Under the pieces are notes generated by a model, which saw nothing but the letters and a program-made list of their open reading frames with translations, ran no database searches and was not told where the DNA came from. The translations under genes were made by a program, and so were the position numbers. Shown piece after piece: positions 1-64,000 of a DNA stretch of 64,000 bases (position 1 is the first letter of the stretch; every line of letters starts with the position of its first letter). This DNA is from Phoronis australis. Lineage: Eukaryota; Animalia; Phoronida. The stretch spans positions 1 to 64,000 of the forward strand of contig NMRA01000061.1 in assembly GCA_002633005.1 (NCBI GenBank), in the 5' to 3' direction.

Positions 1-391
1 TAATGACCTGAAGCTTTGGATTCCGATTTGATTTACCTGTGGCAATCAGACCTGTCAATTTGAAGTGTCTAGATCAAAATTTTAGTTTGCACCTAATGAC
101 CTTTGACCTGATTCACCTGATTGGATGACCCGATTACTTAGAAAAGTAATTTTTTAAATCGTCATGTTGACTTATACCTGTGCACCGAATTTGAAAAAGA
201 TAGCTTTAAAACTGAAGGAGGAGTAGCATTTTGAAAATTATATGACCTTTGCACTAAACGATCTCTTCCGGTGCAATATGGAATATGATTATATAACCAA
301 TCAAAATTTATATACTGTCAAAAGTCATATGCTGAATTTAAAGACCGTACCTGTACCCAATTAGGAGTTATTAAGCCTCAAAGTTGGTCGG

Positions 392-426
392 AAGAAGAAT
401 AAGAAGAAGAATAAGAATAAGAATAA
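392..426. repeat. (AAG/AAT)-rich simple repeat at the end of a TGACCT-rich repeat-like segment
   Basis: AAGAAGAATAAGAAGAAGAATAAGAATAAGAATAA following several TGACCT motifs in 1-250. Confidence 0.6.
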
Positions 427-1386
427 AATTGAAGAAAACCCAGGAACAACACTATTCTGCGCTTACACGAGCAGAGTATTAAAGTTTCTGTACTCGTGTG
501 TAGGGCTTGTGATGTGAAATGACTCAAAACTTCTCTTTATTTTCATGCAGTTTTTGACAGAGTGAAGAATGGATGAAGAGTTCATTTTCGTGTGTTCTGA
601 CACGCAAACCCCTGTGAGAACTACATGTATTCAGTGCCTCCTTAGCGACCCCTTAAAATCTTGACAAGTCCACCGTTCGTTTTCACGCCCACTTTCCCCA
701 GCAGAGCACGCCACCTTTCGGTCTGCATTCTAGTCATCACTAGTGCTGTCTTTTCCATTATAATTTTGTTTCTCTCTTATTTTATATATTTATTCACTCA
801 AGTCCCATTGGGGGTCTTCCTCGCTATGGTCATGACACAAATTAATGACCATTGCCACCCATATCAAAAGCTAACAACAGGGCTGCAGAAAACAGGGGGG
901 CACGTGCCCCAAAAAGTTTTCAGGCGTCAGGGTTAAATCGTGCCAACCGACATAGGCGTGGGGCCGTGGACAATTGAGAAAAGAAAGACTGCGAAATACG
1001 GATAAGATAGGAAATTCGAGAAAACATTCAACAAGTCTGTATCAGTGCATGGTGTATATTTTGAGGACCCTGGCCAGGACATTGTCGTTAAGGTCTCCGC
1101 TTTTGCAACGTGGGTCGCCTAAACGCACTTGAAAACGTGCACGTAATCACTCATATACATATTTCGAAAAATAGAGAAAATTTATGAAACAAAGTCAATA
1201 GGTCAGTTTTTCGAATGCAAAACTAAGTTCTCCTAGAGGCACCTGTCTGGCAAGAGATAACGGAGACAACTGTCGCTTTATTTTTTTCTCAAAATTGTAT
1301 ATCACTTGTTGGAGCAAAACAAACAGGTTCGGGGGGCTTTACTCTTTATGGACATAATATGTTGCGGTAGTAGGAGGCGTGATAGC

Positions 1387-1421
<35 letters not shown>
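1387..1421. repeat. (AGT)n microsatellite
   Basis: Direct observation. Confidence 0.9.
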
Positions 1422-2861
1422 GTAAACTGAAAGAACCAAAAAAACTATGTTCAAGCTTACATGTTGCATAGTGCTATACCATGTATATACAGTACCAATA
1501 AGGAGGACAACGCCCAAGAAAAATGATAACTGGCAAAAGGTATACATTAATAACAAGCGTTCAAAACATTAAGCACACCTGAGAGAACATGAAAAAACTA
1601 ACATACTAATGAATGCAAATAAACTGTATTGTAAGAAACATGAGTACTTACGCCAATATCGCCCCAAGTCCAACCAAAATTCCGAAGAAACTAATTATGT
1701 ACATTGACGTTTATCCACCATAAAATGTTTGTGGAATGGCGTTCAAATAGAGCGGTACCAGAATAAATAGTCAGAGAGAGCGACATCTGGCGCAAGAACT
1801 ACTCGCCTCACACTGGCATACAGGTACATGGTCGAAATACGCGGAAAAACGAAAGATGAAAAAGGTTTTCACAACTAACTGTAACTTTTAAGAATGAAGT
1901 CTGCAGCAGGAATGCACTATGCAGTTAAATAAGCCATACATTTATACGGTGAGAATTATATTCGACACCGGCAACAATTCAGCAGCAACAGCTGAAACTA
2001 AAATTGAAAGTTAACTGGGTGAAATGTTAACACCTACAATAATCACAGCATGAAACTATTCACTGAAAATTCTTGTGCAGTGAAAGCAAAAAGTTCAAGG
2101 TGATGTAAGACCTTATGGACAAGTTTGTATTTAAAATACATAAAAATTGAATCAAATACTGGAATTTGCTTATTTGAGCATACCACAACTGGATGTTGCA
2201 AAACTTTCATGCTTTTAAGTATGTATTTAGCAAAATATATACAAAACTATAGAATTTAACTCAGAAAATATATACATAAGTTTCTGAAAGTAGAAAGCAT
2301 GTACAATTTTATGTCTGATTTCATACCAATTTGACATTATTTGGGTCATGTCCCTATGTTTTTATCAAAATTTAGCATAAAACGCAGGTGCATGCATAGT
2401 AAAACAATGGCGTCTACAAAATGACCAAATTTTGTTTGACATAAATGTTCAAGATGAAATATCTGAAAAACCCAGTTAATTTTCTAAATTACCATTGCAT
2501 TTTTGTTTTAAGCAACTTTTGAGTTTTCATAAGTATAATTGTTTTTTGATGGCTCCTCATAGAAAAGTGGAACATTTCAAAATTCCTAACCTGTTTTGGA
2601 GAACAGAGCATAAAGTATCTGAAAGTTTCACATGAATCTAATCAACCGTTTTTGAGATAAGACGTTACAAAGTTTGCCTAATTTTATTGAACAGCTGCTA
2701 AATATTGTGTGGCTTCCTAACAGGATGACAAATAAACTTATGACAGCTTCAGACTGCTGGCCAAACAATTGAAAGATATCTGGTAACTTTCTAGGTATTT
2801 CTGCTTGACACAGATATATAGAAATTCAGCACTGCCGTTTACCTTGATAAACTGCCAGCAA

Positions 2862-2981
2862 ATTATGGTAATAGTCGGATATAACGTGCCCGCATTTTGA
2901 GAACCAGTTTTCTCCAATGAGTAACGGGCATCAAACTGGTTCTCAAAATGTGGGCACATTATATCTGACTATTGCCATAAT
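2862..2981. repeat. Long hairpin / miniature inverted repeat
   Basis: About 50-bp arms (ATTATGGTAATAGTCGGAT...TTTTGAGAACCAGTTT / AAACTGGTTCTCAAAA...ATCTGACTATTGCCATAAT); core repeated at ~58953-59013. Confidence 0.7.
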
Positions 2982-3257
2982 GGTAATAGTCATTTTAGCA
3001 TTAGCCAGCCATAGTTCATTGTTTTCATAAAAAAACAAGCACACTATTACAACTACACTGGCTGGGTTTTGATATAAATAGCGTCCCTAACCTACTGTAT
3101 GTTCAACCAGGCCTTTAAAAAATATGATGTAAACTAAAAGTTCAGCTCAAAACCAAGCACTGATCGTTTTTCCGGGAATTTCTGCTAATGGACACTTTCA
3201 AACGTACTTCCATCTACCTGCTGGTCTATTTGGAAAAGTATCCGGATCATGTCATAC

Positions 3258-3348
3258 CCTCAGTTTTGCCATACATTATGATAATAAGGATATTCCATAG
3301 CGGGTTCCAGCTTGGCAACATTTGTAACCTCTGTCTCAAGCTGATCAT
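3258..3348 (-). CDS. Possible first coding (signal-peptide-like) exon of a minus-strand gene
   Basis: Minus strand reads MISLRQRLQMLPSWNPLWNILIIIMYGKTE then G/GTATGA (phase 1). Acceptor TTCTCAG just above 3366; upstream donor CAG/GTAAGT near 5192. No downstream exons identified. Confidence 0.3.
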
Positions 3349-6300
3349 GCTCCCTCTGTGGAGAGTCTGAGAATGAGACAGCTAAACAGGGAATTACTGA
3401 CTTTTACCTCCAGTACCAACTTCCGACCAGGCAAATTGAATCAAGTTTCTGAGATAGAAAAGCGAAGGTACGCATGCTGATAAGTGGATGAGAATCGATT
3501 TTGCTGATTTTTCATGTCCAACATCGGGTAATTTGACAATAAATTGTGACATTACGCGAGTAACTATACACAGGTTTAATGGGAAATGGTTTGAGTTTTT
3601 GACATTTCGTAACAATAACCGGACTATTCTATTATTCAGTACGACATTAAGAGGGCTCTACTGTATATAAATAAAACTAAGCAAACACCCATTAAAAAGG
3701 CTATATTATGATTGGTCTTTTAAGTTCATAGTCTACCCCTCACGGTTTTTAGAGAACACATCTGGGGAAACAAAAATGCCAAAAAATGTACTGTATTCAT
3801 ACAGACTGTGTTAGCCGTCTTGCTTATGAAATGTGAAGGCTACGGACACAGTAGAGTATTAAGTAAGTGGTGTTCTCAAAAATAGTTCAGGGGTATGAAT
3901 AAACATCTACACTGGGAACAGACTGATATTATCAGCCTTTATTGGGTTTGTAATACTGTGCTATATACAGCAGTGCTCTGATCAAGCATATTAGCTATGG
4001 CAATGCAGAGATGCCTACTATTGCCCTTCATGCCTGTAACCATTGCTAACCATTGCAGATAAATTAAAAACTTATGTTCCGATCATAATGTTATATGATA
4101 GAATCCAGCAGTGAAAATAAACAGGATAGATCTAGATGTCTTTAATCATAGCACTGCAAACGGGTACCTTATTGAAAACATACATCTGAACTTAACCTTT
4201 AAACCCACACACCTTTTATGTAAATAAGTATACCAACATCTGCACAGTCTCCAACATGGTGTCACAGCACACTTATTTTTTGTGATAAAACCTCACCATC
4301 ACTGACACTTAAAAGATGCACACAATAATTAGGTTAAGCTGAAATTGCAAACACCAAAATGGAAAAACTCAAGTTTTCAATGGTAAATTTTTCTAATGTG
4401 GCTATAGACAAACTCCCTTTGTTCCGGGATTAGAGACATAAATTTTTTCAGGTGTAATGTTGGAATGCTAACTCATCATGATTAAAAAACAAAAGAATTT
4501 AGAATTCCACCCCAAAACACAAATCACAAAACAATGATTTTCCAATACGACAATGCATGAGAGAGAGCCAAAGAGAGAATACAAATTTTTTAACTTATTT
4601 ACAATTTGCAGATTATTGGCCTACTAAAATGAAAACAAATATAGTCATGTACATATCTAAGCATATGAACGCCAAGGGCAAAGCAGCTTCAATGACTGAG
4701 ACCAACTTGCAATATAGAGTTAGCAATACAATATCATATATGCATATATACATATTATACATAGTTTTAAATTTTTGTCTTAATAATTAAATGGTGTGGT
4801 AATTTCACATTTTGTACTGAAGCGATTTTAAAATGAATACTTTTACAAGCTAAAACACTGAAATTTCCAGCCCTGCAGCTTTTTAATGAGATTATATCAA
4901 CTTCGTAATCTGCATTGCACCCCCCCCCTGAACAAGCGCAAACTATGAATTTCAATATTAACTATAATGCAGTTGAAAACGTTAGGCCTATTAAAGGAAG
5001 CATTCAGTTTACATCGGCGACTTCATCTCCTCTTCTTATAAGACTGCAAAGAGGCTATATATCTGACCCCGGCCTCAGTGAGTTGAAACACAGTACCACA
5101 ATAGGCTATTTATACAACACTGCAAGGCTAACCTGTCCTACCACTCGTGTAAAAAAGTAGCTAGAGCAGACGTGAGCTGGCGTAAGACTTACCTGAAAGC
5201 AAAACGCGGAAATAAATAACAAAGACGCAGTGTTCAAAACACCTGTCGCAAACCGCACTTTCCAACCACGTCCACCGTTCATCGTTGCACAAAAAGTTAC
5301 TATTTAAACAGCCCGTCTGTTAAAATCAACCGCCACATTTCTGTTTTCTTGATAAATCAAGAACTTGTAGTGTAGTAAGTTCGCAACCAGGTGGTCACCT
5401 GGAGAAGCAAACGAACTGAACCCCAGCAGACGATTTTCTCCGAGTTGTCGCCGTGTGCCCCGATACGAATCGATACTGAAAGCCCACACTGGAAGAGTCT
5501 CTTCTATGAAACCCCAAACTAACTGAGTATAATGTGTTTCAGTCCGTTGATTCAAGTCACGAAGTAATCGACTGTAAACGCTTGGCGAGTTTCAACAGTG
5601 AGTACCGACAAGGAAGCTTGTTGACAGGTTATCTCAACCCATAGTTATTTCGAGACATGCTACGTACGTGCTGCTTATCTCAACCAGAAGATAACATTGG
5701 ACGAAAGAGAGTGACGTCTAGCGACGAAAACTAAACTTAGTGACATTTGACTCACTGTACCGCTGCGTGAACTTGGAATACACGAAGAAACTTACAATTT
5801 CACTCAAATAATCACGTTCACGTTCATTTGCACTGCACTATATATCAAATTACATGTTAATAAAATAAGGTAAATTTTAAGTATTCACATATCCCTCCGA
5901 TTCTTTGACACAAGTTTCGGTAAAGAAGAACTTGCCTGTGGGTGATCGAAAGCCAATAATTACAATAATTCTTTACACTGAACACAATACTTCACTTGAT
6001 TGCCCAAATGAATAATCAATTACAAGTTCAATGCATACGCGATCTTGAGATTGAACAGGATTCCAAGTTTACGCACAGCATGACCACCTGCCTGCAAAAA
6101 CCCTAAAATAACTGCGGAAGTTTGACCCTTGAACTAACAGACTCGAGGAGAGGTAAAATATATTAAAGGGGAAAAACAATTTCAACATCGTTCTACTTTT
6201 TAATATTATTCTGCCAGTCGGAGGTCGTCATAAATTTCACAACTTCCCCAGTCGTCACGGTTGAGCTTCGCTGTGCCCCTACCCCGAACCCGCAAGTTTC

Positions 6301-7755
6301 TGGTTGGTCACACAGGCTGTCACCTCACGAGTTTCTACAATGCTGTACAAAGATTGGCCTACGCGACTAGCTCCTAAATTGCCTCGCAATCTACAGTAGT
6401 TCTGTTCATTGCATGATGACGTAAAAACATCGCAGTAGTGGTTCGAGTTCGAACCGAGAACCCTTCGTAAGTCACTCAGACTCGGCTTTCTGTTCAACTG
6501 TCTCGATTCTATCCCTCAATTTATGTTTATTTGCAAACATGTTCGCCATTTCAGTAAAATCAGAAACACGACACGGCGATTGTAAGAATTTGTTGTATTA
6601 TCCCGCCAGTTAACTGTGTTCCATGAAAAGAGCAGCCAGGCTTATTGTTTTAACCTAATTTATACCGAGATGATAAAGCGTTACGAAATCCAACATAATA
6701 GTCAAATGAGTCAGAAACATAGTACCTCCTTTTCTAGGCTACCGTTACCTGATAAAAATCTAAAATTAGCACAATGGGTAATCCCCAACTAACTTACGGC
6801 CGTGTGAGGTCATTGGGTTTTGACGAGTTCCATGACCCCTTCAATAGAATTTCAATTCTGTGACATTAAGACGGTTATACGGCCATCATTACGCAGCAGT
6901 AGTAGTTTCAGTACTATCATATCAAATGGAAAAACAAACTTCAGTTCATGCTTGGGACAATAACATGTCAAATATAACCCGTGGTGTTTTCATTTGCTTC
7001 TGGTTAGTATCTGGACGTTACGGCGTGTTACAATTACCCATTTCTAAGAGGTCTCTAGACTGGTCTAAGGAAATTTGTTGCCGCGGAGCCGAGTACCGGT
7101 ACTTTAGTTGTAGAAAATAGCCAGGCAAAGAACAAACTCGATCGTACAGACTTCAAGCCAGAAACGTTTTAAAATCTTGTGTTAGGTGGTCACCATTTGC
7201 AACTTATAATAAGTGTTCATGGCAGCGGCCCAGGCGCTTTTAAAGATTCGAATTCTAAGCAATAACCACCAAAGATATAGACTAAATGCCTGGGATTTCG
7301 GAGGGAAATAACCGACACTGAGGTGCGCAAAACACATCGACAACTTGGACTTTATCACACATTTACATCACGCTACTTTTAGAACTTATCACCTAAGTTT
7401 CCCCGAGTCGTTTGCCTTGCGCACTGAATGCATTGACACATGGAATTTCCCTCAAGAATGTTCGAGAACGACGCCCAAGAATTCTTCGAAATTACCGTAA
7501 ACGAATATTATTTATCTGTATCTAATTTACGGTGATGACATGATGTGTTCAGCTGACACTTGCACATTTATCAAGTACATGTACGAACCAGCGCCTTGTT
7601 CTTACACGGAAACCTTGAGGAAGGCGTCGGGAAACAAATGCATAGCCGTTAGTTATAATCAAACAACATATTTTTGACACAGCTGCTAAATTCAAAATCT
7701 ACGATAGGTGACCTCAGGTGACGCAATTTCCACCATATTTGGAAAAACCAAAGAT

Positions 7756-7765
7756 GGGATTTTCC
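7756..7765 (+). promoter_or_regulatory. NF-kB-type site upstream of gene 1
   Basis: GGGATTTTCC 110 bp before the ATG, followed by TTTATAT. Second site GGAATTTCCC at 7442-7451. Confidence 0.55.
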
Positions 7766-7865
7766 GTACCGTTTATATCAACCTTCCCGTGATTTAATAG
7801 CTATTTAGCAAAATAGTTTTGTTGGTACAAGCCACCAGGACGAGGAGCTGAACAAAACGTACAAA

Positions 7866-10438
7866 ATGCCAGCGGTATTTTCAAAGCACATGGGCGAACT
7901 TGACAATGGCAATGTAAACAGATATTACACCGAAGTGGTAAAAATGAGCCGTAAAGACACAAAGCGAAGAGTGGCTAAAGTAATGCCCATAATTCAAGAA
8001 CTCTTGCAGTACATCAACAGTCGCGACTCGCGTTTCGCGAAACAGCCAGAGTGTATCGGAAGCTATTGGCAAGGCTTGAAGGTTGAGAAGGCGGATGAGT
8101 TCGACATAAATGTCGATGTACTGGGGTGTCCGAAATTGGTTTATGGTTCATACGAAAAGAAGTTTATCGGTTTCAACAAGGACGTTGAGGATCCAGCACC
8201 TATAAGGGATGATCTTAAGGTAGTCAGGAAATCGTCGCCTCTTCCGATGCCTCCCCCTGGGCATGCACATGTAGTCCTAGGCGGTTCTTATGGTATGCAG
8301 GACTGGGTTGTGGACGGAGTTTTGATACCTTTTCTCGTGAAAAGAACGTTCCACCATCTTCTTCTTGAGGCTATCAGGATGCTAGGCCTTCGAGGTATTG
8401 TAGCAACAAAGGTGTTTTTAGTGCTGTTTTCGCATGATTACACTGCCTACTGTAGACCAAAAGTTTTTATTGCTTCGTGGATCATATAATTATATTAAGA
8501 GGCGTGATAAAGAATACATCAAGTGCTCAAAATTAACTAGAGTTGCGTGAATTTAATCTTAGACAACATTCAAACACTTGCTGGGATATTTTTCATCAAA
8601 AATGTCTTCGATTTTTTGACGTTAATGGCCGGCATAAACGTAGGCCTATGGAACTTTAGAGTGCTCAAAATTAACTAGAGTCACATGAATTTAATCTTAG
8701 ACAACATTCAAACACTTGCTGGGATATTTTTCATCAAAAATGTCTTCGATTTTTTGACGTTAATGGCCGGCATAAACGTAGGCCTATGGAACTTTAGAGT
8801 TCAGGCATGATGGAAAGGGGATTTGGTCAATTTGGAAGGCACGTTTCGCATTTACATTTGACGTAGATCATTCTAAAAATTTGTAGAGTTAGCGACTTGA
8901 ATCGGCAAACACTGAAAACTTAATGAGCCGTTCAAAAATACTTTTAAATTTATAAGTAAATCGAACAGTAAGAGTGAATTTCAAGCCATTTCTGGAAGAC
9001 GAGAGCATAATGCAAACCCACCCGGTTGTTTTGATAACAACTGTAGCTAAACACATACAAACTCTACATTACTGGAGATATTCAACTCATCTCACTCGAC
9101 AAAACAGTTCTCGATTTTTTTCCAAAAGCTTGTTCTTGATATTCTTCTCTTCCAATGTATTTTGAGGTTTCACCTCTTCTTCTCACATACCCTCCGCTGC
9201 AGATTGACCCTTGCCATTTTGATCATCACTACCGTCCATGTTGGACATTTTGGTTTCTCAGCAAACAACTGTTGAGGTCACCACATTGATTTCAAGACAC
9301 TTTAGAAATTTCGGGAATTGCCAATTCTAAACAAAATCACAAAGAAAACCGAGTTTTCTGTTTTCCCTTACTCTGCCTAAATTTGGTAACTTCAAAAAGT
9401 CAACCCTATACACAAAAAAATTATCAAAATGCGTTTTTCGACCCTAAAGCCGAAGGAGTACGATTAAGAAATGGACTCACTTTTTTGTCGATATGTGAGC
9501 AAGCAGCCAGGTCCAGCCCACTTTACATATATTTTTGATATGTTGTTGCTTTTATATTTAGGAAACGTGAGACAAAGTAAATTGGTCCCCGGTACAGCTC
9601 TTACAGTTCACGTCATGGACGAGAGAGGTGGCATTATTGCAGGCGTCGACTTCACGCCAATTTTGAAAACCAACATGGAATTTCCTTCAGCGTGGCCTAA
9701 AGGTAGCGTCGAGTGGCCCTCTCGTGAGAAGATTAGGGCTGTTTTGGCAAAGGGAACGAATGATGCACCCACAAAGAATTTCTGCTGGTGGACGTCTTAC
9801 TCTCAGGCTGACCATGAGTTATGTCACGACATTGACGCAGATGGTGGGTGTCGGAAGCAATGTTTGAGGATGATGAAAAAGATGCGAAGTGACATCTGGT
9901 GTTCATCCAGTAAACCGGTCATTACATCCTATCACTTGAAGGTTAGTATATTGACACTGATTTTACTTCAAATTTTTGAATGGAGGTGAACATCTCTCTA
10001 ATATTCAATGTTAGCCAATGCAGCCGCCCCTCTGCTATCGTTCGCAGTTACGGGAAGAAGCCTCGCGCAAGGCGAAAAGCAGATATTTAGGCCCATGCGC
10101 TTACGAATGAAATTTTTTGTTTTTAAACAAATATATTTGCAAAAGTGTTTTTTATTCTTACAGTTACTTACTTTGTGTATTTACAGAACACTCTTTGGTG
10201 GGAGTGCCAGGAGCGCCCCAACTCGTGGAGCATAGAAAGAGTTGCCTTCAACTTCATCAGTCTCGTTCGTCGTCTCCATGGTTACGTTAAGAAAAGAAGT
10301 CTCCCACTGTACTTCAATCCAAGCGTGAACTTATTCCTCGAAAAATCAGCTGACGATTTGAAGAGGGTGGAACGAAAGCTAGAAGAGTTTTTACAAAACC
10401 CTTCGTACTTCGTTAGAGCAGCATTGTCTGAGGACTGA
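7866..10438 (+). CDS. cGLR: cGAS-like receptor (Mab21/MB21D nucleotidyltransferase), type A gene 1, ~386 aa, 3 exons
   Basis: Exons 7866-8394, 9562-9941, 10187-10438 with GT/AG ends (phases 1, 0) join into one open frame. Motifs: CIGSYWQGLKVEKADEFDINV (G-S-x-E-h-D NTase), VDFTP (third acid), GCRKQCLRMMKK, ITSYHLKN, LPLYFNPSVNLF. These match cGAS/Mab21 family motifs; no vertebrate zinc thumb. Confidence 0.9.
8522..8800. repeat. 138-bp direct tandem duplication in intron 1 of gene 1
   Basis: AGTGCTCAAAATTAACTAGAG... at 8522 and 8660, near identical. Confidence 0.9.
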
Positions 10439-10460
10439 GTACTGAGCCAGAAGAGTTCAG

Positions 10461-10610
10461 GCTCCCGTTCAGCAACGCTAGGACCTCGCTAAAAAGCAAG
10501 ACTTCGCGAGATTACATGTATGTGAGATATGTCCTTGTATTTTAAGTGAGAACACCTGACCTTGACTAGATTAGGTCCTAGCGTAGGTCCTGGCGTTATT
10601 GAACGCACAC
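10461..10610. mobile_element. Small MITE just after the gene 1 stop codon
   Basis: CGTTCAGCAACGCTAGGACCTCGCTA is inverted relative to TAGCGTAGGTCCTGGCGTTATTGAACG; CAG on both sides; absent after the stop of gene 2. Confidence 0.6.
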
Positions 10611-12770
10611 CAGCCATGAGGGTTTACTCTACTTATAAGCTATGTAAGATATCGTTTCCTTTACCTTTACAACTTTAGACCACAGGATTAGATCGTCAGT
10701 CAAAAGATCACTGGTTTACAAACGTTTCGTAACTTTCAGCCCTGTTTGTGTTTGCCATAACGTTACTATTAATCTAAAAATGAAATAAAGAAGTGGACGA
10801 TGTTGCATGTGGCAGCAGTCGAGTGAGTACGGTAACGCACGAGTAAGGCGTCACTCACTACGACGGTTATTTCGGGACAAACCGGTTGATGCCTATCATT
10901 AATCATTTTGTTGTTTCGCAACTTAGAGGCTGTTGACGAATAAAGGGCAAATGTAGGCCTACAGTTCTCAACGACAATCAATTTAAGTTCTTAACATTTG
11001 GTTTTCATTACTTGGCTATTAACAACAGTCAGCTACCAACTTTCTCCATAGTGGCTCACATCTATACGAAAGTGCTTTCTTACTGTCTTTCATGTCACTT
11101 CGTCATGAATCATGCTAGATTTTTCTCTTCCGAGTTATATGTGTTTACATAACTTAGGACAAGCTAGTAGCAGAGTAGTGTATTTATGAGCGTATTTAAA
11201 TGTGTACATAGGTTACTGCTTTGTATTGTATCTTTGATAATTCATCTGTGTAATGTTTACATATGTATTAACCTTATTATTAATTAATTAATCTAACTTG
11301 CACATATGATAAATGGAAATATACGATTATTTTTATTTATTGCTTATTTCAAAGTATAATAATATCCATGCTTTCCTGATGCTATGTGAGAGCATCCTAA
11401 ACTTCACGTACTGTTTTAAACTCACCATTTAAAGTGAGCGTAGATCGTTGTTTACTTTTACGTCATCTCACGTGAGATTCCCCAGGCGGTCTTCCTTTTG
11501 AAAATTCCCTCAGTACTAGCAGTTTTAATTAGCTGTCGTCTTGCAAAAATTTAGTCATAGTCTATTCCAAATAATTTTGATATGTGCATTTACTAGTCAG
11601 CCAAGGTGGTTTGTTTGGGCTGATATTAATCGCTTACCAGAAAGTTTACACAGGTCTCCTGCTACCCCGCGTTCTGCCAAAGAAACGAAATTTTAAATTT
11701 AGACCACCGCACAGGTGGATTGTCTCAATATATAACTTACACCCTTAGAAGCTTTTTGGCTTGGAAACATTTTGTTGTTGACACAGACCATGCTCGACGT
11801 ATGAAATGACTCTCCTTTACAAGATGTTGAGCCTGATCATTCAATAACGAGTTGTGCGTTCTTTCCACCCCCAGAGGTCGCCTCTGGTGTAAGGAAGGAA
11901 CAAGGGCGAGACCAATTTCAAAAGTAGCCTCGGGAAGGTAAGTGATCTCAAGCAATTAAACCAAGTGCCAGATGTTCTTATCAAGCCCAGATATCACATT
12001 TAAGTTGAGTAAAAAACAACGCAGACTAATTCTACAACTGCACTTGGCTAAAAACAAAAGTAAGTTGTTTTTGACAGAAGGTAGCCGGGTTCGACTGAGC
12101 TTTAATCAAATCACCAGTCGAAGTTTAAATCATATCGCAATACGCCGAGGAGGTACTTGTGCCCGTGCACGCATTCGTGATTCTTGTTACTTTAAACGTG
12201 TTAATGCTCAAAAGACCGCACTGCTTGCAAGACACCTACAACCCGAGTAGTCTTTGATGTATGTGAACCAACCTTTGCGTGCATTGATTGGCTAAGCAAA
12301 AATGTTGTTTTCACTAACCCGAAATTTGTAATGTTGAGAATATATTTACCTTTAATTGATGCCAATATTTTGGTTTTAGCTGGGGACACGTGTTTCAAAT
12401 AGGACGAGATTACCTAACCCTAAAGCTGTGGTACTGTCGTACGGTTTTCACGGTTTGAATAACAGCATAATGACAGAGGTTAAAAGTCAATCATTTTATA
12501 CAGTGAGGCAACCGCCATGTAATTAAAAACTAAAATATTTGTAACGAGTGACAACAGGTCCGCACACGACTCTCAGGAATCTTTCAACGTTGCATAACTG
12601 CCGTTAATACGTTGATGTTTTTACTTAGTCATTTTCTGACCAATGAACCGAGACGCGTCTCGGACCCAAAACTAACCAATCGCGTGATTCGAGTACAAAT
12701 TTGTAAGTTAGCGTGTCGTGCATTTGGCCAAATTTCGAATTGAATTTCGAATACAGAGATTAGATTCCAG

Positions 12771-13005
12771 GGGCCCGTTCCAAGAAACTGACTTAAGTTC
12801 ATTTTTGACTAAGATTTCATCTCAACTTTCAAATTTTAAAACTTTCACATAGGGCAAGTGAGTCAAATTAAAGACAAAACTTAAGTCAAACCTAAAATCA
12901 GTTTTTTATATTGAAACGTACTTAAAGATAAATTGAGTTTTTATCTTAAAATTGACACAAATTTTAGATTTATCTTAGTTAAGTCAGTTTCCTTGGAACG
13001 GGACC
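12771..13005. mobile_element. MITE family 1 (PIF/Harbinger-like), copy 1
   Basis: TIR GGGCCCGTTCCAAGAAACTGACTTAA / TTAAGTCAGTTTCCTTGGAACGGGACC, flanked by CWG. Confidence 0.75.
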
Positions 13006-13423
13006 CTGCAGGCCCTAGTGTCAAACATGGTGCTCTGTGCCAGTCATATACGCAATAACTGCCAAAATGCCCTCATTACTGAAAAATGTCACTCACAATT
13101 CCCAGTTGAAAGATTCCTTCCCGCTGCGTAAGTACAGCGGAACGCAATCGGACTCAAACCGAGCCGTGCGACATGCAGTCAGTCAAAAGTTTATTCAACC
13201 TAGTAGCATGGACTCGATCTCAGATATGTACAATAACTTCAACTGGACTTTATAACCCCCTGAAATTTCCAAGAAAAATATTCAATGAAGCTGAGCATCA
13301 GTTGATTTGAAAAGCAGTACAATCAATGTTATATGCCGTGATATGTTGACACAGTTATTGACACAAGGCATCAGTAGACTACGAAGGCGCAATGCCCGTA
13401 ATGTGTGGGTTATTTCAAAAGGC

Positions 13424-13751
13424 TGACGTCACACGTACCCGAACGACGCTGACTATGGGAATTTCCCCAAGTCATTCTAAACATAAACTTAAAAGTACGA
13501 CTGAGCATGTGTCACAATGTTCATTAAATGGTAGATCAAATGTTTACGATTTCTTATTGGATTAGTCGCGACTATAGACCCAGAGCATCTGTGGGTGTAA
13601 TCACGAATGCGATATTTTAACGTAGCGATATTCATAAACAAGCGTTTTCACAATTAACAATGAAGTTTTTTAGCAGATATTTACGGTAAAGAGTTGTGTC
13701 TTCTCCATATTCCTTGAGAGGTAAAACCCAGTGTCACTGCCGGGAATGTCC
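13424..13751 (+). promoter_or_regulatory. Gene 2 promoter: CRE plus two NF-kB-type sites
   Basis: TGACGTCA 13424-13431, GGGAATTTCC 13457-13466, GGGAATGTCC 13742-13751 (100 bp before the ATG). Confidence 0.55.
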
Positions 13752-13841
13752 CACTAAAAGCATTATATTCTCCTGCGGCTGAATGCGAACCGTCACAGTT
13801 AAGCATTTTTCTAGAATTCACAGGACAAACGTATCGACAAG

Positions 13842-16800
13842 ATGCCAGCGACGTTTTCAAAAGACATGGGAGAACTCGATAACGGCAATGTTAACAAATA
13901 TTACACGGAAGTCGTGAAAATGAGTCTCGAAGACACAAAGCGAAGAGTTGCTAAAGTAATGCCGATAGTTCAAGAAATTTTGAAGTACATCAATGGTCGC
14001 GACCCACGTTTCGCAAAACAGCCTGAGTGTATCGGAAGCTATTGGCAAGGCTTGGAGATTGAGAAGGCTGATGAGTTCGACGTCAATGTCGATGTTCTGG
14101 GGTGCTCAGAATTAGTTTACTGCCCAGACAAAAAGAAGTTTATCGGCTTTAACAAGCAGGTGGATGACCCATCTCCGACTATGAGTGATGATTTGACAAT
14201 AGTCTGTAAATCATCACCTCTCCCGGCGTCTGCTCCTGGTTATGAATACATCTACTGGGAAAGTGACAAAGGCGGTTGGGCGGAGTGGATTGTAGATGGT
14301 CTTCTGGTTCCATTTCTGGTGAAAAGAAGGTTTTTCCACCTGCTTCTCGAGGCCATCAGAACCCTGGAACTTCGAGGTTATTTTTATAGCATTCGTTTTT
14401 TGCTTTTCAAGTTATTTATTTCTGAAATTCCATAATTGATGTTAATTCGAACCCAGCCTTTATTCGAATTTGGGTCCAAAGTAGATTTAGAAAACGAGAC
14501 CATTTGATCAGAATTTTACCATACTAACTTACTTGTGTGCATTTCAATATTTCAAATTATCTCTTATTTCTTTCATTTTCCGCATTTTTCCTGAGAGAAA
14601 TGTTTATTGAGATACTCATCAGCAATTCCAATAGTCACTGCTGTTCTTTTTTGGATAACATGAAAAACGAAACTAAGTAGATGGACAGTTGCACCATTGA
14701 TTAAGAAGGTGTACTGTATAACCAAAGTGCTCGAATGACATGGTGATCGCAAATTTAATCTCTGTGTTGATCAGTCTGGATTCTGGCTGTTGTAAAAGCA
14801 TGATTATTGTGCTCTGATGATTTAAATACAACGGTTAGCTTCATTTTCAATTGACCAATCAAAAACCAGAGATCTACACCACATTCTGTCAAGCCGAAGT
14901 GCTAACAGAGTATGGTTTAGAGACTCAGCTGATATAAAATCACTCCTTGAGTTGAAGGTGTTTCTTGAGATTTGCAAAATCTCATCATTCTCATTTGGTT
15001 AATCACAGGTAGTTCAACTCAGACGATTCACTTACCTAAATTCAAGTTTAACATTTGGACAGAACTTGACTTGTTACGCTTTGTATGAACTATGTCTGTG
15101 TCACGACTGCAAATGAGATCTACCGTGTAGGCCCAGATCAATCAACTGGGCAAGCTCCGTTCCGGCCTGTAGGAATTCCGGTGTCGCAATTTTAAGAAGA
15201 TTTCATAACACTGAATATTCACTGTGAATAATTTCCCTTCATTTAGGAAAGGTGAGGCAAAGTAAACTACTCGCCGGTCCAGCTCTCACTGTTCACGTGA
15301 TGGACGAGAAAGGTGACATTGTTGCTGATGTCGACTTCGCACCAAATATGAAATCTGTCCTCGACTTTCCTGTAAAATGGCCCAAAGGTCACGTCGAATG
15401 GCCCTCGCGCGAAAAGATTCAGGCTGTTTTGGCAAAACGAACGAGCATGGTACCAAGGAAGAATTTTTGTTGGTGGCAATCGTACGCGCAAGCAGACCAG
15501 GAGTTGAGCTGCGGTATTGACGCCGATGGTGGTTGCCGGAAGCTGTGTTTGAGGATGATGAAAAAGATGAGGAGTGACGTCTGGTGTTCAACAAGCACAA
15601 CTCTTACGTCCTACCACTTAAAGGTAAGTCCAATACACCAGATCGTGAAGAGTTGAGAACTTGTCATATGGAAACTTACAGACGTTGCGCAATGGTCTAG
15701 TTCCGCCTTCAGTTCTACTCGATAGGGAGTTTCAGCTGCTTGTTGTCAGTTGCATGAAATCAGACCCAGTAGGAACTCAGCTATGTCCCCTAAATTTTTG
15801 GTGCATTTATAGGCATTGTTTTACTCACTAAAGTTATATTTTCTCCAATATTTCATCTTTGGAATGAGCTCTTATTTCACTTATGACATTTTCGAATAGT
15901 ACGCTTGAAATTTGTGCCCTTATTTCAATGAAAATAAACAATGAATATGTCCTCAGTTTATGGGCGTTGCATGAAAAGGTCCCCGATTACTTTCAATGAA
16001 GATGAACTAAGATTTTTAACGTTTATTCTGTTCAGCACATGTCACTATAATAAATGCTTGAGACCACGGTGAGTGCATAAAATGACCCGCTGTGACACCG
16101 AGCTAACTCGTAGAGCCTGGGCCCGGTCTCCAATCTTTTTACTCGAAATGGAACTCGAAATTAGGTTTGGCATTTTCTACTCTACTTTTGGGCGAACTCA
16201 AGATAAGTGTCCATTATTCTATGCTCGAGTACATAATAACTTACGAAGATAATTTATTGCCCTTAGTTCACAGTTTGTAAACCCAATATTAAAGCAATAA
16301 GTTCGAGTTTGAACTCGAAATTTCGAGTTTTTACTCGAGTTTGTAGCACGAATATAAAGATCTTCAAGGGCAAACTTGAACTAGAAACCCCTATGCATAA
16401 ACTATAATGTATTCGAGCACAGTCTGACAACCAATTATCTTAAGTTCGCACAAAAGGAGCAAAGAAATTGCGATAAATAGTTTTGAGTTCGTTTCGAGTA
16501 CAAATATTAGAGACCGGTCTCAAACAATAACGAACTGTCAGTTCTCCGCTAAGAAATGAAACTTGCTCGGAGCATAAAACTCTAGAACTGTAATGCCAAC
16601 TGTCACGTGTGACTCACGTATTCTACCGGTAGAGTTGCGACTCCGAAATTTCACGGGACTGGCCGTAAAATTCTGGTTTTCTGCTCGCTTGAGTTTTGAT
16701 CGAGTGGTGTAGTTCTCAAATTAAGTGTAATTTCATTGTTTCATTTTCATTATGCCATTTTTGTTCATAATGGAATCATCAAGCGAGACTCTTGAGGTTC

Positions 16801-17628
16801 GGGGGCCTCCTTCAAGAAAACTTTCATAGCTATGGGCGGGCCGAGGGGGAGCTTAACAGGAGGGAGGAGGGGGCGCCTAAGGGCGGCGTGACGTTGGCCA
16901 CCGGAGGTTGGTTGTGTTTGAAACTTTGGTTTGCAATAAGAAGTCAATATTATAACCTTTCAAACGTATAACAACAACCACAACGACAAAAGCAGTAAAT
17001 GGAACAACCTGTATTCACTATAAAATAACTAGCTAAAACAGATCAACGCATATATATGTATACACAGACTGCTCTGTCATGATTAAGATCCTTTAGCATA
17101 GGCGGATCTAGGGGGAAGTCAAGGGGGTCCGGCTTTTCCCCTTGATTTTAGTGGTATCAAATCTAGAATTCTTGACTTGGACTCCCTTTTTTTAAAAAAT
17201 CCTGGAATCCTGTGTAGTTATAAATAATAACAACAACGGTGATTCTGGCAATGAAACATAAAAATCAACTATCATTAGGATTATCATAACGGTTACTACA
17301 ATGAGCAAAAACTTGTAATTTGCTGACATTTTTCATTCTTATAGTTACTTACTTTGTGTGTTTACAGAACACTCTTTGGTGGGAGTGCCAAGAGCGCCCC
17401 CACTCGTGGAGCATAGAAAGAGTCGCCTTCAACTTCATCAGTCTCGTTCGTCGTCTCCATGGCTACGTTAAGGAAAGAAGTCTCCCACTGTACTTCAACC
17501 CAAGCGTTAACTTATTCATCGAAACGCCAACTGAGGATTTGAAGACGGTCGAAATAAAGCTAGAAGAGTTTTTACAAAACCCTTCGTACTTCGTTAGAGC
17601 AGCATTGTCTGAGGAGTACAATGAATGA
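13842..17628 (+). CDS. cGLR: cGAS-like receptor, type A gene 2, ~390 aa, 3 exons
   Basis: Exons 13842-14376, 15247-15623, 17368-17628; canonical splice sites, same phases. Motifs GSYWQGLEIEKADEFD, VDFAP, CRKLCL, SYHLK, LPLYFNPSVNL. Confidence 0.9.
16120..16521. mobile_element. Palindromic MITE in intron 2 of gene 2
   Basis: GGCCCGGTCTCCAATCTTTTTACTCGAAATGGAACTCGAAA mirrors TTTTGAGTTCGTTTCGAGTACAAATATTAGAGACCGGTC, with further internal inverted symmetry. Confidence 0.65.
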
Positions 17629-19349
17629 GCTCAAGGTTTTACTCTACTTGCAAAACTATTAAAGGAATTATTTCCTTTACTTTTACCACTTTAGAACACA
17701 GGATAAGATCCTCAGTCGAAAGATACTCTGAAATAGAAACATTTCGTAACTTTCAGTCCTATTTGTGTTTTTCATATCGTTGCTATTAATTTAAAAAAAA
17801 TAAAATAAAGAAGTGGGCGGTGTTTCCACGGAAACGTCGTTGCATATGGCGGCAGTTGAGTGAGTACCCATAATGCATGAGTCAGTTGTCACTCACTACA
17901 GGCGGCTATTTTAGGTGGTGGTGTTTACTTATCTCAAGACGTGCTACTTGTATATTTATGGGCTAATTTAAATATGTATACAGGTCACTGCTTTGTATTG
18001 TATTTTTGATACATCATTTGTGTAATGTTTACATGTGTATTTACTTTATTATTAATTAATCTAACCTGCACATACGATAAATGGAAATATACGATTATTT
18101 TTTTTATTGCTTATTTCACAGTATTATAATATCCATGCTTTCCTGATGCTATGTGAGAGCATCCTAGACTTCACGTACTGTTTTAAACTCACCATTTAAA
18201 GTGATCGTAGATCGATGTTTACTTTTACGTCATCTCACGTGCGATTCCCCAGGCGGCCTTCCTTTTGGAAATTCCCTCAGTACTAGCAGTTTTAATTACC
18301 TGTCTTGCAAAGATTTAGTCATAGTCTATTATTGGGGATTTTGGATTGAACGTTCCCCAAAACGTTTCGAATAATTTGATATGTGCATTTACTAGTCAGC
18401 CAAGTGGTTTGTTTGGGCTGATATTAATCGCTTACCAGAAATTTCACACAGGTCTCCTGCTAGTCCGCGTTCTGCCAATGCCAAAACAAAATTTTAATTT
18501 AGACCACTGCAGAGGTGGATCGTCTCAATGTATAACTTACACCGAGAGCTTTTTGGGCTTGGAAACAACAGACATTTTATTATTGACCCAGATCAAGATC
18601 GACGTATGAGTGAAATGACTCTTTTTGACCCCAGAGGTCGCCTCTGGTTTGAGGAAGGAACAAGTCGAGACCAATGTCAAAAGCAGCCTCAGGAAGGGAA
18701 GTGATTTCAAGCAATAACCAAGTGTCAGATGTTCTTATCAAGCCCACATATCACTTCTAAGTTGAGTAAAAAACAACTCAGACCAATCCTGTAACTGCAC
18801 GTGATAAAAACAAAAGTTGTTCTTGACAGCATGTGGGTTCACAGAGGCTTTAAATCAAATCATCATATCGCAATGCCCCTTGTACCAATGCTCGCATTCG
18901 TGATTCTTGTCATTACCAAACACTTCTAAAACTCAGCTTCTTTCTGTACCAATTTAAAAAATCTCCTCTATTTTAAACGTGTTGATACTCGCCAGACCGC
19001 ACTTGCAAGACACCTACAACCCGAGTAGTCTTTGATGTATGTGAACCAACCTTTACATGCATTGACTGGCTAAGCAAAGACGATGTTTTCACTAACCAAT
19101 TTACAATGTTGATAATATACTTAGCTTTAATTTCTGCCACGTTTCTTTGGTTATAGCTGCTGGGGACACAGGTTTTAAATACGACGAGATTACTAACCCC
19201 GGAACTGTGATACATATCGTACTGTTTTCACGGTGTGAATAGCAGCATATTGACAGAGGCTAAAAGTCAATCATTTTATACTAATAGTGGGGCAACCGTC
19301 ATGTAATTAAAAACAAAAATATTTGTAACGACTGACAACAGGTCCGCAC

Positions 19350-19595
19350 CATGCGCGCACCCAGTCTTTAAAATGGGGGGCTCGAATCTCTGACAAAGTG
19401 GACGTTTTGCTAATAAAAAAGCGGGAGGACTAAAAAAAAAAAACGGTTATCACCTTCAGGTCTGTGAACTCAGTGTGCGTCTGCGCCTTTTGTCTCGTTT
19501 TCTCGGATATTTGTTTCTCTGAGGCGGACCTTTTTACCCACTTCGCCAAATGGGAGGGGGGGGGGCTCGAACGAGCCCCCCTGCGTGCGCGCATG
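19350..19595. mobile_element. TIR element with 5-bp TSD
   Basis: CATGCGCGCAC...GTGCGCGCATG flanked by CGCAC twice. Empty site at ~12557-12570; related truncated copy from ~35153. Confidence 0.7.
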
Positions 19596-19804
19596 CGCAC
19601 ACGACTCTCAGGATATCCTTCAACGTTGCATAACTGCCGTTAATATGTTGATGTTTTTACTTTATCTTCTGACCACTGAACCTAGGCGCGTCTCAGATCC
19701 AAAACTAACCAACCGCGTGATTCGAGTACAAATTTGTACTCGAAGCGCGTCGTGCCGTTGGCCAATTTTCGAATTGAATTTCGTATACAGAGATTAGATT
19801 ACAG

Positions 19805-20050
19805 GCCCCCGTTCCAAGAAACTGACTTAAGTTCATTTTTGACTGAAGTCTAAGATTTGTCTTAACTTTCAAACTTTGGAACTTTCACATAAGGCAATTA
19901 AGTTAGTCAACTTAAAGACAAAACTTAAGTCAAACCCAAAATCAGTTTTTTTATATTGACACGGACTTAAAGATAAATTGAATTTTTATCTTAAAATTGA
20001 AACAAATTTGAGATTTGTCTTAGTTAAGTGAGTTTTCTTGAAACGGGCCC
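19805..20050. mobile_element. MITE family 1, copy 2 (same insertion site as copy 1 in the paralogous intergenic unit)
   Basis: Same TIRs and internal sequence as 12771-13005, with homologous flanks. Confidence 0.75.
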
Positions 20051-20811
20051 CTGGCTCTGATATCAAACGTGGTGCTCTGTGCCAGTCATATACGCGACAA
20101 CTGCCAAAATGCCCTCATAACTGAAAAGTGTCACTCCCAATTCCTAGTTGAACGATTCTTACCCGCTGCGTAAGTACAGCAGGACGCAATCGGACTCCGA
20201 CCGAGCCGTGCAACAGTCAAAAGTTTATCCAACCCAGTAACATGGATCTCAGATTTGCACAATGACTTCAACTGGACTTTATAACCCCCTGAAATTTCCA
20301 AAAAAAAACATTCAGTGAAGCTGAGCATCAGTTGATTTGAAAAACAAGTCCATTAATATTAAATATATTACGGACATGCTCAACGTCATATGCTGGGATA
20401 TGTTCCGCGGTTCATCAATTCAGTTCTTGACACAGCAGGCATGCAGTCAGCGAATACACAATGCCCGTAAAGTGGGTTATTTTCTATAGAGTGACGTCAC
20501 ACGTACCCGTACCACATTGACTAATATGAGAATTTCCCCTAGTCATTCCAAATACGATTGAGCACAATGTTCACTAATGAATGCAGAACATATGTTTACA
20601 GCTTTTTACTCTGGATATAGTCGCTACCATAGACCAGCGTATCTATTGGTGTAATGACAAATGTGATATTTTATTAGAACGATACTCATAAACAAGCGTG
20701 TTCACAACACCAAAGTTTTTTATCAGCAGTTATTGATCAAGACATTAACGGTAACAAAATTGTCGTGTTTTCTCCACATTACTTGAGCGGTAAAAACCCG
20801 GCGTTATCGCC

Positions 20812-20821
20812 GGGATTTTCC
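20812..20821 (+). promoter_or_regulatory. NF-kB-type site upstream of gene 3
   Basis: GGGATTTTCC 98 bp before the ATG, followed by CATATATT. CRE TGACGTCA at 20492-20499. Confidence 0.55.
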
Positions 20822-20909
20822 CATTTCAAAGCATATATTCGACTACGACTGGATTCGAAGCCAAACAGTTACGCACTTCTAGCACACCTATGAAAAACGC
20901 ACCGACAAG

Positions 20910-23900
20910 ATGCCAGCGACGTTTTCAAAGGACATGGGAGAACTCGATAACGGCAACGTTAACAGATATTACACAGAAGTGAAAATGAGTCGCGAAGACA
21001 CAAAGCGAAGAGTTGCTGAAGTAATGCCGATAGTTCAAGAAATTTTGAAGTACATCAATGGTCGCGACTCACGTTTCGCAAAACAGCCTGAGTGTATTGG
21101 AAGCTATTGGCAAGGCTTGAAGGTTGAGAAAGCTGATGAGTTCGACATAAACGTCGATGTTCTGGGGTGTCCAAATTTGGTTTACACTTCACTAAAAAAC
21201 AAGTTCATAGGCTTCAACAAACACGTGGATGACCCATCGTCGACTTTAAGCGATGATTTGCAAATAGTAAAGAAATCGTCACCGCTTCCTTCGCCTCCCG
21301 AAGGTTATGAGTATACCTACTTAGACGGATATGGTATGGAGAACTGGATTGTGGACGGAGTCCTGATACCATTTCTCATGAAGAGAACCTTTCACCATCT
21401 TCTTGTTGAGGCTATCAGGGTGCTAGGCCTGCGAGGTATACGCTGTTTAATGATTTATTGTAATATTTTGCACATTTAAGAATGAATTGTACATAAACAC
21501 AATTTTATGAAAATCGGACACTTCATAGTTCTAACTCTCCATCGGGTAAGTGAATAACGCAAGGAAATGCGATCGCAATGGGTATTTTATTCGTTATCGT
21601 CATATGACGGATAGCAGACATATGCAGTTCGTCTGTTCATTCTGACATGTATGTTTCATTTATTTAGGAAAGGTAAGACAAAGCAAACTGGTCGCGGGCC
21701 CTGCTTTAACAGTTCACGTGATGGACGAGAGAAGTCGCATAGTTGCTGATGTCGACTTTGCGCCAATTCTGAAATCTGTTGCCGACTTTCCAGTGAGTTG
21801 GCCTAAAGGTGACGTCGCGTGGCCATCGCACGAGAAGATTCAGGCTGTTCTGGCAAAGCGAACGAGCAGAGTACCAAGCAAGAATTTCTGCTGGTGGAGA
21901 TCATACGCACAAGCGGACCACGAGTTGTGCAGAGACATTGATGCCGATGGTGGTTGTCGGAAGCAATGTCTGAGAATGATGAAAAAGATGAAGAGTGACG
22001 TCTGGTGTTCATCGAGCAAAACTCTTACGTCGTACCACTTAAAGGTAAATCCGAGAGTCTGGTTAAGGTGTGCACGACAATAAGATGTGCACTTACTGCT
22101 TTGTTAGGTCATGTGTTGACGTAACGAATTTCGCTTATATGTGCGCGACTAGCACGGTGAACGCTTTGTTTCCTTGAACCGAAACATGGCATATGCCGGT
22201 GCGATTTGATGAGATTTTGCTGCCGTTGCCATTGCCAGCCCAAAATCACCACCATCAACACCATTCATTCTAGGCTATGTTCAAAATTATTTTTATCCTA
22301 AACCAATTGCACTACAATCACTCGCTGCCGCACACAACTACCCCCACCAAAACCAACACGAGTCCAACACGAAACTCGCAACACCACCCCCANCACTGTT
22401 ATCATCAACAGTTACAGAGTAGTGCCGTCACTAATAACTACTTATTTTTGGGTTTAATGATAATCAATCGATTTAAAAATGAGTTTTATGTCATTTAGCA
22501 CATTTAAATGTTCCAAATTGTCACATTGAAAAAAATCTTAGCGTGCAGCGCTACCTTGCGATAACTTCGATGACGTCAGGGTCACCAACCCTTTACTTCG
22601 ATGGTCATTAACTACCGAAGCCAGTATGAACGGTCCAGTTAACTGCGCTGTTTACGTCGACGCTCCGCTCAGACCGGAGTTAAGTCAATATGAAAGGGCC
22701 TTTAAAGGTTGAGAAAGCTGATGAGTTCGACATCAATGTGGATGTTCTGGGGTGTCCAAATTTGGTTTACACTTCACTAAAAAACAAGTTCATAGGCTTC
22801 AACAAACACGTGGATGACCCATCGCCGACTTTAAGCGATGATTTGCAAATAGTAAGGAAATCGTCACCGCTTCCTTCGTCTCCCGAAGGTTATGGGTATA
22901 CCTACTTAGACGGATATGGTATGGAGAACTGGATTGTGGACGGAGTCCTGATACCATTTCTTATGAAGAGAACCTTTCACCATCTTCTTGTTGAGGCTAT
23001 CAGGGTGCTAGGCCTGCGAGGTATACGCTGTTTAATGATTTATTGTAGTATTTTGCACATTTACAAATGAATTGTACATGTACATAAACACAATTTTATG
23101 AAAATCGGACACTTCATAGTTGAGTTCTAACTCTCCATCGGGTAAGTGAATATCGCAAGGAAATGCGATCGCATTGGGTATTTTATTCGTTATCGTCATA
23201 TGACGGCTAGCAGACATATGCAGTTCGTCTGTTCATTCTGACATCTATGTTTCATTTATTTAGGAAAAGTGAGGCAAAGTAAACTGGTCGCCGGTCCTGC
23301 TTTAACAGTTCACGTGATGGAAGAGAGAGGTCGCATAGTTGCTGATGTCGACTTTGCGCCAATTCTGAAATCTGTTGCTGACTTTCCAGTGAGTTGGCCT
23401 AAACGTGACGTCGCTTGGCCATCGCAGGAAAAGATTCAAGCCGTTCTGGCAAAGCGAACGAGCAGAGTACCAAGCAAAAATTTCTGCTGGTGGATTTCAT
23501 ACGCACAAGCGGACCACGAGTTGTGCAGAGACATTGATGCCGATGGTGGTTGCCGGAAGCAATGTTTGAGGATGATGAAAAAAATGAAGAGTGACGTCTG
23601 GTGTTCATCGAGCAAAACTCTTACGTCGTACCACCTAAAGGTAAATCCAAGAGTCCTGCTGGTTAAGGTGCGCACGACAATAAGACGTGCACTTACTGCT
23701 TTGTTAGGTCATGTGTTGACGTAACGATTTTCGCTTATATGTGCGCGACGAGCACGGGTGAACGCTTTGTTTCCTTGAACCGAACCATGGCATATGCCGG
23801 TGCAATTTGATGAGATTTTGCTGCCGTTGCCATTGCCAGCCCAAAATCACCACCATCAACACCATTCATTTTAGGCTATGTTCAAAATTATTTTTATCCT

Positions 23901-24287
23901 AAACCAATTGCACTACAATCACTCGCTGCCGCACACAACTACCCCCACCAAAACCAACGCGAGTCCAACACGAAACTCGCTCCACCACCCCCATTACCAA
24001 CACCGTTTTTTAATGATAATAGTTACATTTATGTTCCTTTATGCTTACAGAACATCCTTTGGTGGGAGTGTCAGGAGCGCCCCCACTCGTGGACCATGGA
24101 AAGAGTTGCGTTCAATTTCATGAGTCTAGTTCGTCGTCTCCATGGCTGCGTCAAGAAAAGACACTTGCCCTTATATTTCAATCCTGACGTGAACTTACTT
24201 CGGGAAAAATCAGATGGAGACTTGATGAAGGTCCAGGGCACTTTAGAGGAGTTTCTTCAAAACCCATCGTACTTCATTCAAGTATAG
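20910..24287 (+). CDS. cGLR: cGAS-like receptor, type A gene 3, ~379 aa (the assembly has a second partial copy of exons 1-2 between exon 2 and exon 3)
   Basis: Exons 20910-21435, 21668-22044 and 24051-24287 (ends YFIQV-stop); intact catalytic motifs. An N at 22393 separates exon 2 from a redundant copy. Confidence 0.78.
22394..22701. mobile_element. Probable end of a DNA transposon (Harbinger-like terminus) abutting the truncated cGLR copy
   Basis: Non-homologous sequence ending TGAAAGGGCCT immediately followed by TTA. The other end is not in the assembly (N at 22393). Confidence 0.4.
22702..23640 (+). pseudogene. 5'-truncated second copy (alternative haplotype or local duplicate) of gene 3 exons 1-2
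   Basis: Homology to gene 3 starts abruptly at the Leu codon of GL-KVEKADEFD (22702). Exon 1 remnant 22702-23020, exon 2 23264-23640. Introns nearly identical to gene 3. Confidence 0.7.
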
Positions 24288-24520
24288 GGTTTTCTGATGG
24301 TGGGACTTACAGATTGTATTATCACTTTTTTGGCTTTTAATGTTTTCACAAGTTCCGATATCTCTAACCGTCAATAGACAGCTATAAAACTAGACAAAAT
24401 TGTTAGGCTGGTTTTGGTGTTCATCGTTTTTATTCGAAAAGGCAGGCGTGTGTCTTAGTTTGCAAAACGATTTCTATGAATATCCATTCCAACAGAGCCT
24501 TTTTAACGTGAACTTATCAG

Positions 24521-24522
<2 letters not shown>

Positions 24523-24551
<29 letters not shown>
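24523..24551. repeat. (CA)n microsatellite
   Basis: Direct observation. Confidence 0.9.
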
Positions 24552-24554
<3 letters not shown>

Positions 24555-25148
24555 GATTAAGGGGCTATTTGTTAATATTTTATTAACATATTATTTCCAA
24601 GACAATAACGTACTCTAGCGCCAACTATCGTAAACTAGTGCTTCCATTCAGTTGTTAGCAATACTAAACTTCGATATGTACAGCTGTGCTCTGAGAGCCT
24701 TTTTAACGTGAACTAATCAGAGGTGAACACACACACCGTTAATTAAGGTGCTATTTGTTAACATTTGGAACTGTGTGAGCCATTTTACCTCGATCCACTT
24801 TTATTCTCACAACAGTGGTCCCAACAGTCATTTGCATTATGACAAGGTAGAGTTTGATGCCAGAGACCTCCTGTAGGCAGAATTCATTTAACGCGAGAGT
24901 GTTGTCGGCTGTCAGCTTTCATGCATGCTCTGACGAATTGTCGGTAAATTGGTCGATCCTCCAACAACTATACAGCAGAACACCAAGAGACATTACAAAA
25001 ATATATAAGACGTGACGGCTATATTTCGACACGAGAAATGTCTCATGTTCAGGCAGAAATAAAATGACACAGGGCTAAAAGCAACAGGTCACAATGTCAC
25101 AACGCAAGTCCAAGCCACCATTACAACACGAAGTAGAAGCAATTGTAG

Positions 25149-25243
25149 GCACTGCGGGGACAGAGCCAGTGCCATGCGGCGCACACTCGTGGGATGCACT
25201 GCGGGGACAGAGCCAGTGCCTTGCTGCGCACACTCGTGGGATG
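25149..25243. repeat. 47-bp tandem duplication
   Basis: GCACTGCGGGGACAGAGCCAGTGCC...GCACACTCGTGGGAT twice. Confidence 0.8.
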
Positions 25244-27249
25244 CCCGTTCAGCATTGGTTGTTCACACACTATGACTAGAGATTACAACATTTTAAATTT
25301 ATGGGTGTCATGCTCAATACGCCTTCATTATGCGAGTTTATTTTGATTCAAAAGGATATATGGCAGAAAAACGCATTGCATCGGGATTGTTGTTGGATGA
25401 GATAACTTTGACCTTAAATATAAAACAACAAAATCCGTTGTGCTTTGAGGATTTTATAACAACTTGCTGGGACAGAAACTTTTGATTTGCAATTAGAAAT
25501 CAGAGTATAACTGAGCAAAGTGATAACAACAAACACGACGAAAACATCAGGACAAAAGCAGCTGCAGCAACAACAATGACAACAACCTAAACAGCTTAAA
25601 ATACTCAAACGTGTGTAAAAAATAACCCCAAAACAATGACAGATGACGTTTCACTTTTAATTGATATGACACTTCAAACAACATCCTTTGCAAAGTCCAA
25701 TGAACAACTTCATTGTTATGCAAATTAGAAATATATTCAAGTTTCCTAATTAAAAAAGTGGAGTATCATCAAAGTTTATCCTGAAAAAAGGTGATGGCCA
25801 TTGGGTGCACGTGACTGACTTGCCGGTTCCGTTCCGCGCGCCTGGTCACCGACAAAGACAGATTGGCTCTCAATGATGATTTCCGGCTTTTACATATCAA
25901 TCCAATGTGTTAGCTGACGTACCCCAGTGGCACCGACCAAGTCAGTCAAGACTAGAGCAACCAAGTCATTCATCAATATTAGAGAGATAGGGAGAGAGAG
26001 AGGCGGGGATTCAAACCCCCCTTGGGAAAGGATCAAAAACAAAAATTGAAAAGAAATTCTCCAGAAAAATGAAATCAGCTACTAAAAACCATGAAAAAAT
26101 GTTACACGACCTTCCGGCGTTCCGCTGGGCGCTGGCGCCTCGGATTCACTCGAATCACAACATCCACCCTTAGGCTGAAAACGTAGATCTCTATTATGCG
26201 TTCTGTTTCAAAATTAATCATTCTCATCCTTAAATGATCTTAACCAATGCTTTTATGAAACTGAAACAAAGTCAGTCTCATTAGATACAATTTCGTAATG
26301 CCTTGGAGTGCTCGTGAGTGCAAATGTTTTGAGAAGCCAGCAATTGATAAACCACTGCGTTACCGCCCGGCTCATGCCTGCAACAAAGGTAATTGACCGG
26401 GCACCGAGGCTGTGTGAGCTGACAGAAAGCTGTTGTGAAACAATTACTCGATTTTATATGCTGTTAGGGTAATCTATTTACGGAAATACAAATACATTAT
26501 TCAAATCATTGTTACTGTACAACCTGACGGCTGTGGTAGGGGAACCCGACTTCGCGGCCCCCGACAAGTAAGTAGATTTTCAGTTTCGTGGCTAATTCAC
26601 AAAAATAATTACGTGCACATTATTTCTTTGGCTCACTATAAGTCTTTTCGTGACTGGAGGTTTAGTTTCCAACTCACGCTGGTTTATGTTCGTGCCAGTC
26701 CCCGGCCGGCGGCCGCGACGGGCCTGATCGCCGGTTCCGAGCCACTGGCCGGGATAACAAGCGTTTTGTGCGTTTAGAACTCCAAAAATCAAGTCTAAAC
26801 AACACAGATCTAGGTTCTCCTGTTTGTGTTTCACGGAAGAATAATTCGAATTTATCTCCGAACTGACCCCAAACTCCTGCTACGGACCTTGATAAATTGG
26901 CCTGCCGAACTTTGTAGGCTACGGTGTGTCCAAACCAGTAAATCCGTCACAGTGAAATAAAACAACACGTTTTTATAAGAACTCGGTGTATTTTTAAGGG
27001 TTTTACATCGAAGTTTGATGATTTATTGGTGTTAAACGATGAATTCAAGCGATAAGCTGACACCACTAACCCGTGTTGTGAACTCCTGAGTAGACTGCAT
27101 GTGAAACCAATTACGTCATTGGATAATTTCAACACCTCCGTCTCCCGTCAGGTGTCAGGTAATGCAACCGAACCTGCCGTTATCGAGTAAGAACTACTCG
27201 ATCTAAATTGATACAAAATAGGTTATTTTTGGGTGGCATTCTCCTTTAA

Positions 27250-27890
27250 CTGCACTGGACCAATTTGCTGGCCCTCTTTCACAGTCTTCCCGCAGCATCC
27301 TGTAACTTTTCTTTGGGTATCTGGGGTTATTCATCTGTAGAATTTTGGTCCAGTAGATAATTGGTCTGCAAAAGTATTTCATACATAATAAATGCCTGCC
27401 GCATTCTCCTCAGGCCATAACGTTACTTGTTTTCTTTGGGACACCAGCAACCCATTTACTTTCTATGTCTTTCGAATATACTGTGCCGTATAACAATATA
27501 GGACGGTGAACTACCATGCTGTCATACATGTGGGGAGCTACACTTCACTTTGGTTAAACATGCTTTTAACACGTTCATTGCTTTTCTAGCTTGTAAAGCT
27601 GATATTCTACAATTTTCATTCCATTTTAATCTGCAAGTAAATGTCACACCAAGATACTTGTAATAAAATTTCGTTTCTACCAATTTCATATTGTAAAACC
27701 ACTTTTCCTGTGTCGATAGAGTCCCTCCTCGCTTGAAGACAACCGTGAATATTTGTCTTATCAAGATTAACACAAAGACTCCAATCCACACAATAATTGT
27801 GCAATACATTTAATTTTCTCTGAAGTCCAGGCACTGTGTCGGTCATAAGCACTAAATCGTCCGCAAATAGCAACGAACTTAATTCGCAAT
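27250..27890 (-). mobile_element. Decayed non-LTR retrotransposon reverse transcriptase fragment
   Basis: LLFADDLVL...GLQRKLNVLHNYCVDWSLCVNLDKT, frameshift, then VFKRGG...YKYLGV. Part of a ~2 kb insertion absent from the paralogous region near 44070-44090. Confidence 0.8.
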
Positions 27891-28149
27891 CATACTAGAA
27901 CTCTAAAATGACCCGACCTGTTTCTAAGAATTCATTGCTGGATTCTTGGAGCACCATGTCTGCTAGATCGAGCAGGATTCATTGGTCTCTTCATAGCCCA
28001 CTTATACAGTAACCACTTACCGGGTATATAGTAACCACTATAGTGTTTGCTCTTTCACGTGGTATCGTGTTTAATATTGCACACAGTACAATCTACTGAA
28101 TTATTTATTAGCAATTGGTGACGTAGAGCTACGCGTCTTTTGTTAAGGT

Positions 28150-28159
28150 GGGGTTTCCC
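28150..28159 (+). promoter_or_regulatory. NF-kB-type site upstream of type B gene 4
   Basis: GGGGTTTCCC about 390 bp before the ATG. Gene 6 has a near-consensus GAAACTTTCCC at 44594-44604. Confidence 0.35.
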
Positions 28160-28536
28160 CATTTAGGCCTAAGTAAATGGACAATAGGTAAATGAATAAA
28201 ATAATCCAGCGGGACAGACAATATGCCTGGTCTCTTGAAGCAGGTTTATGGATTTCGGGCCTCCAGTTACAATATGTGCTTATTTTCGCCATCATCAATA
28301 TATTTTTGTCCTTCAGGTGTATGACTCAGGTAAAACACTGAATGACAAAGAATCAGGCTGGGAAGCGACGTGGCATGGCCATAAAAGGCCAACGACTTTG
28401 GTTTTTCCTACTATTAGTTTTCCCATGACGAAGAAAAAAATTCTCTCTTCATTTATAAGCTCCTTTTACCCGAGTCGCTCTGAAAATCCTCCACTAACGC
28501 GACTGTCGAAGTAACGCTTGGACACACGTATCCACA

Positions 28537-31500
28537 ATGTCAGCCATCTTTTCCAAAGACATGGGTGAGATCGACAACGGTATTTTTAACAAATTTTACA
28601 ATACCGACGTTGAGAAGACCAGAAAGGAAACCCAATCAAGAGTTGAAAAAGTGAAATCAACTCTAAACAGGGTTCTCCAACAAGTAAACCGACAGGACGA
28701 TCGTTTCGCGAACTGTGTCGATTCCATCCTAACAAAGTGCCCCGATAATTTCGACGTAAAAGTGGAAATTAAAGGTTTCGACTCCGTTTTAAATCATGCC
28801 AAACGCGCAGTATCCACCAATGCTGGTAACACTGGTATCGGAAATGGACCGTTTGTTACCGGCTCAGTACCCACGTTCAAAGAAAAACGCAGTTTTCTGC
28901 CGAACCCACTGCCGGAAGCGCCAATCGGCTACAGGTATTTGGAGCTGGAAGCCGTACCTCATTCATTACACAAATGGGATAAGTGGATTGAGAGATTTAT
29001 CCTGGTGCCAGAGTTCGTGAGGGGAACTTTTATTGACCTGGTCAAAGAAAGCATAAGAGCCAAACGCCTGCAAGGTAAGAACATTGAACTCGGTAGGATG
29101 TTTTTGGAGAATTATGTGCACGCGCAGGAGTTTGTATATTGCGTGCAGTGTAAGTTAACAGAGCCATTGCTTGGAGAGATGTAGAACATAGCTGGCTAGA
29201 GAATATCTGATGTCGTCAGGTGGTTATATTTTAAGCAATATTATAAAAGCGCCTTTTGATTGGGCAGCTGACAAAACAGCTCTCGTAGCACGTTTCATGA
29301 CAGACGCACTGGAACACACACACGCAACGCGTTTCCCTGGCATCATGCCAATAGTAACTGCGACGGCAACTTCTAAATAGATAACTGTATCCTCGCAAAT
29401 AAGCCATGACGCAATTACCATCTTTGTGCAAATTTGTGAACAGCTAAGCGGAAGTACAAGCGCCCGCCAAAAAGAGCAAAACAATGAACAACACTGTGCT
29501 TTTTTCTCCATGTTTTGTAAAAATCAGCCTCTACATGTATTCGTTTAACGTCTTTGATAAAAGGTATAAAAATAATAAATCAATTACTGGACTTACGGTT
29601 ATATAGAGGTGGCTACGTTTTACCAGACTTCTTCCAGATATTTGCACATTTTAGTTGTGTAATTATACCAATGGCCACACAGTTTACATGTATTTGAGAG
29701 GTTAACTTCGGGGTCTGGCTTTTGTGTTCAGATTCTTGCTGTGTTCGCATCACTAGATTTCTTTAAAGCCGTGTTTTCCCATGTTTAACTAGATTGAAGA
29801 CGAAACTCGAATTCGGCTTTTTGTTCTCTTAAAATATGTCTCAAAAATTTCTGACCGTGACAAAATTCCATTCCCGCTACCAATAAAAACATGAAAACTA
29901 TCAACAACTCAAAAAAACGGAGTTTATTGGAGTTGGCCAACAATAAAATTGCGAATACGAAAAACTGTATTGGAATGAAAGAGTTTTTATTTCGTCCGTG
30001 TTTTAAAAATAGCGAATCTGACGATGATTTCTTGAAATTTTTACAATATTCAAAGTGAATAACTCTCACGTAAGCATCTCTAAGTAGACTCGCCACGATC
30101 TGTTTAACAGGTATTTTACGACTGAGTGTTCCATGCGTCTTCCGAACAGATATCATTTGACATGATTGTGTTTCTTTTTGGACTTAGGACTTGTCAGGCA
30201 AAGCAAACTGGCACCAGATGACACCATGAACTTTCGAGTAATGGATGAACGCGGTGACTTTTTGGCGAACGTCACTTTCATTCCGGTCTTAAAATCGGTG
30301 GCTGAGTTCCATCCTCAGGGGGCGCTGATGGATGAAGCAGCATGGCCACCACCACACAAAGTACGAGCCATCGAGCGAACCAGAATAGATCTTGACCTGG
30401 TGCCGGAATGCAAATACTTTTGGAGGGAGAACTACGCACAAGCAGACGACTTGCTCAGCGCTAGCATTGATAGCGATGGAGGATGTCACAAACAATGCTT
30501 AGAAGTCATGGCAAAAATGAAGAACGACTTCTGGTGTCCACCTACAAAAGCAATCATAAGTGACGACCACTTGAAGGTAATCTATTACGGCATAACATAA
30601 TATTGTTAAAACGGACAATTTCCGAGAATAAAGTTTGAGATAGCCTTAATATCTAGTGAATAGCTCATTATTTAGTTGATGAAAAAATGGATATTTCAAA
30701 CCGCTAGCACCATAGAAAATCGAAAATCTTGATTCTGCCATTAACTGTTTGCTGCTTAATTGAAGTCGGTTAAAGTTGCTCAGAACTCACATTTTGTGAC
30801 GCCGAAGAATTGTCCAAAAATATGAATATCGTATGACACAATATATTATTGCATTTAAAAATCCACAACGATCGATAGTTACCTAATGGCTCTTTCGCCG
30901 AATTTTAGATAGACATTGATTACTGAGTGACATCTCAGCTGCAAAAGATGCCGTTCTCAAAAAAATTCCATTTGCCTTGAGTTTACATTTAATTTGTGTT
31001 CCAAAAAGAGCACCGGTTTTGTTAGAGACACGCCGGAGTGTGTACATAGTAGTTGAGTTCGTCTCACGAAAGATTCTGTTAAGACATAATCCATTTTGTT
31101 TTGGTGATTTTATTACAAATCGGCAATTCTTACTATTCGCTGAAATTAAAGCCGGTGACCCTAAATGCTCTGCTATTGTATCGAGAAGCGTTTAGCTGTG
31201 CCAACAAAGCGTTGGATAGCGACCATGGGGCTCGTGACTTCCATTCCGAGTTGGGTCTTATCCCAGAAAACGGCTTATCTCTCTTTAAACCAATATCAAA
31301 AGTAACAGCGACATCGTCGAAATTTGGAATTCTTATGTTGTAAAACTGTAGGCTAATGTTCACCATAAGAAATATCGTGGAAATATATTGTGTTATTCGA
31401 ACAAGTAGAATAGAATAAAATGTTTCTTTTATAAAAAAGGTTTAAATAGCCGTCACTGTCACAACGGCACACTGGGTATTCAAGGGGGCACCCCTGAAAA

Positions 31501-33557
31501 TTTTACTTTAAGGGATCTACGTTTAATTTCAGTTAAAACACACATTTAGCTGCACACTCTTAGGTTGTTGTCCGGCATGGATCTGTGTTCAAATGCCACA
31601 ACTTGTAATCCGTGCAAAGCACTGCACGGACTTTCGATTTTGCCTGCCAAAGGAAAGGATACGACGGAACATGAGCGCGGGGGAGAAGGGGAAGAACGCT
31701 CCTCCTTTCAACTTGGGAAAATATTTCACTGCATGACAATCTACTGAATATTTCATCTCTCAACACCTCATTTCCTTTGGTTGCTGTCTGAGTGTGTTTT
31801 TGTGAAATAGTAGATGTATTAACTCAGGATAAAAACCTACTCAGCACAACAATACAGGGGCCCGTTCCAAGAAAACTAATCTTAAATTTCAGTCAGTTTT
31901 TAGATAAAACTCAAATTTGTCTCAAGTCCGTTTCAACAAAGGGGTCCTAGGTTTGACTTAAGTTTTTGACTTATGTTTTGTCTTATTTTTGACTAATTTT
32001 CCGGAAGTGGAAGTTTCAAAGTTTGGAAGTTGAGACAAATCTTAGACTTAAGTCAAAAATGAACTTACTAAGTCAGTTTCTTGGAACGGGCCTCTGTTCT
32101 GCCACACGGTCCTGATATTGGAAATATAACTAAATAAATGGTATTAGAAATGTACAACATAAATGTCAACAACAAAACTGGATCGGCAGAGTAGGAGATT
32201 ATACAATTAAACATTACACTGAACGGTACCTGGAATTAAATATCTCTAAAGATTCACTCTGCCAGACACCAGAATCGAGGTTCCATAGCATGGTGCCAGC
32301 GTAGATTATTTGCCAAAATTAGTCCCGTTTTTGTGGAAATAGAGATTGCCACTGGCAAAAGACCTACTCAGGTGTCATACCATGGAGACATTTGTGGATA
32401 GCTGAACACCTATGGTAGTCTTTACTCGAGATTTTGTTAAAAGGATACGAAACCTAACTTTGACTTATTAACAGATATTAAAAACGATTTTCCCATCAAG
32501 TTCTCTGAAACAAAATAATGCCATGTAACTCTCGACAACCCTCAGAAGTTTCTTCTAAGTGTGCTAGACGAACAAGTGACGCTTTAGGTGAGTTACTCGA
32601 CAACTATTAAAAGGAAAGTCCACCCGCCAAGAACCGCAAATTCGAATCTTTGACACAAACAGTATGTGTTTTTAATTTATCCTGCCTTTATCACTCGAGT
32701 GAGATGACAATGGTGCATGAGCAGGTGACAGAACGATGGTTGGTTAAAATCACCAGAACAGGGTTTAGTATAATTTTAAACCTGAATAACGACTACAATT
32801 TTAGCACCTGGTCTTACAAGAAGAGAGAAAAATATTTCCGGCTGTTGATTATATGTAGATTTTCGACAAATCATAAAACTAAACATTTTTGAATTTAATA
32901 CCGCACAGCAAAAAGATTCTATTTTGAAGTCCTAAATGCTGAAGAGGAATGTAAACAAAAATGAGAAACACTAGACATTATTTTTAAAAAAAACAAAGTC
33001 AGGGAAACAGCGGCACCGGACAATGTCGGAAAGCACCAGATTTGGGGAGCTTTACAGAAATGTTTTTCAGAGTAGTGTTTTTTTCGGAGCAGTGGATCTT
33101 CGGAGGTAGTGTGTTTCGGAGTAGTAGGCATTCGGAGTAATGGCCCGTTACCGTTACGCGGTGGTGTTGCCCCACAAATGTTGTACATAGTGTTACATAC
33201 AAAATAACTATTATTAGGATTATCATATTGGTTTCTACTATTAAAAAAACTTGTAATTCGGTGGCATTTTTCATTTTTGTGGTTACTCCCTTTATGTGTT
33301 TACAGAACACTCTTTGGTGGGAGTGCCAGGAGCGCCCCAACTTGTGGAGCATAGAAAGAGTCGCCTTCAACTTCATCAGTCTCGTTCGTCGTCTCCATGG
33401 TTACGTTAAGGAAAGAAGCCTCCCGCTGTACTTCAACCCAGGCGTGAACTTATTCCTCGAAAAGTCAACAGAGGATTTGAAGACGGTTGAAGAAAAGTTA
33501 GAAGAGTTTTTACAAAACCCTTCGTACTTCGTTAGAGCAGCATTGTCTGAGGAGTAG
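28537..33557 (+). CDS. Divergent, catalytically degenerate cGLR (type B gene 4); own exon 3 deleted, possibly spliced to orphan type A exon 3
   Basis: Exon 1 28537-29074 (donor G/GTAAGA) and exon 2 30188-30576 (donor AAG/GTAATC) are open and homologous to type A (FSKDMGEIDNG, RQSKL, IDSDGGCHKQCL, HLK). Candidate exon 3 at 33306-33557 is phase-compatible. The exon 2-3 join is inferred. Confidence 0.65.
31858..32093. mobile_element. MITE family 1, copy 3 (inverted)
   Basis: Reverse-orientation copy. Empty site AATACTGTTC at the paralogous position ~48038-48047. Confidence 0.75.
33306..33557 (+). CDS. Orphan type A cGLR terminal exon (NTLWWECQERP...YFVRAALSEE)
   Basis: Intact TTTACAG acceptor and open frame, close to exon 3 of genes 1 and 2. 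No type A exons 1-2 lie upstream of it. Confidence 0.75.
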   Translation, partial: NTLWWECQERPNLWSIERVAFNFISLVRRLHGYVKERSLPLYFNPGVNLFLEKSTEDLKTVEEKLEEFLQNPSYFVRAALSEE

Positions 33558-36423
33558 AATGAATGAGCTCAAGGTAGTTTTATTCGTAAACTACAATTTC
33601 CTTTACAGTTACCACTTCAGAACGCAAGATAAGATCCTCAGTCGAAAGATACCACTGAAACATAAACGTGTCGTAACTTTCAGCCCTGTTTGTGTTTGCC
33701 TTATTGTTACTATTAATTTATAAAAATAAAATAAAGAAGTGGGCGGTATTTCCACGGAAACCTCGTTACGTATGCATGAGGCAGTTGAGTTAGTCCCCAT
33801 AATGCACGAGACAGTTGTCACTCACTACGGCGGCTATTTTAGGTGGTGGTGCACCACCAAAAATAAATATTTAACTAAAAAAATCCTATTTAATGCTGCT
33901 AAGTTTGAAAATATTTGGAGATGTGTGAATGAACATTATTTGGACTTAAGTTTCAACTAAACTTACGTCGGCTAAATTCGTTTTATGAAGTTTTAAATCA
34001 AAATGAAAAGGAAAGAGTATCTATAAAATGGCAACGAAAAGTGAAACTATGAAGTAAATAACCCACAGATTAAGCGATTAACTGTTTAAAAACAATTTTA
34101 CCCATAAAGTACTTTAACTGTGGTACATTTCTTGTCTGAACAGATTAGTCAGAATTAGTGTTAAATTAAGGGACTCAACAACAATCAATTTGCGTTTTTA
34201 ACGTTTGGTTTTCATTCCCTGTCGAATGACAACAATCAGCTGCCAACTTTTTCCATAGTGGCTTATCCTTATACGAAAGTGCTTTGTTACTATCATTCAT
34301 GTCACTCCGTCATGATCCATGCTAGATTTTTTCTTCCAACTTATATTTGTTCAACATAGGACAAACTACTTTTGTATTTGTGAGCTTATATAAATGTGTA
34401 TACAGGTTACTGCTTTGTATTGTAGAATGTTTACAAAAGGTTTTTACCTATTAGTAGCATTAGTGTCACCAGCACATATGATAAATGGAAATATACGATT
34501 ATTTTTATTGATGGCTTATTTCACAGTATAACAATATCCATGCTTTCCTGAAGCTGTGTGAGAGCATCCTATGCGTAACATACCGTTTAGATCGTTTTAC
34601 GCCATCTCACGTGACTACATTCCCCAGGCGGTCTTCCTTTTGTAAATTCCCTCAGTACTAGCAGTTTTAACAAGCTGACGTCTCGCTGAAATTTAGTCGT
34701 AGTCTATTATTGAGGATTTTGGATGGAACGTTCCGCAAAACGTTTCGAATAATTTGGTAGGTCAATTAATATGTGCATTTACTAGTCAACCAAAGTGGTT
34801 TGTTTGGGCTGATATTAATCGCTTACCAGAAATTTCACACAGATCTGCTACTCGCGTTCTACCGGCAAAGAAACGAAATGCAGATGTGGATCGTCTCAAT
34901 ATATAACTTACACCCTTACAAGTTTTTGGGCCTGGAAACAACGGACATTTTGTTATTGACCCAGAGGATGCTCGACATATGAAATAACTCTCTTTGACAA
35001 GATGCTGAGCCTGATCATGCAATAACGAGCTGTGCGTTCTTTCCACCCCCAGAGGTCGCCTCTGGTGTAAGGAAGGAACAAGGCGAGATCAATTTCAAAA
35101 GCAACCTCAGGATCTCAAGCAATAAAAATGCCAGATGTCAAGCCCACTAGATCATGCGCGCACATACAGAGGAGCTCGAATTTTTCGGTATGCGTACCTT
35201 TTACTGACAAAAACCAACGAGGACCAAAAAAACCGGGCCACTAGGTTCAGGCTTACGAATCATTTGAATGTGTGTCCGCGCAGATTTCCTATGAACTTTT
35301 GTCTCGTTTACTAGGACTTTTTGTTGCTTTGAACGTGTAGAATATCACCAGACCGCACTTGCAAGACACCTACAACCCGAGTAGTCGTTGATGTATGTGA
35401 ACCAGCCTTTACGTGCATTGATTGGCTAGAAAGCAAAAACGATGTTTTCATTAACCAATTTACAATGTTGATGATATGTTAAGGTTTAATTGCTGTCACA
35501 TTTCATTGGTTTTAGCTGCTGGGGACACCGATTTCAGATATGACGAGATTACTAACTCTAAAACTGTGATACTATCGTACGGCTTTCACGGTTTGAATAA
35601 CAACATAATGACAGAGACCAAAAGTCAACCGTTTTTATTTTGTGATTTATAACTATTGGAAACTAAATATAAATCGTGAATCGAATAACACTCTAAGCCC
35701 AGACTCGACTCCGACCTAAAACTAACCGATCGCATGATTCGAGTACAACTTTGTTAGTTAACTAGCCTCATGTAATGCTGTTGGTCCATTTTCGAATTGA
35801 ATTTCGAATACAGAGACACCTGGCCATGGTGTCAAACGTTCTCATCACTGAAAAGCGTTACTCCAAATTCTCAGATGAACAATTCTTACCCGCTGAATAA
35901 CAACAGCAGGACGCAATCGGGCTCAAACCGAGTGGTGCAACAGTCTAAAGTTCAACCCGATAACATGTATCTCACATATGCACAATAACTTCAACTGGCT
36001 GAAATTTCCAAGAAAAACATAAATGAAGCTGGGCATCAGTTGATTTGAAAACAACTCCATTCATATTAAATGTATTACGGACCTGCTAAATGCCATATAT
36101 GACGGGGTATGTTCCCTGGTTCATCGATTCAGTGGTCGAAACATGCAGTCATACGAATGCACAATGCCCGTAATGTGGGTTATTTTCTGTAGAGTAACGT
36201 CACGCGAACCCGTCCACACTGATTATGAAAATATCTCCATCATTCTAAAATAGCATTAAACACTACGATTGAGTATATGACGCAATGTTCAACAGATCAA
36301 ATGTTTACAGCTTCTTACTGGGTATGCATTTCTTACTGGATTAGTCACGATCATGAATCCAGCGTATCTATGTGTGTAATGACAAAATTAACGTGACCGG
36401 TAAAAAAGACCGGAGTTATCGCC

Positions 36424-36433
36424 GGGATTTTCC
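36424..36433 (+). promoter_or_regulatory. NF-kB-type site upstream of gene 5
   Basis: GGGATTTTCC 104 bp before the ATG, followed by CATATATT. Confidence 0.55.
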
Positions 36434-36527
36434 CATGTCAAAGCATATATTCCCCTACGACTGGATTCGAAGCAAAACGCTTACGCACTTTTCTAGAATT
36501 CATACCTAGGAAAAACGCATCGACAAG

Positions 36528-39050
36528 ATGCCAGCGACGCTTTCAAAGGACATGGGGGAACTCGATAACGGTGATGTTAACAGATATTACGCAGAAGTCG
36601 TGAAAATGAGTCGTAAAGACACAAAGCGAAGGGTGGCTGAAGTGATGCCGATAGTTCAAGAAATTTTACAGTACATCAATGGTCGCGACTCACGTTTCGC
36701 AAAACAGCCAGATTGTATCGGGAGCTATTGGCAAGGATTGAAGGTTGAAAAAGCTGATGAGTTTGACATAAATGTCGATGTTCTGGGGTGCCCAAATTTA
36801 GTTCCGACTTTTTCAAAAGAAAAGTTCATAGGCTTCAACAAACACGTCGATGACCCATCGCCGACTTTGAGTGATGACTTGGAGATAGTCCGCAAATTGT
36901 CACCGCTTCCTTCGGCTCCCGAAGGTCATCAGTATATTTACGTAGTTGAAGACGGATGTGGTATGGAGGACTGGACTGTGGGCGGAGTCCTGATACCATT
37001 TCGTATGAAGAGAACCTTTCACCATCTTCTTGTTGAGGCTATCAGGATGCTAGGTCTGCGAGGTATACGCTGTTTAATGGTTTATTGTATTATTTTACAC
37101 ATTTACAAATAAATTGTAATATAAACACAATTTCTGAAAATCGGACACTTTAAGAACTCTCAATTGGGTAAGTGAATGACGCAAGGAAATGCGATCGCAA
37201 TGGTTACTTCGTTGTCAGTCGTTAAAAGACGGCTAACAGACATTCGTAGTTTGTCTATTCATTCTAACATCTATTTGCTTCATTTATTTAGGAAAGGTGA
37301 GGCAAAACAAACTGGTCGCCGGTACTGCTTTAACAGTTCACGTGATGGACGAGAGAGGTCGCATAATTGCTGATGTCGACTTCGCACCAATTCTGAAATC
37401 CGTCGCTGATTTCCCTGTGAGTTGGCCTAAAGATCACGTCGCGTGGCCATCGCACGAAAAGATTCAAGCTGTTCTGGCAAAGCGAACGAGCAGAGTACCA
37501 AGCAAGAATTTCTGCTGGTGGATTTCATACGCACAAGCGGACCACGAGTTGTGCAAAGACATTGATGCCGATGGTGGTTGCCGGAAGCAATGTTTGAGGA
37601 TGATGAAAAAAATGAAGAGTGACGTCTGGTGTTCATCGAGAAAAACTCTTACGTCGTACCACCTAAAGGTAAATCCAAGAGTCCTGCTAGTTAAGGTGTG
37701 CACGGCAATAAGACGTGCACTTACTGCTTTGTTAGGTCATGTGTTGACGTAAAGAATTTCGCTTAATGTGCGCGACGAGCACGGGTGAACGCTTTGTTTC
37801 CTTGAACCGAACCACAGCTTGTGTGCAATTTGATGAGACATTGCTGCCGTTGTTTCACTACCATTACCAGTCCACAATCACCACCATCAACACGTACCAT
37901 TCATTCCATGGCTGCCGCAAAAAAATAAAACAGTAAGAGCGTAGGGAAATGGTGAGTTTATTAATTAACCCCGGTAATTAAAATTATACGGATGAATAAA
38001 GATTTAAATGTGTGCAGTTTTAGTGTTACCAACACCGTTTTTTTAATGATTGTCACGTTTTTCCCCGTGTGTGGATGGGCACAGGCTGTTACAGACCGGT
38101 GCTAATAGCTTTCGGTGCGACGTTGACTGAAGACTGGTTCGAGTTAATCCTTTATTAATCCCGATCGTACGTTCACGAGCCTACTCAAACAAAACGTCCG
38201 ACGTAATGTCTGTTTATGCTCCAGTCAGTGCTGCGAAGCCTTGACTTGTGATGCCCTTCTGAAACACATTCAGCAACTGTTGCACTCGTCGATTCAATAA
38301 CCTGCTGTCTCTATAGCTGGCTCTCTATTGACTATCGCTGTAACTGCTGATTCTCTTCACTGCAACTGAACTGTAATTATCCTGATTAACTTTCTTGAAC
38401 TGACTTGATCTCATCTAACACAAACCCGTGCTTGTGTATTTATACTAGTCTAATGCATTGTTCTGGAACTTTACATCAATTCAAGCCCATTCTAGAAGTT
38501 TCCTGAATCTAACCAATCATTCTACAAACATATACTAGTCTCTAGAATATTCCAGACTGCATTAACCACTGTCATGCTGGAGTCTTCTAGAAAGTTCCAC
38601 ACTATACTGCAGTAAATAAATTACGTCATCACCACTACTAGAAAGTTCCATACTGATCTGTAGTAAACACATTACATCATCATTGTACTTAACTCAGGGG
38701 TCATGCCAATCAAACTGAATAACAAAACAAAACAAAACAATACAACTAATAATACTGTCAGACTATATTCTGACAAAGATAATAGTTACATTTTTGTTCT
38801 TTTATGCTTACAGAACATCCTTTGGTGGGAGTGTCAGGAGCGCCCTCACTCGTGGACCATAGAAAGAGTTGCGTTCAATTTCATCAGCCTAGTTCGTCGT
38901 CTCCATGGCAGCGTCAAGAAAAGACACTTACCCTTATATTTCAATCCTGACGTGAACTTACTTCAGGAAAAATCAGATGGAGAGTTGAAGAAGGTCCAGG
39001 GCAATTTAGAGGAGTTTCTGCAAAATCCTTCGTACTTCATTCAAGTATAG
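36528..39050 (+). CDS. cGLR: cGAS-like receptor, type A gene 5, ~382 aa, 3 exons
   Basis: Exons 36528-37062, 37292-37668, 38814-39050; canonical splice sites; intact GSYWQGLKVEKADEFD, VDFAP and SYHLK. Paralogue of gene 3. Confidence 0.9.
38051..38775 (-). mobile_element. Solo LTR in intron 2 of gene 5
   Basis: TGTCA...TGACA termini, imperfect 5-bp TSD ATGAT/AAGAT, absent at the paralogous site (~24013-24020). TATAAA and AATAAA on the minus strand. Confidence 0.7.
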
Positions 39051-39264
39051 GATTTTTTGATGGTGGGACTTACAGATTGTATTATATTTTTGAATGTCGG
39101 CGATCATGTGAGATTGCTGCTGGTCTGGTAAAGTCATCACAAGGACCGCAATGTTGAATATTCGTCATCATTTATGTTGCACTCCAGGCCATCCCCTAAC
39201 AGTACATATACAAGACATGTACAATACAATACACGAGGACACATACGCGCGCACGTGAGCCCAT

Positions 39265-39400
39265 TGGTCGAGATGGGAAGACGTATATCTGTTGATAAAT
39301 ATCTACGTATATGTTCATTATGTAAACAAAGCTCTAGTAAAAATTTTGTGGAAGACGAATTTCACTTCATTTGTGTATGTCCTACTATGATTTGGAAATA
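39265..39400 (+). mobile_element. LINE 3'-end fragment
   Basis: EMGR...RICSLC...VEDEFHFICVCP, the Cys/His C-terminal motif of non-LTR ORF2. Confidence 0.55.
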
Positions 39401-40684
39401 AGATTGCTGCCTAACTTATATTGGATCAACCCAAGTGATTGCTTTATTAAGTTAGTGTTGTGCATTGTTAGCGTATAATAAATTTGCTTGTATTCGGATG
39501 TATATTAAAAGCTCTTTCAATAGCCTCTTTAAAACCTTAATTGCTGAATTTTTAATGTTTTCACAAGACAACTGTTTGGAAATCTGTAACCGTCGATATA
39601 CACCTATAAAAGTAGACAAAAATGTCAGGCTGGTTTTGCTGTTCATCGTTTTTGCGCAAAAAGACGGACGTGTCTCTGGTTACAAAACGATTTCTGCGAA
39701 TACCCATATCAACAACGCCCTTTTAACATGAACTAATTAGATCTGAACACACAGACGTTAATTAGGGTGCTAATTTTAACATTTGGAAATGTATGACCCA
39801 TGTTACCTTGACCCACTATTACTCTCACAAAAAGTACTGGTCACCACTATAACAAGGATTATTTTGGCAGCAGTCACTCCTATAAGCAGAATTCATTGAA
39901 CTGAATACATGACAGTGTTGAGAGAGAGGGAGAGGGAGAGGGGGGAGGGAGGGAGTTGGGGGGAAGTGAGGGAGAGGTAACACTTTTGTTTGCACTAAGA
40001 CATAACACATTAAAGGCAAAGTCAACCTTTTTTCTTGTCACTTTTCGCAAAAATAAGGTTCGTTGATTATCCCAGACACATTTTTCACTTAATTACAGCT
40101 TTTCGTAATTTTATTAATTTCTCGTCTTCTACTCCAGAAGTGACGTTTTGGGAGGCAAGGGTTTCGCGCCAATTTCTTTTCACTATAGTCTGACTGTGAG
40201 AGCTGTCGAGTCAGTCATTGTTCTACCTCGGTTGTGATAAATTCGGTCGTCGTTTGCTTTTGTTTACAAGTCAGTCAACGTGCCACGCTGTTGCAACGTG
40301 CCGGGATGTACTCATTATCGTCTCACACGCGCTTTGGGTACCTTGCGTCACTTTCCGAAGGATGACACATTTCGCCGTACTTCGCTAGCTCGTTCATGTG
40401 AAGAACGCAGCACTACCCGCGTCCAGGCAACGTACAAAGCAGTGGAGGGTTACCGAGTGTGTGGCAAGCATTTTCTGCCGTCATGTTAAGACAGAGATTT
40501 GTACGCTGAATTAATGAAGGTCGCTGCGAAACAACGCCTGAAGAAGGGTACCATACCGTCGCTGTTGATTACCGGCAGTGCCCCGTCGCCAACCCCGAGA
40601 AATGCGTTTTTGAAGCGGGAAGCCTCGCGATCGAACTGTGGCCACAGTGACTGGCACTTCAACTGTCACCCGTGCCTCCGAACG

Positions 40685-41563
40685 CAGTGGCGGATCTAGG
40701 ATGTCACAAGGGGGGCCAACTTTTTGTCCGGCTGTAAGCATTTGCGCAAACTGAACCACGAAACGGAGAACGTGTGGAACAGAAAAAACTGCCACCACAT
40801 AAGCCTCGAACCCACGGTCTGGCGGATAGGAAGCGCGTGCATTACCACTAGACCATCACGACTTCACTACAAGTCTCTTAGAAAGAGACTTACTTATTTA
40901 TGGTCCACAGCGTTTGCGCGCGAAACCTACTTCTTTTTGTAATTCTTATTACACGTTTCATATTTTGTGCCATCAATTCTTAACAAATTTGTCGTATTTA
41001 AAATAGTCTTCAAATGCCCAAAAGACCAAATCCGTTTTTCGTGTTGGCAATAATGACGGGGTTGCTTTGGAAATCGTCTTAAGATAAGGTTTGCCAAAGA
41101 GAGTATTGCGAGTTTCTGAGTGATTCAATAAGGTTTCGATTAAACACATCTTACCAGCAGCTTCTGTTTTTCATCGTCACTCAGATTCCATTTTCTTTAA
41201 AAAAATGATGTAAATTTTCTTCATTGCACAGTGGAGCAGACGACGGAAACGGAGTCGTAGTGCGCAGCGCCACTGCCGGTCGCCTAGGATATCGCGGGAG
41301 AGCCTATACTTAGCCAAAGTTCCGTTACGAATGCGCCGTGTTCCGAATTTGACACTTGAAATTGGATTTGAGCCCCCCCCCTCACCCCCCGCCCCAACAC
41401 TAAAACTGCACACATTTAAATCTTTTTTCATCCGTCTAATTTTAATTACCGGGGTTAATTAATAAACTCAACATTTCCCTACACCCTTACTGTTTTATTT
41501 TTTTGCGGCAGCCAAGGGGGGGGGGGCGGGTCCCCTGGGCCGCCCCCCCTAAATCCGCCTATG
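40685..41563. mobile_element. Non-autonomous TIR element nested in the Kolobok-like element (hAT-like termini, 5-bp TSD)
   Basis: CAGTGGCGGATCTAGG...CCTAAATCCGCCTATG flanked by GAACG at 40680-40684 and 41564-41568. Confidence 0.65.
40800..40862 (-). repeat. tRNA-derived (SINE-like) segment
   Basis: Minus strand has A-box-like TGGTCTAGTGG and B-box-like GGTTCGAGGC at tRNA spacing, inside a mobile element, with no clean acceptor stem. Confidence 0.45.
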
Positions 41564-42439
41564 GAACGTACCCCATTGCGTGCAATTCCGGGAACTAGCA
41601 GTGATTCGCCCTGTGCTGTTGTCTCTAGCCCAGAGCCCGTAAGCAGCCCTGCAGCAATGTTGAGTAGTGGGAGTGAATGCAGGCCCAGTTCGACACCCAG
41701 TGAAGAGGACAGTTCGTCATCCAATGAACAGATCGGTGAGCCTAAGTTTGATAAGTTTATTGCGGACTTGTATTGAAGCTATTTAGAAGGTGCCAGATGT
41801 GTGGCGATCGAGGGAGTCACACAGCGGGATGTAAGCAGTTTGGGTGCTCAGATCACCCTCCAATGGGAGTGTGTCGCGGGACACTCGGGCAAGTGGGGCA
41901 GTTCTTCCTCTGTACGTGAGACGACAATGAGTACATCTCAGAACTCAGCAATAGCGTGGCATGTTGACTGACTCGTAACCAAAAGCAAACGACGACCGAA
42001 CTTATCACAATTAGGTAGAACAATGACTGACTCGACTGCTCTCACAGTCGGACTACATGAAAAGAAATTGGCGCGAAATTCCTGCCTCCCAAAAAGGTCA
42101 CTTCCGGAGTAGACGACGAGTAATTAATTAAATTACGAAAAGCAGTAAATAAGTGAAAAATATGTCTGGGATAATCAACGAACCTTATTTTTGCTAAAAA
42201 TGACATGAAAAAAGGTTGCCTTTGCCTTTAACTGATGATTATCATATATGTAAAATAAGATTATATTTTCAGAGGTTCAAATGCTCCATGCATTTACTTA
42301 AAGACATGTGATAATTCGGTAATTTGTGTTTTGAAAAAGATGAAAGGGGTGGAGTGACTTGGTTAGGTCAAAATCTAAATTACGTTCTTACAAGACTTTC
42401 AAAATCCGAATACTGTGCTGAAAACTATGCCTTTCTTTC

Positions 42440-42610
42440 CGTTACATTGAGACCTGTGTTAGCACAGGTGCGATCAGGAATTTTGCCAGTAGAGGTACAA
42501 TTAGGGATTTTTTTTCGGGAACTCCATTAAATGAAAGACTATGTTAAGTATGTAACCAAAATTTAATTGAAGACGAAATACATTTTATGTTCTTTTGCAA
42601 CGGATATGAT
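42440..42610 (+). mobile_element. LINE 3'-end fragment
   Basis: LAQVRSGILPVEVQLG...ERLC..CNQNLIEDEIHFMFFC with stop/frameshift. Confidence 0.55.
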
Positions 42611-43749
42611 AGTTTAAGAACAGTTTCCAAGGGAATGCACCCTTCTAGACTTGTTTCTAAATTACCTGGAAGCTCTTTCGACGTTTTTGTTTAGCACTAG
42701 ATTGTCACAGGAATTGTCAATATTGTGTGTAACCGTTTGGATGTTTATTAGTATCAGGTGACCCAAGAGGCTAGGGATGTGCTGCACGTAAAGTTTATTT
42801 ATTTTTGTATTGTATTCTGTGATGCATCGATGTAACCATAACAAATAAATATAATACAATGCTTAATAAATTGCAAACTAAATTAGGAGGCCTTCTAAAG
42901 GTTTTCGACCTCCAACAAGTTCTCTTCAGCTTACATAGATTAACAGATGTAAAATAGAAAAATTAATGAGAATGAATATAATAAGCCAAAGGAAGAGGAG
43001 ACAAAAAATTGTGAGATATACTTAAGAAAATACATAAATTGTCGGCTGTATTTAGAGACCACGATCAAGTCTCATGTTCAGACAGGATATAAAATCAAAT
43101 AATGATTGACAGCAATAGGTCACAAAAGGTCACAACGCAAGTGCGAGCGAGTAGTAAAACAGGAAATAGACGCAACGGGAGGCACCGAGGGAACAAAACC
43201 AGCCTGCGGGGCTCAACCGTGGGAGTTTGTTCAACAATGGATGTTCAGCCGCTTAAAGTAGAGTACGCGGTGTATTTCGTGAAATTCATTACACCTTCAT
43301 TCTGCTAGTTTTTTGACTTTTAAGCCTTTTAAAAAAGGATATATGGCGCATTTTGGGGAATCACTGTTGGATGGAATAACCTTGACCAGAGCTATAAAAC
43401 AACAAAATCCGTTGTGTTTTGGGGATTTAATAACAACTCGCTGGGACAGAAACTTTGATTTGTGAATTAGAAATCAGAGTATAACTGAGCAAACTGATAA
43501 CAACAAATACGACGAAAACAACAGGATAAAAGCAGCAACACCAACAACAATAACAACAATCCAAACAGCTTAAAATACTCAAACGGGTGTAAAAGATAAT
43601 GCCAAAACAATGACTGATGACGTTTCACTTTGATATGACACTGAGTCAAACAACATCCTTTGCAAAGTCCAATAAACAACTTCGTTGTTATGCAAATTAG
43701 AAATATATTCAAATTTCCTAATTAAAAAAGTGGAATATCATCAAAGAAG

Positions 43750-43969
43750 GTGGTGGCCTTTTGGAGCACGTGACTGAGTGATGGCCTTTGGGAGCACGTG
43801 ACTGAGTGATGGCCTTTAGGAGCACGTGANCCTTTGGGTGCACGTGACTGAGTGGTGGCCTTTGGGTGCACGTGACTGAGTGGTGGCCTTTGGGTGCACG
43901 TGACTGAGTGGTGGCCTTTGGGAGCACGTGACTGAGTGGTGGCCTTTGGGAGCACGTGACTGAGTGGCC
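43750..43969. repeat. 28-bp minisatellite, about 8 units, each with CACGTGA
   Basis: Unit GTGGTGGCCTTTGGG(A/T)GCACGTGACTGA; contains an N at 43830, so copy number is uncertain. Confidence 0.9.
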
Positions 43970-44718
43970 GGTTCCGTTCCGCCGGGTCACCGACTAAGAC
44001 AGATTGGCTCTCAATGACGACATCCGGCTTATACATACCAATCCAATGTCTTAGCTGACGCAACCAAGTCATTCAGCCAGGTTAGGACCCTAGAATAACC
44101 CGACCTGTTTCTAAGAATTTGTGCGGTACTGGATTCTCGGACCACTAAGTTTGTTGGTTCGAGCTGCATTTATTGGTCTATTCATAGACCACTTATACAA
44201 CAACACTATTGTTTGCTCTTTACACGTGGCATCGTGTTTAATAATATCATCCTCAGCACAATATCCTGAATTATTTATTAGCAATTGGTGACGAAGGGCT
44301 ACAAGTCTTTTGTTAAGGTGTGTTTTCCCCATTTAAGTAAATGAACAATAGGCAACAAAATAATCTAGCGTGACAGACAATAAGCCCGGTCTCTTGAAGC
44401 AGATTTTGAGATTTTGGGCCTCCAGTTGCAATGTGCGTTTATTTTCGCCACCATCGTCATATTTTCGACCTTTAGGTGCACGCGGAAGTTCGTCATGACT
44501 CGGGTAAAACACTGAATGACAAAGAAAGCTGGGAATCGACGTGGCACGACGTGGCACAGCATAAAAGGCCAACGGTTTTGGTTTTTCCTACTAGAAACTT
44601 TCCCATGACGAAGAAAAAGTCCTCTTTTCATTTATAATCTCCTCTTACCGGAGTCGCTCTCAAACTTCTCCACTGACGCGGCAACCGAAGTAACGCTTGG
44701 ACACTAAACTTATCCACA

Positions 44719-47092
44719 ATGCCAGGGATCTTTTCCAAAGACATGGGTGAGATCGACAACGGTATTTTCAACAAACTCTACAATACCGATGTTAGGACGA
44801 CCAAACAGGAAACCCAATCAAAAATTGAAGAAGTTAAGTCAACCTTAAACAGGGTCCTCCAGCACGTAAATCGTATCGATGAACGTTTTGGGAACTGTGT
44901 CGATTCCGTCGCAGTGAAGAATCCCGGTACTTTCGATATAAAAGTTGAAATCAAAGACTTCGACGTGGTTTTGAATCATGCCAAACGCAGTGTGCCGCTT
45001 GGCGTTGGTCCTACCGGCTATTTGGGCGCAGGACAGGCCAGTGCAGCAACACAGCTGGCACAGGGTACAAGAGTGCCCATCGTTCAATACCCGCGTTTGC
45101 AGAGAAAGGCACCTTCTTGCCAAATCCATTACAGGAAGCACCAACCGGATATAGATGCTTGAAATTGAATGAAGTGCCAGTTTCATTACACAAATGGAAT
45201 AAGTGGCTTGAGGGAGGTATCCTGGTGCCAGAGTTCGTGAGGAGAACTTTTGTCCACCTGGTCAACGAAGCCATAAGAGCCCAAGGTCTGCAAGGTAAGA
45301 AAGATGAAATTGTTTTTATGAGAATTATCTCAGTGTGCATCCGTACGAGTTTGTACACTACGTCTAGTGAAGAGGAATCGGGCTGCCGGATTATAGAGCA
45401 GAGCTGGTCAGAGAGAAATTTGTGGCGGGCAGAATTGCCTTTCGATGGGGTATGTGCTGACAAATTTCATGAGAGCCGCAGAGGGAAACATGGTATCGTC
45501 TTGCATCAAAGGGGAATTCCCCGCTGTTTAGGTGTAAACGTCGAATTCTTATCCGAAGCGATTATCCGAAGCGATTTAATTGTCACTAGTGATTTCATTA
45601 CATTTGATTGTATTTCTTTTTGAACTTAGAGCTGATCAGGCAAAGCGAACTGGCACCAGAAGACACCATGAACTTTCAAGTAATGGATGAACGCGATGAA
45701 TTTCTGGCGAACGTCACTTTCATTCCGGTCTTAAAATCAGTAGCCGAATTCCATCCTCAGGGGGCGCTGATGGATGGAGCAGCATGGCCACCACCAGACA
45801 AAGTACAAGCCATCGAGCGAACCAGAATAGATCTTGACCTGTCGCCAGAATGCAAATACTTTTGGAGGGAGAACTACGCACAAGCAGACGACTTGCTCAG
45901 CGCTAGCATTGATACCGATGGAGGATGTCGCAAACAATGCTTAGAAGTCATGGCAAAAATGAAGAACGACTTCTGGTGTCCATCTACAAAACCAATCATA
46001 AGTGACGACCACTTGAAGGTAATCTATTACGGCATAACATACCGGTAGTATTGTGAAAACGGACAATTTCCGCGAATAAATTTTGAGATAGCCTAAATAT
46101 CTAGTTAATAGTTAATAATGTACTTGATAAAAATGGATATTCCAAACCGCTAGCACCATATAAAATCGAAAATCTTGATTCTGCCATTAACTGTTCGCTG
46201 CGCAGTTGAAATTGGTTAAAGTTGCACACAACTCGCATTTTGTGACACCGAAGAATTGTCCAAAAATATGAATATCATGAATATTGCATTCAAAAATCCA
46301 CAACTATCGATAGTTACCTAATGGCTCGTTCGCCGAGTTTTAGATGGACATCGTTGGTTACTGAGTGACATCTCAGCTGCAAAAGATGCCGTGCTAAAAA
46401 AATTCCATTTGCTCTGAGTTTACATTTGCTTTCCAAAAAGAGCACCGGTTTTTTTTAGAGACACGCCGGAGTGTGTACATAGTTGAGTTCGTCTCACGAA
46501 AGATCCTGTTAAGAGATAAACCGTTTTGTTTTGGTGATTTTATTACAAATCGGCAATCTTTTACTTTTGTCTGCCAACTATTCGCTGAAATTAAAGCCGG
46601 TGACCCTAAATGTTCTGCTATTGTACCGAGAAGCGTTTAGCTGTGTCAACAAAGCGTTAGATTGCGACCGCGGGGTTCCTGCCTTCCATTCCGAGTTGGG
46701 TCTGATCCCAGAAAACGGCTTTTCTCACTTTAAACCCTTATCAAATGTAGGCATCGTGAAAATTTGGAATTCTTATGTCGTGGAAATTGTAGGCTAATGT
46801 TCACCATAAGAAATATTCTTGAAATGTGTTTTTTTAATGTTTTCTGTTGTAGAATGTTCTGTGGTGGGAATGCCAAGCACATCCTGAGCTGTGGGACGTG
46901 GAGCGAGCACCATATTACTTCATCCGTCTCGTGCGGCGTTTTCATAGTTACGTGAAGGACGGAAATTTGCCAGGGTTTTTCAATTCGTCTGTGAACCTGT
47001 TATCTGAAACTCCGCCGCATGGTCTTGAAGCCCTGCAAGAAAAAATAGATGAATTTCAGAGAAATCCCGCATATTTCATGAAAGCCTTCTAA
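44719..47092 (+). pseudogene. Catalytically degenerate cGLR (type B gene 6) with a frameshift in exon 1 as assembled
   Basis: Exons 44719-45294, 45630-46018, 46853-47092 (NVLWWECQAHPELWDVERAPYY...LPGFFNSSVNLL...). Homology to gene 4 switches frame between about 45010 and 45080. Confidence 0.7.
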
Positions 47093-50000
47093 AGAGACAA
47101 AAGAACGATGCAGTTTGCAAAGACTGTCGCAGACGTGTTTTTCGCATTTGCAGTATTCGAGAAATGAAACAAAAATCCGTTCCTATATTTAATTTTGTAT
47201 TCGCTTTTAGGTAGGCCATTCTCTGTTTTCAGTTCTGCAGCAAGACTGTCTGTTTTTTTCTTAAAGGCTCATATATCCTTTATTTACTACTAGGCCCGGC
47301 GTTCTTATTAGATCATAGTTTCTTTGCCCTCACTCCTCTGAGATGGGTATGTCTGTCGGTAAAGTAACATATTTTCATACTTGTCAACAATTTTGGTCAC
47401 AAGCGTTTTTGCTTTTCTAAAGCAATATCATCGCGCTCTTATCCTTGTTTGACTTGAAAGTCTATGTGTGCGTGTGTGTGTGTGTGTTTGTGAGATGTAT
47501 GGTTGGTGCGATAGTTAACCTACATGTATGTTACATAAACGAGTTTTGTAATTTTGTGTTATTAGAATGAATAGAATAAAATAAAATGTCAAAAAACATT
47601 AGTTTCTTTTATAAAAAAGGTTAAATAGCCGTCACTGTCACAACGGCACACTGGGTATTCAAGGGGGCACCCCTGAAAATTTTACTTTAAGGGATCTACG
47701 TTTAATTTAAGTTAAAACACACATTTAGCTGCACACTCTTAGGTTGTTGTCCGGCATGGATCTGTGTTCAAATGCCACAACATGTAATCCGTGCAAAGCA
47801 CGGTACTGACTTTCGTTTTTGCCTGACAAGGAAAAGGATTCAACGGAATAACTGAACATCAGCGCGGGGGAGAGGGGGAGGAACGCTCCTCCTTTCATCT
47901 TAGGAAAATTTTTCACCAAATGACAATCTACTGCAAATTTCATCTCTCAACACCTCATTTCCTTTGGTTGCTGTCTGAGTGTGTTTTTGTGAAATAGAAG
48001 ATATATTAATTCAGGATATAAACCTACTCAGCATAGCAATACTGTTCTCCCATAGGGTCCTGATATTGGAAATATAACTGAATAAATGGTATTAGAAAGG
48101 TACAACATAAATGTCAAAAATAAAACTGGATCAGCAGAGTAGGAGATTATAAAATTAAACATTACACTGAACGGTACCTAGAATTAAATATCTCTAAAGA
48201 TTCACTCTGCCGGACACCAGAATCGAGGTTCCATAGCATGGTGCCAGCGTAGATTGTTTGCCAAAATCAGTCCTGTTTTTGTGGAAATAGAGATTGCCAC
48301 TGGCAAAAGACCTACTGAGGTGTCATACCATGGAGACATTTATGGATAGCTGAACACCAACGGTAGTCTCTACTCGAGAGTTTGTTAAAGGGATACCAAA
48401 CCTGACTTTGACCTATTAACAACATACATTAAAAACAAAACGCTTTTCCCCATCAAAGTCTCTAAAACAAAATAATGCCCTGTAACTCTCGACAACCCTC
48501 AAAAGTTTGGAGCAAAGTTTGAAAACTCCTTTCAAAGTGTGCTAAACGGACAAGCGACGCTTAGGCGAGTTACACGACAACTATTAAGGAAATCCCACCC
48601 GCCAAGATCCGGAAATTCGAATCTTTGAGAGACAGTATTTGTTTTTAGTTTATCCTGCCTTTATCACTCGAGTGAGATGACAATGTTACATTAGCGGGTG
48701 ACAGAACGATGGTTGGTTAAAATCACCAGAACAGGGTTTAGTATAATTTTAAACCTGAATAACGACAACAATTTTAACACCTAGTCTTACAAGACGAGAG
48801 AAAACGATTTCCCGTTGTTGATTACATGTAGGTTTTCGACAAACCATCAAAATAAACATTTTCCAATTTAATAACGCACAGCAAAAAGAATCTATTTTGA
48901 AGTCCTAAATGCTGAAGAGGAATGTAAACAAAAATGAAAAAGACTAGAAATTTATTTTTTAAAAAACAACAAAGGTAAAAGCGAAAAGTCGGGGAAACAG
49001 CGGCACCGGAAACATAAAAAAGTCCCGGTTGTAGGGACTTTTAGAGAAATGTTTTTCGGAGTAGTGTTTTTTTCCGGAGTAGTGGATCTTCGGAGGTAGT
49101 GTTTTTCGGAGTAGTAGGCATTCTGAGTAATGGTTTGTTACCGTTACGCGGTGGTATTGCCCTACAAATGTTGTACGTATGGTAACGCCTGGTAAAAAAT
49201 CCAAACCAAAGGGTAAAGATTCATAACGTGATATTAACTTTAAAATGCCGGATTGAGAGGTTTGCTGTGCATTTTAAAAATAGGTGAACAGAAGTCATCA
49301 TGGTAATCTTCACCACTCGTGTTACCGATAAGTTGCTAATTACAAGGTTGTTCCAATAACAACACATGAATCGATTCGAAGCAATTTATTTCAGATGCTA
49401 CATGTTACTTAATAGTTAGTGAAAGCTTATCAAAAGGTGCACTTACTATTTCAAAATAAAAACGGTTCGCTTGAATAACAAAATACTGTAAACCAGTTCC
49501 AGGGATCATTATTCGTTGATAAGGCGTTCTAAGCACAGAAGCGGTTGACAGCGGCATTCAATCGCCCCATAATAGAATATTATTTGTTCAGCATGACCTA
49601 CCTGATCGGACTCAACCAGGTAAATCACATACTTTGTCGAAAGGGCGGGTTTACAAGAGGTCACTGGGTAGTCGGGAGTTGACACTTTACGAGGTTAGAG
49701 ACAACATGGCGGAGCGAATTAGACCTGAGCTGCGGTGATTTACATTCCAAGCCTTCGGTACATTCAGGGGGAAAATAAACAAGTGCTGTAAGAACAACGC
49801 AGCAATAGAAGTAAAGCGTCAGCGCGAATCGACGCCATTTTTAAACGTCGTTGTTGTTTGTGAGTGTAGCGATCGCGCAGCTTTGCTACGGCCGACCGTG
49901 CCTTACGCCGCGATGAACTATGAACCGTCACCATGAACTCTGTCCACAGTCGGCAATGATTTCTATCTATTAATACGTAATAATGTCGAACATAACTTGC

Positions 50001-50147
50001 CATCTCGGGAAACTGAGGTGAAGACTTGAGGACCGCGAGACAGACTCGGAGGTTTTGTGTCACCTCACGTTTGATGGTAAGTTTACGTTGCGTATTTTAT
50101 AAGTATAAATTAACTCTGCTGCAGCTAGAATTGTTGTACCTTTTTGA

Positions 50148-52069
50148 CTTAATATATGATGCAGTGTTACAGTGGTGATGTCACAAAACATGAAGAAGGA
50201 CCAGATTGATTTATGTATTTGGGTTTAGCCTTGATAAAACCTTATCATTTAGTACTGGACTTTTGATGATAAAACTAAGGTTACGATCAAGTTATGTGTG
50301 GTTTGAGGTTTCACCCTGGGGTTCTCTTTATTCCAACATACAGTGGGTATAAAGAGACGTCCGCTGCACACACAAAATCCAGAACGACGCAGCTAGGCCA
50401 CCTGGTATACCCGACTGACACAATATCAATAACAAAATTAAGAACACTACCCGCGACTACCAACGCAGACACACTCTCTGGACCCACTTTTTTCGTTGGT
50501 GAATCAGACGATATCACCGGGCACCCGAGATGATGACAACAGGAAAATAGCCACCCGAGCTCAGTACCCGAGTGGGCAAAACATAACCAACGACTCGCTC
50601 CTTCAACTCACTCCCCCGATCGCTCCCTCAAACCCGCCCTTACTCAGGGCCTAGCCTCCTCCAGTCCCTTCCCCCAATCTCTCTCTCCCGCTCCTCCTGT
50701 CCTTCCCTAGTGAGAAGTTCCCACTCCTCGATCTGCTCTCTCTCTTTCTCTTGCTGTCTCTCATTCACGTTCTACCCGATATCTTCAGTACGGCAACAGA
50801 ATATCTCTTCATAAGAGGTTTTCTTAGCAATAAAAATCTATATTATGTAGTTTTAAATGTAGTTAAAATTGTTGTTATGTGATTGATAACGACCTCTATA
50901 GTATTTTCGTTTAACCTCATCAGTTAGTAGAGCTGAATTTTTCATTGGTATGCTATCAGTGCACATTTATTGTTTTCAGGTGATATGACGTCAGTTGTTC
51001 GCAAACCTGCACGACCACGTGGACAATGTTAAAACAGCTATCCCACCGAAAAAAGACTAAGTTTCTCAGCAATATTTTAAAGAGCCGTAAGTACAAAAAA
51101 CTGCANCTTAATATATGATGCAGTGTTACAGTGGTGATGTCACAAAACACGAAGAAGGACCAGATTGATTTATGCATTTGGGTTTAGCCTTGATAAAACC
51201 TTATCATTTAGTACTGGACTTTTGATGATAAAACTAAGGTCACGATCAAGTTATGTGTGGTTTGAGGTTTCACCCTGGGGTTCTCTTTATTCCAACATAC
51301 AGTGGGTATAAAGAGACGTCCGCTGCACACACAAAATCCAGAACGACGCAGCTGGGCCACCTGGTATACCCGACTGACACAATATCAACAACAAAATTAA
51401 GAACACTACCCGCGACTACCAACACAGACACCCTCTCTGGACCCACTTTTTTCGTTGGTGAATCAGACGATATCACCGATGCACCCGAGATGATGATAAC
51501 AGGAAAATAGCCACCCGAGCTCAATACCCGAGTGGGCAAAATATTACCAACGACTCGCTCCTTCAACTCACTCCCCCAATCCCTCCCTGAAACCCGCCCT
51601 TACTCCCTGGCCTCCTCCAGCCAGTCCCTTCTCCCCATCTTTCTCTCCCGCTCCTTCCTGTCCTTCCCTAGTGAGAAGTTCCCACTCCTCCATTTGTCCT
51701 CTCTGTTTCTCTTTCTGTCTCTCATTCACGTTCTACCTGATATCTTCAGTGTACGGCAACAGACGATCTATTCATGAGAGGTTTTCTTAGCAATAAGAAA
51801 CTATATTATGTAGTTTTAAATGTAGTTAAAATTGTTGTTATGTGCATTGATAACGGCCACTATAGTATTTTCGTTTAATCCCATCAGTTAGTAGAGCTGA
51901 ATTTTTCATTGGTATGCTATCAGTGCACATTTATTGTTTTCAGGTGATATGACGTCAGTTGTTCGCAAACCTGCACGACCACGTGGACAATGTTAAAACA
52001 GCTATCCCACCGAAAGAAGACTAAGTTTCTCAGCAATATTTTAAAGAGCCGTAAGTACAAAAAACTGCA
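50148..52069. repeat. ~960-bp direct duplication across an N (probably two haplotypes)
   Basis: 50148-51105 versus 51107-52069, N at 51106. Confidence 0.8.
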
Positions 52070-52823
52070 GACGAGTTTGGCAGATAACGATGTTTTGCTG
52101 AAAGCTGACGTGGTAGGTCAGTCTCCCCCGGGGCGAAGTATCGACGTGCTAAGCTGTGAACCCGACTACGAAGCTCAGTTTGTTTTTCAGCGTTACAACA
52201 GGTCTACCAACAATGATGATCCTCCAGAATTAACATATGTTAAAAATGGTGACATTACAGACGGCACCAACAATAATGATAAAGACTTCATTAAAGGCGG
52301 ACAGCTACCTCGACGAAAAAAGATGAAGTTACTTAGCAATATTTTAAAGAGTCGCAAAAAATACACAAAACTGCGAACAAGTTTAGCAGACAAGGACATC
52401 TTACTGAAAACAGACGTGATAGGCCAACCACCCCCAGGTCGAAGTATCGAGGTGCTGAGCTGTGACCCCGACTACGAAGCTCAATTTGTCTTCCAGCGTT
52501 ACAATAGGCGTACCAACAGAGAGGAACCCCCGGATGCAACGAACTTTCAATGTGATGACATTACAGACGGCGTCAATAGTAATGACACAGACTTTGTTGA
52601 AGGTGGAAAAAATGTTAAATTTGCCAGCACTAAAGAAGTTGGCGAGTTTGGTTCCGAGGGAATCGATATCACCGTGATCGATGAAGATGTTCGAGTGGCT
52701 AAAAAGAGGAAAAGTGTTAAAAAACGGGTAAGTGCTGTTCAGGAACACATAGGAAATAGAGCATATTTTCAGAGTACATTCACAAAATTTAACAAAAAGT
52801 TGAGTGGGTCGAAAAAAATTTAA
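51990..52823 (+). CDS. Unidentified protein-coding exon with two ~100-aa tandem repeats
   Basis: 277-aa ORF after a TTTTCAG acceptor (ends 51943). Repeats QLSHRKKTKFLSNILKSRK...PDYEAQFVFQRYNR...DFIKGG and QLPRRKKMKLLSNILKSRK...PDYEAQFVFQRYNR...DFVEGG. Likely donor CGG/GTAAGT after 52727; candidate upstream donor GTAAGT near 50077. Confidence 0.55.
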   Translation: MLKQLSHRKKTKFLSNILKSRKYKKLQTSLADNDVLLKADVVGQSPPGRSIDVLSCEPDYEAQFVFQRYNRSTNNDDPPELTYVKNGDITDGTNNNDKDFIKGGQLPRRKKMKLLSNILKSRKKYTKLRTSLADKDILLKTDVIGQPPPGRSIEVLSCDPDYEAQFVFQRYNRRTNREEPPDATNFQCDDITDGVNSNDTDFVEGGKNVKFASTKEVGEFGSEGIDITVIDEDVRVAKKRKSVKKRVSAVQEHIGNRAYFQSTFTKFNKKLSGSKKI

Positions 52824-55800
52824 TCAGACATTTCGACTCATTTTCTCAGTCAGAATTTATCATGAAAAGTTAAATCAAAATCAAAAATACTGTCACTTCT
52901 TTTGTAGGTAATGAATAGGAAAAGCACATGTTCGTTGAAAATTCACCCAGAAAATGCACCTTTAATTTTATGTAGTCTCCGGTCGTCTAAACGGCACGTC
53001 CATTATACACTTTTAATAGAAGAACCCCCCAAATTATGATCCGGGAACTGCGACTTATCTCTAAGTCTTTGATTAAAATTCCAATGAAGTTTATGTATTC
53101 AGTCGAGATAAACTTTCAGGGCATGACTTCCTGTCGCCTCAGAAGTTTGTTTCGCGTGGAATTGTTAAGACCCTTCTCCATAGCACATGTTATAATACAA
53201 ACCGGTTTAAACAAACTTTAGTCCAAACAGTGCTCATATTTAACATAATTTAATAAAGAAGTTGGAGGTTCAGCAACAAAATGCCCGCAGCAGTTGGAGA
53301 ACACTGAGGTTCCGTTATTCTGAAAGCTGGACCACGCTCATTCGTCATTACGATGTTGGCCAGCTTCCGTTCGTTATAATCAATCGCATACGATTTGGTG
53401 GGCAATTTACGGCAAAAACTGGTCTTTTTGTATGTAGTAATGTACACGAAAACTTCGAACGGAAATCGGCGAATATTGTTCTTAATGAGTTTGCAATGGG
53501 CAGTGCCACCACTTAACTTATATCTTTCAATTAGCGGACATCTAAACTGCAGAAAAATGGGAAGAATTTCCTTTATGCTCACCAAAACACTACTATGACT
53601 GTATTGCGATCGGATAACAAATTGCAGGAAGGCATTCAGCACGTCTGATCAGCAGGCGGACAGTCGCGTTCACAAAGGGGTCCCACGCGCGCATCCAGTC
53701 TGTCATCAAGATTCACGGGATACTTTCAGAGAAATAGTAGTTCCTGCCTCATAGTGGACTTTTGTTTCGTTTTGTACAACCTTTTTTCGGAGTTTTCGTT
53801 TATGTGAGGCGGACCTTTTTGCCCACTTTTCCACTTGATCGATCGCGTGCGATCGCCATAGGTGAACAGAGACTATAGGAGGCGCACCTAATGGAGTCGC
53901 TCTATAAGGAATCTTATTAGACGTTTGACGAGCGTTCACATTTTATTTTATTCAGACGGACGTATCAAATGTCCGACCGGCCTTCTAATCGGACGGCATG
54001 TGAACACCGTAATAGTTCTTGTTTGATTCCATTTCAGGCCAAGCGCGGGCTCCACCGAGTAGCCTCCTACACTTGGACTGGATTGAAGGCAGTTTTTACG
54101 GGTATGTCCTTGGTGGCGAGCAACGGGACGCTGTCCTTCAATCTTCCTAAAGCATTCCAAAACTAACAACAGCACCGCATGTGGTTTAGTAGGAATGGCC
54201 TCGTATAAACTATGCCGAAAGTCCCTACTTTGTTCCTTTGAGTAATTTGTCGAAACAATGCTCCATACACTATTTCACAGTGCTGTGAAAGGTTGCACTT
54301 TTCAGTATAGGTAACGCTGTGTCAGAGGGTAGGGCCTACAACGATAGAGTGCTTCTGTAACCGTCTTCATCGACCTTTCTGCAGCAAGCGACACGCATAT
54401 GATTAGGGGTCAACAGTCGTGTGGTAATGCTTCTCTTGCTGACCAATAACCGTGTTTCATAAGACGAGAGATTGAGCTGAAATAACGTGCTTAAAACTGA
54501 ACACCGTTACGCTAAAAGATCACCGTTTTAATCCCAGATTAACTATGCACTTTACACCCAACTCCCAATTTAAAGCGGATTTAAACTCGACTTCCGTCAC
54601 AGAAAACAGCTGTTCATTTAGAACATTTATCCTGTTCATGTACCTTTAACAAAAATGCAACGTGATCACAGGGATTTGAAGGAGCAGACTGAAATTGCCT
54701 GTCAGTGCTTGAAACCAATTTCTACAACAAGTTGACTTGTCACGACGTGTCATGTTATTTGCCGAGCATAGTCTCAAGGAATTACGAACTGTCAGGTCTT
54801 TGCAAACTCAGAAACTACTTTTTCTCTGAACTCAGCAACGAAAAGTTGAGAACAGCTTTAGAGCGGTAAATGGTTTAAATCAAAGCTTCTTGGACGAAAC
54901 GCGGGCTTAGGCCTGCCAATATCCGCTTTAAGTTTGGATAAGCTACTGAAATATAGTTGACTATTTAATGTGTTAAAGGGCAGTTTGAAAATTTCGACGG
55001 TTTTTACTGCATTTTTGAGAGCATGAGATCATAAAACGTAATTTGAAACGGCAACACGGATAACTGGCATTAAGCCAATTTTCATTGCTTTAAGCTAAAA
55101 AAACCATGTACTTTTTAAAAGTACGTTTTTGTTATGCCAGTTATTAAAATGATAAGATTGTTTGTAATTTTCTATATATTATACAGAACGCAACATATAT
55201 GCAAAGCATTGAACTTTCGATTTAAAGATTTTGTATTAATCAAGCGTTTGTTACTTTTTTGAAAGTCTATGTTTTGGAATCGCATGGACATGGAATTTAT
55301 TTTTTAATAAAATGTCTTCTAGTTAAAATTTGTAATTGATTACTTGCTTTGTTTGCTGACATTAGTGAACATCCCACAACAGAATATCAGGTAACGAAAC
55401 AAAAATTAGAGGTACAAAGGGCACAGTCGGCCCAACCTTCAACAACTGTCGTGCCTACTCGGAAATGTGAAGTGCGCATGTGCGGCCTGAAGATGTCTCA
55501 CTGCTCAACCAAACGCTACACGACAACTATGCAAAATTCAAGAAGTTGTAAAAGATGACGTTTTCAAAGAGGCATGCTTATACGTGGACTTCGGGAATGA
55601 AAGGGAGCTTAGATTGCGACTCAATACCTTTCGAACATGGCATCATTGCAGACAAAAACCATCGGCATTAGCACAGTCCTGTAACTTCATACCTGGTAGT
55701 TACAGTTACTATACAGTTTTTACGATTGGTTATGAAAGTTGGAACAATTTTGACTATTACGGAACAGAGACAACATTACAATTTTGACTACTATGGAAGG

Positions 55801-57506
55801 CACAATTACAATTTTGACGTGTAAAGGTCACTGAAATTTTGACCATGGAAATCCCTATTACAACAATGACTGATGTGGTCAATTATGGGTCGATAAATTT
55901 GTTCAGTGTTGCATTTCTTGTATTTTTCAGTTGGGTGGAAATTACTTCCATATCGCGGAGTACCCTACAGTCGTCTTCATGAAGAATATTAAACGGTTAC
56001 CAACATATGGTCGATAGCAGCAAGAAACAGATAATTAATGCTCACATTGAATAGCACGTCGGAAATTTGAAGAATACATGTCATTCTTCGCAAAGCTAAC
56101 AAAGTATTCGCATGCGTACTTTGTTTTTTTGAGTCAAATGCCAAAGTCGGCCAAGTAAACCGTTACAATGCATTTCTGACTTTTATCGTATAATGTGTGT
56201 ATTTAGCCCCATTCTCCTTTCTGAAATAATGCATTTTTTAATACTGTTCAAGAGTTTCGCACAAGTTTTACGTAACCTTTCTGCTACGACAGTGAATAGA
56301 CCTTTGCGAGATAAGCAGCAAGGTGAATTTTTGTCCCACAGCCATTAGCGTCATATTGTTAACCTGCTACTGAACAGCGGGAATTCGCCGCGGTTTAAAA
56401 GGCCTCATGCTGGTTTTGCACATGGAGTGCTAAAGAACTAGTGCGAGGTTATGTAACAAGACGGTAATTTTGTCCAACTGTTTCTGCTGAGTTTGGTGCC
56501 CTGGAAATTTGTGCATTGACTGATTGGCGATAGTTGTTCTTTTTAGTTCCATGCTGCGCTGAATTGCCCTAAGTCGCAAAAGTAGAAATGGCATTCGAAT
56601 CTCCCTCTTGAAGCAATCAATGAACTCCACTTTGTCTGTGGTGCTATTGTGTGCAACTAGAAATGTTAACCAAAACATGAATAAAAAGTGGTTTTCAAAT
56701 ATGGCGCTAGTGCGAGGGACTTCAACGATGTGCAGCTCAGAGGCGATTACCGATCAAACCCCAAACCAGGGATGCGTTCTGTAGATAGAAGGATTTTACA
56801 AGTAAGATTAGTGTGGCCACGCGCGTTTGCTTGCAGCGCATGTCAATAACTAGCGAAATCTTGAACGAATCACTTGTAATTCACGCCGACATCGGCGCAA
56901 AATCCTATGTGTATTATGTTGTGTTTTAGCGACAGATTCTCGCGGAACGAAGCCCAGACCAAGCGAGAGAGACTTGAATTCGATACGCAACTGTAACTGT
57001 GCCAAAAATAAATCAAGAGAGCGAGATATGAACTGAGGTGCAGTTCAAGAGCTTAAGAAACCAAAGCATCAAAACAGTACGTTCTTGTGTATACCAGCAG
57101 AAGACCACAAGAATTTTTTCAAGTATCCACACTTGACCGGAAACTGGAGCGGTCTTACATATTTCTAATTTCAGTTCAGCCAACATTCTAGTCTTTCAAA
57201 CGCTCTCTGATCAGACATGTCGCTTTATAAGAACGTTTAATGAGAAAAGCAAATTAAGTTGCAAAATAGCTTAAGCCACGAAATCTACCTCCAGTTTCAG
57301 TGTGTCCTTTTTATAACCTGTACACACCATTGACCCTATTGTGGAAATGCAACCGACATCTACGAATAACGAAAGGCAGCGAGTTAGTTTATTTATAGAC
57401 AGACAGAGTCAGTTTTGGTTAGTTTTGAGTATAAACCTGTAACTATATGAGTAGTAAACTATAGAAACGATGAAAACTAGCGGAATTTCAAACCAGTCAA
57501 ACTTGT

Positions 57507-58555
57507 TAGAGTTTAGGTTTACAAATTACTATCATTTTTATGTCATAGTTTGAGTTTATATATTACACAGGTGAAAGTGGTAGGCTTATTCTAGTCACTC
57601 GTCAGATGTTCGCAATTTTTGATCCACAAAACTTTAAAGAAAGATGAATCGTGTCACCAGCCAAACAACTCGAAGATCGAGCATCCTTGAAAGCACTACC
57701 TCGCTGGTCCTGGTCTCCATTTTTATGCTTGGCGTACGGAAAAATGCCTTTTTAATACTGAGTTGGAACCTCACCTACATAGATATGTGCAAGAATGTCA
57801 GTATTTTTTGTAGTAAAAGAGAACTGCCTCGTCATCGTTACAGGAGATAACTCTGTGAGATGATAGTAATGACTACAGGGTCAATATGAAGAGTGTACAT
57901 GTATTTATTTATTTGTTGTGGCATAATAAGTCTTGATCATGAAACATGAAATACGGACCTTGGACAGAAAATGCTCACTTGCACAACACAATTGCTTTTA
58001 TCCTGCAAACACTACACTTCCTTTTCTAGGCCTGNTAGAGTTTAGGTTTACAAATTACTATCATTTTTATGTCATAGTTTGAGTTTATATATTACACAGG
58101 TGAAAGTGGTACGCTTATTCTAGTCACTCGTCAGATGTTCGCAATTTTCGATCCACAAAACTTTAAAGAAAGATGAATCGTAACACCAGCCAAACAACGC
58201 GAAGATCGAGCATCCTTGAAAGCACTACCTCGCTGGTCCTGGTCTCCATTTTTATGCTTGGCGTACGGGAAAATGCCTTTTTAATACTGAGTTGGAACCT
58301 CACCTACATAGATATGTGCAAGAATGTCAGTATTTTTTGTAGTAAAAGATAACTGCCTCGTCATCGTTACAGGAGATAACTCTGTGAGATGATACGTAAT
58401 GACTACAGGGTCAATATGAAGAGTTTATTTATTTGTTGTGGCATAATAAGTCTTGATCATGAAACATGAAATACGGACCTTGGACAGAAAGTACTCACTT
58501 GCACAACACAATTGCTTTTATCCTGCAAACACCACAATTCCCACTTCTAGGCCTG
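57507..58555. repeat. ~525-bp direct duplication across an N (probably two haplotypes)
   Basis: 57507-58034 versus 58036-58555, N at 58035. Confidence 0.8.
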
Positions 58556-61119
58556 TGCTTCCCTTTTTTAGTCTGAATTTTACTTGAAGGTGAAATGCAC
58601 CCTTATATCGGAGGCCTGAACTTCCTAGTTCATGATCAAGTCCATAAATAAGATGTAACAGTTTCTGTCCAGTATTGACAAAATATCAACTGTAAATTAT
58701 TTTGTACGTTACTGTGTTATTGTAATATAAAACAAAAAATCTACAGGAGCAGGTTGCTTGTAATATTTGCCAGCAGTAACCAATATCCGACTAATGATAT
58801 GGTTGACGTTAAAATAGTTACACAGAATGCATAAATGTTGCAAACCAGCAGCACGAGTATCTACCCAAGTCAATAAAGTCAATATGCACACATCTTAAAA
58901 AGCAAATTATCAAGCCTTTTAGGTTCTAGCTAAGATAAATATGAAAAGTAGTCCCACATTTTGAGAACCAGTTTTCTCCAGAGAATAACTGGCATCAAAC
59001 TGGTTCTCTAAATCCGGAACCCCTGTAAGTGACCGTTGCACAACAGTTTAGCAAAAATGTCATCAATTGAGAACTGTAATGTGCAAACCAGACTAAATGC
59101 AAAACAAAAGCTCATGAAAAGGATTGTTGAAAATCTTACAAAATCAAACTTCACTTATCTGCTCCGTTGAGTCCCAAACTGAAGAAATTTACCGTAATAT
59201 CATTTGAAGCGAACAATTGCCAATAGTTTTCTTCAACTAAAAGTAGACAGGTAATTTCAGCCAGACAGTATATCACAACAGAAACAGTTTATCCAGTAAA
59301 AATCACGCATACTCCCTTGTTCTGCAAGGTCTAATTTCCCAGCTAGTTTTATCCAGAGGGAACAAATAGGTAAAAATCAGGAAAAAAGAATTTTTGAAAG
59401 CATCAAAACATTCATTTTTAGTTACCATTGCTCTTCATTAACACAGTTTTGTTCAACTGGCATCACAACTGATTGCTAATAAGCACAATGGACTGTTAGA
59501 TTTGCACACTACAATAAAAAATGAGACTAAATTTGCCACATACAGTGTAACAACAGAACAACATTTAAAACAAAGAAAGTTACGACAAACCCATCAACTA
59601 CACATTTCTGAGAAATAAACCAACAGGTCTTTTTTGTAAATACTCAGGAATCTAAGGATGAAACACAAAATTTTAATAATTCAAATAAATACGACATTGT
59701 CAAATACATAACTGCAAAAAATTAATGAATTCAAACAACTCAAGGGGGATCGGCACATTGTATTTTAGCCTGTGTGGGGGTCACCATATCAGCCATATAA
59801 ACAGAAGCACTTCTAGCAAAATATGAAACTTGCATGGGGAGATGAAAAGCCCCTTCCAATTAAACGATTGAAATCCTTTTGAAAACGGAATACTTTTGTT
59901 GAACAATGACAGCTTCATGGTTTAACAGCTTTAACTGTATTTCTTGATTTACTGATTTTCTTAGGTGGGCATATTAAATAAGCAAATGTCTTGATTTTGA
60001 GTGCCTCAAATTTTAATATTTTAGCTCAAAAAGCATCACACAAGACATGAAACTTTTTGATAACATACCAGTTTCAAAATCACTATTGCTCGGCTGCACT
60101 TCACTAGATTGCACTAATGTTTTGTTGTTGGCATTATGAAATAAGTTTCATTGATGGGAATGATCTAAGACGCAAAGTTTTCTTTTTTAATTAATTCACA
60201 TTTACTGCTTTAACATGAGTGTCATACGAAATGTCTAGAGATGTGGTTATGCCTATTATCAAGTTCTGTAAGAAGTGAAATTTGATGTCACGCACCACTG
60301 TTTAACGCCAAAATAACAAAATCTTATAAATGCAAAATCAAAATTTTTTTTCGAACTTAATCTGTTATTTCAAATCAAACATGACATTCAAGTGTTTTTA
60401 GAAATTTGTCAATGTTGCAAAAAAGACTGCTTTGAGTTTTTTGGCAAACTATGCCAAACCCCCTTAAACAAATAGTCTCAGTTAAAAATAATCATATGTG
60501 AAATCATTCGTAGTTACAAATATTACATACAAACAAGATTTTAGTAACCAAAAATTTGAGGTCAGGTTGATTGCAAAACTGAGAATGAAATTCGGTTATG
60601 TAGAATTTAAAACTGCTTCACATTCTTGAATTTTTCAGTCTCATTCGCATAATTTACAGTTGGTTCTAATGACCTCCGAATACCGGATTACCCAAGGAAG
60701 TTTGTATGGTAAAATGTCCCCAATTTTGGACAAAAATACGTGACAAAAGAGCTTTTTTATTTTTAAAGAGCTTCTAAAATTGTTGTGAATGTTCACAATT
60801 TTTCAAAATATTGCTTATTGGTAGCTATGGCAGAGAGCATGAACACAGAAAAGAGTTAATTTGGCACTATACATCATTTGTGGAAAAAATGAGAAAATCA
60901 CATTTCCCTTGTCCGCCATTTTGTGTCCAGAATTAGTGAGATTTAGCCGTAAGCAAAGTTAACGTATACATTCATGGAGAAGTACACAGCATTAGACTAT
61001 ACAAACTGCAGTTAGAGTGATAACATTGCACAATGACGGCCAACCTGAATGTATTGACCACAGACAAATGAATAGATCAATCAGCAGCAAGATGATATTC
61101 TGAGTTAGTGAATGACACA

Positions 61120-64000
61120 TTACCAGTTGTCGAGGAAATCAAAACCCGTCTTTGAGGAGATTCCCAGTGACCCAGGTTCACCACTCTGAAACAGACAAAG
61201 CCAGAAATGTCATAAAAAAGCAAATATCGATAGCATGTCACACTTTGTGCAAACACATCGAGTTTGAAAGACACAGATATTAAGTAAAAGCCAAATTTTC
61301 TTACTAACATTTACGTTTTCGCCAATTCTTAGGACGTAATTGAAAGAGCTAGAACTGTCAAAATAAGTGAACACAGCTGACAACCTTACATGAACATGTC
61401 TTAAAAAGTGCGGGACTCAAAATCTTGTCAGAGCAACATGTGATTACTTCATACAACCACGGCACTGTGATACATAACATTTTGAAACATAAATGAAGAC
61501 AATTCTACAGTATTTGTCCTCCGTTACGAATCTAACATTGTACCACTGACACTATTTTCATCATATTGGAGGAGGCAAGATATCATGAAATAAGGTGTTA
61601 AAACTCTACAGTGGAATCGCCAAAAGGTAAAGGAAATGTGTACACAAAGTATTACATGTTCAAAACACCCATTTATTCTCTCCAATTTCACACAAAATCA
61701 ATAGCCAAAATAGCGTATTTTTCATTTTTCAAAGGTTGATTACGTTGCTAAAATACTCAAATTTAGCCTTTTATGACAACTGTTCAGTAGCAATCATTCT
61801 AATGATGAAGTCAAGTTTTTCTTAACATTTAATTTTATTGAGAAATTTTACAAAATAAAATTCCACATGTCTGCCATTTTCTGGATTTAGAGTGTTTACC
61901 ATAACTGCCAAATAGTAACTCCCAAAGGCAATATTACCTCTACATCAGCATTAGAGTCTTGTAAACTAGACACATTCTCATTCTCCACTTCCTGTTCTTC
62001 ACAGTTGTCATAGATACTGCCACGAGAAGTTGTTTCATCTATTAGATCAGTCTCTGGGACATCTTTCATCTGCATCTCAGAAAACTGGTTATCAAGGCTG
62101 GTGGTCAGGTCTCCGCTGAGATTCACTGTTTCAAATGCCTTTGAATAATCCCCAAACAGTGTTTGATCACACTGACCATAGTTGATGACTCCAAATTCTC
62201 CGTGGTTGGATGACTTATCGTTCTTCTCCGATTCGGAATCTGAATTGGCATTGAGTGCCAAATTCACAACACCCCCAGCATCTTCTGTACCCGACACGAG
62301 AGTCGTCTCTATTTCACGATCTTTGCTCTTTCGATTGATAACGCGTTTTGGTGAAAGCCTGGCAAATCGGCTAGGGCTGCTTCTTTCCACGGATGTCGTT
62401 GATCTAGAGGGACTGGTACGGTCACTCGCTGATCTGATGGAACTGAAGCCTATATCAACAGATCTGGCAGGGCTGTACTCCTTATCAAAGGTTCTGGAAG
62501 AAGTAGATTCCTGGTCAATGGACTTTGCAGGACTTGCTCGATTTCCGAAAGAGATGCCGTACTTCTTAAATAGATCTTCACTGGAGTTGCTGCTGAAGTT
62601 CACAACCATGGGTTTATCATCTTCTGTACGCTCTCCCTCACCAGAGTTCACAAATGACTGCGGTCTGTGTTCGTCTTCTTGCTTGCCACTGAAGTCAGCG
62701 TCATCTCCACGATCAGCCGCCATAAATGGAGAATTCCAGATGCCACTCGCTCCAGAAGACTTAAGAGACGGGGTGGCGGGTGTGCCACTGCGTCGTTGCT
62801 CATCAAACTTTGGTGATTTGGGACGTTTTATTTTTCTTAACTTGGCAGCCTTGGCATCTTCTCCGGATTCTGTCATTGGCATGTTCATATGACTCTGTGA
62901 AATAATTTGTTAAATTGTACAACACAAAAATTAACCCATCCAACTGAAACCTGGTTAGAAATCAAAAATGATTAATTCCAATATTTTGGTATCGCGTTCT
63001 CATACACAACTCATCACAAGTTCTGAAAACATTTATCTTCATAGGCCAACTTGTACACTACGTTACGGAACAGAGTGTAAACAAAAGGATTTGGTAGTGA
63101 TATCACTGTTCGTTTAATTCATAAACAAATTTACTACTTACCTTAGTTTCCCAGGAAAAAGGTGCAGAGTGCTCGTCCTGCCAAGTCCATCCCTGTAACA
63201 ATATGTAATGATGACCAATAGGACCATCTTACATACAAAGACTTACAAAAATTAATGTAAAATTCTATTATTTCTATTACTGTTATTTACATTTAGAGAG
63301 AAGCATTTTGTAAGTTTCTTAGCACTTAGCTATATAGATAAATCATTAAATGTATAGAATAGGTGTTGACATTAGTAAAACAAAAGATTAAACACATAAG
63401 ATATCTTGCAGTGCGGCTGAAGAGAATTGAAAACAATTTCAAATTTGAATTAATTACAAAGCATGTGAATGGCAAGCACATCTTAACAGCTTCAGAGGAG
63501 TGCTATGTACTAGTTGACAAGTCAAGAAAAATCTTGGCACTTATGTTTTCGCTGAAGTCAAGAGACTGATAAGACAAGATTCTTAAAAAGCAAATAAGTG
63601 CACATTCCAATGATGATGATGTGCAGGGTGCCGAGGAGAAAATACACGCTTAAGCAAAAAAGTATTGACTGGGGTTCAGCGGGCAGGCTCCTTTCTGTAA
63701 AAATAACAACTTAACTCAAGACAATATTAAAGTTAGTACTATCTAATCGACACATACAGAAACTGGAAACAAAACTCACATCATTGTCAAAGTCTATGAT
63801 GATCTTTTCTCCACTATCTATGACCAGTTTAGGAAAATACTGCGGGACCTCCTCTGCCTGTGGATGATCTTTATAAAACTCTCGAATCGTTGAATCTACT
63901 ATGTGGTCGTCAATAAGTTGCTCCTGTTTGTCAAAATCCAGTCGTTCCCAATCTTGTTTATAAAGATCTTTCAGTGCTTCTTGGTCCTTCATGATCTTTT
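61120..64000 (-). CDS. C1orf198: C1orf198 homologue (DUF4706 family), 5' end outside window
   Basis: Minus-strand exons 64000-63780, 63192-63142 (GWTWQDEHSAPFSWETK), 62894-61938 (Ser-rich) and 61185-61120 (ends KTGFDFLDNW-stop), joined by phase-0 GT/AG introns. WQDEHSAPFSWETK and terminal GFDFLDNW are motifs I recognise from C1orf198. Confidence 0.88.

Follow-up and report, generated by a model that had tools for sequence, protein, structure and literature searches.

A cluster of Mab21-family genes, all on the plus strand, is spread over positions 7866-47092 of the window, by which we mean the whole stretch of 64,000 nucleotides of Phoronis australis contig NMRA01000061.1 analyzed here. The genes follow each other head-to-tail at distances of 3.0-5.7 kb and are interrupted by GT-AG introns in phase 1 and phase 0 that reside at matching protein positions across the array. 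An earlier note on this DNA had described six co-oriented three-exon genes with the same intron phases. Orientation and phases were confirmed, but one gene (B1) lacks an exon 3 of its own, the window allele of a second (B2) is frameshifted and a third (A3) is split by an N. The presence of additional cGLR (cGAS-like receptor) exons in the window was rejected because a six-frame profile search returned the 21 known pieces, followed by a next match with an E value of 0.09.

Four genes are supported as three-exon Mab21/cGLR genes with a full set of catalytic residues: A1 (7866-10438, exons 7866-8394, 9562-9941 and 10187-10438, 386 aa, pI 9.2), A2 (13842-17628, exons 13842-14376, 15247-15623 and 17368-17628, 390 aa, pI 6.4), A3 (20910-24287, exons 20910-21435, 21668-22044 and 24051-24287, 379 aa, pI 8.8) and A4 (36528-39050, exons 36528-37062, 37292-37668 and 38814-39050, 382 aa, pI 8.7). 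All four feature GS-X11-EFD and VDF, that is GS, E-x-D and the third Asp, the latter located via the relative P0001 aligned to cGAS and Sp-cGLR1; the previously noted count of four complete active sites next to two incomplete ones thus stands. In the available part of their text, Li et al. (10.1101/2023.02.22.529553) give GS, [DE]h[DE] and h[DE]h as cGLR criteria, with [QT] in front of GS and a spacing of X50-90 up to the third acid. In the A proteins the residue before GS is I and the spacing to the third Asp amounts to 123 aa (A1), and the proven enzyme Sp-cGLR1 also deviates from the letter of the motif, with K before GS and a spacing of about 102 residues. Homology of A extends over the NTase core as well as the helix bundle, and in conjunction with the active-site residues this substantiates the assignment of the A genes to the cGLRs. 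With pI values of 8.7-9.2, A1, A3 and A4 are basic and fit the pattern of pI >8.5 reported for nucleic-acid-sensing cGLRs in the same part of that source (Li et al., 10.1101/2023.02.22.529553), while A2 is not basic. Sp-cGLR1 from Stylophora pistillata is activated by dsRNA and produces 3'3'-cUA, as stated in the accessible sections of that work (Li et al., bioRxiv 10.1101/2023.02.22.529553), where no dead paralogue is described beside it. It resembles A in GS, E-x-D, the third Asp, Lys and Tyr, but the loop before the third Asp is longer in A.

The A3 model runs across a single N at position 22393, and a second copy of the 3' part of A3 exon 1 together with exon 2 is found at 22702-23640 (plus strand, 94.9% to 21117-22392). 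Its introns are ~3% apart from those of the first copy and 308 bp of unrelated DNA are situated ahead of the exon 1 part. Similar overlaps exist at two other single-N joins. The second copy is likely the other haplotype, retained at an assembly join; possibly, it represents a seventh gene or an allele that has been disrupted.

The two remaining genes have lost catalytic residues. In B1 (28537-30576, exons 28537-29074 and 30188-30576) the frame is open, and the gene's own exon 3 was removed by a deletion at 31375-31385 of ~720 bp relative to B2. B1-type read contigs (X1, X2) depart from the B2 sequence at 46816, the matching deletion point. The sole in-phase exon 3 downstream of B1 is an orphan A2-type exon at 33306-33557 (plus strand), a leftover of a duplication breakpoint that is in phase with B1 exon 2 and differs from A1 and A2 at 16/234 nucleotides each and from B2 at 93/234. 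B1 probably uses the orphan exon; among the joints displayed in the partial RNA data, none was a B1-to-orphan junction read. B2 (44719-47092) consists of exons 44719-45294, 45630-46018 and 46853-47092, the first of which measures 576 nt and is not of 3n+1 length, so that the reading frame of the allele in the window ends at 45160 with 147 aa; the frameshift is placed in about 45030-45084. An assembly or consensus error was rejected because read contig X2 matches 44739-45734 with 0 differences in 996 letters. A second B2 allele, which differs from this one by 5 missing letters, is probably intact. On the window haplotype, both B copies are damaged, which is also compatible with decay. In the active site, GS is changed to DS, E to N/T and the third D to T, the equivalents of K414 and Y436 are replaced by A and D, respectively, and seven activation-loop residues are deleted. 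Residue roles were taken from the available part of PMC4897736 and mapped via P0001 onto porcine cGAS and Sp-cGLR1. The catalytic-residue losses are common to B1 and B2.

The A-then-B order does occur twice, as the earlier note had remarked. The two occurrences are not independent, and the alternative considered there, one segmental duplication, proved right: a single tandem duplication of ~16 kb created copy 1 at about 17256-33189 (A2 exon 3, A3 and B1) and copy 2 at 33195-49179 (orphan exon 3, A4 and B2). That the blocks represent two haplotypes of one locus was rejected, because their non-coding parts differ by 7-17% vs 2.5-4% at the N-join overlaps and because each block has a further allele in the read contigs. 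Rapid turnover and mosaic exons are features of the array as a whole. The locus is best read as an ordinary birth-and-death cluster of cGAS-like receptor genes.

Against a profile of 32 database homologues, from which proteins >600 aa were excluded (as from one tree), A scores 263-278 bits over its whole length and B 177-178 bits over positions 11-379, the best of 120 shuffles reaching 1.7 bits. The proposed Pfam check turned out positive for the C-terminal part, with Mab-21_C above cut-off in all five exon-3 pieces submitted (E 1.8e-10 for B2 exon 3), but the Mab-21 NTase model gave only weak matches below cut-off in 3/18 pieces and no match to B exons 1-2. Homology across both lobes places B in the Mab21 fold family. 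When folded alone, B1 exon 1 yielded a model of low confidence (pLDDT 58.6), with which the fold search returned noise and no fold match; the same exon found no usable match in the ESM Atlas, and word-based searches, a weak method, found no homologue among longer proteins for exon 1 of either B1 or A3. P0001, a 40%-identical relative, was folded whole (pLDDT 81) and has TM values of 0.63-0.73 to MAB21L1, Sp-cGLR1 and cGAS, with MAB21L1 ranked first and 0.69 for Sp-cGLR1.

A and B share about 39-50% identity and have like introns, and together they form a clade (support 100/98) in which the B stem is long (1.04 changes per site vs 0.33) and the B1/B2 tips are short by comparison (0.15), placing B as an old sister lineage of A in these trees. 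In a quick tree, the array is joined by chiton XP_064609855.1, P0001 and P0038 (SH-aLRT 95). An orthologue of B was not found among 131 relatives. Of 123 relatives that span the N-terminal motif, 111 are complete enzymes, and B-type proteins are absent from this set. A metagenome scan returned a single distant locus of 2.3 kb without neighbours. The name 'protein mab-21-like 3', which is carried by the closest homologues that have a name and by chiton XP_064609855.1 and hemichordate P0004 and P0005, was given automatically and does not denote orthology. Like P0001, P0011 and P0038, these chiton and hemichordate proteins are about 33-41% identical to A, have a complete catalytic motif and are not B-type. 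These labels, the top rank of MAB21L1 for the P0001 model and the altered active sites and developmental roles of MAB21L proteins, as far as described in the available parts of the literature, could indicate that B or the whole cluster encodes a non-immune adaptor for development or cell-type specification, as do vertebrate MAB21L1-3. We regard this as quite improbable: the trees, with open nodes and constructed without cGAS or MAB21L1 as outgroup, do not join the array with vertebrate MAB21L3, the best PDB sequence match of both the exon-1 profile (E 5.6e-8) and P0001 (E 2.6e-35) is the dsRNA sensor Sp-cGLR1 (PDB 8GJY), and turnover, exon mosaicism and κB sites (see below) suit immune genes.

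After catalytic loss B has been under purifying selection. The dN/dS ratio for B1-B2 is 0.35 (CI 0.24-0.54; Fisher p about 1e-6), with 0.29-0.31 for exon 1, the most divergent part between the two, and 0.56 for exon 2 alone (CI 0.22-2.04), which does not differ from 1. In neutral simulations, both B exon-1 frames stayed free of stops in 2/5000 cases. Losses common to both copies, the dN/dS value and spliced transcription identify B as a real pseudo-enzyme lineage and not fresh junk, in agreement with the earlier description of catalytically dead paralogues. Vertebrate MAB21L1/2/3 and MiD51 likewise have the Mab21 fold without the full catalytic set. However, MAB21L1 keeps the Lys and Tyr for the donor NTP and two acids (PMC4897736, available part), while B is devoid of this Lys and Tyr as well. 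B, for its part, has an independent origin within an immune array that evolves rapidly, and it is polymorphic for a null allele. It is very unlikely that B acts as a sponge and competes with A for binding of the activating ligand, whether this is nucleic acid or something else. The net charge of the spine region (+4 in B1 and +2 in B2, compared to +3 to +6 in A) and the peak of B1-B2 divergence in exon 1 would agree with such a function, but the pI of the whole protein is 5.8-6.3, its middle part is net negative and B read depth is below A4-type depth in all three RNA runs.

These runs are raw reads from the same species, three samples of one study that differ from the DNA sample, of which 18-19% each were read. 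A4 is covered in all three. In two of them, B1 exon 1 has depths of 0 and 0.1 where the A4 exon-1 bin has 28 and 22, and across the three runs A and B depths go in opposite directions. In run X7, three reads splice B from 45294 to 45630 and B1-identical reads are present, substantiating that B genes are transcribed; spliced B2 reads occurred in one of the two runs compared with B2. Four of five B2-type reads in X7 carry the other allele's SNP at 44928, and by SNPs and depth arithmetic the B2 expressed there is probably the other, probably intact allele. Low B depth could stem from alleles or tissue. Upstream, a κB-consensus site is present 110 bp before the A1 start codon (7756-7765, plus strand), with equivalents about 100 bp upstream of A2 (13743), A3 (20812) and A4 (36424), whereas B1 and B2 retain only the 3' half at the aligned place. 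In total, 17 κB matches were found vs 2.8 expected (0/100 shuffles). The A genes are likely to be NF-κB-inducible, and this proximal site has been lost in B; A and B share no upstream sequence at BLAST level.

Paired sensor/helper NLRs are linked paralogues with a head-to-head layout or a shared promoter and co-expression. The array resembles them in the linkage of an active to a non-catalytic paralogue, and the earlier note had envisaged a comparable module. An obligate sensor/executor or enzyme/regulator pair inherited as a unit would fit with B being conserved, transcribed and twice adjacent to an A gene. Both adjacencies go back to one duplication, however, there are four A genes to two B genes, both of them damaged, the layout is head-to-tail without A-B upstream similarity, the B κB site is lost, expression is uncoupled and the relatives are mostly complete enzymes and never B-type. 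As B is near-silent in two of three runs, with A4-type reads abundant there, and has no orthologue in 131 relatives, a pair of the obligate, NLR-like kind is quite improbable, and the module idea is not supported.

We favor, at a tentative probability of roughly 0.45, a cGLR cluster (A1-A4) in which B is regulated separately and acts as a modulator or decoy that is dispensable, not as an obligate partner. The likely role of A1-A4 would be to detect double-stranded nucleic acid or a different ligand and to synthesize a cyclic dinucleotide for STING. B would have split from A before the radiation of A1-A4, changed fast and then slowed to A-like rates. It keeps the fold, and its helical lobe would be exchangeable for that of A. 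As B is acidic and NTP binding is not expected, it would titrate a protein binding to A instead of signaling or competing for nucleic acid; the target might be A itself, a host regulator or a pathogen antagonist. A bolder version, in which B, by binding to active cGLRs from the same array, sets their threshold as the first dedicated dead-enzyme cGLR regulator, B1 having been saved by capture of an A-type C-terminal exon and cGLR lobes being swapped as modules, appears rather improbable. Unlikely, albeit to be taken seriously, is that B formerly had a non-catalytic role and is now decaying, with both copies becoming pseudogenes without effect on A. The missing B1 exon 3, the frameshifted B2 allele, low or absent expression in two of three runs, an exon-2 dN/dS compatible with 1 and zero orthologues in 131 relatives are suggestive of such decay, but B1 is spliced, its frame is open and an exon 3 in matching phase follows downstream, the X7 reads match the probably intact B2 allele and exon 1 is constrained (0.29-0.31).

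Likely, then, B is a lineage-specific, dispensable pseudo-cGLR acting as modulator or decoy, and in the literature searched there was no described case of a dispensable pseudo-cGLR within a cGLR cluster. As far as their available parts reveal, cGLR surveys restricted themselves to proteins whose active site is complete, and selected dead paralogues in immune arrays would thus have gone uncounted. Should B be inert, the locus would exemplify ordinary cGLR turnover. It provides a close set of active and dead genes for asking whether pseudo-cGLRs tune or shield cGLR-STING signaling.

The window, 64 kb of animal DNA at 40% GC with four single Ns, contains Mab21-like pieces only on the plus strand and within 7866-47092, as seen by tblastn and a six-frame profile search of the window. 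Four genes, A1 (386 aa), A2 (390 aa), A3 (379 aa, crossing the N at 22393) and A4 (382 aa), were reconstructed on this strand as GT-AG splice models, each interrupted in phase 1 past about 177 codons and in phase 0 past the YHLK motif. In the predicted proteins of two database relatives, P0009 and P0011, similarity ends directly past YHLK, which suggests a second intron at the cluster's position. The earlier note had described six three-exon genes; as intact genes, this holds for A1-A4 with their splice models and common intron phases and has to be given up for the paralogues B1 (exon 3 deletion) and B2 (frameshift). To the right of the N at 22393, exons 1 and 2 of A3 occur once more at 94.9% identity, exon 1 in 5'-truncated form, and the introns of the two A3 copies are about 3% apart. 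Since this divergence resembles that of the assembly overlaps around two other Ns, at 51106 (3.9%) and 58035 (2.5%), the second copy is most likely the other haplotype. A 308 bp stretch (22394-22701), matchless elsewhere in the window, abuts the second A3 exon 1 just past the GS codons and is possibly an insertion disrupting the other A3 allele. Near-identical overlaps around single Ns at 50148-52069 and 57504-58555 (96-97% at aligned sites) are likely haplotype overlaps retained in the assembly. Further right, a plus-strand open frame of 291 codons (51948-52820) contains a two-copy 306 bp repeat and no Pfam match, and a neighboring minus-strand gene (61899-63998) comprises an exon matching DUF4706 (E 5.5e-15) as well as a Ser-rich 337-codon frame.

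Membership in the Mab21 family was confirmed by Pfam as far as Mab-21_C is concerned, above cut-off in all five exon-3 pieces submitted; the Mab-21 NTase model scores weakly against individual exons. Built on 32 of the 34 database homologues, a profile matched the spliced genes over their whole length, with 263-278 bits for A and 177-178 bits for B. The top PDB matches were 8GJY (Sp-cGLR1) for the exon-1 profile and 8GJW, likewise named cGAS-like receptor 1, for exon 2, and the predicted fold of P0001, a bridging relative with 40% identity to A (pLDDT 81), gave TM values of 0.63-0.73 to MAB21L1, Sp-cGLR1 and cGAS. A1-A4 carry G65-S66, E78, D80 and D206 (A1 numbering) and, mapped by way of P0001, equivalents of human cGAS K414, Y436 and K439, residues whose roles are given in the accessible part of PMC4897736. 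In B1 and B2, GS is replaced by DS, Glu by N or T, the third Asp by T, K414 by A and Y436 by D, and seven residues are deleted across the activation loop, so that the division into four genes with a complete NTase site and two without it stands. Because of these losses, B should, as judged from its sequence, neither bind NTP properly nor catalyze. Calculated pI values are 9.2 (A1), 6.4 (A2), 8.8 (A3), 8.7 (A4), 6.3 (B1 plus the A2-type orphan exon discussed below) and 5.8 (B2); nucleic-acid-sensing cGLRs lie above 8.5 according to the available portion of Li et al. (bioRxiv 10.1101/2023.02.22.529553). The acidic A2 (13842-17628) amid basic paralogues hints at a different ligand. That B, itself acidic, acts as a ligand sponge appears very unlikely.

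Both A-B units are parts of colinear self-BLAST matches (17256-33189 to 33195-49179). Since the match starts within A2 intron 2, one tandem duplication accounts for the second A-B unit together with the orphan exon, the very alternative that had been mentioned for the repeated order. B1-B2 dS is 0.54-0.60 in exon 1 vs 0.09 in exon 2, the latter equaling the adjacent intron, and A3-A4 dS amounts to about 0.29, 0.29 and 0.14 in exons 1, 2 and 3. This mosaic points to conversion or unequal exchange, which is usual in immune arrays. Between A4 and B2 resides a high-copy element (40010-42231) bounded by terminal inverted repeats of 318 bp (89%); an inner piece of the element (41396-41517) recurs within A4 intron 2 (37906-38027, 95%).

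Exons 1 and 2 of B1 are open, and about 720 bp including its exon 3 are absent relative to B2; in two runs of a single DNA sample, read contigs of the B1 type depart from the B2 sequence at 46816, the deletion point. The next in-phase exon 3 is the orphan exon at 33306-33557, between B1 and A4, which differs at 16/234 sites from A1 and A2 each vs 93/234 from B2 and has flanks matching those of A2. A broken reverse-transcriptase fragment (27525-27894, minus strand; Pfam RVT_1 E 5e-5, under cut-off) lies upstream of B1. B2 retains all three exons; its exon 1 measures 576 nt and the window allele therefore stops at 45160, after 147 aa. The frameshift is real because a contig from DNA run X2 agrees with 44739-45734 without a difference. 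A contig from X1, a run of the same sample, has two substitutions and five missing letters across 44728-45445 and represents a second B2 allele. Bin-depth arithmetic, which for another gap recovered the values of three X2 bins exactly, locates the X1 gap at least partly within 44985-45081 and is compatible with one 5-letter event; if it is one, this allele is, on that arithmetic, quite probably in frame. An X2 contig over 46773-46968 has a 22-letter gap, placed by depth arithmetic in B2 intron 2 directly 5' of the exon-3 acceptor.

In a tree of exons 1-2, A and B group together in a single clade (support 100/98), with stem branches of 1.04 (B) vs 0.33 (A) changes per site and B1/B2 tips (0.15) similar to A tips. 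Over 279 alignable codons outside the frameshift region and the divergent loop, B1-B2 dN/dS is 0.35 (CI 0.24-0.54), compared with 0.17-0.22 for A pairs and 0.56 (CI 0.22-2.04) for B1-B2 exon 2 alone. In a neutral simulation at exon-1 distance both frames stayed stop-free in 2 of 5000 cases. As the catalytic losses are common to B1 and B2, purifying constraint acted on B as a dead enzyme. That B is decaying, a reading to be weighed between these values and the deletion and frameshift, is possible and somewhat doubtful.

Three RNA runs (X5, X6, X7; same species label, one study, samples distinct from the DNA sample, 18-19% of each used) were mapped to 28000-47500 at 88% likeness, and X6 and X7 also to B2 at 80%. 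Depth is on the mate strand expected for plus-strand transcripts. The A4 exon-1 bin reaches 28, 22 and 8 in X5, X6 and X7 (A3 reads may contribute), the B1 exon-1 bin 0, 0.1 and 2.9. Transcription of B is evident from the splice joint 45294-45630 (B2 coordinates) in three X7 reads and from X7 exon-2 reads that are mostly B1-type at diagnostic sites (5/5, 7/7, 11/11, 5/6, 6/7). On B2, X7 depth is 0 throughout the initial 390 bp of intron 2 and does not exceed 0.9 on B-type exon 3; B1 transcripts are therefore joined to something other than a B-type exon 3, the orphan exon being the simplest candidate. The orphan-exon bin is highest in X7 (12.6 vs 7.8 and 5.5), orphan-like reads occur also in X5, a run with zero depth on B1 exon 1, and no B1-to-orphan-exon read is among the joints listed. 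At 44928, four of five X7 reads carry the second-B2-allele letter, the cleanest being otherwise without difference. An obligate A and B pair is quite unlikely: the A-B order is there twice, yet through one duplication, and A and B expression is uncoupled. For the same two reasons the enzyme/pseudo-enzyme module likened to paired NLRs in the earlier note has lost its main support.

The kappaB consensus matches 17 times at 12 places vs 2.8 expected (0/100 shuffles; duplicated copies are non-independent). A site 98-110 bp upstream of the start codon is present in A1, A2, A3 and A4, in A1 even though its upstream DNA is no longer BLAST-alignable. B1 and B2 retain only the 3' half at the aligned place; further matches lie at 28150 (B1) and in intron 1 (B2). 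These motifs would support an immune role for A and altered control of B.

An exon-1 profile built from four A and one B retrieved 131 representatives, the best about 40% identical to A and including a chiton protein labeled mab-21-like 3. Among 130 aligned relatives, GS plus acid-x-acid is present in 111, altered in 12 and uncovered in 7. No B orthologue was seen among the 131, since the sole relative favoring B over A scored only 27.7 bits. The leading exon-2 matches include vertebrate MAB21L3, and trees gave no resolved link to it. Altered active sites have precedents in the Mab21 fold, namely MAB21L1-3, described in the accessible parts of 10.1101/2023.02.22.529553 and PMC4897736. In view of the kappaB matches, a non-immune adaptor is an unlikely role for B.

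As far as the available text of Li et al. goes (bioRxiv 10.1101/2023.02.22.529553), cGLRs are defined by a complete active site and large expansions have been described; the cluster itself is of a known kind. A natural dead cGLR paralogue as regulator is unmentioned in the accessible portions of Slavik 2021 (PMC8410604), the Drosophila c-di-GMP preprint (10.1101/2023.05.08.539652), PMC10917227 and the review PMC10855445, and our literature search, with most subscription journals outside its coverage, found no account of a pseudoenzyme/decoy cGLR, a bivalve Mab21 cluster or a cGLR-Mab21L3 connection. We tentatively regard B as a dispensable modulator or decoy (probability about 0.45). What appears new here, within that coverage, is a selected, transcribed pseudo-cGLR inside a cGLR cluster, one copy being probably chimeric and one polymorphic-null.

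Follow-up and report, generated by a model that had tools for sequence, protein, structure and literature searches.

A predicted Mab21-family pseudo-enzyme beside intact cGLR genes in a tandem array of Phoronis australis

Introduction

Mab21-family proteins that do not act as enzymes are already known. They include MiD51 (MIEF1), MAB21L1 and the shrimp Mab21 proteins. MiD51 is a non-catalytic Mab21 fold that works by protein contact, through recruitment of Drp1 (PMC3926961). The shrimp proteins LvMab21-1, LvMab21-2 and LvMab21-3 are described as lacking nucleotidyltransferase residues, being antiviral, and binding and activating IKKepsilon (PMC12928593). In catalytically active cGLRs, mutation of any one residue of the catalytic triad is reported to abolish activity (10.1101/2023.02.22.529553; PMC8410604), and the triphosphate and base are held by K414, Y436 and the G/S loop (PMC4897736). 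Acidic cGLRs have been proposed to answer positively charged ligands, a proposal that concerns the groove and not the pocket (10.1101/2023.02.22.529553). Because surveys of cGLRs keep intact active sites only, non-catalytic members of invertebrate arrays are largely unexamined.

Here we describe two members of this kind in the 64,000-nucleotide stretch of Phoronis australis DNA that was analysed (the window), and compare them with their intact neighbors.

Results

The plus strand of the window carries a tandem array of three-exon Mab21-family genes, four of type A and two of type B (Table 1). The gene models use GT-AG introns with the same phases, and intron positions and phases are common to the A and B genes. 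The open type A genes (1, 2, 3 and 5) encode proteins of 379-390 aa. All four full type A genes contain CIGSYWQGL[KE][VI]EKADEFD, VDF and TSYHLK, and all four have the catalytic triad of the cGLR active-site definition, [DE]h[DE] X50-90 [DE]. Type A exon 1 matches Sp-cGLR1 (PDB 8GJY; E=1.8e-4) with the GS..EFD motif aligned, and mouse cGAS also aligns across this motif. Human cGAS numbering was taken from PMC4897736 and PMC4117786, and the rest of the protein was bridged to cGAS via a full-length relative from Pecten maximus (P0001). At the C-terminal end, the Mab-21_C model (PF20266, cut-off 24.1) gives 41.4 bits for exon 3 of gene 6 and 40.6 bits for an orphan exon 3 downstream of gene 4.

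Two features of the array are recorded here in their own right. The position equivalent to R376, encoded in exon 2 (for example, 37292-37668 in type A), is Trp in all four type A proteins and Arg in B, and is Trp in none of 25 full-length relatives; the type A Trp may result in an unusual nucleotide product. Single Ns at 22393, 43830, 51106 and 58035 join near-duplicate tandem blocks (for example, 21117-22392 and 22702-23993), which are ~95% identical in three cases and 84% identical for the short one at 43830. These joins likely represent two haplotypes joined by assembly, and the doubled part of gene 3 is likewise a likely assembly duplication. Given the N-joined blocks, a 'gene 3b' is probably no separate gene.

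Table 1. Positions of the array genes, type B sites and other elements in the window.
Feature	Position	Strand	Remarks
Gene 1, type A cGLR	7866..10438	+	3 exons; intact catalytic motifs
Gene 2, type A cGLR	13842..17628	+	Intact catalytic motifs
Gene 3, type A cGLR	20910..24287	+	Partly present twice, either side of the single N at 22393
Reverse-transcriptase fragment	27522-27894	-	Directly upstream of gene 4; broken; RVT_1 E=5.6e-5, below cut-off; LINE-like remnant
Gene 4 (type B) exon 1	28537..29074	+	179 codons + 1 nt; spine helix, shortened activation loop
Gene 4 N71	28747-28749		E225 equivalent
Gene 4 D73	28753-28755		Retained D227 equivalent
Gene 4 intron 1	29075..30187	+	GT..AG, phase 1; holds repeats; 4 spliced X3 reads
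Gene 4 exon 2	30188..30576	+	
Acidic DDT loop, gene 4 exon 2	~30214-30222		
Gene 4 T209	30274		D319 equivalent
Gene 4 N261	30430		S378 equivalent
Gene 4 E285	30502		K411 equivalent
Gene 4 A288	30511		K414 equivalent
Gene 4 D305/D306	30562-30567		S435/Y436 equivalents
Deletion breakpoint, gene 4	31385..31395		~720 bp with type B exon 3 removed; from alignment and self-BLAST
MITE-like element	31855-32096		Downstream of gene 4; ~240 bp, terminal inverted repeats; also at 12768-13008 and 19808-20053
Junction	33185..33200		Gene-6-like B-block DNA to gene-2-like A-type intron 2
Orphan type A exon 3 (Mab-21_C)	33306..33557	+	In frame with gene 4 exon 2
Gene 5, type A cGLR	36528..39050	+	RNA shows splicing of both introns
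Repeat region	39770-42390		Between genes 5 and 6; strongly transcribed on both strands; likely a transposon
Inverted pair in repeat region	40010-40326 / 41916-42231		
Gene 6 (type B) exon 1	44719..45294	+	576 nt (gene 4, 538 nt)
Gene 6 exon 2	45630..46018	+	Identical to gene 4 exon 2 at 365/389 nt
Gene 6 exon 3, type B terminal exon	46853..47092	+	Mab-21_C, E=1.7e-10
Open frame, 291 aa	51948-52823	+	Internal ~300-nt repeat; no Pfam match
Open frame, 337 aa, Ser-rich	61896-62909	-	No Pfam match; probably a large exon of a neighboring gene

The initial annotation of this DNA had proposed that the type B gene between 28537 and 30576, a span that indeed runs from the ATG of gene 4 to the last base of exon 2, encodes a pseudo-enzyme altered at the equivalents of G212/S213, E225, D319 and Y436. 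The motifs on which this proposal relied are present as described (CVDSILTKCPDNFD in gene 4 and CVDSVAVKNPGTFD in gene 6, with VTF and SDDHLK in both), and alignment with relatives confirms that the losses at E225, D319 and Y436 are common to both B genes. Loss of G212/S213 stands only in part. The loop carries a net deletion of seven residues, but its register is ambiguous, such that S213 is kept in one alignment and both G and S are deleted in a second. Neither B copy has GS or GG in its activation loop, and the triad reads N/T-F-D plus T instead of E-F-D plus D; both features depart from the cGLR criteria, the former from G[S/G].

The damage is more extensive than first reported, as the equivalents of K414, S378, K411 and S435 are gone as well. 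In both B copies, E225 is replaced by N or T, D319 by T, S378 by N, K411 by E, K414 by A, and S435 and Y436 by D, and a G-P-A-x-T loop has become D/E-D-T-M-N. Comparison with 25 full-length relatives indicates that both copies retain D227, H437, K407, K439 and an acidic residue at E383, the D227 equivalent being the one triad acid of three that survives. Among these relatives (31 sequences of at least 300 aa out of 131, minus P0054, P0072, P0081, P0097, P0112 and P0114, which were dropped by hand as partial or doubtful), all 25 have E or D at the E225 position, 24 have D at D319, and 24 have K at K414. Counting only columns that are conserved among the relatives as well as across the four A genes, B has lost seven of the nine pocket positions defined from the literature and 11 of the 55 remaining ones (Fisher p=0.001; with S213 counted as kept, 0.008; at a stricter threshold, 0.005 and 0.04). 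This disparity indicates that the damage is aimed at the pocket and is not evenly spread.

Several replacements reverse or add charge. Acidic residues occur in both B copies at the S305/P306 loop and at the K411, S435 and Y436 positions, where S305/P306, like Y214, are what we take to be human cGAS residue numbers. The part encoded by exon 2 contains 21-23 D/E in B versus 13 in A. Calculated pI values are 5.6-6.3 for B and 8.7-9.2 for three of the four A proteins, with gene 2 at 6.4. The spine helix of gene 4 has 10 K/R in 43 residues, and that of A has 9-10. Since exon 2 carries every one of these acidic residues and its dS is only 0.08, the fact that both copies share them says little about selection. 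With two triad acids and the donor-site Tyr and Lys gone, nucleotide synthesis by B is very unlikely. The pocket losses in both genes, the loop deletion and the missing triad acids together support the assignment as a pseudo-enzyme, and we infer with high confidence that B is without catalysis.

Gene 4 and gene 6 differ in the state of their exons. The ~720 bp missing from gene 4 matches gene 6 region ~46830-47553. Downstream of gene 4 the DNA is gene-6-like up to 33189, and then continues as a gene-2-like intron 2 and the orphan exon 3. In the gene model, exons 1 and 2 of gene 4 plus this orphan exon form an in-frame chimera of 392 aa. The orphan is likely the terminal exon of gene 4, and there is a good chance that the gene yields a B/A chimeric protein through it; the RNA joints listed include none between exons 2 and 3 of gene 4. 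The MITE-like element downstream of gene 4 is absent from the matching place after gene 6.

Exon 1 of gene 6 has a net gain of 38 nt relative to gene 4, in the loop at ~45020-45085, and is frameshifted as assembled. The frames on both sides of the shift are open, and thus the shift would be accounted for by a single small, recent indel or by a mistake in the assembly. Removal of a 38-nt GT..AG stretch as a rescuing mini-intron is unlikely, because this stretch is very short and its removal would cut residues that, by eye, are homologous to gene 4. We also rejected the idea that genes 4 and 6 are alleles doubled by assembly, since exon 1 has a dS of 0.47 and the flanks differ by 8-18%, compared to the ~95% identity of N-joined duplicates.

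In midpoint-rooted trees, A and B group as a single clade (100/100) whether or not exon 3 of gene 4 is included. When this exon is left out, the stem length is 1.14 changes per column for B and 0.14 for A. Exons 1-2 of B are 39-41% identical to type A. We also surveyed 131 public relatives, comprising 130 HMMER matches among representatives plus P0001. The motif G[SG]..[DE]h[DE] is present in 113 of them; the other 18 are in many cases fragments, MAB21L-like or poor matches, and about five have degenerate motifs. Together, the tree and the motif survey point to descent of B from an intact ancestor and to motif decay that recurs in the subfamily. Judged from sequence, type B is derived from the type A cGLR genes that share its array. 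Among the relatives, P0031, P0049, P0074, P0075 and P0119 have degenerate motifs and P0116 lacks D319, K414 and Y436. Some of these may be pseudogenes, and as a group they suggest repeated, independent loss of catalysis in the subfamily.

No B-like protein was present among the 131 public relatives. Word-index searches of longer proteins with either of the first two B exons gave no match, and an exon-1 profile search matched one protein; both outcomes are weak negatives. A metagenome locus scan revealed no relative, the ESM Atlas gave no usable match for either exon, and a PDB sequence search with B exon 1 alone returned chance matches only. Pfam Mab-21 does not match exons 1 and 2 of B alone, and PF03281 likewise misses exons 1-2 of gene 5.

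It had also been claimed that the B protein stayed under purifying selection after losing catalysis, based on seven kinds of synonymous codon pairs between genes 4 and 6. All seven are found, at codons 17, 24, 39, 42, 48, 51 and 52. Over the first 90 codons, 16 codons differ purely synonymously and 23 change the amino acid. A codon branch model for exon 1 yields an omega of 0.40 with a dS of 0.47, a value that differs from 1 (p=1.4e-4) and is compared with type A's 0.26 at p=0.13. Counting over 155 codons, which leaves out 24 gene 4 loop codons around the gene 6 frameshift, gives dN/dS values of 0.30-0.43 according to the kappa chosen (bootstrap interval 0.23-0.62). Under neutral simulation both exon-1 frames remained free of stops in only 6-19 of 5000 runs, and the observed exon-1 differences are rarer at conserved columns (10/52 versus 33/92, p=0.04). 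For exon 2, dS is 0.077 and omega is 0.69, a ratio above type A's 0.21 (p=0.015) and compatible with neutrality (p=0.44 versus 1), although power is low, with seven synonymous and 15 non-synonymous differences and a CI of 0.25-2.2. Purifying selection is thus shown for exon 1 only.

By parsimony, the loop deletion common to both exon-1 lineages places their divergence after the deletion. In non-coding DNA, gene 4 and gene 6 are 0.15-0.18 apart in the upstream part. The distance is 0.44 where intron 1 begins and 0.34 across its final 48 bases, and it is 0.08-0.10 for intron 2 and the DNA that follows. These uneven distances indicate that the two genes are mosaics of old exon-1 lineages and a recently shared exon 2. 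The split between the B exon-1 lineages is about as deep as the splits among A genes (dS 0.5-0.76 at kappa 2, without the close pair of genes 3 and 5). Constraint following the predicted loss of catalysis is therefore evident for the older, exon-1 divergence only, and the B protein was very probably functional at least until these lineages had split.

Expression was assessed in three raw-read RNA runs (X1-X3, ~18-19% of each being read) and in a set of contigs (X4), all picked by species label. Within 28380-30760, 31 of 195 X3 reads match at 99% identity or higher. Sense depth in X3 is about 2-8 over exon 1 and about 5-10 over exon 2, with none in the first bins of intron 2, and four reads from three starts span the GT-AG joint 29074/30188. 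X2 (3/231 reads) and X1 (2/240) have little or no gene 4 sense signal, and X4 contigs give no signal on gene 4 exons. Gene 4 is spliced and transcribed in one of the three RNA samples. Instead of a dN/dS near 1 with no expression, the outcome named in the initial annotation as speaking against its reading, we find a transcribed gene 4 with an exon 1 ratio of 0.40.

The exonic differences among those listed for X3 are K170N, E229G and S275T, all non-synonymous, with two giving the gene 6 residue; none of the differences listed falls at a catalytic-site codon. A base specific to the orphan exon, 33470A, is carried by 12 of 18 X3 reads, 2 of 14 in X1 and 2 of 10 in X2, and so tracks gene 4 depth, which is indirect evidence for the use of this exon by gene 4. 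Gene 6 exons in X3 reach a bin depth of only about 0.5-1. Splicing of gene 5 is seen in each of the three samples, with higher depth in X1 and X2 than in X3. As a separate observation over three samples only, X3 combines gene 4 reads with low gene 5 depth and X1 and X2 show the reverse, a pattern that could be due to haplotype or regulation.

Structures were predicted for single exons, using the same 77 alignment rows for A and B exon 1. The B exon-1 model has a pLDDT of 78.6 and the A model 89.7. In the B model the spine helix is retained, and strands 57-65 and 72-78 make up a short hairpin in place of the 15-residue loop of A; residues 91-120 are of low confidence. Foldseek ranked MAB21L1 and cGAS first with E above 0.2, and gave no match at E of 0.001 or below. 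On realignment, MAB21L1 is best (Z 8.6, rmsd 4.8, 134 aligned), followed by cGAS and Sp-cGLR1. The superposition on cGAS that had been proposed is possible over cGAS residues 161-297, with a model that covers exon 1 only. Because the alignment rows are mostly intact relatives, the fold model is supportive rather than independent. Together with the pocket counts, it agrees with the MiD51-like pattern of a pseudo-nucleotidyltransferase in which the fold is kept and the catalytic acids are lost.

Discussion

We propose that duplication of a type A cGLR gene gave rise to the type B paralog, which has lost most nucleotide-pocket residues while keeping conserved fold residues. Its product is likely no enzyme but a lineage-specific pseudo-cGLR that works next to its intact neighbors by binding proteins, as a regulator or an adaptor. 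To this reading of B, a duplicated and pocket-stripped protein that is predicted to make no cyclic dinucleotide, we assign about an even chance. A protein-contact role is preferred because a folded surface is what stays under selection, and by analogy with MiD51 and shrimp Mab21 such contact is the likely function. Splicing and transcription of gene 4 make a non-enzymatic regulator likelier than a dead gene. We rank protein contact first, followed by present decay, competition for nucleic acid, a new acidic site and a sink.

Both copies might instead be decaying now, B having once been functional and gene 4 transcription being residual. The frameshift in gene 6, the exon-3 deletion in gene 4, an exon 2 omega indistinguishable from 1, expression in one of three samples and the non-synonymous nature of all three listed exonic variants would each fit such decay. 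We nonetheless consider it unlikely, as the frame of gene 4 is open, its splice sites are canonical and another sample shows it spliced, the exon 2 test is low in power, and the gene 6 shift fits a single recent indel or an error in an assembly that has single-N joins. The dominant-negative role suggested in the initial annotation, in which B would bind type A's double-stranded nucleic acid without signalling and damp A by competition or mixed assembly, is rather doubtful. It is consistent with the basic residues kept in the spine helix, with the retained K407 equivalent and with the location of A and B in one array, but not readily with the drop in pI or the reversed charge at K411, and the putative binding of nucleic acid by B is uncertain.

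A further reading, in which the acidic pocket has been remade into a novel catalytic or ligand-binding site that would hold metals or a cationic ligand and make B an altered enzyme or a sensor of something other than nucleic acid, strikes us as improbable. The equivalents of K414, Y436 and the G/S loop, reported to secure triphosphate and base (PMC4897736), are gone, even though both copies combine the retained D227 with new Asp/Glu, the exon-2 part is enriched in D/E relative to A, and acidic cGLRs have been proposed, via their groove, for positively charged ligands (10.1101/2023.02.22.529553). A ligand sink, which would hold cyclic dinucleotide or NTP without turning it over in the manner of MiD51 with ADP and GDP, was among the roles first suggested and is now hardly credible. 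MiD51 is reported to bind nucleotides with one triad acid (PMC3926961), and B has Arg at the R376 position and keeps D227, K439 and the acid at E383. The base-stacking Tyr and the phosphate-binding Lys are lost, however, and acidic residues are gained at pocket-associated positions; the changes of Y436 to Asp, K414 to Ala, S378 to Asn and S435 to Asp would be expected to repel a polyanion. These losses and the acidic exon-2 part disfavor the sink.

A more speculative possibility, which we hold to be doubtful as well, is that gene 4 encodes an exon-shuffled pseudo-receptor, present or expressed in some individuals only, that combines a cGLR N-lobe and charge-reversed pocket with the C-terminal helical bundle of an active paralog. 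Such a protein might serve as a decoy or guard for pathogen proteins aimed at cGLRs, or as a cationic-ligand sensor that signals without a second messenger. The initial annotation likewise named putative roles as a scaffold or as a decoy for viral antagonists. If so, cGLR arrays would hold sensor/decoy pairs that motif-filtered surveys discard.

Returning to the preferred reading of B as a protein-binding regulator or adaptor, the locus allows the birth of a non-catalytic member to be traced, given adjoining intact parents, selective pocket loss, later selection and one expressed copy. The A/B pair provides a ready test for built-in regulators or decoys in cGLR arrays. In the literature covered by our search, that is, main texts outside subscription journals, we found no account of a pseudo-cGLR whose birth is traced inside an intact cGLR array, with acidic substitutions in the pocket and a copy that is likely exon-shuffled.

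The closest named proteins are annotated 'protein mab-21-like 3' (P0001 from Pecten maximus, P0004 from Liolophura sinensis and P0116 from Glandiceps talaboti), an automatic label that is no proof of orthology with vertebrate MAB21L3. They have the same domain pair as the array genes and are 28-41% identical to type A, whereas B is only 24-29% identical to them. P0001 and P0004 keep all catalytic motifs, unlike B, and the losses in P0116 are apparently independent of those in B.

Type B shares Mab21 ancestry with cGLRs such as Sp-cGLR1 (PDB 8GJY) and human cGAS, and its exon 3 is a Mab-21_C domain. The cGLR survey defines these receptors by the activation-loop motif plus the triad (10.1101/2023.02.22.529553); B lacks the motif and two of the three acids, and so would have been filtered out. 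Type B falls outside the cGLR active-site definition and, on present sequence evidence, is best filed as a Mab21-family pseudo-enzyme.

MAB21L1, the best structural match of the B exon-1 model, has an incomplete triad and an inactive conformation (PMC4897736). It is extremely conserved and keeps E73, E75, Y272, K255, K275 and E238. B differs from it in its fast evolution and in having no equivalent of Y436 or K414 left. MiD51, like B, has one triad aspartate left, and is reported to have a transmembrane anchor and still to bind nucleotides, namely ADP and GDP (PMC3926961). Unlike MiD51, B arose by local duplication within an immune-type array and carries acidic substitutions at base- and phosphate-binding positions. 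The shrimp LvMab21 proteins were set beside B by description; because B groups with its own A neighbors, we infer that the two arose independently.
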